Source: a virus
Direction: 5' to 3' (one strand)
Length of the DNA: 64,000 bases
IMG/VR virus record: IMGVR_UViG_3300020123_000589
Location: 1 to 64,000 of that record
The notes under the pieces: model-generated
The model's database searches: none
Told to the model about the DNA's origin: nothing
The model's input: only the letters and a program-made list of their open reading frames with translations
In this document: positions 1 through 64,000 of the stretch, piece after piece
Numbering within the stretch: the first letter of the stretch is position 1
How the letters are laid out: each line of letters begins with the position of its first letter
Made by a program: the position numbers and the translations under genes

Positions 1-473
1 ATGGTAATGGATGTTGGACCTTTTAGATTTTATCGTGTTCAAGAGGGTGGCACTCTTTGTGTCAGCATCAAATGGTTGGATAATTTACCCTTTGGTTGGG
101 AATATAGTTGGGCAGATGTAGCTAGAGGTGAAGAACATCCCTGGATTAATTTAAGAATTGGAAAACTTAATATTTTTTCTTTTGAAGCTTGGAGATGGGG
201 ATTGGAATTTTGGTTTTTGGGATTTTGGATTATTTTATAAGATAGGAGAAAAATGTGGAACCAATAAATGAACGTGAAGCCCGTCAGTATTTCGATGACA
301 TTTATTTGGCAATTTTAGGTTCAAATATAAAGAACGGACATACTCAAGATCCAGAAGAACTTTTAAAAATAGCTCATCGTCAGTGGCAAGCATTAATAAA
401 ACACATGAAAGAGTTAAGGGTAGACGAGATTTAAGCAGTACGATATAAACTAAAAACACAAAGGAGAATCAAA

Positions 474-659
474 ATGGCAAGACGTACATTATCAGCACAA
501 GTCAAAGAAGGAATCCTACGCGATTTAGCGGCAGGTGTTAGTCCAGCAGTTGTAGCAAAAACGTTTGGAATCAGTATTCCAACAGCGTATAATTATAAAA
601 ATCGCGCTGCGGCTTCAGCAGTACCAGTAGAGCAGTTGGAGAACACGGCTGGTTGCTAA
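474..659 (+). CDS. small HTH DNA-binding protein
   Basis: GVSPAVVAKTFGISIPTAYNY helix-turn-helix pattern; AAGGAG RBS upstream. Confidence 0.6.
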   Translation: MARRTLSAQVKEGILRDLAAGVSPAVVAKTFGISIPTAYNYKNRAAASAVPVEQLENTAGC

Positions 660-836
660 TGGATCTGCATTACAGCATAAGAGAGCTAAATGATATCGAG
701 GCAAGGGTGAGCCGTTCCATTGGTGCATTAGAGGCCAATGGAACGCTCATCGGCACCGAACACTCTCTGATCGTAATAAAGAACTTGATTGAAGAGAATA
801 AGCAGCTTAGGGATGAATTGGTGAAAAGGAATTCAA

Positions 837-1199
837 ATGAATCTTAAATTCTTCGATCTCGCTAAGAAAGTTTCAAAGCTTTCCAATCACAAGCATCATA
901 AGATTGGTAGTGTGATTGTGCGTGGAAACAAAGTAATAAGTGTCGGAATCAATAACATTAAAACCCATCCTCGTAGCTTGCACCCGTTCTTCTCGCTTCA
1001 TTCGGAGATGGCCGCTATCTTGTTGGCCAAGCAGGATTTAATTGGTTGTGAAATTTATGTGTTCAGGCAGATTAAGGATGGCACTACTGCAATAGCGAAG
1101 CCCTGCCAGTATTGTGAGCAGATGATTAAAGAAGCATCGATAAAAGAAATACATTACACTGTTACAAATGGGTATAAATCGGAGAAAGTGAATGCGTGA
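837..1199 (+). CDS. zinc-dependent cytidine/dCMP deaminase family protein
   Basis: HSE (HxE) and PCQYC (PCxxC) motifs; KIGSVIV strand. Confidence 0.8.
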   Translation: MNLKFFDLAKKVSKLSNHKHHKIGSVIVRGNKVISVGINNIKTHPRSLHPFFSLHSEMAAILLAKQDLIGCEIYVFRQIKDGTTAIAKPCQYCEQMIKEASIKEIHYTVTNGYKSEKVNA

Positions 1200-1641
1200 A
1201 GTTAAAGGTAATCTTTTCGACCAAAAGGTAGATGTCGTTTGTGTGACAACCAATGGCAGCTTAAAGGCTGATGGTAGAGCCGTTATGGGAGCTGGTTGTG
1301 CAAAGCAAGCAGCTGAAATGTTTCCAGAACTTCCATTGATCCTAGGAACGAAACTTCAAACATTTGGGAATTACCTTCATTATCTAAAATACTACGAAGA
1401 TCGTGGTTACACAATCTGCTCATTTCCTGTAAAACATTTCTGGCAAGATCAACAAGCGGATTTAAAATTAATCGAAGCATCTTGTAAGGATTTGGTTGAA
1501 TCTACAATGCCAGATGTCAAAGTTGCACTTGTGCGTCCTGGATGTGGAGTAGGTAGAAGGGATTGGGAAACAGAAGTAAAACCCCTTTTGTCGAAGTACC
1601 TTGATGATCGCTTCATCGTGGTGGATAATGGAAATGTGTAG
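1192..1641 (+). CDS. macrodomain protein (ADP-ribose binding/hydrolase)
   Basis: GNLFD, VCVTTNG, MGAGCAK, FPVK, PGCGVG motifs. Confidence 0.8.
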   Translation: MREVKGNLFDQKVDVVCVTTNGSLKADGRAVMGAGCAKQAAEMFPELPLILGTKLQTFGNYLHYLKYYEDRGYTICSFPVKHFWQDQQADLKLIEASCKDLVESTMPDVKVALVRPGCGVGRRDWETEVKPLLSKYLDDRFIVVDNGNV

Positions 1642-1903
1642 CCATTCCCACACTAAGATTAAAACTTCTCATTATCCATTGACGGGTGATGGACAACGTG
1701 TGTGGATCTTAAACGAATTTTGTTTGACTTGTGGGGAAAAACTTAAAACGAAAGAAAGGATATTTTATGGAAACAATTAAAACAAAGAAAGAAAAGAAAA
1801 CCAAAGCAATAAAGAAACAAAAAATTAATCGTAATAAAGTTCTTTACAAAAATCTGCTTGATCTCAGAGAATTATTGAAAGACAAAGAAGAGTACCGACT
1901 AGG

Positions 1904-2203
1904 ATGAAAAAGTTACTCGTTCTTTCTTTGCTGTTGACAGGCTGTGCTTCTGTAAAGTATAGAGTTGTTGGGTGGTATGGGGTAAGTACAGATACGGCCA
2001 ATCACGTTATGCTGGAAAATGGAAAGGTAGCTACTATTGTAGGAAACCCAAGAATTACCTGCTACACTGATTATGTGCATCTTTTAGCAGATGGGTATTT
2101 TGTGAACCTTTTTGGGGGATATTTAGTTGTAGATCAATTTGGCAAAGATTATGTATGGCTTAACGATTCAGGAAACTATTGTGTGCTTGGAGACAAAGAG
2201 TAA
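1904..2203 (+). CDS. putative lipoprotein
   Basis: MKKLLVLSLLLTGC lipobox. Confidence 0.55.
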   Translation: MKKLLVLSLLLTGCASVKYRVVGWYGVSTDTANHVMLENGKVATIVGNPRITCYTDYVHLLADGYFVNLFGGYLVVDQFGKDYVWLNDSGNYCVLGDKE

Positions 2204-2848
2204 TGTGTTGTCCTAAGTGTGGTGTAATACTTCATTTAGATCCACAGAGTAAAGAAACGAACATGTCTTTTAACACTACAAAGTTTGGTAAGGTTCCTGA
2301 AGGATTTTATCAATGCTGGGGTTGTGGCTTTGCAAGACCCGAAGTTTGGTGGGATGCGATTGAGCTTGATGTGCACACAGAAATTAAATTCCCAGAAGAA
2401 AAGAAAGAGGAAGAGTTGCCAGAAGAATTAACTGGATATTGTGAAAGCCCATGGGCGGAATAAAATGAGTGGTATTAGAAAACTTAAAATTACTTGTCCG
2501 AAATGCAGTGGCTTCCGTGCCATTGCTGGTAAAAGTACTGGAGCTTATCCTGGTGTACCTGCCACTCTGCCATGCCCACGTTGCAATAGCACAGGTGAAG
2601 TGTTCGAAGATAGTTTAACTGAAGCAGAAAGAAATCCAAAGCCAAAACAATTCTTTTTAAGAGATGACAACCCCTAATGTCAAAGAAACAAAAACTCAAA
2701 ACAGGTCCTAAATCCAAACCTACCTGTGCTAAAGGACATAACATTGCTGTCGTGGGCCGTACTAAGTCGGGTAACTGTAAACAATGCAAGAGCGATTATT
2801 ACAGAGTACGTAGAGAATTTATTCGTGACCATTTCAATGAAAAGCTCT

Positions 2849-2880
2849 CTTAAAACTATAATAAAATGTGGTATTATTAG
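2849..2880 (+). promoter_or_regulatory. variant of the phage late promoter-like motif
   Basis: CTTAAAACTATAATAAAATGTGGTATTATTAG, similar to the motif at 53878 and 63484. Confidence 0.55.
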
Positions 2881-2919
2881 ATACCATACACGCTGTTATT
2901 ATAGTTTAAGGAGCCACAT

Positions 2920-3771
2920 ATGAATGCTCATGCTGAAAAAGCAATTTTAAAAAATAGGAATGGATACAGAAAAACAATGCCAAATTGGAAAAAGCTTGAT
3001 AGGAAAATTAAGCAAGCAAATAAAAATTTTAGGTTAGTCAAAAGTACTTATCGTGGATTTAAATATTATGCCCAATTTTTTGATGTAAAATTTGGATATT
3101 TTTGGGCTAGAGTTGCAGATGTATATTTTGGTAAAATACGACACCATCCTAAAGATAGTAACATAAGAGTCAAAACAGCAAAAGAAGTTGAACAACTTGT
3201 TCAACTTAAAAATCCAAATGTATCTCTTATTTATAAAACGTATAAAGGTTCTAAAATTTTATGCAAGTGGTTTGAAAAAGGTTACGGATATTTTTGGTCA
3301 GTTCCAAATTATATGACGGCTAAGAAAAATGAAACCGTTGGGCATCCGAAATCTATGGGACTTCGCATAACCAAAGTTAAAGAGCGGAATTTATTAAATA
3401 AGTACGGTGTTACTAACGTAATGCAGATTCCTGAAATAGCCTTTAAATCCCAACATAACGGTCTTTATATTACCGTTTTAAAACATTGGAAAACAGGTAA
3501 AAAACTTTTTTGTAAAGGATCTTATGAAGTTAGAGTTGTAAGCTTTTTAAATTTTAATAAAATAGATTTTAATTGGCAAATCCCAATTAAACTCCTCAAT
3601 AGCAAACGTTTATACATTTGTGATTTATACCTTCCCGATTCTGATGTGTATATCGAAATTAAAGGATGCTGGAGGGGGCCCTCTCGATCAAAATGGTTAG
3701 AATTTAAACACAAATTTCCAAATTCCGTCTTATGGTCAACGAAGGTGCTTAAGCAATTAGGAATATTATGA
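2920..3771 (+). CDS. putative PD-(D/E)xK homing endonuclease
   Basis: Very basic; KYGVTNVMQIPEI linker; C-terminal YICDLYLP..YIEIKG nuclease motif. Confidence 0.65.
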   Translation: MNAHAEKAILKNRNGYRKTMPNWKKLDRKIKQANKNFRLVKSTYRGFKYYAQFFDVKFGYFWARVADVYFGKIRHHPKDSNIRVKTAKEVEQLVQLKNPNVSLIYKTYKGSKILCKWFEKGYGYFWSVPNYMTAKKNETVGHPKSMGLRITKVKERNLLNKYGVTNVMQIPEIAFKSQHNGLYITVLKHWKTGKKLFCKGSYEVRVVSFLNFNKIDFNWQIPIKLLNSKRLYICDLYLPDSDVYIEIKGCWRGPSRSKWLEFKHKFPNSVLWSTKVLKQLGIL

Positions 3772-4349
3772 GTAAAAAACAAAAGTATAGTGACAATTGT
3801 ATACTCGTAATTGATATCGAGGCAACATGCCTTGAAAACCAGAATGGTCAACCACAAGAAGAATTTATTAGCGAGATTATCGAAATTGGCTACGCCGTTC
3901 TGGATTACAAAATAAACGAAATTAAAGGAACGGGATCAATAATTATTAAACCCATACAATCAGTAGTTACGAAATTTTGTACTGATTTGACTGGACATAC
4001 TCAAGAATCTGTAGATCGTGGAATTTCTTTTGCAGAAGCATGTCAGACATTGCAAAGTGATTTGATGTCTGGTGGTAGGCTTTGGGCTTCCTACGGAAAT
4101 TACGACCTTGACATGTTTAAAAAGGAATGCCAGAGAAAGAACGTTAAGTATCCGTTTGTTGCACAGCACCTCAACATAAAAGCGATGGCGACTGTGCTTA
4201 ATGGCAGTGTTAATGGATTAGGACGCACCCTATCCTTACTCAAGATGAACTTTGAAGGGCGGCACCATTCAGGCCACGATGATGCTTACAACACTGCCAG
4301 GATTCTCCAGCATTACAAGAATAAATTTGGAGCACAAATTTTTGCATAA
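3768..4349 (+). CDS. DEDDh 3'-5' exonuclease (ERI-1/KapD-like)
   Basis: VIDIEATC, EIIEIG, YD..M, HHSGHDDAYNTA motifs. Confidence 0.85.
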   Translation: MSKKQKYSDNCILVIDIEATCLENQNGQPQEEFISEIIEIGYAVLDYKINEIKGTGSIIIKPIQSVVTKFCTDLTGHTQESVDRGISFAEACQTLQSDLMSGGRLWASYGNYDLDMFKKECQRKNVKYPFVAQHLNIKAMATVLNGSVNGLGRTLSLLKMNFEGRHHSGHDDAYNTARILQHYKNKFGAQIFA

Positions 4350-4539
4350 TTGTATCTGCGGTCATTCTGAAGAAGAACACGAAGCACATAAACTTAGTAT
4401 GATGAATCTAGGTGGTGTTCATTGGTGTAGAGGGTGTTCTATTGAAAATAGATTTTCTCCTCCAAACATGTTTCACGATTTCAAATTAGACAATCTCTCT
4501 TATATTGAAGATTTAGCTAAGAAAAAGGGCCTAATTTAG
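4342..4539 (+). CDS. DNL-tag family, Zn-binding class A
   Basis: CICGH..H..CRGC..HDFKLDNLSYIEDLAKKKGLI; TTG start inferred (ORF track begins at 4252). Confidence 0.7.
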   Translation: MHNCICGHSEEEHEAHKLSMMNLGGVHWCRGCSIENRFSPPNMFHDFKLDNLSYIEDLAKKKGLI

Positions 4540-4564
4540 TTGATTTTTAGATGCAAAATAACCC

Positions 4565-4593
4565 TTGACAAACCTTCCTTTTTCTGCTATACT
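4565..4593 (+). promoter_or_regulatory. sigma70-type promoter
   Basis: TTGACA-17 nt-TATACT with TGn extension, intergenic. Confidence 0.85.
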
Positions 4594-4631
4594 TAAGAGA
4601 CAAGGAATAGAAGCAAAAAGGAGATCAAACT

Positions 4632-5216
4632 ATGACTCACAAGAGCGTAATTTTGTCTGCCATTGCCCTTGCTTCAATTCTTACCCTGGGGATCGAGAAA
4701 ATTATTTATTTGCCCAGCACAATGAAGGTGTATCGTCGTAATTTGAAGGATCTGCATTATTACAAAGAAGCTACACTCTTAACTGACTGTCTTTATCGTG
4801 AAGGCACTCCAGTCAGCACTAGAACGATTAAAGAAACTCTTGAAGCTATTGATAAGTTTGTACCTAAGTATTTTCCCAACGGTCCTTACACTCGTGAAGA
4901 TTTTGTAGCTATGGCATGGTTGGAATCTGGGTTTAATCAGTTTGAAGTGGGAACTCATGGAGAGAAAGGTATTTTCCAAATCATGCCGGATGAATACCAG
5001 GATAACAACATCAAATTAAATAAATACGATATTGCTACCAACACTGAACTTTGTATGACTGTTTTGCAAGCAAAGTTTCACAAATTTCCAGATTATAAAA
5101 AAGCCGTGATTGCTTACAATGGGGTTGTTCGAAATAAAAACGGCAAATGGTCAGAGAAGTATTGGAAAGGTTTTGAGAAGCGCAGATCTGTGGTGGATAC
5201 GTTATTTAATTCATGA
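4632..5216 (+). CDS. lytic transglycosylase (SLT domain) with N-terminal TM/signal segment
   Basis: AMAWLESGFN, GEKGIFQIMP, AVIAYNG. Confidence 0.8.
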   Translation: MTHKSVILSAIALASILTLGIEKIIYLPSTMKVYRRNLKDLHYYKEATLLTDCLYREGTPVSTRTIKETLEAIDKFVPKYFPNGPYTREDFVAMAWLESGFNQFEVGTHGEKGIFQIMPDEYQDNNIKLNKYDIATNTELCMTVLQAKFHKFPDYKKAVIAYNGVVRNKNGKWSEKYWKGFEKRRSVVDTLFNS

Positions 5217-5416
5217 GGATAAAAGTTTTATGCAGATGTGGGCATGAGAAACGGGAACACCAAAAAGATTATATAGTTTGCGTTGGATGTTTTACTAAAT
5301 ATGAAGGTTGGAAGAGGAACAAAAATACAAAAGCTTTGGAACTTGGATGTAGAAAGTTTGTTCCAGATAACCTGGATTACATAGAAAAGTTGGCAAAGAG
5401 TAGAGGACTTGTGTGA
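5213..5416 (+). CDS. DNL-tag family, class A
   Basis: CRCGH..H..CVGC..CRKFVPDNLDYIEKLAKSRGLV. Confidence 0.75.
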   Translation: MRIKVLCRCGHEKREHQKDYIVCVGCFTKYEGWKRNKNTKALELGCRKFVPDNLDYIEKLAKSRGLV

Positions 5417-5955
5417 GTACATTTTGGCTGTCTATTTTATTCTTTGTGATTGGATTGATTGAATTTGCGGTCGATCAATACGAGAAATTAGTATCGGTCA
5501 GGTTAAAAATACTGCCCACGTTGCTTTACAGTGTCATAAACAACTCGATTGATTTTCTTATGTACGTTTTTCTCTTTAAAATTTTGATTCAGTTTTGGGA
5601 GAATTGGCACGATGGGGTTCACGACTATTACAAACTCATTCCCTTCATTGCGTATACGGTTGGTAAGATTGTTGGAACTGTCGGAGCCCTTTACGTTTAT
5701 TCTGAAACAAAGAAAAAGAAAGACAGAGAAAAAGCTTTAAAATTAGCTGAGCGGCAGCACAAGAAAACAAATGGCAAGAAACGAACCAAGAGACAGAAAG
5801 CTAAAGATGACAAACATAATTCAGATGTAGCAGCTACTATGCTTGATCCTGTTGAAATGGAAGATTTAAAAGCAGAAGTGAAAGAACGCGCCATTGAAAA
5901 TGCAACGCAGCAAATTTCTAAAAAAATTGACGAGGCTCTAAATGAAAACAATTAA
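5413..5955 (+). CDS. membrane protein
   Basis: About three hydrophobic segments followed by a basic/acidic tail. Confidence 0.55.
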   Translation: MSTFWLSILFFVIGLIEFAVDQYEKLVSVRLKILPTLLYSVINNSIDFLMYVFLFKILIQFWENWHDGVHDYYKLIPFIAYTVGKIVGTVGALYVYSETKKKKDREKALKLAERQHKKTNGKKRTKRQKAKDDKHNSDVAATMLDPVEMEDLKAEVKERAIENATQQISKKIDEALNENN

Positions 5956-6842
5956 AGCAAGTTTAAAATTAAATAAGAATGGTAGGTTGTTTTGCAGCGT
6001 TCACAACACGTACAGAGTGGTTAAACCGCCAAAGAGTAATTGTAAAATTTGTTGGGTTCTTTACAACAACTCTTCCAAGCAAGATATCATAGATTATTTA
6101 ACAGAAATCTTGGATAGGAACGGAACATTATAAATGAACCCAATTAAAGCGCAACGTACCTGGCATTCCCTTTCAACCAAATGGATTAATGCTTCTCCCT
6201 ACGGGATGGGAAGTTTTTCTCCACGACCCAAAAGAAATTCAAGACGCAAATCTAAAGTGAAGCGAGGGTTGTTGGTGAATTATATTCCCGTAGAAGTGGT
6301 AAACGCTATCACAGGTGAAGTATCAAAAGGGTATATGCGTGACCTTTCAATTAAACGGTTGCGTAAATGGCTTGAATTCCACAACCACAAAGCCCAGGTG
6401 GAGCAAGTGTACCTTTCAAATAAAACTACCCTTCAGCACTTATCTGAAAAGGATATAAAAGATTTCCCCATCCTAATAAAATTAGGCAGGTATCAAGTAC
6501 CCTACTTGATCGACCACGCTAGAGCGGATATAATTGTACGTGGTAGGAAAACAGTGACACTCAATTTAAAAACTGTGGATAATTTAAAATACCTTGAAAC
6601 TATAGCAGATAGAAAGAGTAAAGTGATTAGATTATTTAATAAAATTAAGAAAACTAAAAAGTCTAAATGATAAATAAACAGTGGATGAATGATTTTGCTT
6701 ATGAGGTAAAGAAATGTCCCAAATGCCATCAAAAATCCTTCTGCTTGATTTTTAGCAGCGAAGAGTTTGGAGATGAGTGGGAATGTGCTGAAGACAGGTG
6801 TGGATACAATCCAAAGTGTTCATGCAACAATTGTAAAATAAG

Positions 6843-7157
6843 ATGAAGTATCCAGGTGATTGGTTTTGTAAATTGTGTGAAAAACAATTTAAAAGCCACC
6901 TTCAAATCGGTGAAGAAGCGATTGAGTTTGATTACCTAAATGAAAACGGTGGTAAAATTAAAGTAAAAAACAACAATAATTGGTGTTTTGAAGATGTCCC
7001 CACCGCCAATACAGAACAAAATAGTTGGGTATTTGAGCCTGTAGATAACTTGACCCAGGTTGAACTATTGGCTAAACAGAGGGGCATAACAAAAGGGAAA
7101 AACCCTAGTAAAATACCCCTTGACAAACAAGAAGATAGCAGGTATACTATAAAATAA
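6843..7157 (+). CDS. DNL-tag family, class A variant
   Basis: YPGDWFCKLC..H..NWC..FEPVDNLTQVELLAKQRGI; paralog of 7182. Confidence 0.7.
   Translation: MKYPGDWFCKLCEKQFKSHLQIGEEAIEFDYLNENGGKIKVKNNNNWCFEDVPTANTEQNSWVFEPVDNLTQVELLAKQRGITKGKNPSKIPLDKQEDSRYTIK
7120..7148 (+). promoter_or_regulatory. sigma70-type promoter
   Basis: TTGACA-17 nt-TATACT. Confidence 0.8.
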
Positions 7158-7181
7158 AGATAGGGCAGAGAAGGTTGAGAT

Positions 7182-7475
7182 ATGAAAGGTAAGAGCTTAA
7201 TAGGAGGTGTGGAACAAGAGGGTAAGAGGATTTACCCTCCAGATTGGCCTTGTAAAGCTTGTGGTAGAGCTTGGAAGGTTCATGTGAAAAAAGGGGAGCC
7301 CTCTTACGATAAAAGTCCTTGGCTAGATAATTGGTGTTGGGGACGGATTAAAGGATCAGACAAATTAATGGAGAATCAATTAAAGAAGCTACTCTTCTTC
7401 ATACCTGTAGACAATCTTTCATACATTGAGATTAAAGCCAAGTCAGCAGGGAAGTTGAATAAAAGGAATAAATAA
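7182..7475 (+). CDS. DNL-tag family, class A variant
   Basis: YPPDWPCKAC..H..NWC..FIPVDNLSYIEIKAK. Confidence 0.7.
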   Translation: MKGKSLIGGVEQEGKRIYPPDWPCKACGRAWKVHVKKGEPSYDKSPWLDNWCWGRIKGSDKLMENQLKKLLFFIPVDNLSYIEIKAKSAGKLNKRNK

Positions 7476-8002
7476 TGGGCAGTTGTCTTTTGTTGATAAT
7501 TTTATTGCTTTCTGTTAAGTGTTTGCTTGCAGGACATATTTTAATAGGCGTACTTCCATGGATGATTTTAGGAATTGGTGCATATTTTCGACCCAATTAT
7601 CCGTGGGGTCCTGATGGTCCTCGCTAAGGAGAATGAATAAAATGTCTTATCCGATATCTAGATGTCGCTTTCCAAATGACGTGCTTAAAATTATTTCCTT
7701 GGCAAGTAGCCACGGAATAGCAGCTTCTGTAATTGAAGCAGAAAAAGCATGGGAAGAGGCTTCAGATGATGCTTGCGCTGGATGGCTTGGTGTAAATGCT
7801 TTTAGCGATGAAGAGATTTGGGATAGGTTGCCCAGTTGGTTTAAAGGCGAAGAAGAGGATGATGATACAAATGATTAAATGTGTCATAGATGACGGAGCA
7901 AAACTCAAAATATACATTGTTGGTCTTTTTCTTGGATTCTTGTGTGGACTTGAATTTGGATATGCCATCTGGGGGATAAGATGAAACGAGAAATGAACAT
8001 CC

Positions 8003-8031
8003 TTGACAAATTCGCTTACTGGGTATATAAT
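8003..8031 (+). promoter_or_regulatory. sigma70-type promoter
   Basis: TTGACA-17 nt-TATAAT. Confidence 0.75.
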
Positions 8032-8517
8032 TTTATTATGTGGGCGACAAGGTGAGTAGAGCGAGTTGTCTCTGTCCAAAGTGTTCAGATGAACAGTTTG
8101 ATCCATCTGAATGTATGTTTTGTGCTAGGAAAATAAAGGGTAAAGGGAATTTGAGAAGCACAAGCGGAGCTAGAATGTGTGTTGGATGTTTGAAAGAAGC
8201 TATGAAATTACTGGCAGAAATAATCGAGAAAGAGGCTAGTTAAAAATGTTATTCACTTTTTTGTTTCATGATGGAAGTGAGATTGTATTTCGCGCTTCCG
8301 ATGTAAAACATTTTACAGGTCACGCAGCGATTACAGATGCTACAATCGTAAAGAATACAAAGAATGGAGTTCCAGTTGGAAAGCATTTTGATAGATTTAA
8401 TATTGCATTGAATTCAGATCTTTTTGGAATGTATCCAGAAGAGGAAGCAAAAGAGTTTGTTGCTAATTGTACTGGTTTTTGTCATATCCATCATTTGACA
8501 CTTACATATTCTGGTAA

Positions 8518-8907
8518 GTGCCCTACGTGTGCCGAAGGAGAAATACCATTCTAATGTCAAATAAACTCTATCGTTGTGTTCGCCAAGGACATGTAGCTAA
8601 GCTCTTCGTAGATAATACAGAGTTATTATTGGATGTGGCTAATCAATTACACCCTTCTGATGCTACATGCGAATTTGGTTATTTTGGGAGTGGACCTTCA
8701 CAGACGGCACTGGCCATTCTCTTTGATGCGACTGGAGATAGAGAAAATTCATTAAAGTACTACCACGATTTTAAATTTGAATTCATCGCTCCTGCTCCTT
8801 ACGATCTTGGGTTCACAATTTTAGAAGAGCAGGTAAAATCATGGCTTAAAAACCGTATCGAAGCTAACAACAATAGTGGGCCAAGTGGGTGGGGTTGGGG
8901 AATTTAA
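8518..8907 (+). CDS. conserved hypothetical protein (DUF6166-like)
   Basis: EFGYFGSGPSQTALAIL..Y.DFKFEFIA motif. Confidence 0.5.
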   Translation: MPYVCRRRNTILMSNKLYRCVRQGHVAKLFVDNTELLLDVANQLHPSDATCEFGYFGSGPSQTALAILFDATGDRENSLKYYHDFKFEFIAPAPYDLGFTILEEQVKSWLKNRIEANNNSGPSGWGWGI

Positions 8908-9322
8908 ATGAGAATTGGAGGTTGTTTTCATGCGTAAATTGGAAGCAGTATTTGCTGTTGCACTCGGAGTAGCGTTGGTTGCCGTTCTTATCTGGGGTAT
9001 TGCAAAAGCTACCAAAGATTTGGCTAATACCATTGCGATGGGTATTGGTAACATTTCTACTCCTGTTGAATAAGTGGAGAATTTTATGATCCCTTGCGTG
9101 ATGTGTAATAAAGAGTTTGAGAAAAATCAGCTTGACTTTCTTGGCCGCTGCGACGATTGTTTTAAGCTGTTCATGACAATGCCAGAAGCAGATAGGCCGA
9201 AGCTAGGTGTGCCCTTCGTACCTATTTATAATGGCGATAAATAATGATGACTGAGTTAACTAGGTTGTTGTGGTCTTTATTTGCTGTCGGTATACTATGG
9301 ATTTTGTGGCGATAAATATCTC

Positions 9323-9351
9323 TTGACAAAGGGACAAATAGCTGCTACACT
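9323..9351 (+). promoter_or_regulatory. sigma70-type promoter upstream of the structured RNA
   Basis: TTGACA-17 nt-TACACT with TGn. Confidence 0.8.
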
Positions 9352-9365
9352 AAGTTTATAAGAAG

Positions 9366-9530
9366 TTCCTTGATAGCGGGAAGATAACCACAAAGACGTT
9401 AATCAGTCAGGTGTGGAAAGCAAGGTAGGAAAGTGTCCCCTTCTTCTAAGGGCTACCGAGAAAGTATACGAGAGCAGAGGATGTTGCTAGGAGTGATTAC
9501 TTACCAATACCCTCTCTCGCTACCAAGGAA
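9366..9530 (+). ncRNA. putative structured non-coding RNA
   Basis: No ORF of 60 aa or more; 5' TTCCTTGATAGCGGGA pairs with 3' TCTCGCTACCAAGGAA; inner helices TAATCA/TGATTA, GGTAG/CTACC, CCCTT/AAGGG. Confidence 0.6.
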
Positions 9531-10621
9531 TAGATTTGAAGGAGGCCACGGTTGGTCTTAAACCCTAAACGATCCTTCACCAATTTATGAACAAACTAAT
9601 TAAAATAGCTGTGTGGGCATTGGTAATAAGCATTCTTGCTTCCAGTGTGGGATTGATAGCAAGGGCTTTTGGGGATGATTACAAAACTCTATCACATCAA
9701 TTCAACGTTGTATACGCTGATCTGCTTTCTAAGAAAATCAAAGCATTCCCAAAGAATGCTCCTGTTATTTTGTTCCTAAAGAATGGTTCTGAAGTGGTTG
9801 GAATATTTAAAGGGTATAGCGAATACGATGAAGGTATTTGGATTAAAGAAAGAGGACATTGGTTGCAATCAGTTTACGGAATCAATGAGCTGTTTGACGT
9901 TTCTATTAACGTGAAGGAACCAGTGTAGAGGAATTATAATGATTGTATACTTATCTATTCTTGGAAAATTATTTGTTGATGGTGTAACAATAAGTATATT
10001 TCCCCATGGACCACTTCTTTTCGATGTATACAACTTAACTGGATACCTGATGGAAGTTCTGTTTAATGGAGATCGATTGAACGTTATGTTTGCTCTGTTA
10101 CATTTTTGGGGCGTACTATGATTACAACTGAAAATGGAATTACGTGGTATTGAATAAATGAACATTGAAAACTTCTGTGAGTTTGTCAAAGGCATTCATG
10201 CCGATCCCTTCAAATTGGTTAAAAATTTAACTTTGAGAGAGTATTACGCTTTGAAGGATCACATCCAGATGTGTAATAAATGTACACAGCTTTTAGATGA
10301 TGTGAATGAAAAGTACAGAGATTACAAACCAGATCCTAATTTTAATGATGGGAGGTTTAATTAAATGTTTTGTATAAATTTACACAATTTCTTTGCAGAT
10401 GCTGGCGAATGGTTTCTTTCTTGGCCACATCCTAAAGATTTTAAACGCAAGCCTTTTAGAGAGTGGGGCAGATAACATGAAATGCTGGTGGATATTCTTT
10501 CATGAATGGAAAATATGGGAAGATGTTCAAATTTATGACCCGTATGAAGGATTGGAAAATAGTGGCCAAAGACGTTACTGTACAAAGTGTGGAAAGAAAC
10601 AAGTAAGAAGGGTATTTTAAT

Positions 10622-10834
10622 ATGGCTGATATGCAAAAAGTGGCAAGCAGCAATATTGATGAAATAGGTTACGACAAAGTTGCTTGTGTCCTTTATGTTC
10701 GTTTCACTTCAGGCACTCTTTATAAATACTCCAACGTAGATGAAGGAGTGTTTGACCGATTTAAATTGGCTAAAAGTAAAGGAGCCTTCTTTGCAAAAGA
10801 AATCAGAGCGAGTTACAAAGCCGAAAAAGTCTAA
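10622..10834 (+). CDS. KTSC domain protein
   Basis: VASSNIDEIGYD..LYVRF.SG.LY.Y..V..SKG.FF pattern. Confidence 0.85.
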   Translation: MADMQKVASSNIDEIGYDKVACVLYVRFTSGTLYKYSNVDEGVFDRFKLAKSKGAFFAKEIRASYKAEKV

Positions 10835-11170
10835 GAAAGTATTTACCCCAAGTACACTTGAAGATCGCATAGAATTTTTGAGGAGTGCTATTAGAAGTGC
10901 AACCGAGAGAGATGGAGTACCCTGTATGTGTATTCTCTGCGAGGCATTACAGTTCGACTACATGGCTAAAATGGGTGAAATAAATTTAAAGACGGGAGAA
11001 CGAAAATGATTCACTTAAAGAGATTCGGGATAGGGTTGTTATTTATTTTGTTTATTTCGTTCATGTTAGCATTTATTTTTACGTTGGCAACATTTCCACG
11101 AGTAGCTCTTGGTTCGCTAATTGTATGTTTAGCTTATTTTATTGGTGCATTTATATCATCGGAGTAAGTA

Positions 11171-12298
11171 GTGCAAGTAAATCCTCAGAATTATTTGGCT
11201 GAGCACAATCTTTGGGATATTGATAATTTAAAAGCTCACGCCGAACAGAATAATGTTCAAGTGATTGAGTCTAAAGATTATCCGTTTCTTGTTATGTTGC
11301 ATTATAAAAATGATTGTGTTTGGGATAATAACTGGAGCCCTTTTGCGCGTATGTGTCGGGGACTTATTTTAGATATGCACGATCAAAGGGTCCTAGCCTA
11401 TCCCTATGATAAGTTTTTCAATATGTCCCAAGTTCCCGAAACTAGCTACGATGTTTTAAAAGATAAGAAAGAGTTCGAAATCTCTGAAAAACTTGACGGC
11501 TCAATGATTTTGGTGTTCCAAGATCCTTCTACTGGAGAGTATGTAGCCACCACTAAAGGGTCCTTTGGAAGTGAACATGGCAAATTCGCTACGTCAATAT
11601 TACCAAATTCTATTAAACAAACTAAATGGGTTGAAGAGTATACATTAATGTTTGAGTTGATTTCTAGAGAGTTTCGTATAGTAATCGACTACAAAGCAAA
11701 AGGATACGCAGAAGGGCTTTATTTAATTGGCGCAAGAGAACGCAAAACAAATAGGTTGCTTACCTACTCTGAGGTGGCCGAATTAGCTGCCTCGCTTTCG
11801 ATTCCAGCCCCGAAGAGTTACTCCTTTGACTCCTTGGACCAGTTGGTGGAAAAGACGAAGGATTTGCCTATGTCCGAAGAGGGCTTTGTTTTACGTTATC
11901 CCGATGGGTTAATGGTTAAAGTGAAGGGTGCCGCTTATTTAAAAGCGCACAAGTTTATAAGCTGTTTGTCTGATAAAAATATCCTTGAAGCGGTAAGTGA
12001 AGGCGTAGAAGGTCCTTTCATAGAAATTTGTCCAGACGAGTTTCAAGCTGACGTGATAGAGAAAATTGCTTATTTTAAAAGCCGTAAGGTTGATCTTTTG
12101 AATCAGTGTTATAAATACTTTGCTGAGGCACCTAAAGAAGAGGGACGTAAAGTTTTTGCTCTTTGGGTCCAAGCCAATGTGACACAGAGCTTGAAGGGCT
12201 GCTTATTTCAATTGATGGATTGCAAGATGTTGAAAGATAAAGACTTGTATGATATAATTAGTAAGACAGAGAAACCGAGTGTGAAAACCAGGATATGA
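11171..12298 (+). CDS. T4 Rnl1-like RNA ligase
   Basis: CRGLI, KFFN, EKLDGS (motif I), FELI, EEGFV, KVK. Confidence 0.9.
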   Translation: MQVNPQNYLAEHNLWDIDNLKAHAEQNNVQVIESKDYPFLVMLHYKNDCVWDNNWSPFARMCRGLILDMHDQRVLAYPYDKFFNMSQVPETSYDVLKDKKEFEISEKLDGSMILVFQDPSTGEYVATTKGSFGSEHGKFATSILPNSIKQTKWVEEYTLMFELISREFRIVIDYKAKGYAEGLYLIGARERKTNRLLTYSEVAELAASLSIPAPKSYSFDSLDQLVEKTKDLPMSEEGFVLRYPDGLMVKVKGAAYLKAHKFISCLSDKNILEAVSEGVEGPFIEICPDEFQADVIEKIAYFKSRKVDLLNQCYKYFAEAPKEEGRKVFALWVQANVTQSLKGCLFQLMDCKMLKDKDLYDIISKTEKPSVKTRI

Positions 12299-12756
12299 TT
12301 AAACAATTTGCAATTGCGGTAGCTTTGGTACAACTAAGTGTGCAAGCATTTGCTATTTGTATTTATAATGCTGACTATAAATTGGTATGCACACATGAAG
12401 CTAGTGTTGTATTACCAGCGAAGGATGCACGAAACATTTTAATGAATCACATGTATCAACAACATGTAGAAGCTATTGATTGGTGGCTTAAGGAAATTAA
12501 TAGTAGAATAGAAAAGGAATCACGACACTTAAATGCATCTACTCGTATAAATGTAACGGCAGCGAGTGGAGAAGTGCAAGAATATTTAGCCTTGACATAT
12601 GAGGACGAAGGATATCATTCTGAATTAACACCAGGATGGGATATGAAAAAGAAGATGCCTGATGGAAGGACATATTTGAGTTTATCGTGGTAATTAAAAT
12701 ATGAAGCCTGATGAAATTATGTTGTTGGCAATAGCCGGAGTACTTATTGGAATATT

Positions 12757-13314
12757 GTGCAACTTTCCAGTTCTAGCTTTCTCGTGCGTTGTTCTAGCTG
12801 GTATTTCCTTTTGGATTGGTATTCAATGACATCTGCATGGGGACAGTTCAGGGATTTTATTAATTCCAAAGAAATTGGATATACCTTCAATCGTCAAAAA
12901 TTATTTGAGAGTCTTTCTAGAATTAACCCATCTACTATAGATGCGTATCGTTCTCTCATTCAACAAGCTAAGTTTATTGTGAGAGTCGGTCGTGGACAGT
13001 ATAAACTTATTTCGCATTTGCCAGAAGGATTGACAATGGGTTCTCTCTTTGCGTTACTGTGTGGAGACAATCTTACGTATGTTGAATCGCTGCAAAATCA
13101 AAAAGATTTTAAAATACTTAAAGATCAATTTATAAAAGAACGTAAGGTAGTACTTTCACAATTGATAGAAGATGCTCAAAAGCATGTCGAGTATGCACAA
13201 ACGATTGAGTTTCCAGCTCTTGGATTAAAGAAACAGATACGAACCTGGAAACGGGAACTGGAGAAAACTCCCAATCCAACCAAAGCATGGCTACAAAAGA
13301 AGAACAGTAAATGA
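12757..13314 (+). CDS. hypothetical protein with internal DNL motif
   Basis: wHTH-like N-terminus (RVGRGQYKL); internal GDNLTYVESL. Confidence 0.5.
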   Translation: MQLSSSSFLVRCSSWYFLLDWYSMTSAWGQFRDFINSKEIGYTFNRQKLFESLSRINPSTIDAYRSLIQQAKFIVRVGRGQYKLISHLPEGLTMGSLFALLCGDNLTYVESLQNQKDFKILKDQFIKERKVVLSQLIEDAQKHVEYAQTIEFPALGLKKQIRTWKRELEKTPNPTKAWLQKKNSK

Positions 13315-13863
13315 AAAGAATTCATAAAATAGATTTTGCTGAAGAATTATTTAACAGGCCAGATGAACGTAAGCCACCGTTAAAAGATGGTATTTTTTAT
13401 TTGAAAGCGACTTTTATTTGTCCAGAATGTGAATACAAAGAAGATGTTCTTATTAATAAAGACAAAGAAGTTTATCATGAATGCAATCAGGGTAATTTTA
13501 GAGCTGTAGTTCCAGAACTTAAAATACCAACATCATCACAGCCAGTTGTAAACGTAAAGGCAATCGAGGCACCGAGAAAAAGGAGAATCAAATGAATAAT
13601 TTGTTACTAGCTTCAGACGTGTTTCTTTTAATGGTGGTCCTATTCTTACTTCGTCGTGATTTTCAAGTGAGATTGGCACGTAAGCATCATAAACGATTGC
13701 CGAGGTAATAGAATGTCTACAAAGATACAAAAGAAAAACTATAAAATTATTATTGGTACTTCTTTCATCCTATTAGGTTTATTAGGTGATTGGCGATTAT
13801 TTTTAAGCACCTTACCAATTGGGTTATTATGGTTTCTTCTCGGTCTGACAATAAGTAAATAAA

Positions 13864-14289
13864 ATGTTAAAACTATTTGTTGATGATTATCGACCCGCTC
13901 CAGAAGGTTGGCATTTAGCTAAGACAATTACGGAAGCGGTTCGTATTTTGTCTGGGCCTGTCTATGCCGATGTTGTGAGCCTCGATCACGATATCATTTA
14001 CCGTGAGGGGAAGCATTCTTTCTCTGAAGAAACTTTTGCTACTGTGGCTCGTTATATTGCATTGATGTCAAAAGAAAGATTGCCTAAGATCGTATACATC
14101 CATACTGCGAATCCAACAGGTGCGAGGGACATTGAAGAAATCTTAGATGGAATTGTACCTACAGAAAGAGTTGGAGATTCTGTTAATTTTGATTTAACAG
14201 CTCCTTCAACATACAAAGAAGATTTAATTAAAGCAGAACAAGAACGGGAAAAGAATGCCCAAGAACATAAATTCGAAGGAGAATTCTAA
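13864..14289 (+). CDS. cyclic-phosphate-processing receiver-domain protein
   Basis: LFVDDYRPAPEGW, VSLDHD, IHTANPTGA motifs. Confidence 0.7.
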   Translation: MLKLFVDDYRPAPEGWHLAKTITEAVRILSGPVYADVVSLDHDIIYREGKHSFSEETFATVARYIALMSKERLPKIVYIHTANPTGARDIEEILDGIVPTERVGDSVNFDLTAPSTYKEDLIKAEQEREKNAQEHKFEGEF

Positions 14290-15284
14290 TGGCTAAAAAT
14301 AAACCAACTAAACCAAAAAATATTTGGCAATATTCTAACTGGCTTTGTAAATCTGGAAGGATTACCCAAGAAGAATACGCAACCCTTTGCCAATTTGCGG
14401 ATAAATTGGAACAAGATACATTTGATCTTTGCTTAGAATAAAAGTATGCATTGGCCTCGGCACTGCTTTACTTGTAAAGTGTGGAGAAACAAAACAATTC
14501 GTGGATGGTGGTGCTTTTATTTTCACAAGACATCTTGTATAGTTTTAGGATGTTGTGCGGAGAAATAGTATGAAGAATAAAATTGGTTGGCCCGAAGCAT
14601 TGAAAGCGGTTGTTTATTATCTGGTAATAGGTTGGGTTCTTTCTTCCATAGCGTCTTGTACGGCCAGAGCTATTGAAGCAGGAAAACAGATTGGACAACC
14701 ACGACATATACATGCAGTAGGAGAAAAATATGAACGATGACAACATTGTACCTAAAAGACTTTATAATATAAAATTATTGAATGAGGATTTACAAAAGCA
14801 AAATAACGATTTCTTTACCGCAGAGAATGTAAAGATTTCTCCCGCAGGTGTATTAGAAGCCGATAGAGTTTGGCAGGATGTGGAGTTTACAACCAAAGTA
14901 TTTTATTCCGGCCCATATTTAATTACAGAGCTTGGACCTGATGAATTAGAAGAATGGTTTTCTCCAGAACAGAATCATCACCACCATCATGAGCACGAAG
15001 AGGATGAGGAATAATTATGGATGACAAGAAATTTAAAGAAATGGCTGAGTTTGAAGCGCAGAATGATTGTACCGTAATTTCTCCGTTCTTTGCTAGGCAA
15101 ATTGAAGAAGCAAAACAAGCCGAAGAACAAATTAAACAAAAGCAACATTTCTTTTATGTTATCTTACAAGACAGGGAAAGAAAGATTGTTGACATTACAC
15201 ATTACAACGATTATGATGTTGCTTTAATGCGCGGAATGGAAAAGTCTAAAGAGACTGGAACATACTGGTCGATCTATTCCCTTA

Positions 15285-15500
15285 ATGGTAAATTTGTGGA
15301 TGGCAACTTTGTTGGAAAATAAGTTACCTTGTATTATTTGTAACAAAGAATGGATTGAGCATCATCTAGCAGAATATTATGGAGATTTGTTTCTCCCTTT
15401 TTGTTATCCTGTTAAATCAAATAATCCTATGGCACATTATACACCAATGAATAATCTGGATTACATAGAGTACCTTGCAAAACAGAGGAACTTGGTGTAA
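15285..15500 (+). CDS. DNL-tag family, class A variant
   Basis: CIIC..EH..FC..PMNNLDYIEYLAKQRNLV. Confidence 0.7.
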   Translation: MVNLWMATLLENKLPCIICNKEWIEHHLAEYYGDLFLPFCYPVKSNNPMAHYTPMNNLDYIEYLAKQRNLV

Positions 15501-15747
15501 AGTTATGAGAAGGGATTATTTAGATGGGTCGTGGAATTGGGACATATGTGGCAATTGTAAACATCACCATCTCAGCCATACAAATTGGTCCGAGGTAGGA
15601 TCAGGAAAATTGGAATGGGTAGAACGTTGTCGTGTTACACATTACGGACCATCTAAATTAGAAAAGCAATGTAGCTGTACTGAATGGGTACCAAAAGATA
15701 ATCTGGACCTCATTGAATTTTTAGCTGAAAAAAGAAATTTAGTTTAA
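15475..15747 (+). CDS. DNL-tag family, class A
   Basis: CGNCKH..H..C..CSC..PKDNLDLIEFLAEKRNLV. Confidence 0.7.
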   Translation: MQNRGTWCKVMRRDYLDGSWNWDICGNCKHHHLSHTNWSEVGSGKLEWVERCRVTHYGPSKLEKQCSCTEWVPKDNLDLIEFLAEKRNLV

Positions 15748-15972
15748 AAGGAGAGATTTGATGTTACATGGATTGTTATTTGTATTTTTAGCTAGTGTTG
15801 TTGCACGAGTTGGTTGGGGCTTTGGTGGGAAGCTTGTTTTCGTTTATAATTGGACCGTTTGGAAAGTGGTACCAAACAAAATTGTTACTCAGTTAACTAT
15901 TAATTAAAAAATGAACAACCGTTTCGGAGAACTTAAGCCGAAACTATTTTAACAAAAGGATGGATAAATAAA

Positions 15973-16311
15973 ATGCCTGAAAGACCGTTAGGACCCGCAG
16001 ATTGGCTAAAGAGAACAGTGACGGACTTTGACAAAGCAAATGCACCCGCACCACAGGTTGAAGAAGTAAAGAAAGAACTCGTAGAAGAAGTAGTAAGACT
16101 TGATCCAGCCGCTCCACCAGTGAAAGTAGAAGAGCCCGTGAAGGTTGAGGAAGTAGCAAAGCCAGTACCACCCGTTGTTGAAGAGCCTAAGCTTGATGCA
16201 ACACCAGCTTCAACGGTGCCACCAGCAGTAGCTTCACCAGCACCTGTTGTTACACCAGCTCCAGTTACAACGCCTGTATCTGCACAGCCACCTACTTCTC
16301 CCCTAAAGTAA
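15973..16311 (+). CDS. Pro/Val/Glu-rich low-complexity protein
   Basis: PVKVEE repeats and a PAV/PV-rich tail. Confidence 0.6.
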   Translation: MPERPLGPADWLKRTVTDFDKANAPAPQVEEVKKELVEEVVRLDPAAPPVKVEEPVKVEEVAKPVPPVVEEPKLDATPASTVPPAVASPAPVVTPAPVTTPVSAQPPTSPLK

Positions 16312-16326
16312 TTTAGGGAGAGTAGG

Positions 16327-16590
16327 ATGCGAGTAGTACATTGTAAAAAAGAACCTTATGATGTTTATATTGGTCGCCCTGGACCATGGGGAAATCCATT
16401 TGTTATTGGACCCGATGGTACCAGGGAAGAGGTTGTAGAAAAATATCGAACGTGGCTGTTTACAAAGCCTGAATTGATAGCAAAAGCTAAAGCAGAATTG
16501 GCTGGAAAAGTATTAGGATGTTGGTGCTCACCTCAAGCATGTCACGGAGATGTCTTAATGGAGATTGCTCAAGAAGGAAAATTAATATGA
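16327..16590 (+). CDS. DUF4326 family protein
   Basis: DVYIGRP..WGNPF, L.GK.LGCWC.P..CHGDVL. Confidence 0.85.
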   Translation: MRVVHCKKEPYDVYIGRPGPWGNPFVIGPDGTREEVVEKYRTWLFTKPELIAKAKAELAGKVLGCWCSPQACHGDVLMEIAQEGKLI

Positions 16591-17363
16591 TAGCTTTCCT
16601 TTGGGGTTTAATAGCTTGGACAGAAGGACATCCTTTCAAAGCTGCCTATAAAGAAATGAAAGAATTTAACAAATATCATGATAAATAATCCTTTTCATTT
16701 GGATATCAAAGGTTGTGTGAAAAGCAAGGGGGTTATTTGTATCCCCTTGCCGGAACTTATTAAATTGTTTGATAAGTTTCCTTATCACCTTGGGAAGGAT
16801 TTTAAAGAACTTCTTGGACAAGCAAATGTATCAGAGAAAATTCAGGAGGTTAACGAGGAAGCCAAATGAATAACAAATTAAAATGGGCCATTGGAATATT
16901 GGTAGCGGTAGGCTTGGCAACATTATTTAGATGGGCTTATTTATACGAGAAACAACAAGAACAACTATACTATAACATTTGCCGTGAGCACGGTGGTTCA
17001 GACGCTGATTGTAAATTGTTTGCTACTTATGCGGGAAATATAAAGATCCATCTTGCAAATGGAGAGACAATATCAAGAAGTTAATGAGGAAATGAAATGA
17101 AAAGATTAATCGCATTGAGTGTGTTGGGATTATTACTGTCTGGATGCAGTGTTTCACATTCTTTAATAAATAGAAAGCATGAAATAGTTTGTTACGATGT
17201 TACTTCTAAAGTTACAACATATAATATTGTAACCTCTGGAAATGTTTATGCTTTTGTGGTACAAGGACATTCAGTATTGGCATTTTATGTAGACGGCGAC
17301 AAGCAAATACAACTCATTTCTCTCGTTAAGAATAGTTGTACGATTTACTAGGAGGTGTAAGAT

Positions 17364-17894
17364 ATGCGTGTTTATCTGTCAGGTTCAATGGGTTCTAGGT
17401 TTGCAGAGGAAGTAAAGGCTGAACGTGCCGAAGCTTCTGAAGCTCTCGCAAAGGTTGGTGTTCATGCCGTAGATCCAGCAGCCGCAGAGAAACAGCTGTG
17501 GGGTGAACACAACAAATCCAAGATTCAGACAAACATGAAGATGAGAATTATGGAAGCAATGGTTCGCCAGGATCGCTGGTTGATTAGGCGTTGCGACGCA
17601 CTACTTGTTCTTACGGGCGATAGCCCAAGTGATGGTACATGGCATGAAACTGCCTATGCTCTTCAACTTGGAATTCCTGTAATTATGATTTCCCCAAGAC
17701 GTTGCCAGAAGAAGAACCCATTGGTGGGTTGGAGCAATGTTTTAATTAGGGACATTGTACCAGACCTCAAGGCAGCTTGTCGTCTTCTCAAGCGCAGGTA
17801 CTTGAAGGATGAAGAGGAACATAAATCGTATTTCAATGCCGCCATAAAGAATGCAAAAAGAAGCATTAAAAACGATAAGCGCAAAAAGCATTGA
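17364..17894 (+). CDS. nucleoside 2-deoxyribosyltransferase-like hydrolase
   Basis: RVYLSGSM, D..LI..CD.LLV, SDGTWHE..YA..LGIPVI. Confidence 0.75.
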   Translation: MRVYLSGSMGSRFAEEVKAERAEASEALAKVGVHAVDPAAAEKQLWGEHNKSKIQTNMKMRIMEAMVRQDRWLIRRCDALLVLTGDSPSDGTWHETAYALQLGIPVIMISPRRCQKKNPLVGWSNVLIRDIVPDLKAACRLLKRRYLKDEEEHKSYFNAAIKNAKRSIKNDKRKKH

Positions 17895-17919
17895 CAAACA
17901 TAGCAAAATCTGCTATACT
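17891..17919 (+). promoter_or_regulatory. sigma70-type promoter (probably leaderless transcript)
   Basis: TTGACA-17 nt-TATACT with TGn; ATG at 17926. Confidence 0.8.
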
Positions 17920-17925
17920 GTAAGC

Positions 17926-18138
17926 ATGGAAAAATGTATAATTTGTGGGCATGATCGAACTGTCCATGGCCGCCCAAGTGGATGGCACCCAGGGTTAACA
18001 TTTTGTGTGAAGTGTTTAGAACTAACACTAGATTTTCCAAATATAGAATCATTACCTTCATCACATCAAATGTATCACAATTTCAATGACAACCTTCTCT
18101 ACATTGAACGCTTGGCCAAAGAAAGAAATTTGATATGA
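17926..18138 (+). CDS. DNL-tag family, class A
   Basis: MEKCIICGH..H..CVKC..HNFNDNLLYIERLAKERNLI. Confidence 0.75.
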   Translation: MEKCIICGHDRTVHGRPSGWHPGLTFCVKCLELTLDFPNIESLPSSHQMYHNFNDNLLYIERLAKERNLI

Positions 18139-18362
18139 TGATTAAAGCAACACATTTATGTCGTTGTGGGCATCAAGCAAATTCACATACTTCTGGAGTA
18201 TTCCCTTGCGACCATCCTGATGGGGTTCCTCTTGAAGTAGTTCAGAACAACAGCTATTCTAATTGTGGAAAATGTTCTAGTAGCGGTGGTACTTGTAAAC
18301 ATTTCGAATTACCTAATCTGGACCTTATTGAATATTTAGCTGAGAAGCGAGGATTGATTTAA
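18135..18362 (+). CDS. DNL-tag family, class A
   Basis: CRCGH..H..CGKC..CKHFELPNLDLIEYLAEKRGLI. Confidence 0.75.
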   Translation: MMIKATHLCRCGHQANSHTSGVFPCDHPDGVPLEVVQNNSYSNCGKCSSSGGTCKHFELPNLDLIEYLAEKRGLI

Positions 18363-18811
18363 TATGGAAGATAGGGATAACATTCGCGTTGACCTTCTTA
18401 AGTTTCGCCGTAAAGCGTATTTGTCTTATTCAGAGAATTCTCCAGAAAGAAAGAAGTTCCTAAAAACAATTTTAGAAAATGAATTACGATTTAAAGAAAA
18501 AGACATTCCTAAAGATTTAGTTAATTTCCTGATAGAAGGGGATAGGGTAGTGTTGCAAGATACTATTAAAGAAATTGTTCTTTGTGTTATAGGGATTGCT
18601 TTATCTTGGACGGTTGCTGTTCTTGGCCGTCCGTTATTTCATGGGATTATTTCTTCTATTTTTGCTGGTGCGGGTATTGGATGTTTGTTGGCTGCAATTC
18701 GACATGGGTACGATTATTTTAAATATCGTAAAAGTCTTAATGTCATAAAGCAATATTCAAATGATATGAGACAGCAAATGAATAGAATTTCTAACGAGAT
18801 TAAACGATTGG

Positions 18812-19150
18812 ATGGACCGTATGGATTTTAAAGCGGGGGATTTTGTTCATTGCTCTGGAATGCCAGAAGAAACTAGGATAGTAATTCATCCAACAGGAAT
18901 AGGTTTGGGTCACACAGAGAAAGAAATTATGGTTTTGGCACTAGGAGAAAGTTCAAAAGGGTATTACAATAATGTAATTAGAGGTTCTGGGTATGTAAAA
19001 ACAACCCCGTCTAAGAAACTCGTTGAAGATGCAAAAGATAAGATTAAAAAGTCTTTGTTAAGTATACGTAGGAATGGACATATCTACGTAGATAATTTGA
19101 CATACATCGAAATAACTGCTAGACTGAGAGAGTATGAAAAAGAAATTTAA
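18812..19150 (+). CDS. DNL-tag family, class B
   Basis: FKAGDFV N-terminus; VDNLTYIEITARLREY. Confidence 0.7.
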   Translation: MDRMDFKAGDFVHCSGMPEETRIVIHPTGIGLGHTEKEIMVLALGESSKGYYNNVIRGSGYVKTTPSKKLVEDAKDKIKKSLLSIRRNGHIYVDNLTYIEITARLREYEKEI

Positions 19151-19508
19151 TTATTGGGAGATTGTTCATACCGTTTATCCAGAGGACGCTGCCGCAAAAG
19201 ATGCTTATGGAATTGTATTCGATAACCGTAATAAAAGTGGACCTTATGGAGGTTGGTACCCATTACAGCCAATCATTGGGTATTTGAACTGGAAAAGCGG
19301 AGATCAAGAATTTGTTAATATCCATAATATTCGTGAAATAGAACAGTACGGTTATAAGATGCATGTAGCTAAACCCGTCACAAAAGAGATTATTAAAGGA
19401 CTTAAGTATAATTTTTATTTTATGAATAAACATTACAAATGGTTTGATAATCTTTCACTAATAGAAGTATTGGACAAACTGAATGAATACAGTCGAGCAA
19501 TTTCATAA
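19134..19508 (+). CDS. DNL-tag family, class B
   Basis: FDNLSLIEVLDKLNEY. Confidence 0.7.
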   Translation: MKKKFNYWEIVHTVYPEDAAAKDAYGIVFDNRNKSGPYGGWYPLQPIIGYLNWKSGDQEFVNIHNIREIEQYGYKMHVAKPVTKEIIKGLKYNFYFMNKHYKWFDNLSLIEVLDKLNEYSRAIS

Positions 19509-20667
19509 TTTAATAATTACCTGTCAGCCAATCGATCTCAGAGATTTCAAAGAGATTATTGGAGAGCTTTTGCCTTTAGAAACCTGTCAACAAGATCCAA
19601 CATGGCATGGCGAGGGTGACGTACTTTCCCATACCAATCTTGTGATGAAAGAAACTCTTGAACAGATGCAAAATGTCCGTGAAGGTTTCCCAAGAATTGC
19701 TTTATACATCGCCGCACTTTTGCACGACATCGGCAAACCAGATACAGCCAAACCAAAGAAGAATGGATTTAATAGCTTTCACGGTCATGAGAAGGCAGGT
19801 GTATGGAGAGCAAAAGAATTCCTAAAGAAATACTTCCCACAATTTAATTTTCGCCAACGTGATCTTATTTTAAATTTGGTTGAGTATCACGGCCATCCCA
19901 AACGAATGATTGAAGATGGTTCTAATGATGATAAATTTAAAAAGCTTTCTCTTGAAGTTCCTACACATCTAGTTTATAATTTAGAGATGGCTGATTTCAA
20001 AGGCCGTATTGCAAACGACATTCCAAAGGCACTTGTTGTTCTCGATCAGTTTAAAAAGCGATGTGAGGACTTAAATATTTATGGGAAGACTTATCAAATT
20101 CCTAACTCTAAAGACCTTACAAATCTCCAGTATTCTATTTTTCGATGGAACATTCTGATGCACCATAAGAAAGAAGATGATCAAAAAGAGATTGACAGGA
20201 TTATCAAATTGACCGATAAGCCGAATCATCCTTTAGAACTTACCCTATTGATTGGTGTTCCTGGGAGTGGTAAGACCACGTATCGAAACACACTGACAAA
20301 TAGCAAGGTTATTAGCATGGATGAAGAAAGAATTAGGTTGTGTGGTGATGTAAATGATATGTCCAAAAACCAGGAAGTATTTAATAACTGCTTTAAAGAG
20401 TTGAATAAGAGCTTAAGAGTTGGTGAGAATGTTATTTGGGATGCCACCAACCGCACAAGAAAAATACGTAAAACGCTCATAGATGCCGCTAGAAGCCACG
20501 GAGCCTGGGTTTCCATCATCTACTGGGATCTTACGATAGAAACCCTCTTAAAACGAAACGCTGAGCGTGAGAAGGTCGTTCCAGATGACATTGTGTGGCG
20601 GTTTTACAAGGACCTAGAAACCCCAGCTTCATATGAGTATGAGAAGTTGCATGTGTTTGAAGAATGA
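19483..20667 (+). CDS. HD phosphohydrolase fused to P-loop polynucleotide kinase
   Basis: WHGEGDVLSHT, ALLHDIGKP, GHE..G; GVPGSGKTT, IWDATN, RN..R. Confidence 0.85.
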   Translation: MNTVEQFHNLIITCQPIDLRDFKEIIGELLPLETCQQDPTWHGEGDVLSHTNLVMKETLEQMQNVREGFPRIALYIAALLHDIGKPDTAKPKKNGFNSFHGHEKAGVWRAKEFLKKYFPQFNFRQRDLILNLVEYHGHPKRMIEDGSNDDKFKKLSLEVPTHLVYNLEMADFKGRIANDIPKALVVLDQFKKRCEDLNIYGKTYQIPNSKDLTNLQYSIFRWNILMHHKKEDDQKEIDRIIKLTDKPNHPLELTLLIGVPGSGKTTYRNTLTNSKVISMDEERIRLCGDVNDMSKNQEVFNNCFKELNKSLRVGENVIWDATNRTRKIRKTLIDAARSHGAWVSIIYWDLTIETLLKRNAEREKVVPDDIVWRFYKDLETPASYEYEKLHVFEE

Positions 20668-20849
20668 TTTGTTATAAATGTAAACACGAGGAGTATGAGC
20701 ATAGGTGTTCAGAAGCATACCCCAACATCCCATTATGTTGGTATTGCTTTGGAAGTGTTAACCCCTGGAAAATAGATCCTTACCACAATTTCCAAATGGA
20801 CAATTTGGATCTTATAGAACATCTAGCTAAAGAACGTAATTTAATATGA
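20664..20849 (+). CDS. DNL-tag family, class A
   Basis: CYKCKH..H..CWYC..HNFQMDNLDLIEHLAKERNLI. Confidence 0.75.
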   Translation: MICYKCKHEEYEHRCSEAYPNIPLCWYCFGSVNPWKIDPYHNFQMDNLDLIEHLAKERNLI

Positions 20850-20986
20850 AAGATTATTCACCCATTCCAATTGATATAGAAGCATTCAAGGCCGCTTTAA
20901 AATCTGAATTTGACAATGGCTACATAGACAATCTTCGATATATTGAACTTCTTGATTGGTTAAAACAATATGAAAAAGAAACCTGA
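20846..20986 (+). CDS. DNL-tag family, class B (46 aa, not in ORF track)
   Basis: Translated by hand: MKDYSPIPIDIEAFKAALKSEFDNGYIDNLRYIELLDWLKQYEKET. Confidence 0.7.
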   Translation: MKDYSPIPIDIEAFKAALKSEFDNGYIDNLRYIELLDWLKQYEKET

Positions 20987-21293
20987 ATTTGTTGAGTGGG
21001 TAGATTTGAAAGTGGGGGATTTCGTAGAATCAAAAGACTCTTATCTTTTCTGCTTTTCCATTGGAAATGTTTTTGGTGGGCCAAGCTGTTTGGGACAAGG
21101 CAAACCAAAAGTTAATAACCCCGATATTGAATACATAAATCAGTGGCTTATTTTTGGAAAGTATAAACGATTTACACCATCAAAACCATTTATAAAATTG
21201 TGTAAGAAATTACTGAAATACAATCTTAAACAAAAGCATATAGACAACCTCTCATACATAGAATCCCTTGCGTCCCTTAAAAAATATGACTGA
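20970..21293 (+). CDS. DNL-tag family, class B
   Basis: LKVGDFV; IDNLSYIESLASLKKYD. Confidence 0.7.
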   Translation: MKKKPEFVEWVDLKVGDFVESKDSYLFCFSIGNVFGGPSCLGQGKPKVNNPDIEYINQWLIFGKYKRFTPSKPFIKLCKKLLKYNLKQKHIDNLSYIESLASLKKYD

Positions 21294-21483
21294 GTATTGC
21301 ATCTGCGGTCATAAAATAAGTAAACATACTTCTTTTGCTGTGTTAAGTACTTCTTCTAGCGCACAATATTGTTCGGAATGCTTTCACTCTAAAAATTTTA
21401 TACCTGGGCATTGGGTACACCCGTTCAAACTTGATAATCTCAAACTGATAGAAGACTTAGCAAAACAAAAGAATTTGATATGA
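21286..21483 (+). CDS. DNL-tag family, class A
   Basis: CICGH..H..CSEC..HPFKLDNLKLIEDLAKQKNLI. Confidence 0.75.
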   Translation: MTEYCICGHKISKHTSFAVLSTSSSAQYCSECFHSKNFIPGHWVHPFKLDNLKLIEDLAKQKNLI

Positions 21484-21809
21484 CACCCATCAATGAAGTG
21501 CCAGTTGGAAAATTTTGTAGGTTTGCTGGAAATGTTGTTTATATTTATAAAAATAACTTTAAGGATTTTTATGGAGTAATTCCTGTAGTTGGAGTCGTGC
21601 CAAGGTATAAAAAATTTGGATATAGTGTATACGTTTACAAGCGAATTAAAAACGAATGGATTAAAGCAGCAAGAAAACACATAGATAGAATTTACAAAAC
21701 TCCAGATCACATCTTAATGAATAACGGAGTTGTGGTAGAATCTGAGGTAAGGCTAGACAACCTCACTTATATCGAGAATATAGATATTTTAAAATCGTAT
21801 GGAATTTAA
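21480..21809 (+). CDS. DNL-tag family, class B
   Basis: VPVGKFC; LDNLTYIENIDILKSY. Confidence 0.7.
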   Translation: MTPINEVPVGKFCRFAGNVVYIYKNNFKDFYGVIPVVGVVPRYKKFGYSVYVYKRIKNEWIKAARKHIDRIYKTPDHILMNNGVVVESEVRLDNLTYIENIDILKSYGI

Positions 21810-22185
21810 ACCAGGAGATATTTTATACCGTAAGTATTCAGACAAGAACGATTTGTATTGTGTAATTGTTATTACAGAAGGTCCGTTCAATATCGGACAA
21901 AATGTTAAATTTGTACGTTCCTTACCATACTATTATTCCCCTGAATTTCATTCGGGAGTACCGAAACTTTTAGGCGAATCAAGCAGTTCAGTAGAAACTT
22001 GGTACATCAAAGTGGATTTAAATAACTACGATATTAAAGATAAATTTTTAAAGAAAATAAAAGATTTTTTGGAAAACAACTTGGGCAAATTAGTAGTGAG
22101 CGACACAATTTTAGACAATCTTCTTTACATTGAAATCCTTGCAGAACTTAAGAAATATGAACCCAAAGAAAAAGACGATAAATAA
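21799..22185 (+). CDS. DNL-tag family, class B
   Basis: FKPGDIL; LDNLLYIEILAELKKY. Confidence 0.7.
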   Translation: MEFKPGDILYRKYSDKNDLYCVIVITEGPFNIGQNVKFVRSLPYYYSPEFHSGVPKLLGESSSSVETWYIKVDLNNYDIKDKFLKKIKDFLENNLGKLVVSDTILDNLLYIEILAELKKYEPKEKDDK

Positions 22186-22495
22186 TTTAAATGTTGGGAA
22201 GTTTGTAAAGTGCAACGGCTCAACGCTATACACATACAAATCAATGAATTCATACATGAATTATCCTTCTCTTGACGGTTTACTAATTATCGAGAGACAC
22301 CCAGAAAAAACTTTAACATGGACAGATCTTAAAAATTATTCTTTTATATCCAAACCAAAAAAGAAACACATTGACAACGCTATTAAGCAGTTAAAGAATA
22401 CATTAAAATTTCAAGGTATTGATAATCTTTCTTATGTAGAAAACCTTGACATCTTGAAAAATTACCTTAAATCTGATATAGTAGAAGAAGATTAA
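22157..22495 (+). CDS. DNL-tag family, class B
   Basis: LNVGKFV; IDNLSYVENLDILKNY. Confidence 0.7.
   Translation: MNPKKKTINNLNVGKFVKCNGSTLYTYKSMNSYMNYPSLDGLLIIERHPEKTLTWTDLKNYSFISKPKKKHIDNAIKQLKNTLKFQGIDNLSYVENLDILKNYLKSDIVEED
22454..22482 (+). promoter_or_regulatory. possible sigma70 promoter for the endonuclease VII-type gene
   Basis: TTGAAA-17 nt-TATAGT with TGn. Confidence 0.5.
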
Positions 22496-22501
22496 TTTGT
22501 T

Positions 22502-22978
22502 ATGTTTAATAAAGCTGAGTGGGCAAAAAAGTACAACAAAGACTATTATCAAAAACATAAAGATATTTTAAATAAGCATAAACGAGAAGAACGAGCTAAG
22601 AAAGGCGCAAAACCAAGAAACAGAAATAAACAAATAGAATCCAAAAAGCAAATAAAAAATAAACTACCATTAAAACCAAAAATAACGAGAAAAAGATATC
22701 CAAAACAAGTAGCTATTTGGTTATCTATGATAAAATCTAAATACAGATTATCACCAAAGGATTGGACAAATTTAGTCTTAAAATCAAATGGTCGTTGTGA
22801 AATGTGTATTGAACAATTTAAAAGTGGAAGAGATTGTTGTACGGATCATAATCATAAAACAGGAAAGGTTAGAGGGCTTCTTTGTTTAACCTGTAATTTG
22901 AAATTGGGTATTGTTGAGAAGGGATTAGATCCTATAAATTTTTTTGAAGTTTCGTTGAAATATTTAGAATCAAATTGA
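22502..22978 (+). CDS. endonuclease VII-type His-Me finger nuclease (probably homing)
   Basis: CEMC..DHNHKTGKVRGLLCLTCN. Confidence 0.85.
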   Translation: MFNKAEWAKKYNKDYYQKHKDILNKHKREERAKKGAKPRNRNKQIESKKQIKNKLPLKPKITRKRYPKQVAIWLSMIKSKYRLSPKDWTNLVLKSNGRCEMCIEQFKSGRDCCTDHNHKTGKVRGLLCLTCNLKLGIVEKGLDPINFFEVSLKYLESN

Positions 22979-23563
22979 ATTTTAGTTTGAGACGTAAGCT
23001 TTTATTATCTTCTTATATATGTTATAGTGTATGCAAGGGATTACGTCTCAAAACTTTAGGGAGTTGTAAATGGTCTTTATTAGGCAAGTATACATGCAAG
23101 AATATAATCAAAAATATTATAGTACGAATAAAAAACAATTGAACGAGCAAAAACAAAAAAGACGTGATGATGGCTACGGAACCTTCCATGGGCATGTTGA
23201 AGCTATACATGATCCTATTAGGCGATATGCTTCTCAATGGCATATTCCAATTGACAGTCTCAAGAAATTTAAACGTTGGTCCTTTAATGATCCTGAGTAT
23301 GAAAAATTATTTAAAGTGTGGGAAGAATCTGGATTTGAGAAAGCATTGGCTCCCGTAGTTATGAGACGGATTAAAAAGCGTGGGTTTGTACTTGACAATT
23401 TGTTCTGGTCTACCAAAGGGCAACATGCTTGGTGGAGTGGAATATTGGATGATATTAAAAACATGAGCAAAGAGATGGAGAAGAGACAGACTAAAAATAA
23501 TCCAGCTAGTGAAAATGAGCAACAAGAAATGATTAACAGATTGAAAGCAAAGAGGAAAAGCAA

Positions 23564-23800
23564 GTGAATAATGGCAATCTTCACATCCCGTACAATATGA
23601 AATGTGGTGGATGCCAGCATGATGCTTCAGATCATTGGGCCAGTTGGAATGGAGTTGTGGTTGCTGCTGGAACATGTTATAGTTGTATAAAGGAACAGCC
23701 TACCTGTAATTTTGGCCATTGTGCATCTTTTAAATTTGATAATTTAAATTATGTTGAAGTGATGGCAGAACGAAGGGAGCAGAAAAAGAATTTAATATGA
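23564..23800 (+). CDS. DNL-tag family, class A
   Basis: CGGCQH..H..CYSC..CASFKFDNLNYVEVMAERREQKKNLI. Confidence 0.7.
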   Translation: MNNGNLHIPYNMKCGGCQHDASDHWASWNGVVVAAGTCYSCIKEQPTCNFGHCASFKFDNLNYVEVMAERREQKKNLI

Positions 23801-24432
23801 TTCGTGCAAGGATTAATGAGGAGCCATTCGAATATCGTGATGCTTCATTGAATTCCTATGCCTTCTCTCAGGAATCCATAAAGATTCTACCAACGCTTAA
23901 GACTTTCTCAAATCGGGTAGAATCAATGTCCAAGGGTCTTAATCTCTTTCTTTGGTCGCCTAATAATGGCGCAGGGAAGACGTACCTTTCGTATGCCATT
24001 TTAAAGCAAGTAAGACAATTTGAGCAGCCTTTGTGGATCAGAGATAAAGAAGCCACACTGCCGTGCGGCAATGTAAAAACAATGGCTATTAATTTTAAAC
24101 ATTTTGTAGACCTTTGCAAAACATTCGATGATGGTGCGAAGAAATACCAGGAAGCCCTTTATAATGCTGATTATCTATTGATTGATGAAGTATCGTCGAA
24201 CATGCTTTCCCAGAATCCCCATGAAGATAAGAGACAGCTACTGGTTGTATTAGATGACAGGTTATCAGAGTTTCGTCCAACAATTATTACAAGCAACAAC
24301 TCACCTGAAGAGTTTCTAAATGCTTTTGGCCCAAACATTTATTCCAGGTTACAATCTCGAACAGAGTTCATCGAAGTTCCTGGACGTGATATGAGGCCGA
24401 TTTTAAAGATGGTGGATGCAGAGAATGCATAA
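23797..24432 (+). CDS. DnaC/IstB-like AAA+ ATPase (helicase loader-like)
   Basis: NNGAGKT Walker A, LLIDEV Walker B, TIITSN, SRL. Confidence 0.8.
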   Translation: MIRARINEEPFEYRDASLNSYAFSQESIKILPTLKTFSNRVESMSKGLNLFLWSPNNGAGKTYLSYAILKQVRQFEQPLWIRDKEATLPCGNVKTMAINFKHFVDLCKTFDDGAKKYQEALYNADYLLIDEVSSNMLSQNPHEDKRQLLVVLDDRLSEFRPTIITSNNSPEEFLNAFGPNIYSRLQSRTEFIEVPGRDMRPILKMVDAENA

Positions 24433-24634
24433 TTTGTGTAAGTGTGGGCATTCTTTAGAAGAACATACAAGCCCCAATCTATATTTAGACGATTATGGAA
24501 ACATGACCAACTTCGTTGGTAGGTGTAATCATGATAAATCTTATTTTAAAAATATGTGTAGTTGTGGTTGGTTTAGCGAAGTGGATAATTTAACTCACAT
24601 TGAATTGCTTGCAAAGCAGAAAGGTTTAGTGTGA
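24425..24634 (+). CDS. DNL-tag family, class A
   Basis: CKCGH..H..C..CSC..VDNLTHIELLAKQKGLV. Confidence 0.75.
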   Translation: MHNLCKCGHSLEEHTSPNLYLDDYGNMTNFVGRCNHDKSYFKNMCSCGWFSEVDNLTHIELLAKQKGLV

Positions 24635-24849
24635 AGAAAAAGAACAAAGATATTCTTTGCCAATGTGGGCATGAGAAGCATTTTCACAAAACATTAGGAT
24701 CTCCAGTTTGGGATGAATTTTGTAATGGAGGCAAAGTTAGGGATCGAAGTATACACGGTAGTTATATTTATGTTTGCATTTGTTCAGAATATAAACCAGA
24801 TAACCTTCTCCACATAGAAACCATTGCTAAAAAGAGAAAACTAATATGA
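24631..24849 (+). CDS. DNL-tag family, class A
   Basis: CQCGH..H..C..CIC..PDNLLHIETIAKKRKLI. Confidence 0.75.
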   Translation: MKKKNKDILCQCGHEKHFHKTLGSPVWDEFCNGGKVRDRSIHGSYIYVCICSEYKPDNLLHIETIAKKRKLI

Positions 24850-25130
24850 ATAACCACAAACTTTTTCGCCACATGTTTGAATTGCCAGAAGAAGATAGAG
24901 GAGATATTAATCAGCTTGTTGATATTCTTAGTGGTGCGGAGCACGACTTCCGAAATGTAGGAGTTGAGCTTACATACGAAGGATTTAAAGAATATTTTAA
25001 AAGAATGCTTGGCCCTTTGCCTGGAGCTGCTAGTAGTACTCGATCAAACTATTCCAGGTTATTAAAAATCCTGGAAGGTGACAACTTGGATATCATTGAA
25101 GAAGCAGCAGAGAAAAAAGGACTATTGTGA
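24846..25130 (+). CDS. DNL-tag family, class C
   Basis: GDNLDIIEEAAEKKGLL. Confidence 0.7.
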   Translation: MNNHKLFRHMFELPEEDRGDINQLVDILSGAEHDFRNVGVELTYEGFKEYFKRMLGPLPGAASSTRSNYSRLLKILEGDNLDIIEEAAEKKGLL

Positions 25131-25567
25131 AAACTCCAGGTAATTATGGAGAACTCATTGCAAACTATATAGGTGGAACTTTGTGGTCTTACGTTACATA
25201 TGGAGATTACCAAGGAGATTATGTAGCCTTAATTTATAAAGATTCTAATTTGCTAGTGTACAAAGGATTATATGGTTCTTGCGGTGGTTGTGATTGGTTA
25301 TCTGATTATTATAGTGACGAAGAAATCCCAGAAGAAAAGATTAAAGAATACATGATGGATATACAACCATTTCTTACGATTCCGTCTGATTCCCTTCCTA
25401 AAACCGAAGGGGATTTGATTGCGCTGTTGCCAGCAAATACGAGAATTTGGTTGGACGATGAATACGCAGAAGTTAAAGTGCGTGACATATTGAAACAAAT
25501 AAATGAACCTACATGTAATAATTTAGATATTATCGAAACAGAAGCAAAGGGTAAAGGATTGATATGA
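25127..25567 (+). CDS. DNL-tag family, class C
   Basis: GDYQGD..YGSCGGCDW domain; CNNLDIIETEAKGKGLI. Confidence 0.7.
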   Translation: MKTPGNYGELIANYIGGTLWSYVTYGDYQGDYVALIYKDSNLLVYKGLYGSCGGCDWLSDYYSDEEIPEEKIKEYMMDIQPFLTIPSDSLPKTEGDLIALLPANTRIWLDDEYAEVKVRDILKQINEPTCNNLDIIETEAKGKGLI

Positions 25568-26184
25568 AACGCATTCTTGGATCTGGGTATATCAAGAAGA
25601 TCGATTCGAATGGCACGGATGGTATTTTGATTGAAACGATTAAAGATCTTCATTCAGATTACAAAGAATCTAAATTTCCTATTCAACGAATGTTTGACGA
25701 TGGTCCAATAGATGCGTTTGAACACTACAATTTTACATTTAAGTTTAAGATTCCTAATTCTCTTCTTCATATTTTTAAATATTATCGTATTGCTATTTTG
25801 ACTGAACTTCCTGAGATTGAATTAAATGGGTACGTGCCTCCTATATTTTTTAAGGATGGTCAACAAGTAATCGCAGCAGAAGATAATGAGCTGCATACAA
25901 AATTTCATAATTTCTACAAAAATCTTTTTAATTTCTTTAACAAACTTTACGAACAAAAAGTAGCCACACACCAGCTTGAATATATCCTACCCTGCGGTAG
26001 AATGATAGAATTTTATTGGACAGTGAATCTAAACGATTTGATGTTGTTTTTACGCACAAATTTAAGAAGCCAAATGCCAGAAGCAAAAGAGATTGCCCAA
26101 GCAATTTTAGAGTATTTTAAAGAGGAATTTCCATTGCTTTCGTCTATATTTTTGAAGCGGGAATTTCCACCAAAGATCGTCTGA
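25564..26184 (+). CDS. ThyX-fold protein, catalytic motif degenerate
   Basis: FEH..FTF, ILP, YWTVNL..L..FL, E...IA..I..FP layout of ThyX, but no RHRx7S motif. Confidence 0.6.
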   Translation: MKRILGSGYIKKIDSNGTDGILIETIKDLHSDYKESKFPIQRMFDDGPIDAFEHYNFTFKFKIPNSLLHIFKYYRIAILTELPEIELNGYVPPIFFKDGQQVIAAEDNELHTKFHNFYKNLFNFFNKLYEQKVATHQLEYILPCGRMIEFYWTVNLNDLMLFLRTNLRSQMPEAKEIAQAILEYFKEEFPLLSSIFLKREFPPKIV

Positions 26185-26768
26185 AAAACGTAATAAAATT
26201 TGGTGTTAGAGTAAGGAGTATAAAAATTCTATGAGCAATTCATCTATAGTAGGTTCCAATACGACCTCAACATGGGGCTCGGCCACATATTCAACAGGTC
26301 AATTCTTGTCTGCTTCGTGTAGTGCATGTTATCAAACGTATAATGTCAACAGTGGACATTATTGCCAAGGCACTACGTTGCCAATTACTTGGACTACTAC
26401 GACAGGTACCACCCTTCAAAATATGGGCACCATTACCTTTGGATCGAATTTTAAAAATGTAAAAGAGATTACAACAGATATTGAGCTGATTTATGAATGG
26501 AGTGACTCGTCATTTAATATGAAACTTCCTGCGAAATTTGGGGATTGTTTTCTAAAGGTGGGTTACACTTGGTCGCCATTGTACCCACTCATCTTCTCTG
26601 CCATTGAGAACGATTCTAAAGAATTATCCTTTCATTTGGTTACAGGTATTACAGATAAATCGTTTGAAGGAGACACAGTAATTTTGAAATCAGTAACATC
26701 AACTAAGATTGAAGATAATTTAACTTTATTACAGTTAGCAGAAAAGGTTCGTAACCATTTTAAAGAAT

Positions 26769-27233
26769 ATGATAAAACCAATCCTACTTTATAATCAGGC
26801 CATACTTAATACAGCTTGTAAACCCGTTACAGATTTCAACGATCCAACTTTGGAACAGTTGGTTCAGGATCTTTTGGATACGTGCGCTGCTAACAATGGT
26901 GTTGGATTAGCTGCAAATCAAATTGGAAGCGAACTATCCGTTTGCGTTTTGGACGTGGAGAACAGAACAAAAAAGATGGTTTTAATTAACCCTAAAATCA
27001 TTTCGTACTCAAAGAAGAAACATAAGATGGCAGAGGCTTGTCTATCATGCCCAGGGTTATCCGTTACACTTAAACGTCCAGAGAGTATAATTGTAGATGC
27101 GAATTTATTAACTGGTGAATTGGTTCGTTATCAATTTGATGGGTACGACGCTAGAATTTTAATCCACGAACACAATCATTTATTTGGATTTACGATTGCG
27201 AAGACTGTAAATAGCTACCTTCCCAAGTTATAA
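26769..27233 (+). CDS. def: peptide deformylase
   Basis: GVGLAANQIG, EACLS, HEHNH motifs. Confidence 0.9.
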   Translation: MIKPILLYNQAILNTACKPVTDFNDPTLEQLVQDLLDTCAANNGVGLAANQIGSELSVCVLDVENRTKKMVLINPKIISYSKKKHKMAEACLSCPGLSVTLKRPESIIVDANLLTGELVRYQFDGYDARILIHEHNHLFGFTIAKTVNSYLPKL

Positions 27234-27240
27234 TTAAGAT

Positions 27241-27432
27241 ATGGAAGAGATTTGTATTTGTGGTCACGAGATAAATGAACATCATGATGGTTCAATTTCA
27301 AACATACCAGTTTGTAATTTGTGTAGAGAATTGAATATGGGTATTGGTGAAGACGATTGTTATCACGAATTTAAACTTGACAATTTACGATGTATTGAAC
27401 AAGAAGCTAAACGCAGAAATTTAATAAACTAA
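27241..27432 (+). CDS. DNL-tag family, class A
   Basis: CICGH..H..CNLC..HEFKLDNLRCIEQEAKRRNLIN. Confidence 0.75.
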   Translation: MEEICICGHEINEHHDGSISNIPVCNLCRELNMGIGEDDCYHEFKLDNLRCIEQEAKRRNLIN

Positions 27433-29196
27433 AGAGGAGATAAGAAATGAGAGACGGAACAATTCACAGTTACTTTGAGAACGTAGTTAAATATATGCAG
27501 CAAGTTGAGCAATCAGCAAGGTTGGGAATTACTGGGGAGGCCGTTCGTGGAGCCGCATTGCAACAGTTGTTGGTAAAGAAAGGTTTGATTACGGAAGCCG
27601 AGTTGACCGAAGCTATTGGTGATGTTATTCGCAAAGCAAATGAAGCCAAGCCTGATCCAGCAACAGAAGCTCCAAAGGTTGAGATTGTTCCAGCCACCCC
27701 AGAACAAACGCAAGCAGTTGAAAAGAGTGTGGTTGAGGAACCCAAAGCATAATGGCAATCCACACTAGCGTCTTATCATTTGCAGATTTTATAAATAGCC
27801 AATCAATGTTGAAAATTATTCAACAGGAGGTAGGGGTGATTAAAAATATGTATGTGTACCAAGATCCCTATCAGGCAGCATATTTAATAAAATGGGAAAT
27901 TAACGATTCAGATTCTAATTGGATCAGAGAAGATTTTTAAAGGGAGATTTAATACATGAGCCACGACCTATACAAAATCACTGTTTCATTTGTTGTGTGC
28001 GATGGTATGAGAGATAAAGTGTTAGAAGAAATTCGTGATTTAACACAACACATAGAAAAGAATGCATTGGATCATGCTTCCAATAAAAAGATTAAAGTGA
28101 CGCATGAACCAGCAACAGAAGAAGATCTGCATTAGGAGTGGGGAGATAATAAATGAATTTTAATCCAGAATGTTATCGATGTTCCAACGAGGGTTGGGTT
28201 ATAAACTCTTTAGGTACTTATATAAATTGTCCTGTTTGCCACGACAGCCGATTAATTAGAATTTTAAAAGCCAATGTTTTTAAATTATTGGTTTGTCTTT
28301 TTAAATTCTTTTCTGACTCTTTGAATAAAATTAATTGGACTTCAGAAGAGATTTTGAGATTTGAGCGATTTTATAACGTAGAATTGGAAGGGAAAATTGA
28401 ACAACGTCAGGAATTGCCTTTTAATTCATACGACGAACTTTTTAAAACTGGAAATACGGTTTTAAAAAATAAATATGCTTATAAAATTATAAGTAGTTAC
28501 GTTGTCGGTTATACGGAGTCAATTACATTAGTTGGAACGGCTTTAGAAGTGCTCACAGGATCGCAGGATTTGCTTCCCTTGGCCGAAAAGACGCATAATA
28601 ATGCCGTTATGGGGAAAGATACAGCCAATGAATTTTGGAAGGCTGTAGACGAAGTAGTTAAAAACTAGGAGATATGACATGAGTGAAGAAATGATACAAA
28701 ATCCAGAACCAGTAAAAGAAACTGTAACGATTAGCAAAGAGCAACTTGAAGCTATGCAAGAACAGCTTAGAGTTCTTTCTCAACAATTCCAAAAAGATGT
28801 TGTTCATCCAGTTCAACCTATTGCACCAGCACAAACAGTCATTACGGCTGATTCTAATGCGGCTAAACCAGAACAACCTAAAGAAGTTATTTTAGAGGAA
28901 GTAGATACAGCTTCTTTATTTAAACAGAATCCTTGGAGCATTGGAAATAAAGTAAGGGTGTCTGAAAAATATCCTCAGATTCAGGGTGGTGTAAATTGGA
29001 AAGGCCGTGTAGGAACTATCAACAAGATCCTGAAAGATCCTTCGGGCGTAAAGATGGTTGAGGTTGCTTTTGGTGATGTTCAAGTACCTTTTCATCGTCC
29101 ACACCCAACAAAGCCTGGAGTGACACAAAAAGGTTATCGTATTCAAAAAGCCGTCCAAACATTCGATGATTCCTGTTTGGAGCCTGTATACGAATA

Positions 29197-29385
29197 ATGA
29201 AGTCATCTTTAGAAGATAAATGCGTCTGCGGCCATACTTATGGGAGACATTCAAAAGCTCCTTTTAGATATTGTTTTTTAGATTGTTATTTTGAAAATAA
29301 ACCTCAAGAAGAATGGCAGCATACGTTCAAGTTAGATAACCTCACCTTAATTGAAAAGCTTGCTAAAGAACGAGGGCTTGTTTGA
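29197..29385 (+). CDS. DNL-tag family, class A
   Basis: CVCGH..H..C..C..HTFKLDNLTLIEKLAKERGLV. Confidence 0.75.
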   Translation: MKSSLEDKCVCGHTYGRHSKAPFRYCFLDCYFENKPQEEWQHTFKLDNLTLIEKLAKERGLV

Positions 29386-30112
29386 ATTGTGGTGCCCGAG
29401 GAGCTGTATCAGTAAAAAAACTTCAAGTAGAAGTTTTAAATTGTATTTGTGGTAATAAACCTTGGGCTGGAATAGAATATTGGGATGATGAAGATTTAAA
29501 GATGTTTTCTATTAGGTGCCCACGATGTTATACAAATATTTGTGGAACTTTAGATGCAATCGATGATACCGTAAATCTTTGGAATGCTTGGGCGAGTGGG
29601 GAACAGAAAGAATTATCTTGGTTTTAAAGAGGAATTTAATATGATTCAATGGAAACGTCAGAACATTTTTAATCTCCTTTGTCTCTTTGGTGACGACAAA
29701 CCCCATTCTTGGATGGAAACAGTCAATCTAGGTACGCGCTTCTTTGCGAACATTCCAATTCAAAATCACCAATATAAAACCCACCAAGAAAAGTTCGAAG
29801 CCTTCTTTCAAAAAGCCATTGAGTATGGTATAATTGAAATGATAGCAACTCCATATGTAATTAAAGAACGCACAAAGAAAGTGTATCAGATTAGCAAACA
29901 CGATTTTAATTACAAGCTAAGTGAAAAAGGTGACAGGTTATTGCGGCAGGAACAGGCAGAGCGTACTAATGATGGATTTTATTACAACATGTTTAATCGT
30001 TCAACCGAGGGAGATTTTGGCATTGATCGCTTTGCGCCACTAACTCCTACAAATCTTGGAGTAAAAGATAAACAAATTTATAAAGCAAGAGATTTAAGAA
30101 AAGGAATTTAAT

Positions 30113-30418
30113 ATGAGCAACCTTCACAAGATTTTCAAAGAGTTACAGAAGCTCGACTTCCAAGATTTTGATGCTGTATGTGATGCTTGGCGCGAGCACT
30201 ACAATGTTAAAATTAATTGTAAAAATATGGGGATTAAATACTCAGATAAATACTTAGTTAATTCTCTTACAAAGAGACGAAATTCACTAACCAATGCTGT
30301 TGCTACTTGCCCACCAACACTAAATCAAAGCGGCAGAGATAAGAAAATTGAGCAAATTATTCTTGGAGATAATCTTGATATTATTGAAGAAACCGCAAAG
30401 AAGAAAGGATTGATATGA
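30113..30418 (+). CDS. DNL-tag family, class C
   Basis: GDNLDIIEETAKKKGLI. Confidence 0.7.
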   Translation: MSNLHKIFKELQKLDFQDFDAVCDAWREHYNVKINCKNMGIKYSDKYLVNSLTKRRNSLTNAVATCPPTLNQSGRDKKIEQIILGDNLDIIEETAKKKGLI

Positions 30419-31176
30419 TACTAAGCATTTTAGCCGTAGTTTTGGGACTCGCAGTAGTAATTGGAATTCACGAAGCTTCTCACATGCTTGTTTCTAAGTT
30501 GTTTGGTGTGAAGGTTTTAAAATTTTCTTTAGGGTTTGGACCCGTTCTTTTCTCCAAGAAGATTAAGGGAACATCTTATGAACTGGCCGCATTACCATTG
30601 GGTGGTTATGTACAGTGTTCAGGCGAGAACCCAGAAAGTAATGTAAAGGATGGTTTCTTCAGCCTACCCTGGTGGAAACGTTCTCTAATCGCTCTAGCTG
30701 GCCCTGTAGCGAACTTAATCCTTGGGTTTGGTCTTGTATTTGCATTACTTGTTTTATTCAAAGGTTGGCCCATTGTAGCAGGATTACAGAAAGCATGGGA
30801 ACTGTTTTCATTCGTTATTGTAACCACATTAAAATGGGTATTTGGGATGCTTCCAAAAACCTCTGAAGCAGTAGGTGGTACATCTGGATTATCTGGACCC
30901 ATTATGGTAACAAAGATACTCCTTTCTTCAGCAAGAGAAGGGGCAGCACAATTTCTATTTGTGTTATCTCTTATTTCTTTAAGCTTAGGGCTATTTAATT
31001 TGTTTCCGATTCCTGGGCTTGACGGAGCACATATCCTCATTTATATATTAGAAGGTGTATATGGTCGAAAATTTCCGTCCAAAGTGTATTATATTTGGAA
31101 TTTGATTGGAATAATTTTATTAGGAACATTAATGTTATTTATGTGTGGTATGGACATATTCAACTTATTTAAATAA
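30415..31176 (+). CDS. site-2 intramembrane metalloprotease (M50, RseP-like, no PDZ)
   Basis: HEASH, FSLGFGP, PLGGYV, AGPVAN, NLFPIPGLDG. Confidence 0.9.
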   Translation: MILSILAVVLGLAVVIGIHEASHMLVSKLFGVKVLKFSLGFGPVLFSKKIKGTSYELAALPLGGYVQCSGENPESNVKDGFFSLPWWKRSLIALAGPVANLILGFGLVFALLVLFKGWPIVAGLQKAWELFSFVIVTTLKWVFGMLPKTSEAVGGTSGLSGPIMVTKILLSSAREGAAQFLFVLSLISLSLGLFNLFPIPGLDGAHILIYILEGVYGRKFPSKVYYIWNLIGIILLGTLMLFMCGMDIFNLFK

Positions 31177-31177
31177 T

Positions 31178-31897
31178 ATGAAAAAAGGTCAGTTAAAGCA
31201 ATTTTGTTCAAGAGGACATGATACTTTTGCAGTTGGGAAAGATAGAAATGGATATTGTAAACAATGCAAGAAAGAATGGCAGTCTTCTCCAAAGAATCAA
31301 TTTTGTCCTAAAGGGCATGATACATTTGTTACAGGAAGATACAAAAATGGACATTGTGTTGAATGCAAAAAAGAATGGAGTCGAGAATATATTATTATAT
31401 CACAGCCACAATTCTGTATGAATGGGCACGACACAAATATTTGTGGTAGACATAAAAATGGTAAATGTGCCGCTTGTGACAAACTTTCTAAGCAAAAAGG
31501 AAAAGAAAGAACTAATTTACATACCAAAAAGCGGTTATTGATTGATAGTTCTTTTAGGTTAAAAAAGAGATTACGCAGTAGGCTTAGAGAGGTTTTAAAA
31601 GAAAACAAAAAACAAGGTTCTGCCATTAAAAATTTAGGTTGTACAATCGAATTTTTGAAAAGGTATCTAGAGTTTAAATTTCATGATGGTATGACTTGGG
31701 ATAATTGGGGTAAAGTTTGGCAGTTGGATCATGTTGTGGCATTATGGAGATATGATTTAACAGACAAAGAACAATTCCTAAACGCCTGTCATTACACCAA
31801 TCTTCAGCCCCTAACTATTGAAGACCACAATAAGAAAAGCTCTGAAGATCTTAAAGATTTTTTTGCTCATCAAAGAAAATTAAAACTAAACGTATAA
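31178..31897 (+). CDS. HNH homing endonuclease with Cys/His repeats
   Basis: 3x QFCxxGHD..CxxC; GMTWDN..WQLDHV..HYTNLQPL..N..K. Confidence 0.8.
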   Translation: MKKGQLKQFCSRGHDTFAVGKDRNGYCKQCKKEWQSSPKNQFCPKGHDTFVTGRYKNGHCVECKKEWSREYIIISQPQFCMNGHDTNICGRHKNGKCAACDKLSKQKGKERTNLHTKKRLLIDSSFRLKKRLRSRLREVLKENKKQGSAIKNLGCTIEFLKRYLEFKFHDGMTWDNWGKVWQLDHVVALWRYDLTDKEQFLNACHYTNLQPLTIEDHNKKSSEDLKDFFAHQRKLKLNV

Positions 31898-32203
31898 TGA
31901 ATCCAAGAATAATCAACGATACATTTGAACAAGAGCAGCATATTTGTTCTTTTTGTGAGTGTCAATCTGGAAATCATCTAGTATTTCATCGTTGTCCTTT
32001 ATTCGACAATACTTTTATTTGTAGGGAAGATTGTCAAGTTTCTATGATGAAAGAGGATATCGATGTTCAAGTATCGGCTAAGCTTGGCAGACTTGTTACA
32101 AAAGAATTTATAAATGAAACATGCAGAAATTGCGGATTGAATAATGCTTGTCAAAATCAAAAACTTGCAGATCAATTAGAAAAAGGATTACCAGGAGATA
32201 ATA

Positions 32204-42608: not shown

Positions 42609-43482
42609 TTCTAAAATTACAGACTTAACAGGGAAAATATTTGGTAGACTCACAATTATTAAATTAGATAAGGTTGTAAATTATTGTTCTTATTGGTTAG
42701 CCAAGTGCTCTTGTGGAAACGTCATAAGTGCTCGAAGAAGTAATCTTATAAATGGACATATTCAATCTTGTGGATGTTTGTCGCATGAATTGCGCGTACA
42801 ACGTGGGAAAGACAATAAAATACATGGGATGGAAGGAACAAGGTTTTATAGAATTTGGCATGGAATGAAAGGTAGATGTTTAAATCCAAATGACAAGGAT
42901 TACCCAAAGTATGGTGGAAAGCTTTGTGAGAGGTGGTTTGAGTTTCTTAATTTTAGAAACGATTTATACAACAGCTATGTAAAGCACGTAGAAGAGTTTG
43001 GGGAGGAAAATACCAGTTTAGACAGGTTTCCTAATCAGATTGGCAATTATGAACTTAGCAACGTTCGCTGGGCGACTAGAGAAGAACAACAGCAAAATAC
43101 CAGAATGTCTGCAAAAACGGGTAATTACGAAAAACATATTTATTGGAAAAATCGGATTCAAGATACAATTTGTCAAGCATTAAAACGTCAAACAAATAGC
43201 CCAATACTTGAACAATATGTAGGATGCAATTTGAATGACCTTCGTAAACACATTGAATCCCAATTTCAAGAAGGAATGACTTGGAATAATCATGGACGTA
43301 GCTACGGGCAGTGGCAAATTGATCACATTATTGGTTGTAATAATTTTGATCTTTCTAATGAGGCAGAACGAAAGCAGTGTTTCTATTATGTTAACTTACG
43401 ACCGATGTGGAAAGAAGATCATGTAAAAAAGAGTGTTCGTAGATTACAAGTTACAAAAGAGATTGCCAATGCCAAAATTTAA
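42601..43482 (+). mobile_element. free-standing HNH homing endonuclease with two HNH-type domains
   Basis: DLTGKIFGRLT, SCGC, MKGRC, SLDR..GNY..NVRWA..EQ, then GMTWNN..WQIDH..NLRPMW. Confidence 0.8.
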
Positions 43483-45697
43483 ATGCCAAGAGTGCAGCCA
43501 TATTTTTGATGTAGATCGTATCCCCAAGATTGATAGAGGGTCTGATGCTCCAACAGTGAATGATTATTCAGGCAATTTTTTTTGGGGTCCCCGTGACCTC
43601 GGAACGGTACATCAGCATAGTCCAGCAGACTCTGGTTGGGCTCCCGCAGGTACAGAAAATTACGATGGAGTTTCATCTAACGTGATGATGAGTTCTTTCA
43701 ACAGCTTTATGCACAAGCAATCAAATTTAAGCAAAGCAGCTCATTGTGGTCCCTGCTCCGTACTTAAGATGGAAGTTCTTCACATCCTCATTGATCTTTA
43801 TTACAAAGACAATTCTTTATTCCCCGAAGAAGTTATTGAAGAACTTTCTGTAGCTGCAACGGAACTCAATATTGATAATTTTAATGATATTTTAGAAAGC
43901 GTTATCACAGAATATTTAGAAGAGAAAGCCGAAAAGGTTGGAGACAAATTGCCAAAGCTTAAGAATCTTTTGGTTGCTTTGAAAGATATTTCGCCTAAGC
44001 TTGGCAAAGATATTGAGGTTGTTGATAAGCAGGAGAATGTGGATAAAGAAGCTTCATCACATGTGCAAAATATTAATGGTGTTCGTGTATACCGAAATCC
44101 TCAACCAGAACAAGCTGTTAATTTATTTAGACATTCAAAAGAACAAGCGTTACGTTATATTGCTACAGAATATGGGGATATTTATATGTGGGATGCTTTT
44201 GATGTTGAGCATTCACAAATGGCTGAAGATCTTGGTCTAACAGATGACCCAAACTGGTATGACGGTGCAGGTACAATTATCTCAGAGAAACAGGCATATG
44301 AGAGAGCAAAAACATTTAATCCATCTTCTTTAGAGCCCCAAGTAGCTAATTTAAAACAAGCAGCCAAAGAAGTTCCAGCCCTTTCAAACAAAGTAGTTAC
44401 AGATTTGATTCCGATGTTTGTTGATAAAACAGAACCCCCAGACCATAAGTGTAAGACATGTTCTTTTAAAATAGAGAAAGACGGCAAAGCCACTTGTGTG
44501 ATTATGAAAGGTGAAATCAATTTAGAAAAGGGAAGTTGTAATTATTGGTCTGAAAGAGAAGTACCACAAAATGCCAATTCGTCCAAGATGGAAAGAAAAA
44601 CTGCTGGATATGTAGAAGTAGATGGATTGATTAATTGTAGCACCTGCTCCTACTACGAACATGATTTTTGTAAACTCTGGCAGGGGTCTGTTAAAGACGA
44701 ACAATGTTGCATGGCTTGGGAAGGAACTACAACAAAAGAAGCAAGTATAAATTTTCAACAGGCCATGGAGAAAGCTACAAAAGAGTTGATGGGGGAATGC
44801 AAATTAAATGATATAAAAGATATCTCTGGTGGTTATTGTGAAGATTGGGTAGCAACCGTAAAAAAATATTTTCCAAATATTAAACGAGTGGATTATTCCA
44901 TTGGTAAATATATTCCGCATTCTGTAATTGAATATAACGGAAAATTTTATGATAGTGAAACACCACAAGGGGTTTCATCTTTAGATGAATTACCCTTTTC
45001 CAAACGATATGTAAATGAAGGACCAATTGCTTTGGAAGATTATACAAAAGAAGGATCATTAAATAAACAAGCCAATCCTCCGAGTAGATTTTGGATTGCA
45101 CCAAATGGGAAAGAGTTTGATGCAGGTACTAACCACGGAGCTTGGATTAAAGTAAATAAAGATTTGCTTGACAAACAATATGGAATAAAGAATCCAAATC
45201 TTGGATACGTATGGGATGCCTTGTTAAATAATGGTTGGGTTCGTGTATCAAATGAGCCAGCAGGAACAGGATTTCAAATTCAAGTTAAAAATTTAAAAAG
45301 CTTACCATCTTTTCTCGATGATTTTGTATCTCAAAATTTTAATGAGGGTAATCGTATTGAGATGGGAGATCAAAGCGGTAATTTAGTGCAAATTTATAAT
45401 CCCTTTCCCTCTCTTCAGAAAGCGGTCAATAGAGCGTTGTCATTAAGACAAACGGCAAATGCCAACTTAAAGCAAACATCCCTTCTCGATGAAGTATTGG
45501 ATCAAACGACCCAGGACGCTATTGCAGCTGAATACGGTCCTTCAATGCTCATTGCACTTAGATTCTATAATGATGCTGCACGTTATGGACAATCACCAGA
45601 TCGTGCGATGGCCTATGCTTTAGAAGAAGTAAAAAGAATGCATCGTCCATTGGAACAAAGAAAATTTTTAGAAGTGTTGGATACTTATTTTCAGTAA
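43469..45697 (+). CDS. modular putative virion polyprotein, C-terminal part of a split gene
   Basis: Begins MPKFKCQECSHIF; KxA-delimited modules shared with 48501. Confidence 0.55.
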   Translation: MPKFKCQECSHIFDVDRIPKIDRGSDAPTVNDYSGNFFWGPRDLGTVHQHSPADSGWAPAGTENYDGVSSNVMMSSFNSFMHKQSNLSKAAHCGPCSVLKMEVLHILIDLYYKDNSLFPEEVIEELSVAATELNIDNFNDILESVITEYLEEKAEKVGDKLPKLKNLLVALKDISPKLGKDIEVVDKQENVDKEASSHVQNINGVRVYRNPQPEQAVNLFRHSKEQALRYIATEYGDIYMWDAFDVEHSQMAEDLGLTDDPNWYDGAGTIISEKQAYERAKTFNPSSLEPQVANLKQAAKEVPALSNKVVTDLIPMFVDKTEPPDHKCKTCSFKIEKDGKATCVIMKGEINLEKGSCNYWSEREVPQNANSSKMERKTAGYVEVDGLINCSTCSYYEHDFCKLWQGSVKDEQCCMAWEGTTTKEASINFQQAMEKATKELMGECKLNDIKDISGGYCEDWVATVKKYFPNIKRVDYSIGKYIPHSVIEYNGKFYDSETPQGVSSLDELPFSKRYVNEGPIALEDYTKEGSLNKQANPPSRFWIAPNGKEFDAGTNHGAWIKVNKDLLDKQYGIKNPNLGYVWDALLNNGWVRVSNEPAGTGFQIQVKNLKSLPSFLDDFVSQNFNEGNRIEMGDQSGNLVQIYNPFPSLQKAVNRALSLRQTANANLKQTSLLDEVLDQTTQDAIAAEYGPSMLIALRFYNDAARYGQSPDRAMAYALEEVKRMHRPLEQRKFLEVLDTYFQ

Positions 45698-45700
45698 GAC

Positions 45701-45729
45701 TTGACTCCTTTCGATAAGTGTGGTATAAT
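45701..45729 (+). promoter_or_regulatory. sigma70 promoter for deoC (probably leaderless)
   Basis: TTGACT-17 nt-TATAAT with TGn; ATG at 45737. Confidence 0.75.
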
Positions 45730-45736
45730 AGAGAGA

Positions 45737-46444
45737 ATGGAAATAAATAAACTGATTGATCATACTGAGTTGCAACCCAATAAGCCGCTTGGCCGTTATA
45801 CGGAGTTAGTACGAGAATCTATTTTTCATAAATTTCATTCTGTATGTGTTTCTAGTTTTCATACACCACTAGTTGCCAATTTTCTTCATTCATACGTCCA
45901 CACAGATATGAATTTAAATATTGCGGTAGCAACGACAATCGGATTCCCTTTAGGCACCAGCAGCATCCAAGCAAAAGTAGTTGAGATGCAACAAGCATTT
46001 AACGATGGTGCAACAGAGTTTGATTTTTGTATTAATACAGGTTTAGTGAAAACAAAAGAATGGAAGCACATTAAAGATGAATTTGTTACACTTCGTAATG
46101 CAATACCCACAACTGAAAAGTTTCATCCAATTTTGAAGGTTATTTTAGAAGTGGGGTTGTTGGAAGATGACGAGATAAAAAGAGCTTGTGATATTGCAGT
46201 TGCAGCAGGTTTGGATTTTGTCAAAACATCTTCAGGATTCCTTTCAAAATTAGAACCAAAACAGACCTCCAGATATGTCAAATTGATGTCCGATCAAGTT
46301 AAAGGTAGTGGGATGTTGGTTAAGGCCAGCGGTGGAATAAAGACTTTAAGTGATGTTAATTTGATGCTAGAAAACGGTGCGAATCGAATTGGCACGTCAA
46401 ATGGTGTATCAATAATGAAAGAAATAGAGGAGAATAAGAAGTGA
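45737..46444 (+). CDS. deoC: deoxyribose-phosphate aldolase
   Basis: [45 protein letters not shown]. Confidence 0.92.
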
Positions 46445-47097
46445 CAAGTAGACGAAAACAATTTTGCCCTAAAGGACATGACACATTTGTATTTGGACGT
46501 GATAGTAATTATAGATGCAATGCGTGTAGAAAGCCAGTTTCTTTAGGCATAAGAGCAGCTGAGCCAACTATAAAAAAGCAATTTTGTCCACAGGGGCATG
46601 ATACATTTATTGTGGGTAGGAATAAAAGTGGTGGGGGTTGTAAGGAATGTAGTAGAGAAAACAGACGGATTTCGTATAGAAAAACTGCAACTGGAAAGTC
46701 AGTTGGTCGGCCAAAATCTAGCAAAAACAAGCACATTAAACAAGTTTGTAGACGTGGACATGATCTTTCTATAATTGGAAGAGATCAGTTTGGTAATTGT
46801 AAAAGATGTATGAAGCTTTGCCATAGAGCGAATGCTGTTAAATATGCAATGGATAGACAACTTCGAGTACCAAAATTTGGTCAGCGAGGTATTTTACAAA
46901 TATATAAAAATTGCCCTAAGGATAAAACTGTAGATCACTACATCCCTCTGCGAGGCAAAAAAGTATCGGGTTTGCATGTAAGTTGGAATCTACAATATTT
47001 AACTATGATAGAAAATATTAAAAAGTCCAATAAAATAAATCTTTTGGAAGCTTCCGAATGGTATGGTAAATTGTTGGAAAAAGCGGAGCTAAAATAA
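46441..47097 (+). CDS. HNH homing endonuclease with Cys/His repeats
   Basis: 3x Q(F/V)CxxGHD; VDHYIPL..VSGLHV.WNLQ.L..EN..KSN. Confidence 0.8.
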
Positions 47098-47848
47098 CAG
47101 AAAAGAATTGAAAAGGAGATACGAAATGGACAAATATTACGTCAGCGATGGTAACGGTGGGAAAGAGATTCCCATCATAAAGAAAGAAGACCCCTACAAA
47201 GCTATTCTAGCGAAGGCTGAGGCACCTACAAGCCGCGAAAAGGTACACGATGAGGTTGTAGCTGGTGATGCCACTACAAAAGAATACAAGACTTCTTTTG
47301 CTGGAAAAGAAGAATCTGTTGTTACAGAACCAGAAAAAGAACTCGTTTATGGTCATTGCAATAATTGTCGTGTTGAACTTACTGAAGATAAAGTAACAAA
47401 GAACGCCATTGATTATCAGAGAAATGAAGATGGAAGCCTTAGCAAAATCGCGTCTAGATTTAGTGTATTTTGTAAAAATTGTATGAAGTTTATTACAATA
47501 ATTGACAGGGATGCTGTTAAGATGCTCCAAGATATGATCAAAAAAGGTGTTCGATAAGAACAGGAGAAAGCACTAATTTTATGATTGCATTAGCTGAAAG
47601 GAAGGTTGCCGTGAAGAAATATACCGATGCGTGGATCAAGTGCGAATTATGCCACTACGGAAACAATTTCATCATTGAAATTAAAAAGAATGACGATAAA
47701 TATTTCTATGCGGAAAAATGCCCACGCTGTAATTCTTACGGTGAATTTCGTGAATGTACTTGCCGTGAAGCATCAAAATATTTACTTTTGGACGACATGC
47801 CTTAAGCCGTACCCGCCCCACACAAATCTGCTGTATAAGGACTTCCAT

Positions 47849-48499
47849 ATGAAAAAGTTATTAGGCGTTGTTATTGCCTGTTCTTTGCTTTTGTCTGCCT
47901 GTTTACCTCGTGATATTGCTCTCGCTAGGCGTTGTCTTTCCTCCACAGTTTTAGTTCATATAAAAATTGCTAAAGGAGATAAGCGCGGCATGGGTACTTG
48001 CTCAGGTGTTTATGTAGCCCCCAATCTCATTTTAACAGCTAATCATTGTGTAGATATGGAAGATGGACTCGAATTAAAAGGAATTTGGATTCGAAATGTT
48101 TATGATGAAGCTGCAAAAGCAGAAATTGTAAAAGTAGATGCTGAGAAAGATTTGGCATTGCTCAAGACATCGCTTAAAGGCATTCCAGTTTCCTTAGCTA
48201 GGAAAGTAACAGTGGGAGAAGAAGTTTGGGTAATTGGGCAACCTCTCGGTTTAAAGTTTGTTGTAACTAAAGGCATCATTAGCAGCCTTAATGTTTCAAC
48301 TTTGAGTTTTCCAATAAATCATTTTATTACGGATGCTGTTGTTTTGCCAGGAAATTCGGGTGGACCCGCTTTCAATTCAAGGGGTCAGCTCGTAGGTATT
48401 TTAACAATGAGTACGTCTGTATTTGGGGTATTTGGTGCAGCTGGTTTAGGTATTGTAGTTCAAATCGACGAAGTGAGAAAATTTTTAAAACAAAAATAA
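47849..48499 (+). CDS. trypsin-like (S1) serine protease with lipoprotein-like signal
   Basis: LTANHC, DLALL, PGNSGGP; MKKLLGVVIACSLLLSAC. Confidence 0.85.
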   Translation: MKKLLGVVIACSLLLSACLPRDIALARRCLSSTVLVHIKIAKGDKRGMGTCSGVYVAPNLILTANHCVDMEDGLELKGIWIRNVYDEAAKAEIVKVDAEKDLALLKTSLKGIPVSLARKVTVGEEVWVIGQPLGLKFVVTKGIISSLNVSTLSFPINHFITDAVVLPGNSGGPAFNSRGQLVGILTMSTSVFGVFGAAGLGIVVQIDEVRKFLKQK

Positions 48500-48500
48500 C

Positions 48501-51500
48501 ATGCAAAAGAAAGCAAATATCCTCGACTGGCCTAAGCCATCTTTAGAGCCAGCTATTTGGAATCCAGATAATACTTTAAAGCCTGAAGTTAAGGAATTCA
48601 TTTTAGGTTTTATCCATTCCTTTGCCAAAGCGAATAATTTTAAAGATATTAATGCCTGGATAACAGATGTTAAATTTGTTGGTTCCCTAACAACAAATTG
48701 TTGGAATTCCAATTCTGATATGGATATTCATATCGCTGTAGATCTTTCCAAGTTTGTCGAAGTGGAACATCCCGAGATGTCTGAGCAAGAAGCCAGCGAT
48801 TATTTAGACGGTATTCGTAAACAGGTTGATCAAGTGAAAGCTAAAGTTCCAGGTACTGAGCATCCTACAGAAATCTATTTTGAAACAGAGTTTACCACAC
48901 ATGCCAGCCAGGAATTCTCTGGTACGTATTCAGTTTTGCAGGATAAGTGGCTCTTAGAACCCCATATTGTTGGACAAGATTTTGACATGTCCACGCTACA
49001 TCCCGACCTATTAAATTTAGCCAAGGAAACAGCATCAGAGTTGGATGCCTCTTTTGGTGAGCTTAAGAGAGATGTTCAGGATATTAAAGAGCTTGAAGAA
49101 ACTCTTAATTATTGGCCACCTGAGCAAAGGGAACTGCTTGAAAAGAAATTGCAAAAGAGATTAGATGAACTTGAACAGGATATTAAAGTACTCGTAGAGT
49201 TACGTGAGGATGTGGCGGAGAAGCGTAAGCATTATAAAGCTTTGTCTGAGCAAGAAGTTCGATTTAAATACTTGCAGAAGTACTTTTACATGCATGTCCT
49301 TACAGATCTTAAAACCCTTCTAAAACAATCCCCTGAACTATCTGTTAAAGATATTCCAATTGTTGAGAATATTATGCAGCAAGCCTCCTTAAAATTAGCC
49401 TACCAAGAAGAAGAGAATCGAATTTTGGTAGATATGGATGATACTATTTGTCATGAAGCTTCCGATGGTGAATGTGGAGAGCCTATGGAAGGGGTTAAAG
49501 AAGCCCTTACAAAGCTCAAAGAAATGGGTTACGAGATTGTAATTTTTAGCCATAGAGCAGATGATAAACATGGCGAAGATGAAATCAAAAAGTATCTAGA
49601 AGCTCATGAGATTCCCTATGATTCTATATATAAAGGTGAAAAACCTTTAGCCAGATTTCAGATAGATGATCGAGCGATCCATTTTGATAATTGGAATAGT
49701 GTATTAAAGCAGATTGAGAAATCAGCTTCTCTTTCAACCAAATATTGGATTGATCCTAATGGCAAAGAATATCAAGTGGGGACAGCTTTAGGGCATTACG
49801 GATGGGTTGCTAAGAACATTTTAAAAGTTGATGATGAAGCCGTTAAGAATGATAAAAATCTCTTAAATCAAGTTTATAATAAAACAGAGCAAATGATGGA
49901 AGAAGGTTGGGCAAGAATTTCTTCTGAAAGTGGGGGGCAATTTGCTATAGAAGTTAATAAGTTAGAAAACCTACCTTCTTATCTGGATAATTTTATTGCC
50001 GCACATTTTAATCAGGCAGAAGCTGAAAACGGTGTTGGTATTGAATTAGATGACCAACAGGGAAGCTTTGTAACAATTACAGATCCCTTTCCTAATATTC
50101 AACAAGCTGTTACAAAGAAACTTAATAATCAAATGTCAGTAGCAGCAAAAATCCTTTCCAAAAAAGAAGCTACTGCTTTCAATCCATACCAAGATGAATC
50201 CTTGAAACAAGGACCTCCTTATGCTATTTATATTGGAACACAGGAGATGGGGGAAGGATATGCTCCTGTTAAGCTTTACAATATTTTTGGGGAGCATCCC
50301 AGATTTGGAAGTACTGTGGCTGAAGAAACTCTACAGGAATTGGGCATTCCAATACGAGAAACCAAAACGGCACAGTTAGGCTCTGAATACGACTTCAGTT
50401 CCACACATTTTTTGTTGCCAAAAGAGATTGCTGAGAAAATAATTAGATGGGCTGTGGAAACCATCCCAGAAGATCAAATAGTTCATGATAGCAAAGATCC
50501 AGGAACTAAAGGGGTTCAACTAGAATCTCACATCACTTTAAAATATGGTTTGCTTACCGATGACTTTGAAGAGGTGAAGAAAGCCCTTGAAGGTGAGAAA
50601 GCTCCCCATCTAAAATTTGGTAAAACCTCTTTCTTTGAACCCGAAGGGAAGGATTACGATGTTGTAATTATTCCCGTAGAAAGTGAAGACCTTCAAAAAT
50701 TAAATGAGAAGCTTTGTTCTCAAGTAGAACATGATGATCTGCAATTTAAAGAGTACCATCCCCATGTGACAGTTGCCTACATTAAAAAAGGTTTGGGGCC
50801 AAAGTATGAAGGGAAAGATATTTTAGAAGGTGAAGAACTTGATTTAAATGTACTAACCTTCTCTCCCAAGGAAGGTTCTAAACAGGAAATGGAACTTGGT
50901 AAAGCAACAGAGAAAAGCTCTAGTTTTATGCCATCAAATACAGATTTGGCACCAAGTAATGATTGGATTTCTGAAACAGGCTACCCAGGCAATTCTGAAA
51001 TGGATGCACCACAGAATGTTTCCGACGAGTCCACTTGGTATTCACCAGAGAATGATCGACCAAGAACGAGGAATTTTTGGCAGAAGATGCTTAGCTTGTT
51101 TCAGAAGCCTTTAAGTAAGAAAGAACCTAAGAATATCGTGCCTGTGAAAGAGGCTTCCTCCAATGTTTTCATGCTAGATACTGATTCTGGATTACAAACC
51201 AAAGCGTTAAAAGATCCTACATCAGAACAAGCCGTAAATTTATTTAACAGTACTCGTGGAGAAATTCATCAGCTTCGCTGGTTTATTCCTGTTGATGGCC
51301 ATTTATATATGTGGGATGCTTATGATTTAACTCATTGGGATGCCATTAAACAAATCGGAATTCCAGCCACTCGATTAGCGGAAGATATAAATACAGGAGT
51401 TGCACGTACTGAATATGAAGCTGAAATAATTGCCGAAGAATTTAAAGAGTTTGGATTTGTTAATATGAATAAACAAGCAAAACAATGGGTTACACCAACC

Positions 51501-53870
51501 GAACATGTAAATCAGCCAGGAATGGCTTGGGGTTGGGCTGACTACATTTACAATTACGTAGAGGAAAACTGGCAGGATTTGTTAGTAGGTTGGTTAAATT
51601 TAGATCCTAAGAACTATGTGAAACCCGTTGTTCTAATTGAAAAGATTTATCAGGATGAGGGTGGAGTATCTGCTTGGGTTCATATTGAGTTTGTGAATAC
51701 AGCAGCCAATACAGATGCTTTCATGAAGCTTGTTATTTCTGCTCGTATTGAAGGTGAACAAAGTATTGAGCCTGAAGGCCCAGAATATTTTGAGCATTTA
51801 ACAGATTGGGAAATTGATGTGAAGGATTACGGAAAGAGTGATGAGTTGGAGAAATCGAGTAGCTATGGTCCAACCAACTATCAAGGCCCTTCTGTAGCCG
51901 ATCACGGATATCAGAATAGTGCGTGGGATGATATGAACGTCACTTATTCTCCTGAAGAAGATGAAAAGTTCCTAGATCAGAATGGTGCAGATGGATATCC
52001 TAATCGTTGGATGGGCAGACATCGTGGACCATACTATACGAATGAAGGTAAAGTAGTTAAGATGCTTGAAGATACTAAGCCGCAAAAGCAAACTTCTTTA
52101 GAAAATTTTCTTCCTGAACAAGAATTCATCCCAGAACATTTAAATGCTGGGACAGCTATTATGACAGATGATGGATCTATTTATTGGAGCGACGAGCCTC
52201 ATATGATTCATGTCAAATTAATTAAAGAATTGGGTATTCCCGTTGAGCACATTGTTTCTGGTGGTCGTATAGTAGATGGAGATTACCACGATTTAGGACC
52301 TCGCTCAGATGCAATGAGATATGTTGAAATGGAATTGGCTAAGCAGCGTGTTGAAAAAAAGAGAAAAGAGCGAAGAGCATTAGGAAAAAAAGATATTAAA
52401 GCCGATTTTACGGATAAAGGATATTGGGTTGATCCATCTGGAAAATTTTATTCAGTTAGAGAAAGTGGTGATGGTATAACTCATTCAATGTGGGCAGCGG
52501 AACACATTGATGCATTGTACCCAGATATATCTGATAATGAATATAACGATGCCTATGATTTTTTACTAGAACACGGATGGGTTAGAATTGGAGATTCAAG
52601 TGTGGCAGATTATGGAGTTGAGGCACTTGATCCCCTCAATCTACCTTCTTATGTTATTGATTGGGTGAATAACCACGTACATGGAAAAGTTGATATTGAA
52701 AAATATCCAGCCCGTAGGGGAACTAGAGCAGTCATTGAACTTCCCGTCGATGATTTACAAGAAACGATCAACAACGAATTCAAATTACAAAAATTAGCTC
52801 CCGTTGCTAAACAAGCAGCCATCTCAGGTCAAACAGTGAATACCATTCTAAAACTCATTGAGCAGAATGGCGGAGCTACTTACAATCTTGCAAGTAATAA
52901 AAACCTCGTCGGTACGGATGCTTTCTCGGTTGCAATTTATCCAGATCGAGAACAAATAGTAAACCTTGTAGATTATAATAATTTAGAAGGATACCTAGTT
53001 GAGAATGAAGATTTGTTATCCGACCCCAATAATTCTTTTGGAGCTTGGGTAAGTGGTGGGAAAACTTATTTGGATGTCGTAGCTACGATAAAAGATAAGA
53101 ATCAAGCTATGAAGCTTGGACAGGAACATAAACAACTTGCAATCTTCGACCTCAAGAATTTGGTTGAGATTCCATTGCAGAGAGTGGCTAAGCTTGCTGC
53201 TTTACTACGATCTTGGATTGATCCACAAGGAAAAGTTCATGATATTAGCCCCAATCCATCTCACAAAATGTGGGTTTATAAAAATCTTGTGGACCCCTCT
53301 ACGCCCATTCCTCAAGTCGAAGATGAAGTTTGGAAAAAAGTTGCTGAGATGTTTGAATCTGGTTGGACCAGAGTTTCTACAGATTCTCATAATATAGAAG
53401 CTTCGTTGGTTTTGGAAGTTAAAGATTTAAAACGACTACCTCCTTATTTAGATAATTTTGTAGCGGAGAATTTTCAGGAAGGTCGCCCAATAGAACTTGG
53501 AGACTCTAAAGGCAAAGTAGTTTTAGTTTATGATCCTTTTCCTTCTCTTCAAAACGCGGTAAATAAAGCTTCAAGACAGCCCAAGGTAGCTGCTGCTGTC
53601 AGCGACCGCGAACAACAGAAATATTATGATGAGATTTATTCAGATCGTTGGAGAGATGATTCAGATAAGATAGACGGCGGTAATGAATATTATGATTGGG
53701 CTGAGGGCGGAAGTAATGATTACCCCAATCCAAAAGATGAAGAAAAAGAACATTGTTTACTTGATCAGCTTGAGAAACCAATAAATCGTAACAACCCTGT
53801 AGGTCTTGGCGAATATGCCATAACTTACTACGACGCTTTTCCAGACCAGGGAGACAAAGGGGGCATTTAA
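48501..53870 (+). CDS. 1789-aa multidomain (polyvalent) protein: NTase, HAD, 2H phosphoesterase and repeats
   Basis: FVGS..SDMDIH; ILVDMDDT..FSHR..KP..IDDRA; HITL/HVTV; 3x W(I/V)DPxGK domain. Confidence 0.75.
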   Translation: MQKKANILDWPKPSLEPAIWNPDNTLKPEVKEFILGFIHSFAKANNFKDINAWITDVKFVGSLTTNCWNSNSDMDIHIAVDLSKFVEVEHPEMSEQEASDYLDGIRKQVDQVKAKVPGTEHPTEIYFETEFTTHASQEFSGTYSVLQDKWLLEPHIVGQDFDMSTLHPDLLNLAKETASELDASFGELKRDVQDIKELEETLNYWPPEQRELLEKKLQKRLDELEQDIKVLVELREDVAEKRKHYKALSEQEVRFKYLQKYFYMHVLTDLKTLLKQSPELSVKDIPIVENIMQQASLKLAYQEEENRILVDMDDTICHEASDGECGEPMEGVKEALTKLKEMGYEIVIFSHRADDKHGEDEIKKYLEAHEIPYDSIYKGEKPLARFQIDDRAIHFDNWNSVLKQIEKSASLSTKYWIDPNGKEYQVGTALGHYGWVAKNILKVDDEAVKNDKNLLNQVYNKTEQMMEEGWARISSESGGQFAIEVNKLENLPSYLDNFIAAHFNQAEAENGVGIELDDQQGSFVTITDPFPNIQQAVTKKLNNQMSVAAKILSKKEATAFNPYQDESLKQGPPYAIYIGTQEMGEGYAPVKLYNIFGEHPRFGSTVAEETLQELGIPIRETKTAQLGSEYDFSSTHFLLPKEIAEKIIRWAVETIPEDQIVHDSKDPGTKGVQLESHITLKYGLLTDDFEEVKKALEGEKAPHLKFGKTSFFEPEGKDYDVVIIPVESEDLQKLNEKLCSQVEHDDLQFKEYHPHVTVAYIKKGLGPKYEGKDILEGEELDLNVLTFSPKEGSKQEMELGKATEKSSSFMPSNTDLAPSNDWISETGYPGNSEMDAPQNVSDESTWYSPENDRPRTRNFWQKMLSLFQKPLSKKEPKNIVPVKEASSNVFMLDTDSGLQTKALKDPTSEQAVNLFNSTRGEIHQLRWFIPVDGHLYMWDAYDLTHWDAIKQIGIPATRLAEDINTGVARTEYEAEIIAEEFKEFGFVNMNKQAKQWVTPTEHVNQPGMAWGWADYIYNYVEENWQDLLVGWLNLDPKNYVKPVVLIEKIYQDEGGVSAWVHIEFVNTAANTDAFMKLVISARIEGEQSIEPEGPEYFEHLTDWEIDVKDYGKSDELEKSSSYGPTNYQGPSVADHGYQNSAWDDMNVTYSPEEDEKFLDQNGADGYPNRWMGRHRGPYYTNEGKVVKMLEDTKPQKQTSLENFLPEQEFIPEHLNAGTAIMTDDGSIYWSDEPHMIHVKLIKELGIPVEHIVSGGRIVDGDYHDLGPRSDAMRYVEMELAKQRVEKKRKERRALGKKDIKADFTDKGYWVDPSGKFYSVRESGDGITHSMWAAEHIDALYPDISDNEYNDAYDFLLEHGWVRIGDSSVADYGVEALDPLNLPSYVIDWVNNHVHGKVDIEKYPARRGTRAVIELPVDDLQETINNEFKLQKLAPVAKQAAISGQTVNTILKLIEQNGGATYNLASNKNLVGTDAFSVAIYPDREQIVNLVDYNNLEGYLVENEDLLSDPNNSFGAWVSGGKTYLDVVATIKDKNQAMKLGQEHKQLAIFDLKNLVEIPLQRVAKLAALLRSWIDPQGKVHDISPNPSHKMWVYKNLVDPSTPIPQVEDEVWKKVAEMFESGWTRVSTDSHNIEASLVLEVKDLKRLPPYLDNFVAENFQEGRPIELGDSKGKVVLVYDPFPSLQNAVNKASRQPKVAAAVSDREQQKYYDEIYSDRWRDDSDKIDGGNEYYDWAEGGSNDYPNPKDEEKEHCLLDQLEKPINRNNPVGLGEYAITYYDAFPDQGDKGGI

Positions 53871-53877
53871 AAACCCT

Positions 53878-53912
53878 CTTAAAAATATAATAAAATCAGG
53901 TATTATTAGGGA
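53878..53912 (+). promoter_or_regulatory. late promoter-like motif
   Basis: CTTAAAAATATAATAAAATCAGGTATTATTAGGGA, identical to 63484-63518. Confidence 0.75.
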
Positions 53913-53980
53913 ATGCCGTATCTACGCCCATAATTTTTATTTTAGAAGTAATTTTAATCGATAGTTTTGGAGGCTTTAAA

Positions 53981-55144
53981 ATGCGAGACATTACAAAGTT
54001 TAACCGTGAATTTTCAGAGAATGCTTTGAAGAAACAAGCTGAAGAGCTTGCTAATAAAGTTGAGCCTACATCTGCTCCAATAGAGATTCAAGAGGTTGAA
54101 GCCGACCTTAAGGATTTTTCGCTTACAGATAGCGGAGCTTATCTAAATGTTTCTCATCCAGCATTGCATGATGCTACGATTGGTGTAGTATCTAAGAATG
54201 AATATTCCAATGGCAATAAAGAAGCTATTTTACGATCTGTTTTGGAAAGTAAGTTTGCAGAATATCAGAATACTCACAGTCTTAAAATTACTGGAAGCTT
54301 TGTTGAGCCCTCAATTAATCCCGCTCCCAAAGAAGAAGTTGTTATTATTCCTGTTGAAAAGAAAGCCTCTGAAGAAAAACAGATTGAACCAGCCAAAGAA
54401 ATTACCTCCGATCTTCCCCTCCTACGATCTTCCGATTCATTTAGACAGAATGTAGAAACAGTTGCTTTTCGAGCATCAGAAAAACTTAATCGTTTCGTTG
54501 CCGCTGCTACAAATGGTTTGGTTGATCATCTTCGAAGTTTGAAATACGATATGCCAAAGGTTAATGAAGTTGATGCTTCCGCCCTCTCTGAGAATGGCGA
54601 TAGCTTCAACGGTTTTATTACTGCTTCTGTTTCATTAGAAAATTCAACAGGCCCTAAATATTTGAACCTTCCAATTACCATTTCTGCTTCTAAAGTTGTT
54701 TACCCCAATGAGAAAGAAACCGCTGATTTTGTTTCTAAAGGTATTGATCTTCGATCTAAGCTTGAAGAGACTCTTGCTATTGAAGCTCTTACTGCCATGG
54801 CTAAAGTGGATGCCGATGAAGCTTGGGTAAAAGAAAATATTTCAAATATACTTTTCGAGAAGACTGCTGAAATTAAGAAAGAAGCCTCGGATTATACCGA
54901 TGGAATTTCTAGCACAGGACCTGGATCTCATATCAAATTGCAGAAGCACCTCTTACCTGGCGAATTAGCCGATTGGGAAGTGGGCGATACTATTTATAGC
55001 GATGGCAAAAAATGGAAACTCGTCAGTAAAGATGATGGCCTCGATAGTAATGATAAAAATGCTGGTTCCGCCAGTTTATGGGATTTCGTTGAATGTATGC
55101 CGGAAGAAGGTGATGAAAAAATAAAAGCTGACATCCCCCGCTAA
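53981..55144 (+). CDS. putative virion protein with KxA motifs
   Basis: KKQAE, EKKAS, EKTAE, KKEAS; GGAGG RBS; follows the late motif. Confidence 0.5.
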   Translation: MRDITKFNREFSENALKKQAEELANKVEPTSAPIEIQEVEADLKDFSLTDSGAYLNVSHPALHDATIGVVSKNEYSNGNKEAILRSVLESKFAEYQNTHSLKITGSFVEPSINPAPKEEVVIIPVEKKASEEKQIEPAKEITSDLPLLRSSDSFRQNVETVAFRASEKLNRFVAAATNGLVDHLRSLKYDMPKVNEVDASALSENGDSFNGFITASVSLENSTGPKYLNLPITISASKVVYPNEKETADFVSKGIDLRSKLEETLAIEALTAMAKVDADEAWVKENISNILFEKTAEIKKEASDYTDGISSTGPGSHIKLQKHLLPGELADWEVGDTIYSDGKKWKLVSKDDGLDSNDKNAGSASLWDFVECMPEEGDEKIKADIPR

Positions 55145-55173
55145 CCTACCGATTTGATTAGGAGTTTCAACAA

Positions 55174-58100
55174 ATGAAAAATTTACTTGCTTCTTGGTTC
55201 AGAAATCTTACTGCTTTTGATGACGGAGCAGTTAAAAAAGAATTCAGTATTGTCGATCCCACCGCTGCCCAAGCTGATGGATTGAATACTGTTATTCTTG
55301 CTGTTTCCCCATCAGACGGAAATTCTCCAACAATGGTTTCTTTATATTTTGATGGAACAGGTGTAAAATTGTTTGAGAAGAAATATCAAGACGATCAAGA
55401 TGCTCAAACTGAAATGTCAGCTATGGCACATGATTTAGAAGAAGCTGCTACACTAAGTAAAGAAGGTAAAACTGAAGAAGCTAAGAATTTAGCTACATCC
55501 CTATTTGATAAATATAAGAGAAGTTCCGATCCTCTCTCAAATGAACAACCCACACCAACCATGACACAAGCAAGTCAAAATGCTCCTCTCGTTTATAAAG
55601 GATTTTCTATAAAAAAACTTGAAGATGGTAGTTGGCAAGCATCTCAGGATGAGTTGGCATTTACAGCTGATTCTATTGATTCGGTTAAAGCCAAGGTTGA
55701 TAACATGCTTCGCAAGGCGTATGGTAAGAAGTTAGCCAAACGCGCCGAAATCGTAATGCAGAACCTTTTCTTTAGTACTCCCGACGAAGCTATGGAATAT
55801 CAAGAAAAAATGAAAAAGCTTCAAGGTCCAGAAGGTGGAGAAGGTAAACCACTCTGGGAGCAAATGAGTGGTGAAGAGCAAATAGCTCCTTCTAATGAAA
55901 CAGCACCCGAAGAAGATAATGAACTTGCACCTCCCTCTTTGAGTTTTGATCGTATTGAGAAAGACAAAGCTAAGTCTGATAAAGATATTGGCAAGAGAAT
56001 TAAAGAACAGGTTAAAACAGAAGTAGAATCTGCTCTTGAACAAAAAAGTGCATCTGTGTTTGGCCCAGATCAAGAAGATCTTGTTGAAGCTCTTCGAAAG
56101 AATGGACGCAATTGGGATGAAATTAAAAAGATTTTTACTAAAGAACTTTCTTATAATGAAGATGATACAACCGTATTTTTAGACAGTATTCGTCAGAAAG
56201 AAGAGGGTGGAATGTCTGAAGGATTGCCCATGGCTCCAAAGCCTCCAGAAGATTTGGTATCTCCAGAAACCCACGATAAATTGGTTAAAGAAATTGAAGA
56301 TAAATCCGAACCAAAGCCCGAACCTTTGCCCCTAGCTGATGAAATTGCTCGTGCAGATAATGCTGAAATTAGAAAGGTTGCTAGAGAGATGACTGAAGAT
56401 GAAAAATTATCTTGGGACAAAACCCAGGTTGGTGAATTTGGAAGAAATAAAGATGGTTCTCCTCGCCCATCTCTAGAAGAAGTAACTAAACGAAGGCATG
56501 AGAAAGAACGTAAAGAAAAAGAGAATAAAAGCAAGCAATCTTCTCAATCTAAAGTAGCACTAAACCCTCTCCAAGAGCCTCCAGCCGTTGGACAAAATCC
56601 TGGTCAGCCTTTGGCTGCTCCAGTTGAAGAAGCTCCAACATTTGATTCTCCAGTTCCTCCATCACAAGATTCCAATCCAGAACCTGAATTCCTAGAAGCA
56701 CCTAAAGAAGGTGACAGAGTTTATGTTATGGGAGATTATGAAACTGGTCAAGATGGATTTGAAGGAACAATGGTTTCTGACTATACAAGCAAAGGCGATG
56801 ATTATGCTGTTATTGCTAAAGATGATGGAGAGAATGCAGAAGTCGCTTTGCATCGCGTTGTGAAAGCTTCTCAGAAGAAAGTAGCTCAGGTTTATTATGA
56901 GAAGGTAGCTTCTGTTACAGATTCTAGCCGAGGTCGTAATTGGAAAGTTACTTATTATGATAAGAATGATAAAGTAATTTCGTCTCATATAATTAAAGAT
57001 CGTACTGAAGCTGAGGCTGAAAGAGAAGCAACAGGCGATATGCCTTCAGGTTGTGAAGATTGGAGTATGATGCCCGTCCAATCTAAGAAAGCCGCTAATG
57101 AAGATCGTTGGACTAAGCTTGTTTATGAGTGTCCTTCTTGCGAGACACAGTTTACTGAATCTAAGAAACCTATGAGTGCCTGTCCTATTTGTCGTACTCC
57201 TGCTGATAAAATAAAATTAATAAAAGAAGCTGAAGGACTTCCTGAAGGACAGAATAGATTGAGAACAATTAATCCCCATAATCGCTTTTGTGACAAATGC
57301 GGAGACAAATTAGACCCAAGTAATCCAAGTCCTCGTTGTGCCCATTGTTCCAAAGCAAAATCTTTTATTCCACCACTAACCGAACATGATCTTCAGGAAA
57401 AGGATGCCGATCTAGAAGTCGAAGGTAAAGGCAACGAAGATGTAATTAGAATGTTCATTGATAATTCTTTCCCAAAGGATAAAATGCCTGTTTGGGGAAC
57501 GCCTAATCTTAAAATTACCAAATATCCAAATGGTTGGGCTTTAGTTAATTATCAAACACCTATTTTATATCGCGGTAACAATAACCCAGATGTAGTTGTG
57601 TTTAATACACATAATTATTCAGTTACTACAAAGAAAATTCAAAATCAAATTCGTAGTATGTTTCGCGGTCAGTCTGTTAAAGAGACAGATGAGGCTGGAA
57701 TATATTCTGCAATCGACCAATCTAATTTGGCTGTTCCAGAACCTGAATTTGGTACAGAGCTTCAATCTCTTCATGAATCTGCTTTGAAAATTAAGGCTGA
57801 CCTAGAACACGAAGGCGAAATCGCTATTTATTTTCATAAAGAAGGAATTGAAAAGAAAGCTTCTGATGATTCTGCATTTGAAGGTAATGGCTGGTGCCGA
57901 GTTTGGATTCAAGATGATGAAATTTCTTCAGATAAAAGATATCCAGAAATTTTAAAATTAGCAGATGAAACCACTCGTATTGATGCTTTAAAAGATTTAG
58001 CACGAGAATTAGCACACGAGGCTTTACGACTTGCAGACAGCGCAGGAGCTAAAGTTGGAGTACAGGCGTGGTTTGAATCTTTACATCCTTCAGATCACGA

Positions 58101-59073
58101 CAGGATTGATTGGGTTGCTTTGGCTAATCCAACACAAGAGAATGTTGAATCTGCTCAAGATCCTAAGATTGAAAAGAAAGCAGCCGTTTTGCCAGAAGTT
58201 GTAAAACAAGAAGTTATGTCCATGACTCCTGATATGAATATGCGAGGAGCAACCGCGTATCGTTTCAGTGTTGAGGGTGACAAAATTTATCGTGGTGAAT
58301 GGCGTATGGGATTTGAAAAGGATGATTTTGGTCCGTATCAATTTATTTATGATTTAGAAACAAAAGAATTTAAAGAAAATCCAAGTTATCAACAGTCGGC
58401 ATTCGCATCGTTGAAACAAGCAGCAGAACCTCTCCTCGGACCAACGGGTGAACCATTGCCAGCGAAACCAGAGACTCCAACAACTTTTAAAAAGCATCTA
58501 AAAGCACCACCCTCAACAGACCGCGAGAAAGCTCAACCCGCTTCAATTGAACAAGCCCAGCTTGTTAAAGAAGTAGAAAGCTCCTTAACTAGTCTTGAAT
58601 CCATCAAATCGATGGTGGAACAAGCCAAGGCAAAGCTTAATGCCGAAATCAAAACAATTGAAGAGAAGGGTGGCAGAGTACAAATAGAAGGCGAACTCAA
58701 AGAGAAGATTGATCGTCTTTCTAAGATGGTTGAAGCTGTGCAAAATCAAATGATTTATGCTGGAGATACAATGGTTCGTTTGGTTCAAGAAACTAAAGAA
58801 AAACCTTTTAAACCTGGCGATAAATGGAAAATCGAGAAACTTACTGAACGCCTTTCTAAATATGAGGATGCCGCAGCATTTTTAAAGAAAGCAGAAGATG
58901 GAGCGCAACACTTAGCTACATCAGAAGATATTCGTGAATTGTATTTCTTTCCACGTAAGATGAGCAAACTTCATAAATCAGCTGGATTTTTAGAAACACT
59001 AGACTCCGTGTATAATGATGTACTAGAGGCTTTAAAATTAATTATTGGAAGTGAAGAACCAGCGGCGGTATAA
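55174..59073 (+). CDS. large modular putative head/internal polyprotein
   Basis: 1299 aa, acidic, KxA-delimited modules, CxxC pairs. Confidence 0.55.
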   Translation: MKNLLASWFRNLTAFDDGAVKKEFSIVDPTAAQADGLNTVILAVSPSDGNSPTMVSLYFDGTGVKLFEKKYQDDQDAQTEMSAMAHDLEEAATLSKEGKTEEAKNLATSLFDKYKRSSDPLSNEQPTPTMTQASQNAPLVYKGFSIKKLEDGSWQASQDELAFTADSIDSVKAKVDNMLRKAYGKKLAKRAEIVMQNLFFSTPDEAMEYQEKMKKLQGPEGGEGKPLWEQMSGEEQIAPSNETAPEEDNELAPPSLSFDRIEKDKAKSDKDIGKRIKEQVKTEVESALEQKSASVFGPDQEDLVEALRKNGRNWDEIKKIFTKELSYNEDDTTVFLDSIRQKEEGGMSEGLPMAPKPPEDLVSPETHDKLVKEIEDKSEPKPEPLPLADEIARADNAEIRKVAREMTEDEKLSWDKTQVGEFGRNKDGSPRPSLEEVTKRRHEKERKEKENKSKQSSQSKVALNPLQEPPAVGQNPGQPLAAPVEEAPTFDSPVPPSQDSNPEPEFLEAPKEGDRVYVMGDYETGQDGFEGTMVSDYTSKGDDYAVIAKDDGENAEVALHRVVKASQKKVAQVYYEKVASVTDSSRGRNWKVTYYDKNDKVISSHIIKDRTEAEAEREATGDMPSGCEDWSMMPVQSKKAANEDRWTKLVYECPSCETQFTESKKPMSACPICRTPADKIKLIKEAEGLPEGQNRLRTINPHNRFCDKCGDKLDPSNPSPRCAHCSKAKSFIPPLTEHDLQEKDADLEVEGKGNEDVIRMFIDNSFPKDKMPVWGTPNLKITKYPNGWALVNYQTPILYRGNNNPDVVVFNTHNYSVTTKKIQNQIRSMFRGQSVKETDEAGIYSAIDQSNLAVPEPEFGTELQSLHESALKIKADLEHEGEIAIYFHKEGIEKKASDDSAFEGNGWCRVWIQDDEISSDKRYPEILKLADETTRIDALKDLARELAHEALRLADSAGAKVGVQAWFESLHPSDHDRIDWVALANPTQENVESAQDPKIEKKAAVLPEVVKQEVMSMTPDMNMRGATAYRFSVEGDKIYRGEWRMGFEKDDFGPYQFIYDLETKEFKENPSYQQSAFASLKQAAEPLLGPTGEPLPAKPETPTTFKKHLKAPPSTDREKAQPASIEQAQLVKEVESSLTSLESIKSMVEQAKAKLNAEIKTIEEKGGRVQIEGELKEKIDRLSKMVEAVQNQMIYAGDTMVRLVQETKEKPFKPGDKWKIEKLTERLSKYEDAAAFLKKAEDGAQHLATSEDIRELYFFPRKMSKLHKSAGFLETLDSVYNDVLEALKLIIGSEEPAAV

Positions 59074-59075
59074 CC

Positions 59076-59330
59076 GTGGATACTCTTATAGAACTTCTTA
59101 GCAGTGTAAAAGTTATTGGACCCCTTGGTGTTGTAGCAGTTATTGAAGCGTGGGCTTTATATTCGTTGTTTAATAGACTTGAAGAAGCTCAGAATAAGAG
59201 GTTGGAAGATTGGCAAGCTATGAAAGATGAGTACACACAATTAAGTAGCGACATCAATAAAACTTTGGATGTATTAATTAAAACATTGGGCCGTAAAAAT
59301 GGCAACGGAAATGGTGGCTGCAATGGATAA
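59076..59330 (+). CDS. holin-like membrane protein
   Basis: One N-terminal TM segment plus coiled coil, in the late region. Confidence 0.4.
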   Translation: MDTLIELLSSVKVIGPLGVVAVIEAWALYSLFNRLEEAQNKRLEDWQAMKDEYTQLSSDINKTLDVLIKTLGRKNGNGNGGCNG

Positions 59331-59494
59331 AATAACCGTTAATGGATTGGATAAATCCAAATCAAAACTAGGATTAAATATGTCTACAAATGATAAATTG
59401 GTTAAACAGATACAAGAACAAATTTCTCTAGCTGGAGTACAGGTTAAGAAAAGAATGAAAAAAATACAGCTAGAACTTTTAGAGGAATTAAACG

Positions 59495-59668
59495 ATGAGT
59501 CTGGAAACGGAGTTAGTTTGTAAGCATTGTGGGAATGAATATTTTTATATCGTTTACGATTTGTCAATAGGACACGTAGAGGGTAAAGAAACACAATTTG
59601 AATTACTGAAATGTATGGATTGTGGCACGATGAATACAAAAACATTTGAGACGACAAGAGAAAATTAA
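59495..59668 (+). CDS. 57-aa Zn-ribbon protein (not in ORF track)
   Basis: MSLETELVCKHCG..LKCMDCGT..EN*; stop overlaps the TerL ATG (TAATG). Confidence 0.6.
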   Translation: MSLETELVCKHCGNEYFYIVYDLSIGHVEGKETQFELLKCMDCGTMNTKTFETTREN

Positions 59669-61296
59669 TGTACAATTTTGCAGAATTAGTTTCTTCATCC
59701 TACGATGAGACTAAAATATCTAATTTATCTAAAGCTGCCTATGATACAAGCTTTTGGTCCTTACAAAATTTAGGCGTAGATTTGTATGACAACCAAATTG
59801 ATATTGTAAATAGTGTCTGTGATATTGGAGAAAAATACCTAGCCATTCTTTGTGCTAGAGGTTCTGGAAAAACTCACGGTGTTGCTGTAGCTCTTGTAAA
59901 GCTTTGTTTGGATTACCCAGGTTTATCAGTTGGTATATTTGGTCCGAAAGAGGACCAAGCCAACCGTATTATTAAAGAAGAACTTCTCGGTCATCTTTTG
60001 CTTCCGTCCTCTCCTTGCTATAATTTCATTGAATGGGGTAAAACTTCTGGTTCATATGTGAGATTCAAGAATGGTTCATATATTGAATCTCATTCAGCAT
60101 CAGAACAGAGCCAGCAGGAAGGATACCACTATTCTATTGTTGTTGTAGATGAAGCCCATGCCGTTAGCGATGCAAGCATATCCACTCGTATTTCAGGAAT
60201 GTTGGGCTCCTTTAAAATTTCTAAACTTATTAAAATTGGTGTTGCAGTAGGTAGAAATCATTTTTGGAAAAGCTGTGCTGCCCCCAATACCGCCTTCAAA
60301 GTAATTGTTAAAGATTGGACACAATGCCCAATTCTTCTCAATCAGGGTTCCATAACCTATGAAGGCATGGAACTTCCAAAAGAGGTTATCGACAAAATGC
60401 CGATAACACTTAAGAGACAATATTTTCCAGACCGTTCTGATCTTCATTATGATTCTGTTGTAGGCATGACAGAATTAGATTTCAATTCCCATTATGCAAT
60501 GATATGGGAGAATGATGCAAATTTAGTTCTCAATGAAGAGAATCAAATCAGATTAGTTTCTGGTGATTTCGATCCACTTGAGAAAGCCAATAAAGCAAGA
60601 ATGGATAAGTATTTCTTTGGACTTGATACCGCTTCTGGATCTATTCTTCCTGGGCGTAGAGATAGAGACTTTAACAATTTAGCTATTTGGCGTAAGACCC
60701 ATGATAATATTTGTCAGAAAGTAGCTGTGTTTGAATGGCAGGACGTTCCTCCCTCAGATTTAATGGAAGATATTAAAGCCATTATTCATCCAGAAACAGG
60801 TTTGTTTCCTTGTGTATTTGGATTAGCCGATTTTAGTAACATTGCAATTAGCATGGTAGATTTTTTTAAGAAAGAGAAAATCCCCATAGATGGAATTCAA
60901 TATCAAGCCACTGAACCTACTACCCATAAAAACTATAAAAATGCAATGTTCGATCAGTATGTATTCGAACTTGAATGTGGTAGAATACAATATCCCAAAC
61001 TTGATAAATTTCAGAAGGATAAAGTTTTTAATAAATCCTACCAAGAATGGTGTTTTATTGAGCGGCATCAGAAACAAGGGATAAATGCCATTATTGAAGC
61101 TCCTTCAGCAGATTTTCATGATGATGCACCAAATGCTGATGTTCTAGCAGTTTGGGCCGCAACACGAGTGGAGAATTATCAGGGTACCTTTGCGACTCGT
61201 CCAATGATTTCCCCAGTTGGTGGTCCAGGTTCTGTAGCTTCACGAGGTATTCCAAATCCAGCAGATCAGTCTTTAAAAAGTAGATTTTTGAAATAA
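59668..61296 (+). CDS. terL: terminase large subunit
   Basis: Q motif, ARGSGKT Walker A, VVVDEAH Walker B, FFGLD and HDD..AD nuclease motifs. Confidence 0.85.
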   Translation: MYNFAELVSSSYDETKISNLSKAAYDTSFWSLQNLGVDLYDNQIDIVNSVCDIGEKYLAILCARGSGKTHGVAVALVKLCLDYPGLSVGIFGPKEDQANRIIKEELLGHLLLPSSPCYNFIEWGKTSGSYVRFKNGSYIESHSASEQSQQEGYHYSIVVVDEAHAVSDASISTRISGMLGSFKISKLIKIGVAVGRNHFWKSCAAPNTAFKVIVKDWTQCPILLNQGSITYEGMELPKEVIDKMPITLKRQYFPDRSDLHYDSVVGMTELDFNSHYAMIWENDANLVLNEENQIRLVSGDFDPLEKANKARMDKYFFGLDTASGSILPGRRDRDFNNLAIWRKTHDNICQKVAVFEWQDVPPSDLMEDIKAIIHPETGLFPCVFGLADFSNIAISMVDFFKKEKIPIDGIQYQATEPTTHKNYKNAMFDQYVFELECGRIQYPKLDKFQKDKVFNKSYQEWCFIERHQKQGINAIIEAPSADFHDDAPNADVLAVWAATRVENYQGTFATRPMISPVGGPGSVASRGIPNPADQSLKSRFLK

Positions 61297-61532
61297 GGAT
61301 ATGAAATGAGAAAAGAACGAGCATTGGAGGATTCAAAAAACTATTTAATTTCTGTGCATGATGCTCTTCGTACAGCCTTCAGAAATGCTACTCCAGCAGA
61401 ACAGGTATTTCTAACAAACGTTTTAGAGGGAATCGAGAAGGATGTAAAGCAACTTGAAGCGTTAAAAGAAATGATGGAAGTATGGAAGATCAAAAAAGAT
61501 AAGAAGTTAGAAATGACTACAGAGGAATAAAA

Positions 61533-63227
61533 ATGAGCCGACCTAAAGGCAGTAAAAATATTTCTAAACAAGCCGAGAAGCAGGTTATTATTGGTGAGGG
61601 AATTAGTGGGTCCACTTCATCAAGTGGGATGGATGCTGGTCTGACCAAAATTGGTTCTCTTGCTAAGACTGCCAATTATGGCGTATCTCAGACTTCTTCA
61701 TTTTTCTACAGTCCTGAACTCACAACTGAGAGCTGGCTTCTCCCTAAATCACGTCAAGAAACTTGCCGTTGGGCGCGTGTATTCTATAATTTAAATCCTA
61801 TTGTGCATAGTGTAATTAACATGCATTCTAAGTATCCTTTTTCCAAATTTGAACTCGTTTGTGGAGATCCTACGGTTAAACAGTTTTATGAACAGATGGC
61901 ATTCAATAAGAATTTCAATTTGACCGATTTTATTGGACAAGCTTCGTTAAGTTATGAGAAATTTGGTGAGGCTCTTTGTTTTGGTACTATGGAGAAAAAG
62001 GGAGACAAATTTCAATGGACGAAGTTTGTTCTCCTTGAACCAGAACTTATCGATGTCAAATCAGATATGATGAGTGGTAAGCAAACCTTTGAGATGGTTC
62101 CAACAGCCGAACTTAAACAGCTTGTTACTTCTACTCGTCCTGAAGATGCAGATGCTCAAAAACAGTTAGAAGAGTGGTCCCCAGAAATTGTTAAAGCCAT
62201 TAAAGAAAATAGAAATATTCGTTTATCAGATGAGAACGTTTCTATCATTGCTAATCTTACTGATCCCTCAGCTACTCGTGGAACAAGCCGTATTCAATGT
62301 CTATTTAAAGATTTAATTTTAAATGATTTTATTCGTTTGGCACAGATGGCCTACGCCCAACGATATGTGTTTCCAGTTGAAATGTGGTCCATCGGGGATA
62401 TTGCTAACAACATTATTCCAAGTACAACAGATTTGCAGAATTGGAAACAGCTCATCAATCAATCAATTCAACAACCTCCATTCTCTCTCGTTACTCCTCC
62501 TTACGTTAAGTATGAAGCTTTGAGTACCGCAGGAAAAACATTTCCTGTAAATACAGAATGGTATGAATATACATTAAGTCAGTTGATGATTGGATTGGGT
62601 GTTAATAAGAATTTAATGACGGGGGATGGCCCTTCTTTCAGTGCAGGTCTTAAAGGTATGTCTCTTCATCGTTTGATGATGGAATATAAATTCGTAAGAG
62701 ATAAATTTGAAGATTGGATTATTCACAGATTTTTTGAACCCATTGCTGAAAAGAATGGTTTTTATACGACTGAGAATGGCGAGAAAAAATTAATTTTACC
62801 TGAAATTTCTTGGAAAAAATCTCTTGATATTGAGGATGCAGAAGCAGAACGCGACATGTTTGTAAAAATGTGGGAATCTGGAGTTATTAGTACAGAAACT
62901 TTGTTTACTAAATTCCCCACTCTTGATTTTAAAACGGAACAAAAGAAATTAGAACTTGAACGTGGAACAATTTATGATAAGGGTGATGGAGCAAGGTTGC
63001 CTGAGAAGATCCATAAATCAGTTGTAAAACCTGGAGGAGATACAGGATTTGGTGGAAAAGGCGGTGGTGGTGCACCAGGAGCTATTGTTCCAATTAAGCC
63101 CGTCAAACCAGTTAAACCAGGAGAAGAGCCAGAAGCTGGAGAAATTCCAGTTCCAGGTGCTCCAGAAAGTACCCCAGAAGGTGGTGGAGAAGCTACAGCT
63201 CCCACTTCCATCGCTCCAACAGTATAA
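61533..63227 (+). CDS. probable portal protein
   Basis: 564 aa two genes after TerL; FY..NPIV..VI, RGTS, LGV..LM.G, GVIS.ET; Pro/Gly-rich tail. Confidence 0.65.
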   Translation: MSRPKGSKNISKQAEKQVIIGEGISGSTSSSGMDAGLTKIGSLAKTANYGVSQTSSFFYSPELTTESWLLPKSRQETCRWARVFYNLNPIVHSVINMHSKYPFSKFELVCGDPTVKQFYEQMAFNKNFNLTDFIGQASLSYEKFGEALCFGTMEKKGDKFQWTKFVLLEPELIDVKSDMMSGKQTFEMVPTAELKQLVTSTRPEDADAQKQLEEWSPEIVKAIKENRNIRLSDENVSIIANLTDPSATRGTSRIQCLFKDLILNDFIRLAQMAYAQRYVFPVEMWSIGDIANNIIPSTTDLQNWKQLINQSIQQPPFSLVTPPYVKYEALSTAGKTFPVNTEWYEYTLSQLMIGLGVNKNLMTGDGPSFSAGLKGMSLHRLMMEYKFVRDKFEDWIIHRFFEPIAEKNGFYTTENGEKKLILPEISWKKSLDIEDAEAERDMFVKMWESGVISTETLFTKFPTLDFKTEQKKLELERGTIYDKGDGARLPEKIHKSVVKPGGDTGFGGKGGGGAPGAIVPIKPVKPVKPGEEPEAGEIPVPGAPESTPEGGGEATAPTSIAPTV

Positions 63228-63483
63228 TACTATGCTAAATAAAACAGGTTCTCCTACGAAATTAACAGTTGTTAAACAAGGTGCATTTGAGGTTGATTTA
63301 AACCTTTTAGCGTCGATGCTTAAAGAACAATGGCCAGATAAAACTTTAACAGTGAACAATCTGCACGAAGCCCTAAAAAGTATCGGTATTGTTGAATATA
63401 AGGCCGAAGATATGCAAGAACTTATTGGAAGATTACAAGCAATTGGTTTTGTGGTTAAGTAAGAAAAAAACGTCTAAAACCCC

Positions 63484-63518
63484 CTTAAAAATATAATAAA
63501 ATCAGGTATTATTAGGGA
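63484..63518 (+). promoter_or_regulatory. late promoter-like motif
   Basis: 35-bp exact copy of 53878-53912. Confidence 0.75.
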
Positions 63519-63841
63519 GTAGTGTAAAATAGTTATTTTAGAAGGATCAGAATCGATAGGAGAATGTTTATGGCACCACAAGATAAGCCACGCAAAGAAA
63601 TAGATTTCGTAACCATCGGAGAAGATGGCAAAGAACATTTGAATTTACATATTTTTGTTGAGTCCCTTTTAACTCTTGCTATGGGTAAATCTCTTGATAT
63701 GGGACGATTGGCTATTCAACATAAAGAAGCTTTTGAACAATTTCAAAGAACAATCAAAGATGATTCATATGACCGTATTGAGTTTGCCAAACGAGTTTTG
63801 AAGAAATATGGATACGAGAGTAATATTCGTGAATAGCTAAT

Positions 63842-64000
63842 ATGACATTTGTTTTAATTCATGGGTTAGCGAAAACTAAATTTTATAAAGCATGGCAGTG
63901 TATGAAATCTCGCTGTTTAAGTAGTAATGATCCTTCATACGTTCATTATGGCGCACGAGGGATAAAAGTTTGTGATAGATGGCTAGGCAAAGATGGATTT
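63842..64000 (+). CDS. HNH endonuclease, N-terminus (truncated by window end)
   Basis: HGLAKTKFYKAWQCMKSRC..YVHYGARGIKVCDRW. Confidence 0.75.
   Translation, partial: MTFVLIHGLAKTKFYKAWQCMKSRCLSSNDPSYVHYGARGIKVCDRWLGKDGF

What the first reader, a model, noticed from the sequence alone, without database searches (positions are those of the whole stretch)
4342..29385. Class A: 15 mini zinc-binding proteins with fixed Cys/His scaffold and hypervariable loops
Seen: pattern C-x(1-2)-C-[GKQ]-H-x4-H ... C-(x2)-C ... [HC]-x-[FWY]-x2-DNL in 4342, 5213, 15475, 17926, 18135, 20664, 21286, 23564, 24425, 24631, 27241 and 29197, with variants at 6843, 7182 and 15285. Loops between ligands differ completely in length and sequence. 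The tails of 15475 and 18135 remain similar at DNA level (aatctggacctcattgaatttttagctga vs aatctggaccttattgaatatttagctga), suggesting recent duplication or exchange. Inference: a small metal-stabilised scaffold displaying variable recognition loops under diversifying selection.
Basis: partly seen in the sequence, partly recalled or inferred. Interest (0 to 1): 0.75.

Follow-up and report, generated by a model that had tools for sequence, protein, structure and literature searches.

The report
Zinc-finger microproteins sharing one tail helix
An uncultured 151-kb phage encodes about two dozen tiny, probably zinc-binding proteins with a fixed Cys/His frame, paralogue-specific loops and a shared 16-residue end helix that unrelated small proteins also carry; the family is real, common in metagenomes and undescribed, but its function is unknown.

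Summary
All 15 ORFs exist on the + strand. Twelve carry C-x(1-2)-C-[GKQ]-H-x4-H plus later Cys/His, and three are C2HC-like variants. All end in [DNP]-N-L-x-x-[IV]-E-x-[LIM]-A. Both motifs are more than 100-fold above chance, and codon third positions vary, so selection acts on the protein.

The genome holds 24 such proteins. A profile finds 962 clusters in public metagenomes, all 56-99 aa and unnamed. No Pfam, PHROG, PDB or isolated-phage match was found.

Loops between paralogues are no more alike than shuffled sequence (17% vs 16%). Orthologues in related phages keep their loops at 42-60%, and three pairwise loop dN/dS estimates are 0.3-0.6. Loops are therefore paralogue-specific and fast-evolving, but diversifying selection is not shown. 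Recent duplication is not supported.

The tail is a separate module, also found on about 13 non-zinc heads in the window; a profile comparison aligns only those 15 residues.

My best reading is an early-gene library of zinc-stabilised binder heads joined to a common docking or pairing helix. Target and partner are unknown. Zinc binding and fold are inferred; weak fold hits to RING, U-box and PHD are inconclusive.

The scan noted this family before only in other windows of this same genome.

The parts
4342..4539 (+). Zn class, 65 aa, TTG start overlapping the upstream stop. CICGH-x4-H, CRGC, H-x-F-K-L-DNL tail.
   Evidence: Called as a gene in public assemblies. No positional partner in relative G001.
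5213..5416 (+). Zn class, 67 aa. CRCGH-x4-H, CVGC, C at -6 (C-x2-F-V-P-DNL subtype).
   Evidence: Orthologue P0101 keeps 18/30 loop residues.
6843..7157 (+). Variant, 104 aa. C-x2-C-x6-H ... WCF (C2HC-like). The tail is followed by an extension (37 residues from its D to the stop).
7182..7475 (+). Variant, 97 aa. C-x2-C-G-x5-H ... WCW. The tail is followed by a short basic extension.
15285..15500 (+). Variant, 71 aa. C-x2-C-x5-HH ... FCY, NNL tail.
   Evidence: Orthologue in L103 (P0144) keeps 13/23 loop residues.
15475..15747 (+). Zn class, 90 aa (TTG 15475 or ATG 15505). CGNCKH-x4-H, with C-x-C just before the tail.
17926..18138 (+). Zn class, 70 aa. CIICGH-x4-H, CVKC, H-N-F-N-DNL. The ATGA overlap starts the next member.
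18135..18362 (+). Zn class, 75 aa. CRCGH-x4-H, CGKC, C-K-H-F-E-L-PNL tail.
   Evidence: G001 partner 55% identical
20664..20849 (+). Zn class, 61 aa. CYKCKH-x4-H, CWYC, H-N-F-Q-M-DNL.
   Evidence: P0023 keeps 13/27 loop residues
21286..21483 (+). Zn class, 65 aa, closest to the consensus. Modelled at pLDDT 84.6.
23564..23800 (+). Zn class, 78 aa, GTG start in a GTGA overlap. CGGCQH-x4-H, CYSC, H-C-A-S-F-K-F-DNL. The tail is 20 aa.
24425..24634 (+). Zn class, 69 aa. CKCGH-x4-H, with C-S-C just before the tail.
24631..24849 (+). Zn class, 72 aa, GTG start. CQCGH-x4-H, with C-I-C just before the tail.
   Evidence: G001 partner 53% identical
27241..27432 (+). Zn class, 63 aa, acidic (pI 4.8). CICGH-x4-HH, CNLC, C-Y-H-E-F. 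Modelled at pLDDT 75.8.
29197..29385 (+). Zn class, 62 aa. CVCGH-x4-H, C-x3-C, H-T-F-K-L-DNL.
   Evidence: scaffold dN 0.03, loop dN 0.33 against L228
18812..22495 (+). Cluster of seven non-zinc ORFs with the same DNL-x-Y-I-E helix: 18812-19150, 19134-19508, 20846-20986, 20970-21293, 21480-21809, 21799-22185, 22130-22495. They have SH3-like starts and the tail variant DNLxYIExLxxLKxY. 20846 is little more than the tail.
24846..25567 (+). Two Cys-poor ORFs (24846-25130, 25127-25567) ending in [DN]NLDIIE-x2-A-x-K-K-G-L-[LI].
   Evidence: 25127 is 78% identical to its G001 partner
30113..30418 (+). Non-zinc ORF, 101 aa, with the same tail (GDNLDIIEETAKKKGLI).
6134..6670 (+). 178-aa non-zinc ORF with an internal-terminal DNLKYLE helix, 30 aa before the stop.
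32865..33122 (+). 85-aa non-zinc ORF with DNLDFIELYA, 24 aa before the stop.

Best explanation
These ORFs are real genes of an old, expanded family of modular phage microproteins. Each has two parts.

1. A head of about 45 residues. Seven or eight conserved Cys/His hold it together: C-x-C-G-H-x4-H, a second Cys pair, and a last H or C. This most likely means one or two zinc ions (inferred). Two loops differ completely between paralogues but are kept within each orthologous lineage. I read them as the specific binding surface (inferred).

2. A constant C-terminal amphipathic helix, D-N-L-x-[YFLH]-[IV]-E-x-L-A-K-x-R-x-L-[IV]. It is an independent module, because the same helix ends unrelated, Cys-free heads (shown).

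The genes lie among nucleotide-metabolism, RNA-repair, replication-loader and peptidase genes, away from the virion genes. Many are chained by ATGA or GTGA stop/start overlaps, so they are probably made together by translational coupling (layout shown, timing inferred).

Most likely mechanism (inferred): a library of small binders, each with its own host or phage target, that share one partner or pair with each other through the common helix. The target, the partner and the stage of infection are unknown.
For: Real and non-random:
- The tail motif occurs 37 times against 0.2 expected, and the knuckle 22 times against 0.23. All are on the + strand and 13-37 aa before a stop.

Protein-level selection:
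- Third codon positions of invariant L3 and A10 carry 0.01 and 0.34 bit, while positions 1 and 2 carry 2.0. Only 42% of identical residues use identical codons.

Family breadth:
- 962 clusters at E<=1e-3 and 105 at <=1e-10, all 56-99 aa.
- 30-35 matches in each of two related viral contigs and 30 in the own genome.

Scaffold:
- 141 of 150 have the knuckle, and 131 of those 141 have a mid CxxC.
- The last ligand is H at -5 in 103 of 141; a CxxY-x-P-DNL subtype instead has C at -6.

Models: pLDDT 75.8 and 84.6, with a helix over the tail.

Tail is a separate module:
- hhalign of the zinc class against the SH3-like class aligns only 15 tail residues (prob 93%, E 2.9e-7).
- A 46-aa ORF is almost tail only.

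Heads are diverse:
- pI ranges 4.8-9.8 and head charge -8 to +8, which argues against one common nucleic-acid ligand.

Loops are lineage-specific yet constrained:
- Paralogues 17% identical against 16% shuffled. Nearest orthologues 42-60%. Loop dN/dS 0.3-0.6.

Faster turnover than neighbours:
- Reciprocal best hits to G001 have a median identity of 42% for the zinc class against 63-64% for other genes. Several members have no positional partner.

Context: exonuclease, SLT, RNA ligase 1, deoxyribosyltransferase, HD-kinase, IstB/DnaC-like ATPase, ThyX, deformylase and M50 peptidase. 23 of 42 tails end in a start/stop overlap.
Against: - No partner, target or metal was observed.
- No model coordinates were returned, so ligand geometry could not be checked.
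- Seven conserved ligands do not make two complete tetrahedral sites.
- The fold search gave nothing significant.
- The tail could merely stabilise each small fold.
- Its last four or five codons also carry the next gene's ribosome-binding region and start codon, so part of their conservation may be at the RNA level.
- The host is unknown and expression timing is only inferred from gene order.
Confidence: 0.5

Rival explanations
1. The tail is only a fold-stabilising cap (a strand plus a helix packing on each small head). The proteins have independent functions with no common partner. The family is simply a fast-evolving set of accessory zinc fingers.
For: In both models the tail is a confident helix in a compact 63-65-aa protein. 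U-box and RING folds, the only weak structural neighbours, end in a helix that packs on the core.
Against: The same D-N-L-x-Y-I-E core, with invariant polar N and E, ends heads that share nothing else. A 46-aa ORF is nearly tail only. A purely structural cap would not need invariant polar residues across unrelated folds.
Confidence: 0.22
2. They are specific nucleic-acid-binding regulators or structural DNA-binding proteins. This was proposed for the roughly 35-copy zinc-ribbon expansion of Bacillus phage G.
For: Small zinc ribbons often bind DNA or RNA. Iyer et al. 2021 suggest this for phage G (PMC7824862). There is a weak profile likeness to the N-terminal zinc finger of a tRNA thiolase (E 0.013).
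Against: Net head charge runs from -8 to +8 and several members are acidic. There is no conserved basic patch outside the tail. The family has no sequence relation to phage G (0 matches at E<=1).
Confidence: 0.13
3. The tail is a sorting or turnover signal. It would either load the proteins into the capsid for injection, like the T4 capsid-targeting sequence, or deliver them to a protease for timed removal.
For: One short constant peptide sits on about 40 otherwise different small proteins. The phage encodes an M50 peptidase next to the cluster.
Against: The genes lie with the enzyme genes, not the virion genes. In 6843, 7182 and several class-B members the motif is followed by extra residues up to the stop (it starts 17-37 residues before the stop, against 16 in the standard tail), so a free C-terminus is not required. 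No cleavage motif is evident.
Confidence: 0.1
4. The ORFs or the motif are by-products of a DNA- or RNA-level signal (promoter, coupling element, recombination site) rather than protein-coding features.
For: 23 of 42 tails overlap the next start codon. The last codons are purine-rich, like a ribosome-binding site.
Against: Third positions of the conserved D-N-L..I-E..L-A codons are nearly random, while positions 1 and 2 are fixed. Tail DNA identity has a median of 27/48. Cys/His positions are conserved across 150 distant relatives.
Confidence: 0.03

Closest known systems
Lineage-specific expansion (about 35 copies) of a zinc ribbon in Bacillus phage G (Iyer, Anantharaman, Krishnan, Burroughs, Aravind 2021, Viruses 13:63, PMC7824862)
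   Same: A large phage carries dozens of tiny Cys-rich paralogues of unknown role. Those authors propose specific binding functions.
   Different: There is no detectable sequence relation. The family profile finds 0 matches at E<=1 in the 497-kb phage G genome, against 30 in the own genome. No shared C-terminal helix on unrelated heads is described there.
Cross-brace two-zinc fingers (RING, U-box, SP-RING, PHD, FYVE)
   Same: The order of ligand pairs (C-C, H-H, C-C, H/C) would fit an interleaved two-site layout. There is a short helix after the third pair and a C-terminal helix. The weak structural rows are almost all of this kind.
   Different: Scores are at noise level (Foldseek E>1, VIA Z 2.0-2.6). 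Only seven ligands are conserved. No member reaches a Pfam threshold. No ubiquitin-type machinery is implied.
Viral families with variable heads on one constant docking motif, e.g. poxvirus ankyrin proteins with a C-terminal PRANC/F-box-like helix bundle, or the T4 internal proteins' capsid-targeting sequence (my own knowledge, not tested here)
   Same: The architecture is many different recognition heads plus one short constant peptide shared across the set.
   Different: The motif, fold, host domain and position differ. No partner for the DNL helix is known. This is an analogy of logic only.
Zinc ribbon / rubredoxin-like knuckle pairs (e.g. the N-terminal finger of the NcsA/TtuA tRNA thiolase, PDB 6scy)
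   Same: Two Cys knuckles separated by a short loop. This is the best, still insignificant, PDB profile hit (E 0.013).
   Different: The extra G-H-x4-H and the last H or C are absent from plain ribbons. The match covers only 36 residues.

Membership tests
Bacillus phage G zinc-ribbon expansion | Detectable sequence similarity to the phage G paralogues | tested here: not met
   Profile A2 finds 0 matches at E<=1 in JN638751, against 30 in the own genome. tblastn of member 21286 against 50,697 phage records at E<=1 finds nothing.
RING/U-box/PHD cross-brace fingers | Eight ligands in four pairs binding two zinc ions in interleaved order | tested here: inconclusive
   Seven positions are conserved (C, C, H, H, C, C, H/C). 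An eighth C or H is present in only about half of 141 relatives. No coordinates were available to check geometry.
RING/U-box/PHD cross-brace fingers | Significant structural match to a solved member | tested here: inconclusive
   The best VIA Z is 2.6 (rmsd 3.5 A over 50 residues, U-box 7xed_C). Eight of nine rows are RING or U-box. Foldseek E is at least 2.8.
RING/U-box/PHD cross-brace fingers | Match to a Pfam RING, PHD or FYVE model above its gathering score | tested here: not met
   One or two of 150 members hit each at E 0.007-0.04. None is near the cut-off.
LIM domain | Pfam PF00412 match; two sequential fingers C-x2-C-x16-23-H-x2-C and C-x2-C-x16-21-C-x2-C/H/D | tested here: not met
   One of 150 members hits at E 0.011. 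The spacing differs. An Atlas neighbour cluster shows LIM on only 17% of its members.
Zinc ribbon (two knuckles) | Two Cys knuckles on beta-hairpins binding one zinc | tested here: inconclusive
   C-x(1-2)-C and C-x2-C are present in 131 of 141. Strands flank both in the model. The PDB profile hit is E 0.013. No metal geometry is available.
Any Pfam or PHROG family | Profile match at E<=0.001 | tested here: not met
Loops under diversifying selection | dN/dS above 1 in loops, or loops unconserved among orthologues | tested here: not met
   Loop dN/dS is 0.6, 0.59 and 0.32 in three pairs. These rest on 23-26 codons with near-saturated dS, so they are weak. Nearest orthologues keep 42-60% of loop residues. 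Site models were not run.

The most novel reading that the evidence does not exclude
The DNL helix is a universal plug. About 40 proteins of this phage (24 zinc heads plus SH3-like and other heads), and hundreds in related uncultured phages, would dock through it onto one hub. The hub could be a host protease, the polymerase or another machine, or a phage-encoded one. The phage would then carry a modular adaptor or inhibitor library in which heads choose targets and the tail supplies the common action. This would be a bacterial-virus counterpart of the F-box or PRANC logic.
Probability: 0.3. Interest if true: 0.85.

Novelty: new variant of a known kind. Interest (0 to 1): 0.6.

Why it matters
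Expansions of tiny zinc fingers in large phages have been noted, but none has a known function. Here the family is large: 24 copies in one genome and at least 962 sequence clusters in metagenomes. It is absent from Pfam, PHROGs, the PDB and cultured phages.

It is also built on a plan not described for phages, in which one short helix is shared by unrelated heads on roughly one gene in six. If the helix is a docking or pairing element, it gives a direct experimental handle: a 16-residue peptide could fish out a central host or phage hub used during takeover. The heads would be a natural library of very small, metal-stabilised binders.

If the helix is only structural, the finding reduces to a new family of accessory zinc microproteins.

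Tried and rejected
- Sequence searches that found nothing: megablast of 10 kb and tblastn of a member against 50,697 phage records.
- Pfam and PHROGs gave no family.
- Fold searches were all insignificant or empty: Foldseek PDB on two models, VIA wide on two models, the VIA second look and BFVD.
- PDB profile searches gave only chance-level rows, for the whole protein and for the tail alone. The tail alone hit a cytochrome b562 helix at E 0.22.
- The head-only profile found no fused or longer forms, and only self at similar length.
- The search for related loci could not use the alignment.
- The degenerate DNA pattern picked up two unrelated protein families with an internal look-alike in viral contigs. 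In cellular genomes it picked up mostly streptococcal proteins with an internal FKLDNLYDIE, in ORFs of 650-855 aa that look SecA-like but were not identified, plus one other unrelated protein. Both sets were rejected as chance.
- The ESM Atlas gave only unnamed viral clusters and low-TM zinc fingers.
- 90% clusters of the window's own proteins hold no sequence variants, so no microdiversity test was possible.
- A homodimer prediction (two copies plus zinc) was requested nine times. The machine did not complete, so self-association is untested.
- A DNA- or RNA-level origin of the motif was rejected on codon evidence.
- Recombination through the tail DNA was rejected, because tails share a median of only 27/48 nt.

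Full report
**What the window is.** The window is the first 64 kb of a single 151,359-bp viral contig. It has 37.5% G+C and its genes are on the + strand. IMG/VR classes it as a provirus and CheckV estimates 79% completeness. Public protein tables place the same proteins on a 175,549-bp contig. No cultured phage resembles it at the DNA level.

The stretch 0.2-33 kb holds small ORFs mixed with enzyme genes:
- an RNase T-type exonuclease
- an SLT transglycosylase
- RNA ligase 1
- a nucleoside deoxyribosyltransferase
- an HD-kinase
- an IstB/DnaC-like ATPase
- ThyX
- peptide deformylase
- an M50 peptidase

Larger ORFs follow from about 33 kb. I read these as the virion genes, but I did not scan them against family libraries.

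**Check of the observation.** All 15 ORFs exist with the stated starts. Twelve carry the knuckle C-x(1-2)-C-[GKQ]-H-x4-H.
- Nine of these have a mid C-x2-3-C and a late H or C just before the tail. The late ligand is H at -5 in most, H at -4 in 17926 and C at -6 in 5213.
- Three (15475, 24425, 24631) instead have a C-x-C directly before the tail.
- 6843, 7182 and 15285 form a C-x2-C-x6-H ... C subtype.

Two small corrections apply. 18135 reads PNL and 15285 reads NNL.

The pattern is far from chance. In six-frame translation of the whole genome, DNL..[IVL]E occurs 37 times against 0.2 in order-2 Markov simulations. The knuckle occurs 22 times against 0.23. Every occurrence is on the + strand, every tail lies 13-37 residues before a stop, and 20 of 22 knuckle ORFs carry the tail. 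Nine further zinc-class members lie outside the window, giving 24 in the genome.

**Protein-level or nucleic-acid-level conservation.** In the 23 tails of exactly 16 residues, codon positions 1 and 2 of the invariant N, L, E and A carry 2.0 bits. Position 3 carries 0.01 bit for L3 and 0.34 for A10. Across paralogue pairs, only 42% of identical residues use the same codon, and tails share a median of 27 of 48 nt. Selection therefore acts on the peptide.

There is one caveat. 23 of 42 tails end in an ATGA, GTGA or TTGA overlap with the next start codon, and the last codons are purine-rich. The final four or five residues may therefore also be shaped by translational coupling.

**Breadth of the family.** A profile of 22 members, searched against 1.84 billion cluster representatives, found 962 proteins at E<=1e-3 and 105 at <=1e-10. 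All of the best 150 are 56-99 aa. All sampled members are unnamed metagenome proteins.

In the best 150:
- 141 match a relaxed knuckle pattern, and G follows the second Cys in 102 of them
- 131 of those 141 have a mid CxxC
- 103 of 141 have H at position -5 from the D of the tail
- a CxxY-x-P-DNL subtype has C at -6 instead

This H/C interchange is typical of a metal ligand. The distance between H4 and the tail is 26-44 residues.

Two IMG/VR contigs (117 kb and 142 kb, identical where they overlap) carry 35 and 30 profile matches. A 28-kb contig carries three. Other fragments show the same arrays and the same neighbouring enzymes.

No member was found in 50,697 phage records. None was found in the Bacillus phage G genome, whose roughly 35-copy zinc-ribbon expansion is the nearest published analogue (positive control).

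**The tail is a module of its own.** About 13 further ORFs in the window, and 42 candidate tails in the genome by a relaxed motif, end in the same helix on heads without the Cys/His frame:
- a cluster of SH3-like heads at 18.8-22.5 kb, with the variant DNLxYIExLxxLKxY
- three Cys-poor proteins at 24846, 25127 and 30113
- a 46-aa ORF that is almost tail only

Profile-profile comparison of the zinc class with the SH3-like class aligns only 15 tail residues (probability 93%, E 2.9e-7). In 6843, 7182 and several class-B proteins extra residues follow the motif, so a free C-terminus is not essential.

**Structure.** AlphaFold2 models reached pLDDT 75.8 with 22 sequences and 84.6 with 150 sequences. 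Both show short strands around the two knuckles, a short helix after the second knuckle, and a helix of about 11 residues over the tail. No coordinates were returned, so the ligand partition could not be measured.

No search gave a significant match: Foldseek PDB E>=2.8, VIA Z<=2.6, BFVD E>=1. The weak rows are almost all RING, U-box, SP-RING, PHD or FYVE. This would fit an interleaved two-site layout of the pairs C-C / H-H / C-C / H-?. I rate it inconclusive. Only seven ligands are conserved, and no Pfam finger model is approached. The best PDB profile hit is the N-terminal zinc finger of a tRNA thiolase at E 0.013.

**Evolution of the loops.**
- Between the 23 in-genome paralogues compared, the loop region is 17% identical (median, maximum 31%). 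This equals shuffled loops at 16%, so the loops do differ completely between paralogues.
- There is no recently duplicated pair. The 15475/18135 tail likeness (36/48 nt) is second of 276 pairs and not an outlier.
- Synteny with the 117-kb relative runs from window 255 to 33,400. Reciprocal best hits have a median identity of 42% for zinc members, against 63-64% for other genes.
- In ten positional pairs the loops are 24% identical, the knuckles 58% and the tails 57%.
- Several members have no positional partner (4342, 20664, 15285/15475, one of 17926/18135), so there is gain and loss.
- Closer metagenome orthologues keep their loops. 5213/P0101 keep 18 of 30, 29197/P0030 keep 13 of 23, 15285/P0144 keep 13 of 23, and 20664/P0023 keep 13 of 27.
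- Nei-Gojobori estimates on three pairs give loop dN of 0.33-0.36 and dN/dS of 0.3-0.6. For pair 29197, the only one with a finite scaffold estimate, the scaffold gives dN 0.03 and dN/dS 0.02, and an adjacent gene gives 0.08. These rest on 23-26 codons and near-saturated dS, so they are indicative only.

Together, the paralogues are old. Each keeps its own loops under weaker purifying selection than the frame. Positive selection is not shown.

**How it most likely works.**
- Shown: a modular architecture (variable Cys/His head plus constant helix), protein-level selection on both parts, old paralogy with lineage-specific loops, operon-like chaining among non-structural genes, and wide occurrence in one clade of uncultured phages.
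- Inferred: the head binds zinc; the loops form a specific binding surface; the helix is a common docking or pairing element; the set acts in host takeover or counter-defence.

Head charge from -8 to +8 argues against one shared nucleic-acid ligand and for diverse protein targets. Rivals are a purely structural tail, DNA- or RNA-binding regulators, and a sorting or turnover tag. A nucleic-acid artefact is excluded by the codon data.

**Limits.** The homodimer test could not be run because the service did not complete (nine attempts, listed under Tried and rejected). The host is unknown. No expression data exist.

Earlier notes of this scan on other windows of the same genome describe the same tail and family. 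I used them as leads only and re-tested what I reuse. The family was not reported on any other genome by the scan.

Noticed in passing
window 2841-2880, 53870-53912, 63483-63516 (also genome 90651, 131632, 144305): A conserved intergenic element of about 40 nt, CCCTCTTAAAAATATAATAAAATCAGGTATTATTAGGG. It has a TATAAT-like core inside an imperfect palindrome and may be a promoter or regulatory cassette.
   Followed up: partly
window 5942-6133, 6667-6846, 8040-8243, 9074-9244, 13311-13595, 29382-29627: Further Cys-rich micro-ORFs without the DNL tail. 8040 has four CxxC pairs. 29382 has a CICGN knuckle and CPRC. The phage therefore carries other small zinc-ribbon-like genes beside this family.
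   Followed up: no
genome 113460 and 116980 (outside the window): Two ORFs with a C-x2-C-[QK]-H-x4-H knuckle but no DNL tail, so the head can occur without the tail.
   Followed up: no
window 20846-20986: A 46-aa ORF that is little more than the tail helix. It could act as a competitor or regulator of whatever the tail binds.
   Followed up: no
window 11171-12298 and 19483-20667: RNA ligase 1 and an HD-domain/kinase fusion. Together they resemble the T4-type tRNA repair pair that counters anticodon nucleases.
   Followed up: partly
L008 against genome 146719-151359: A 5.7-kb IMG/VR contig is 100% identical to the end of the genome and runs 1,031 nt beyond it. Protein tables cite a 175,549-bp contig with the same proteins, so the 151-kb record is probably incomplete.
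   Followed up: partly
L229 (Logan SRR31322783), 1029-1232: The closest orthologue of window 5213 sits between an endonuclease VII gene and ThyX, not after the SLT gene as here. This suggests that single members move between positions.
   Followed up: no
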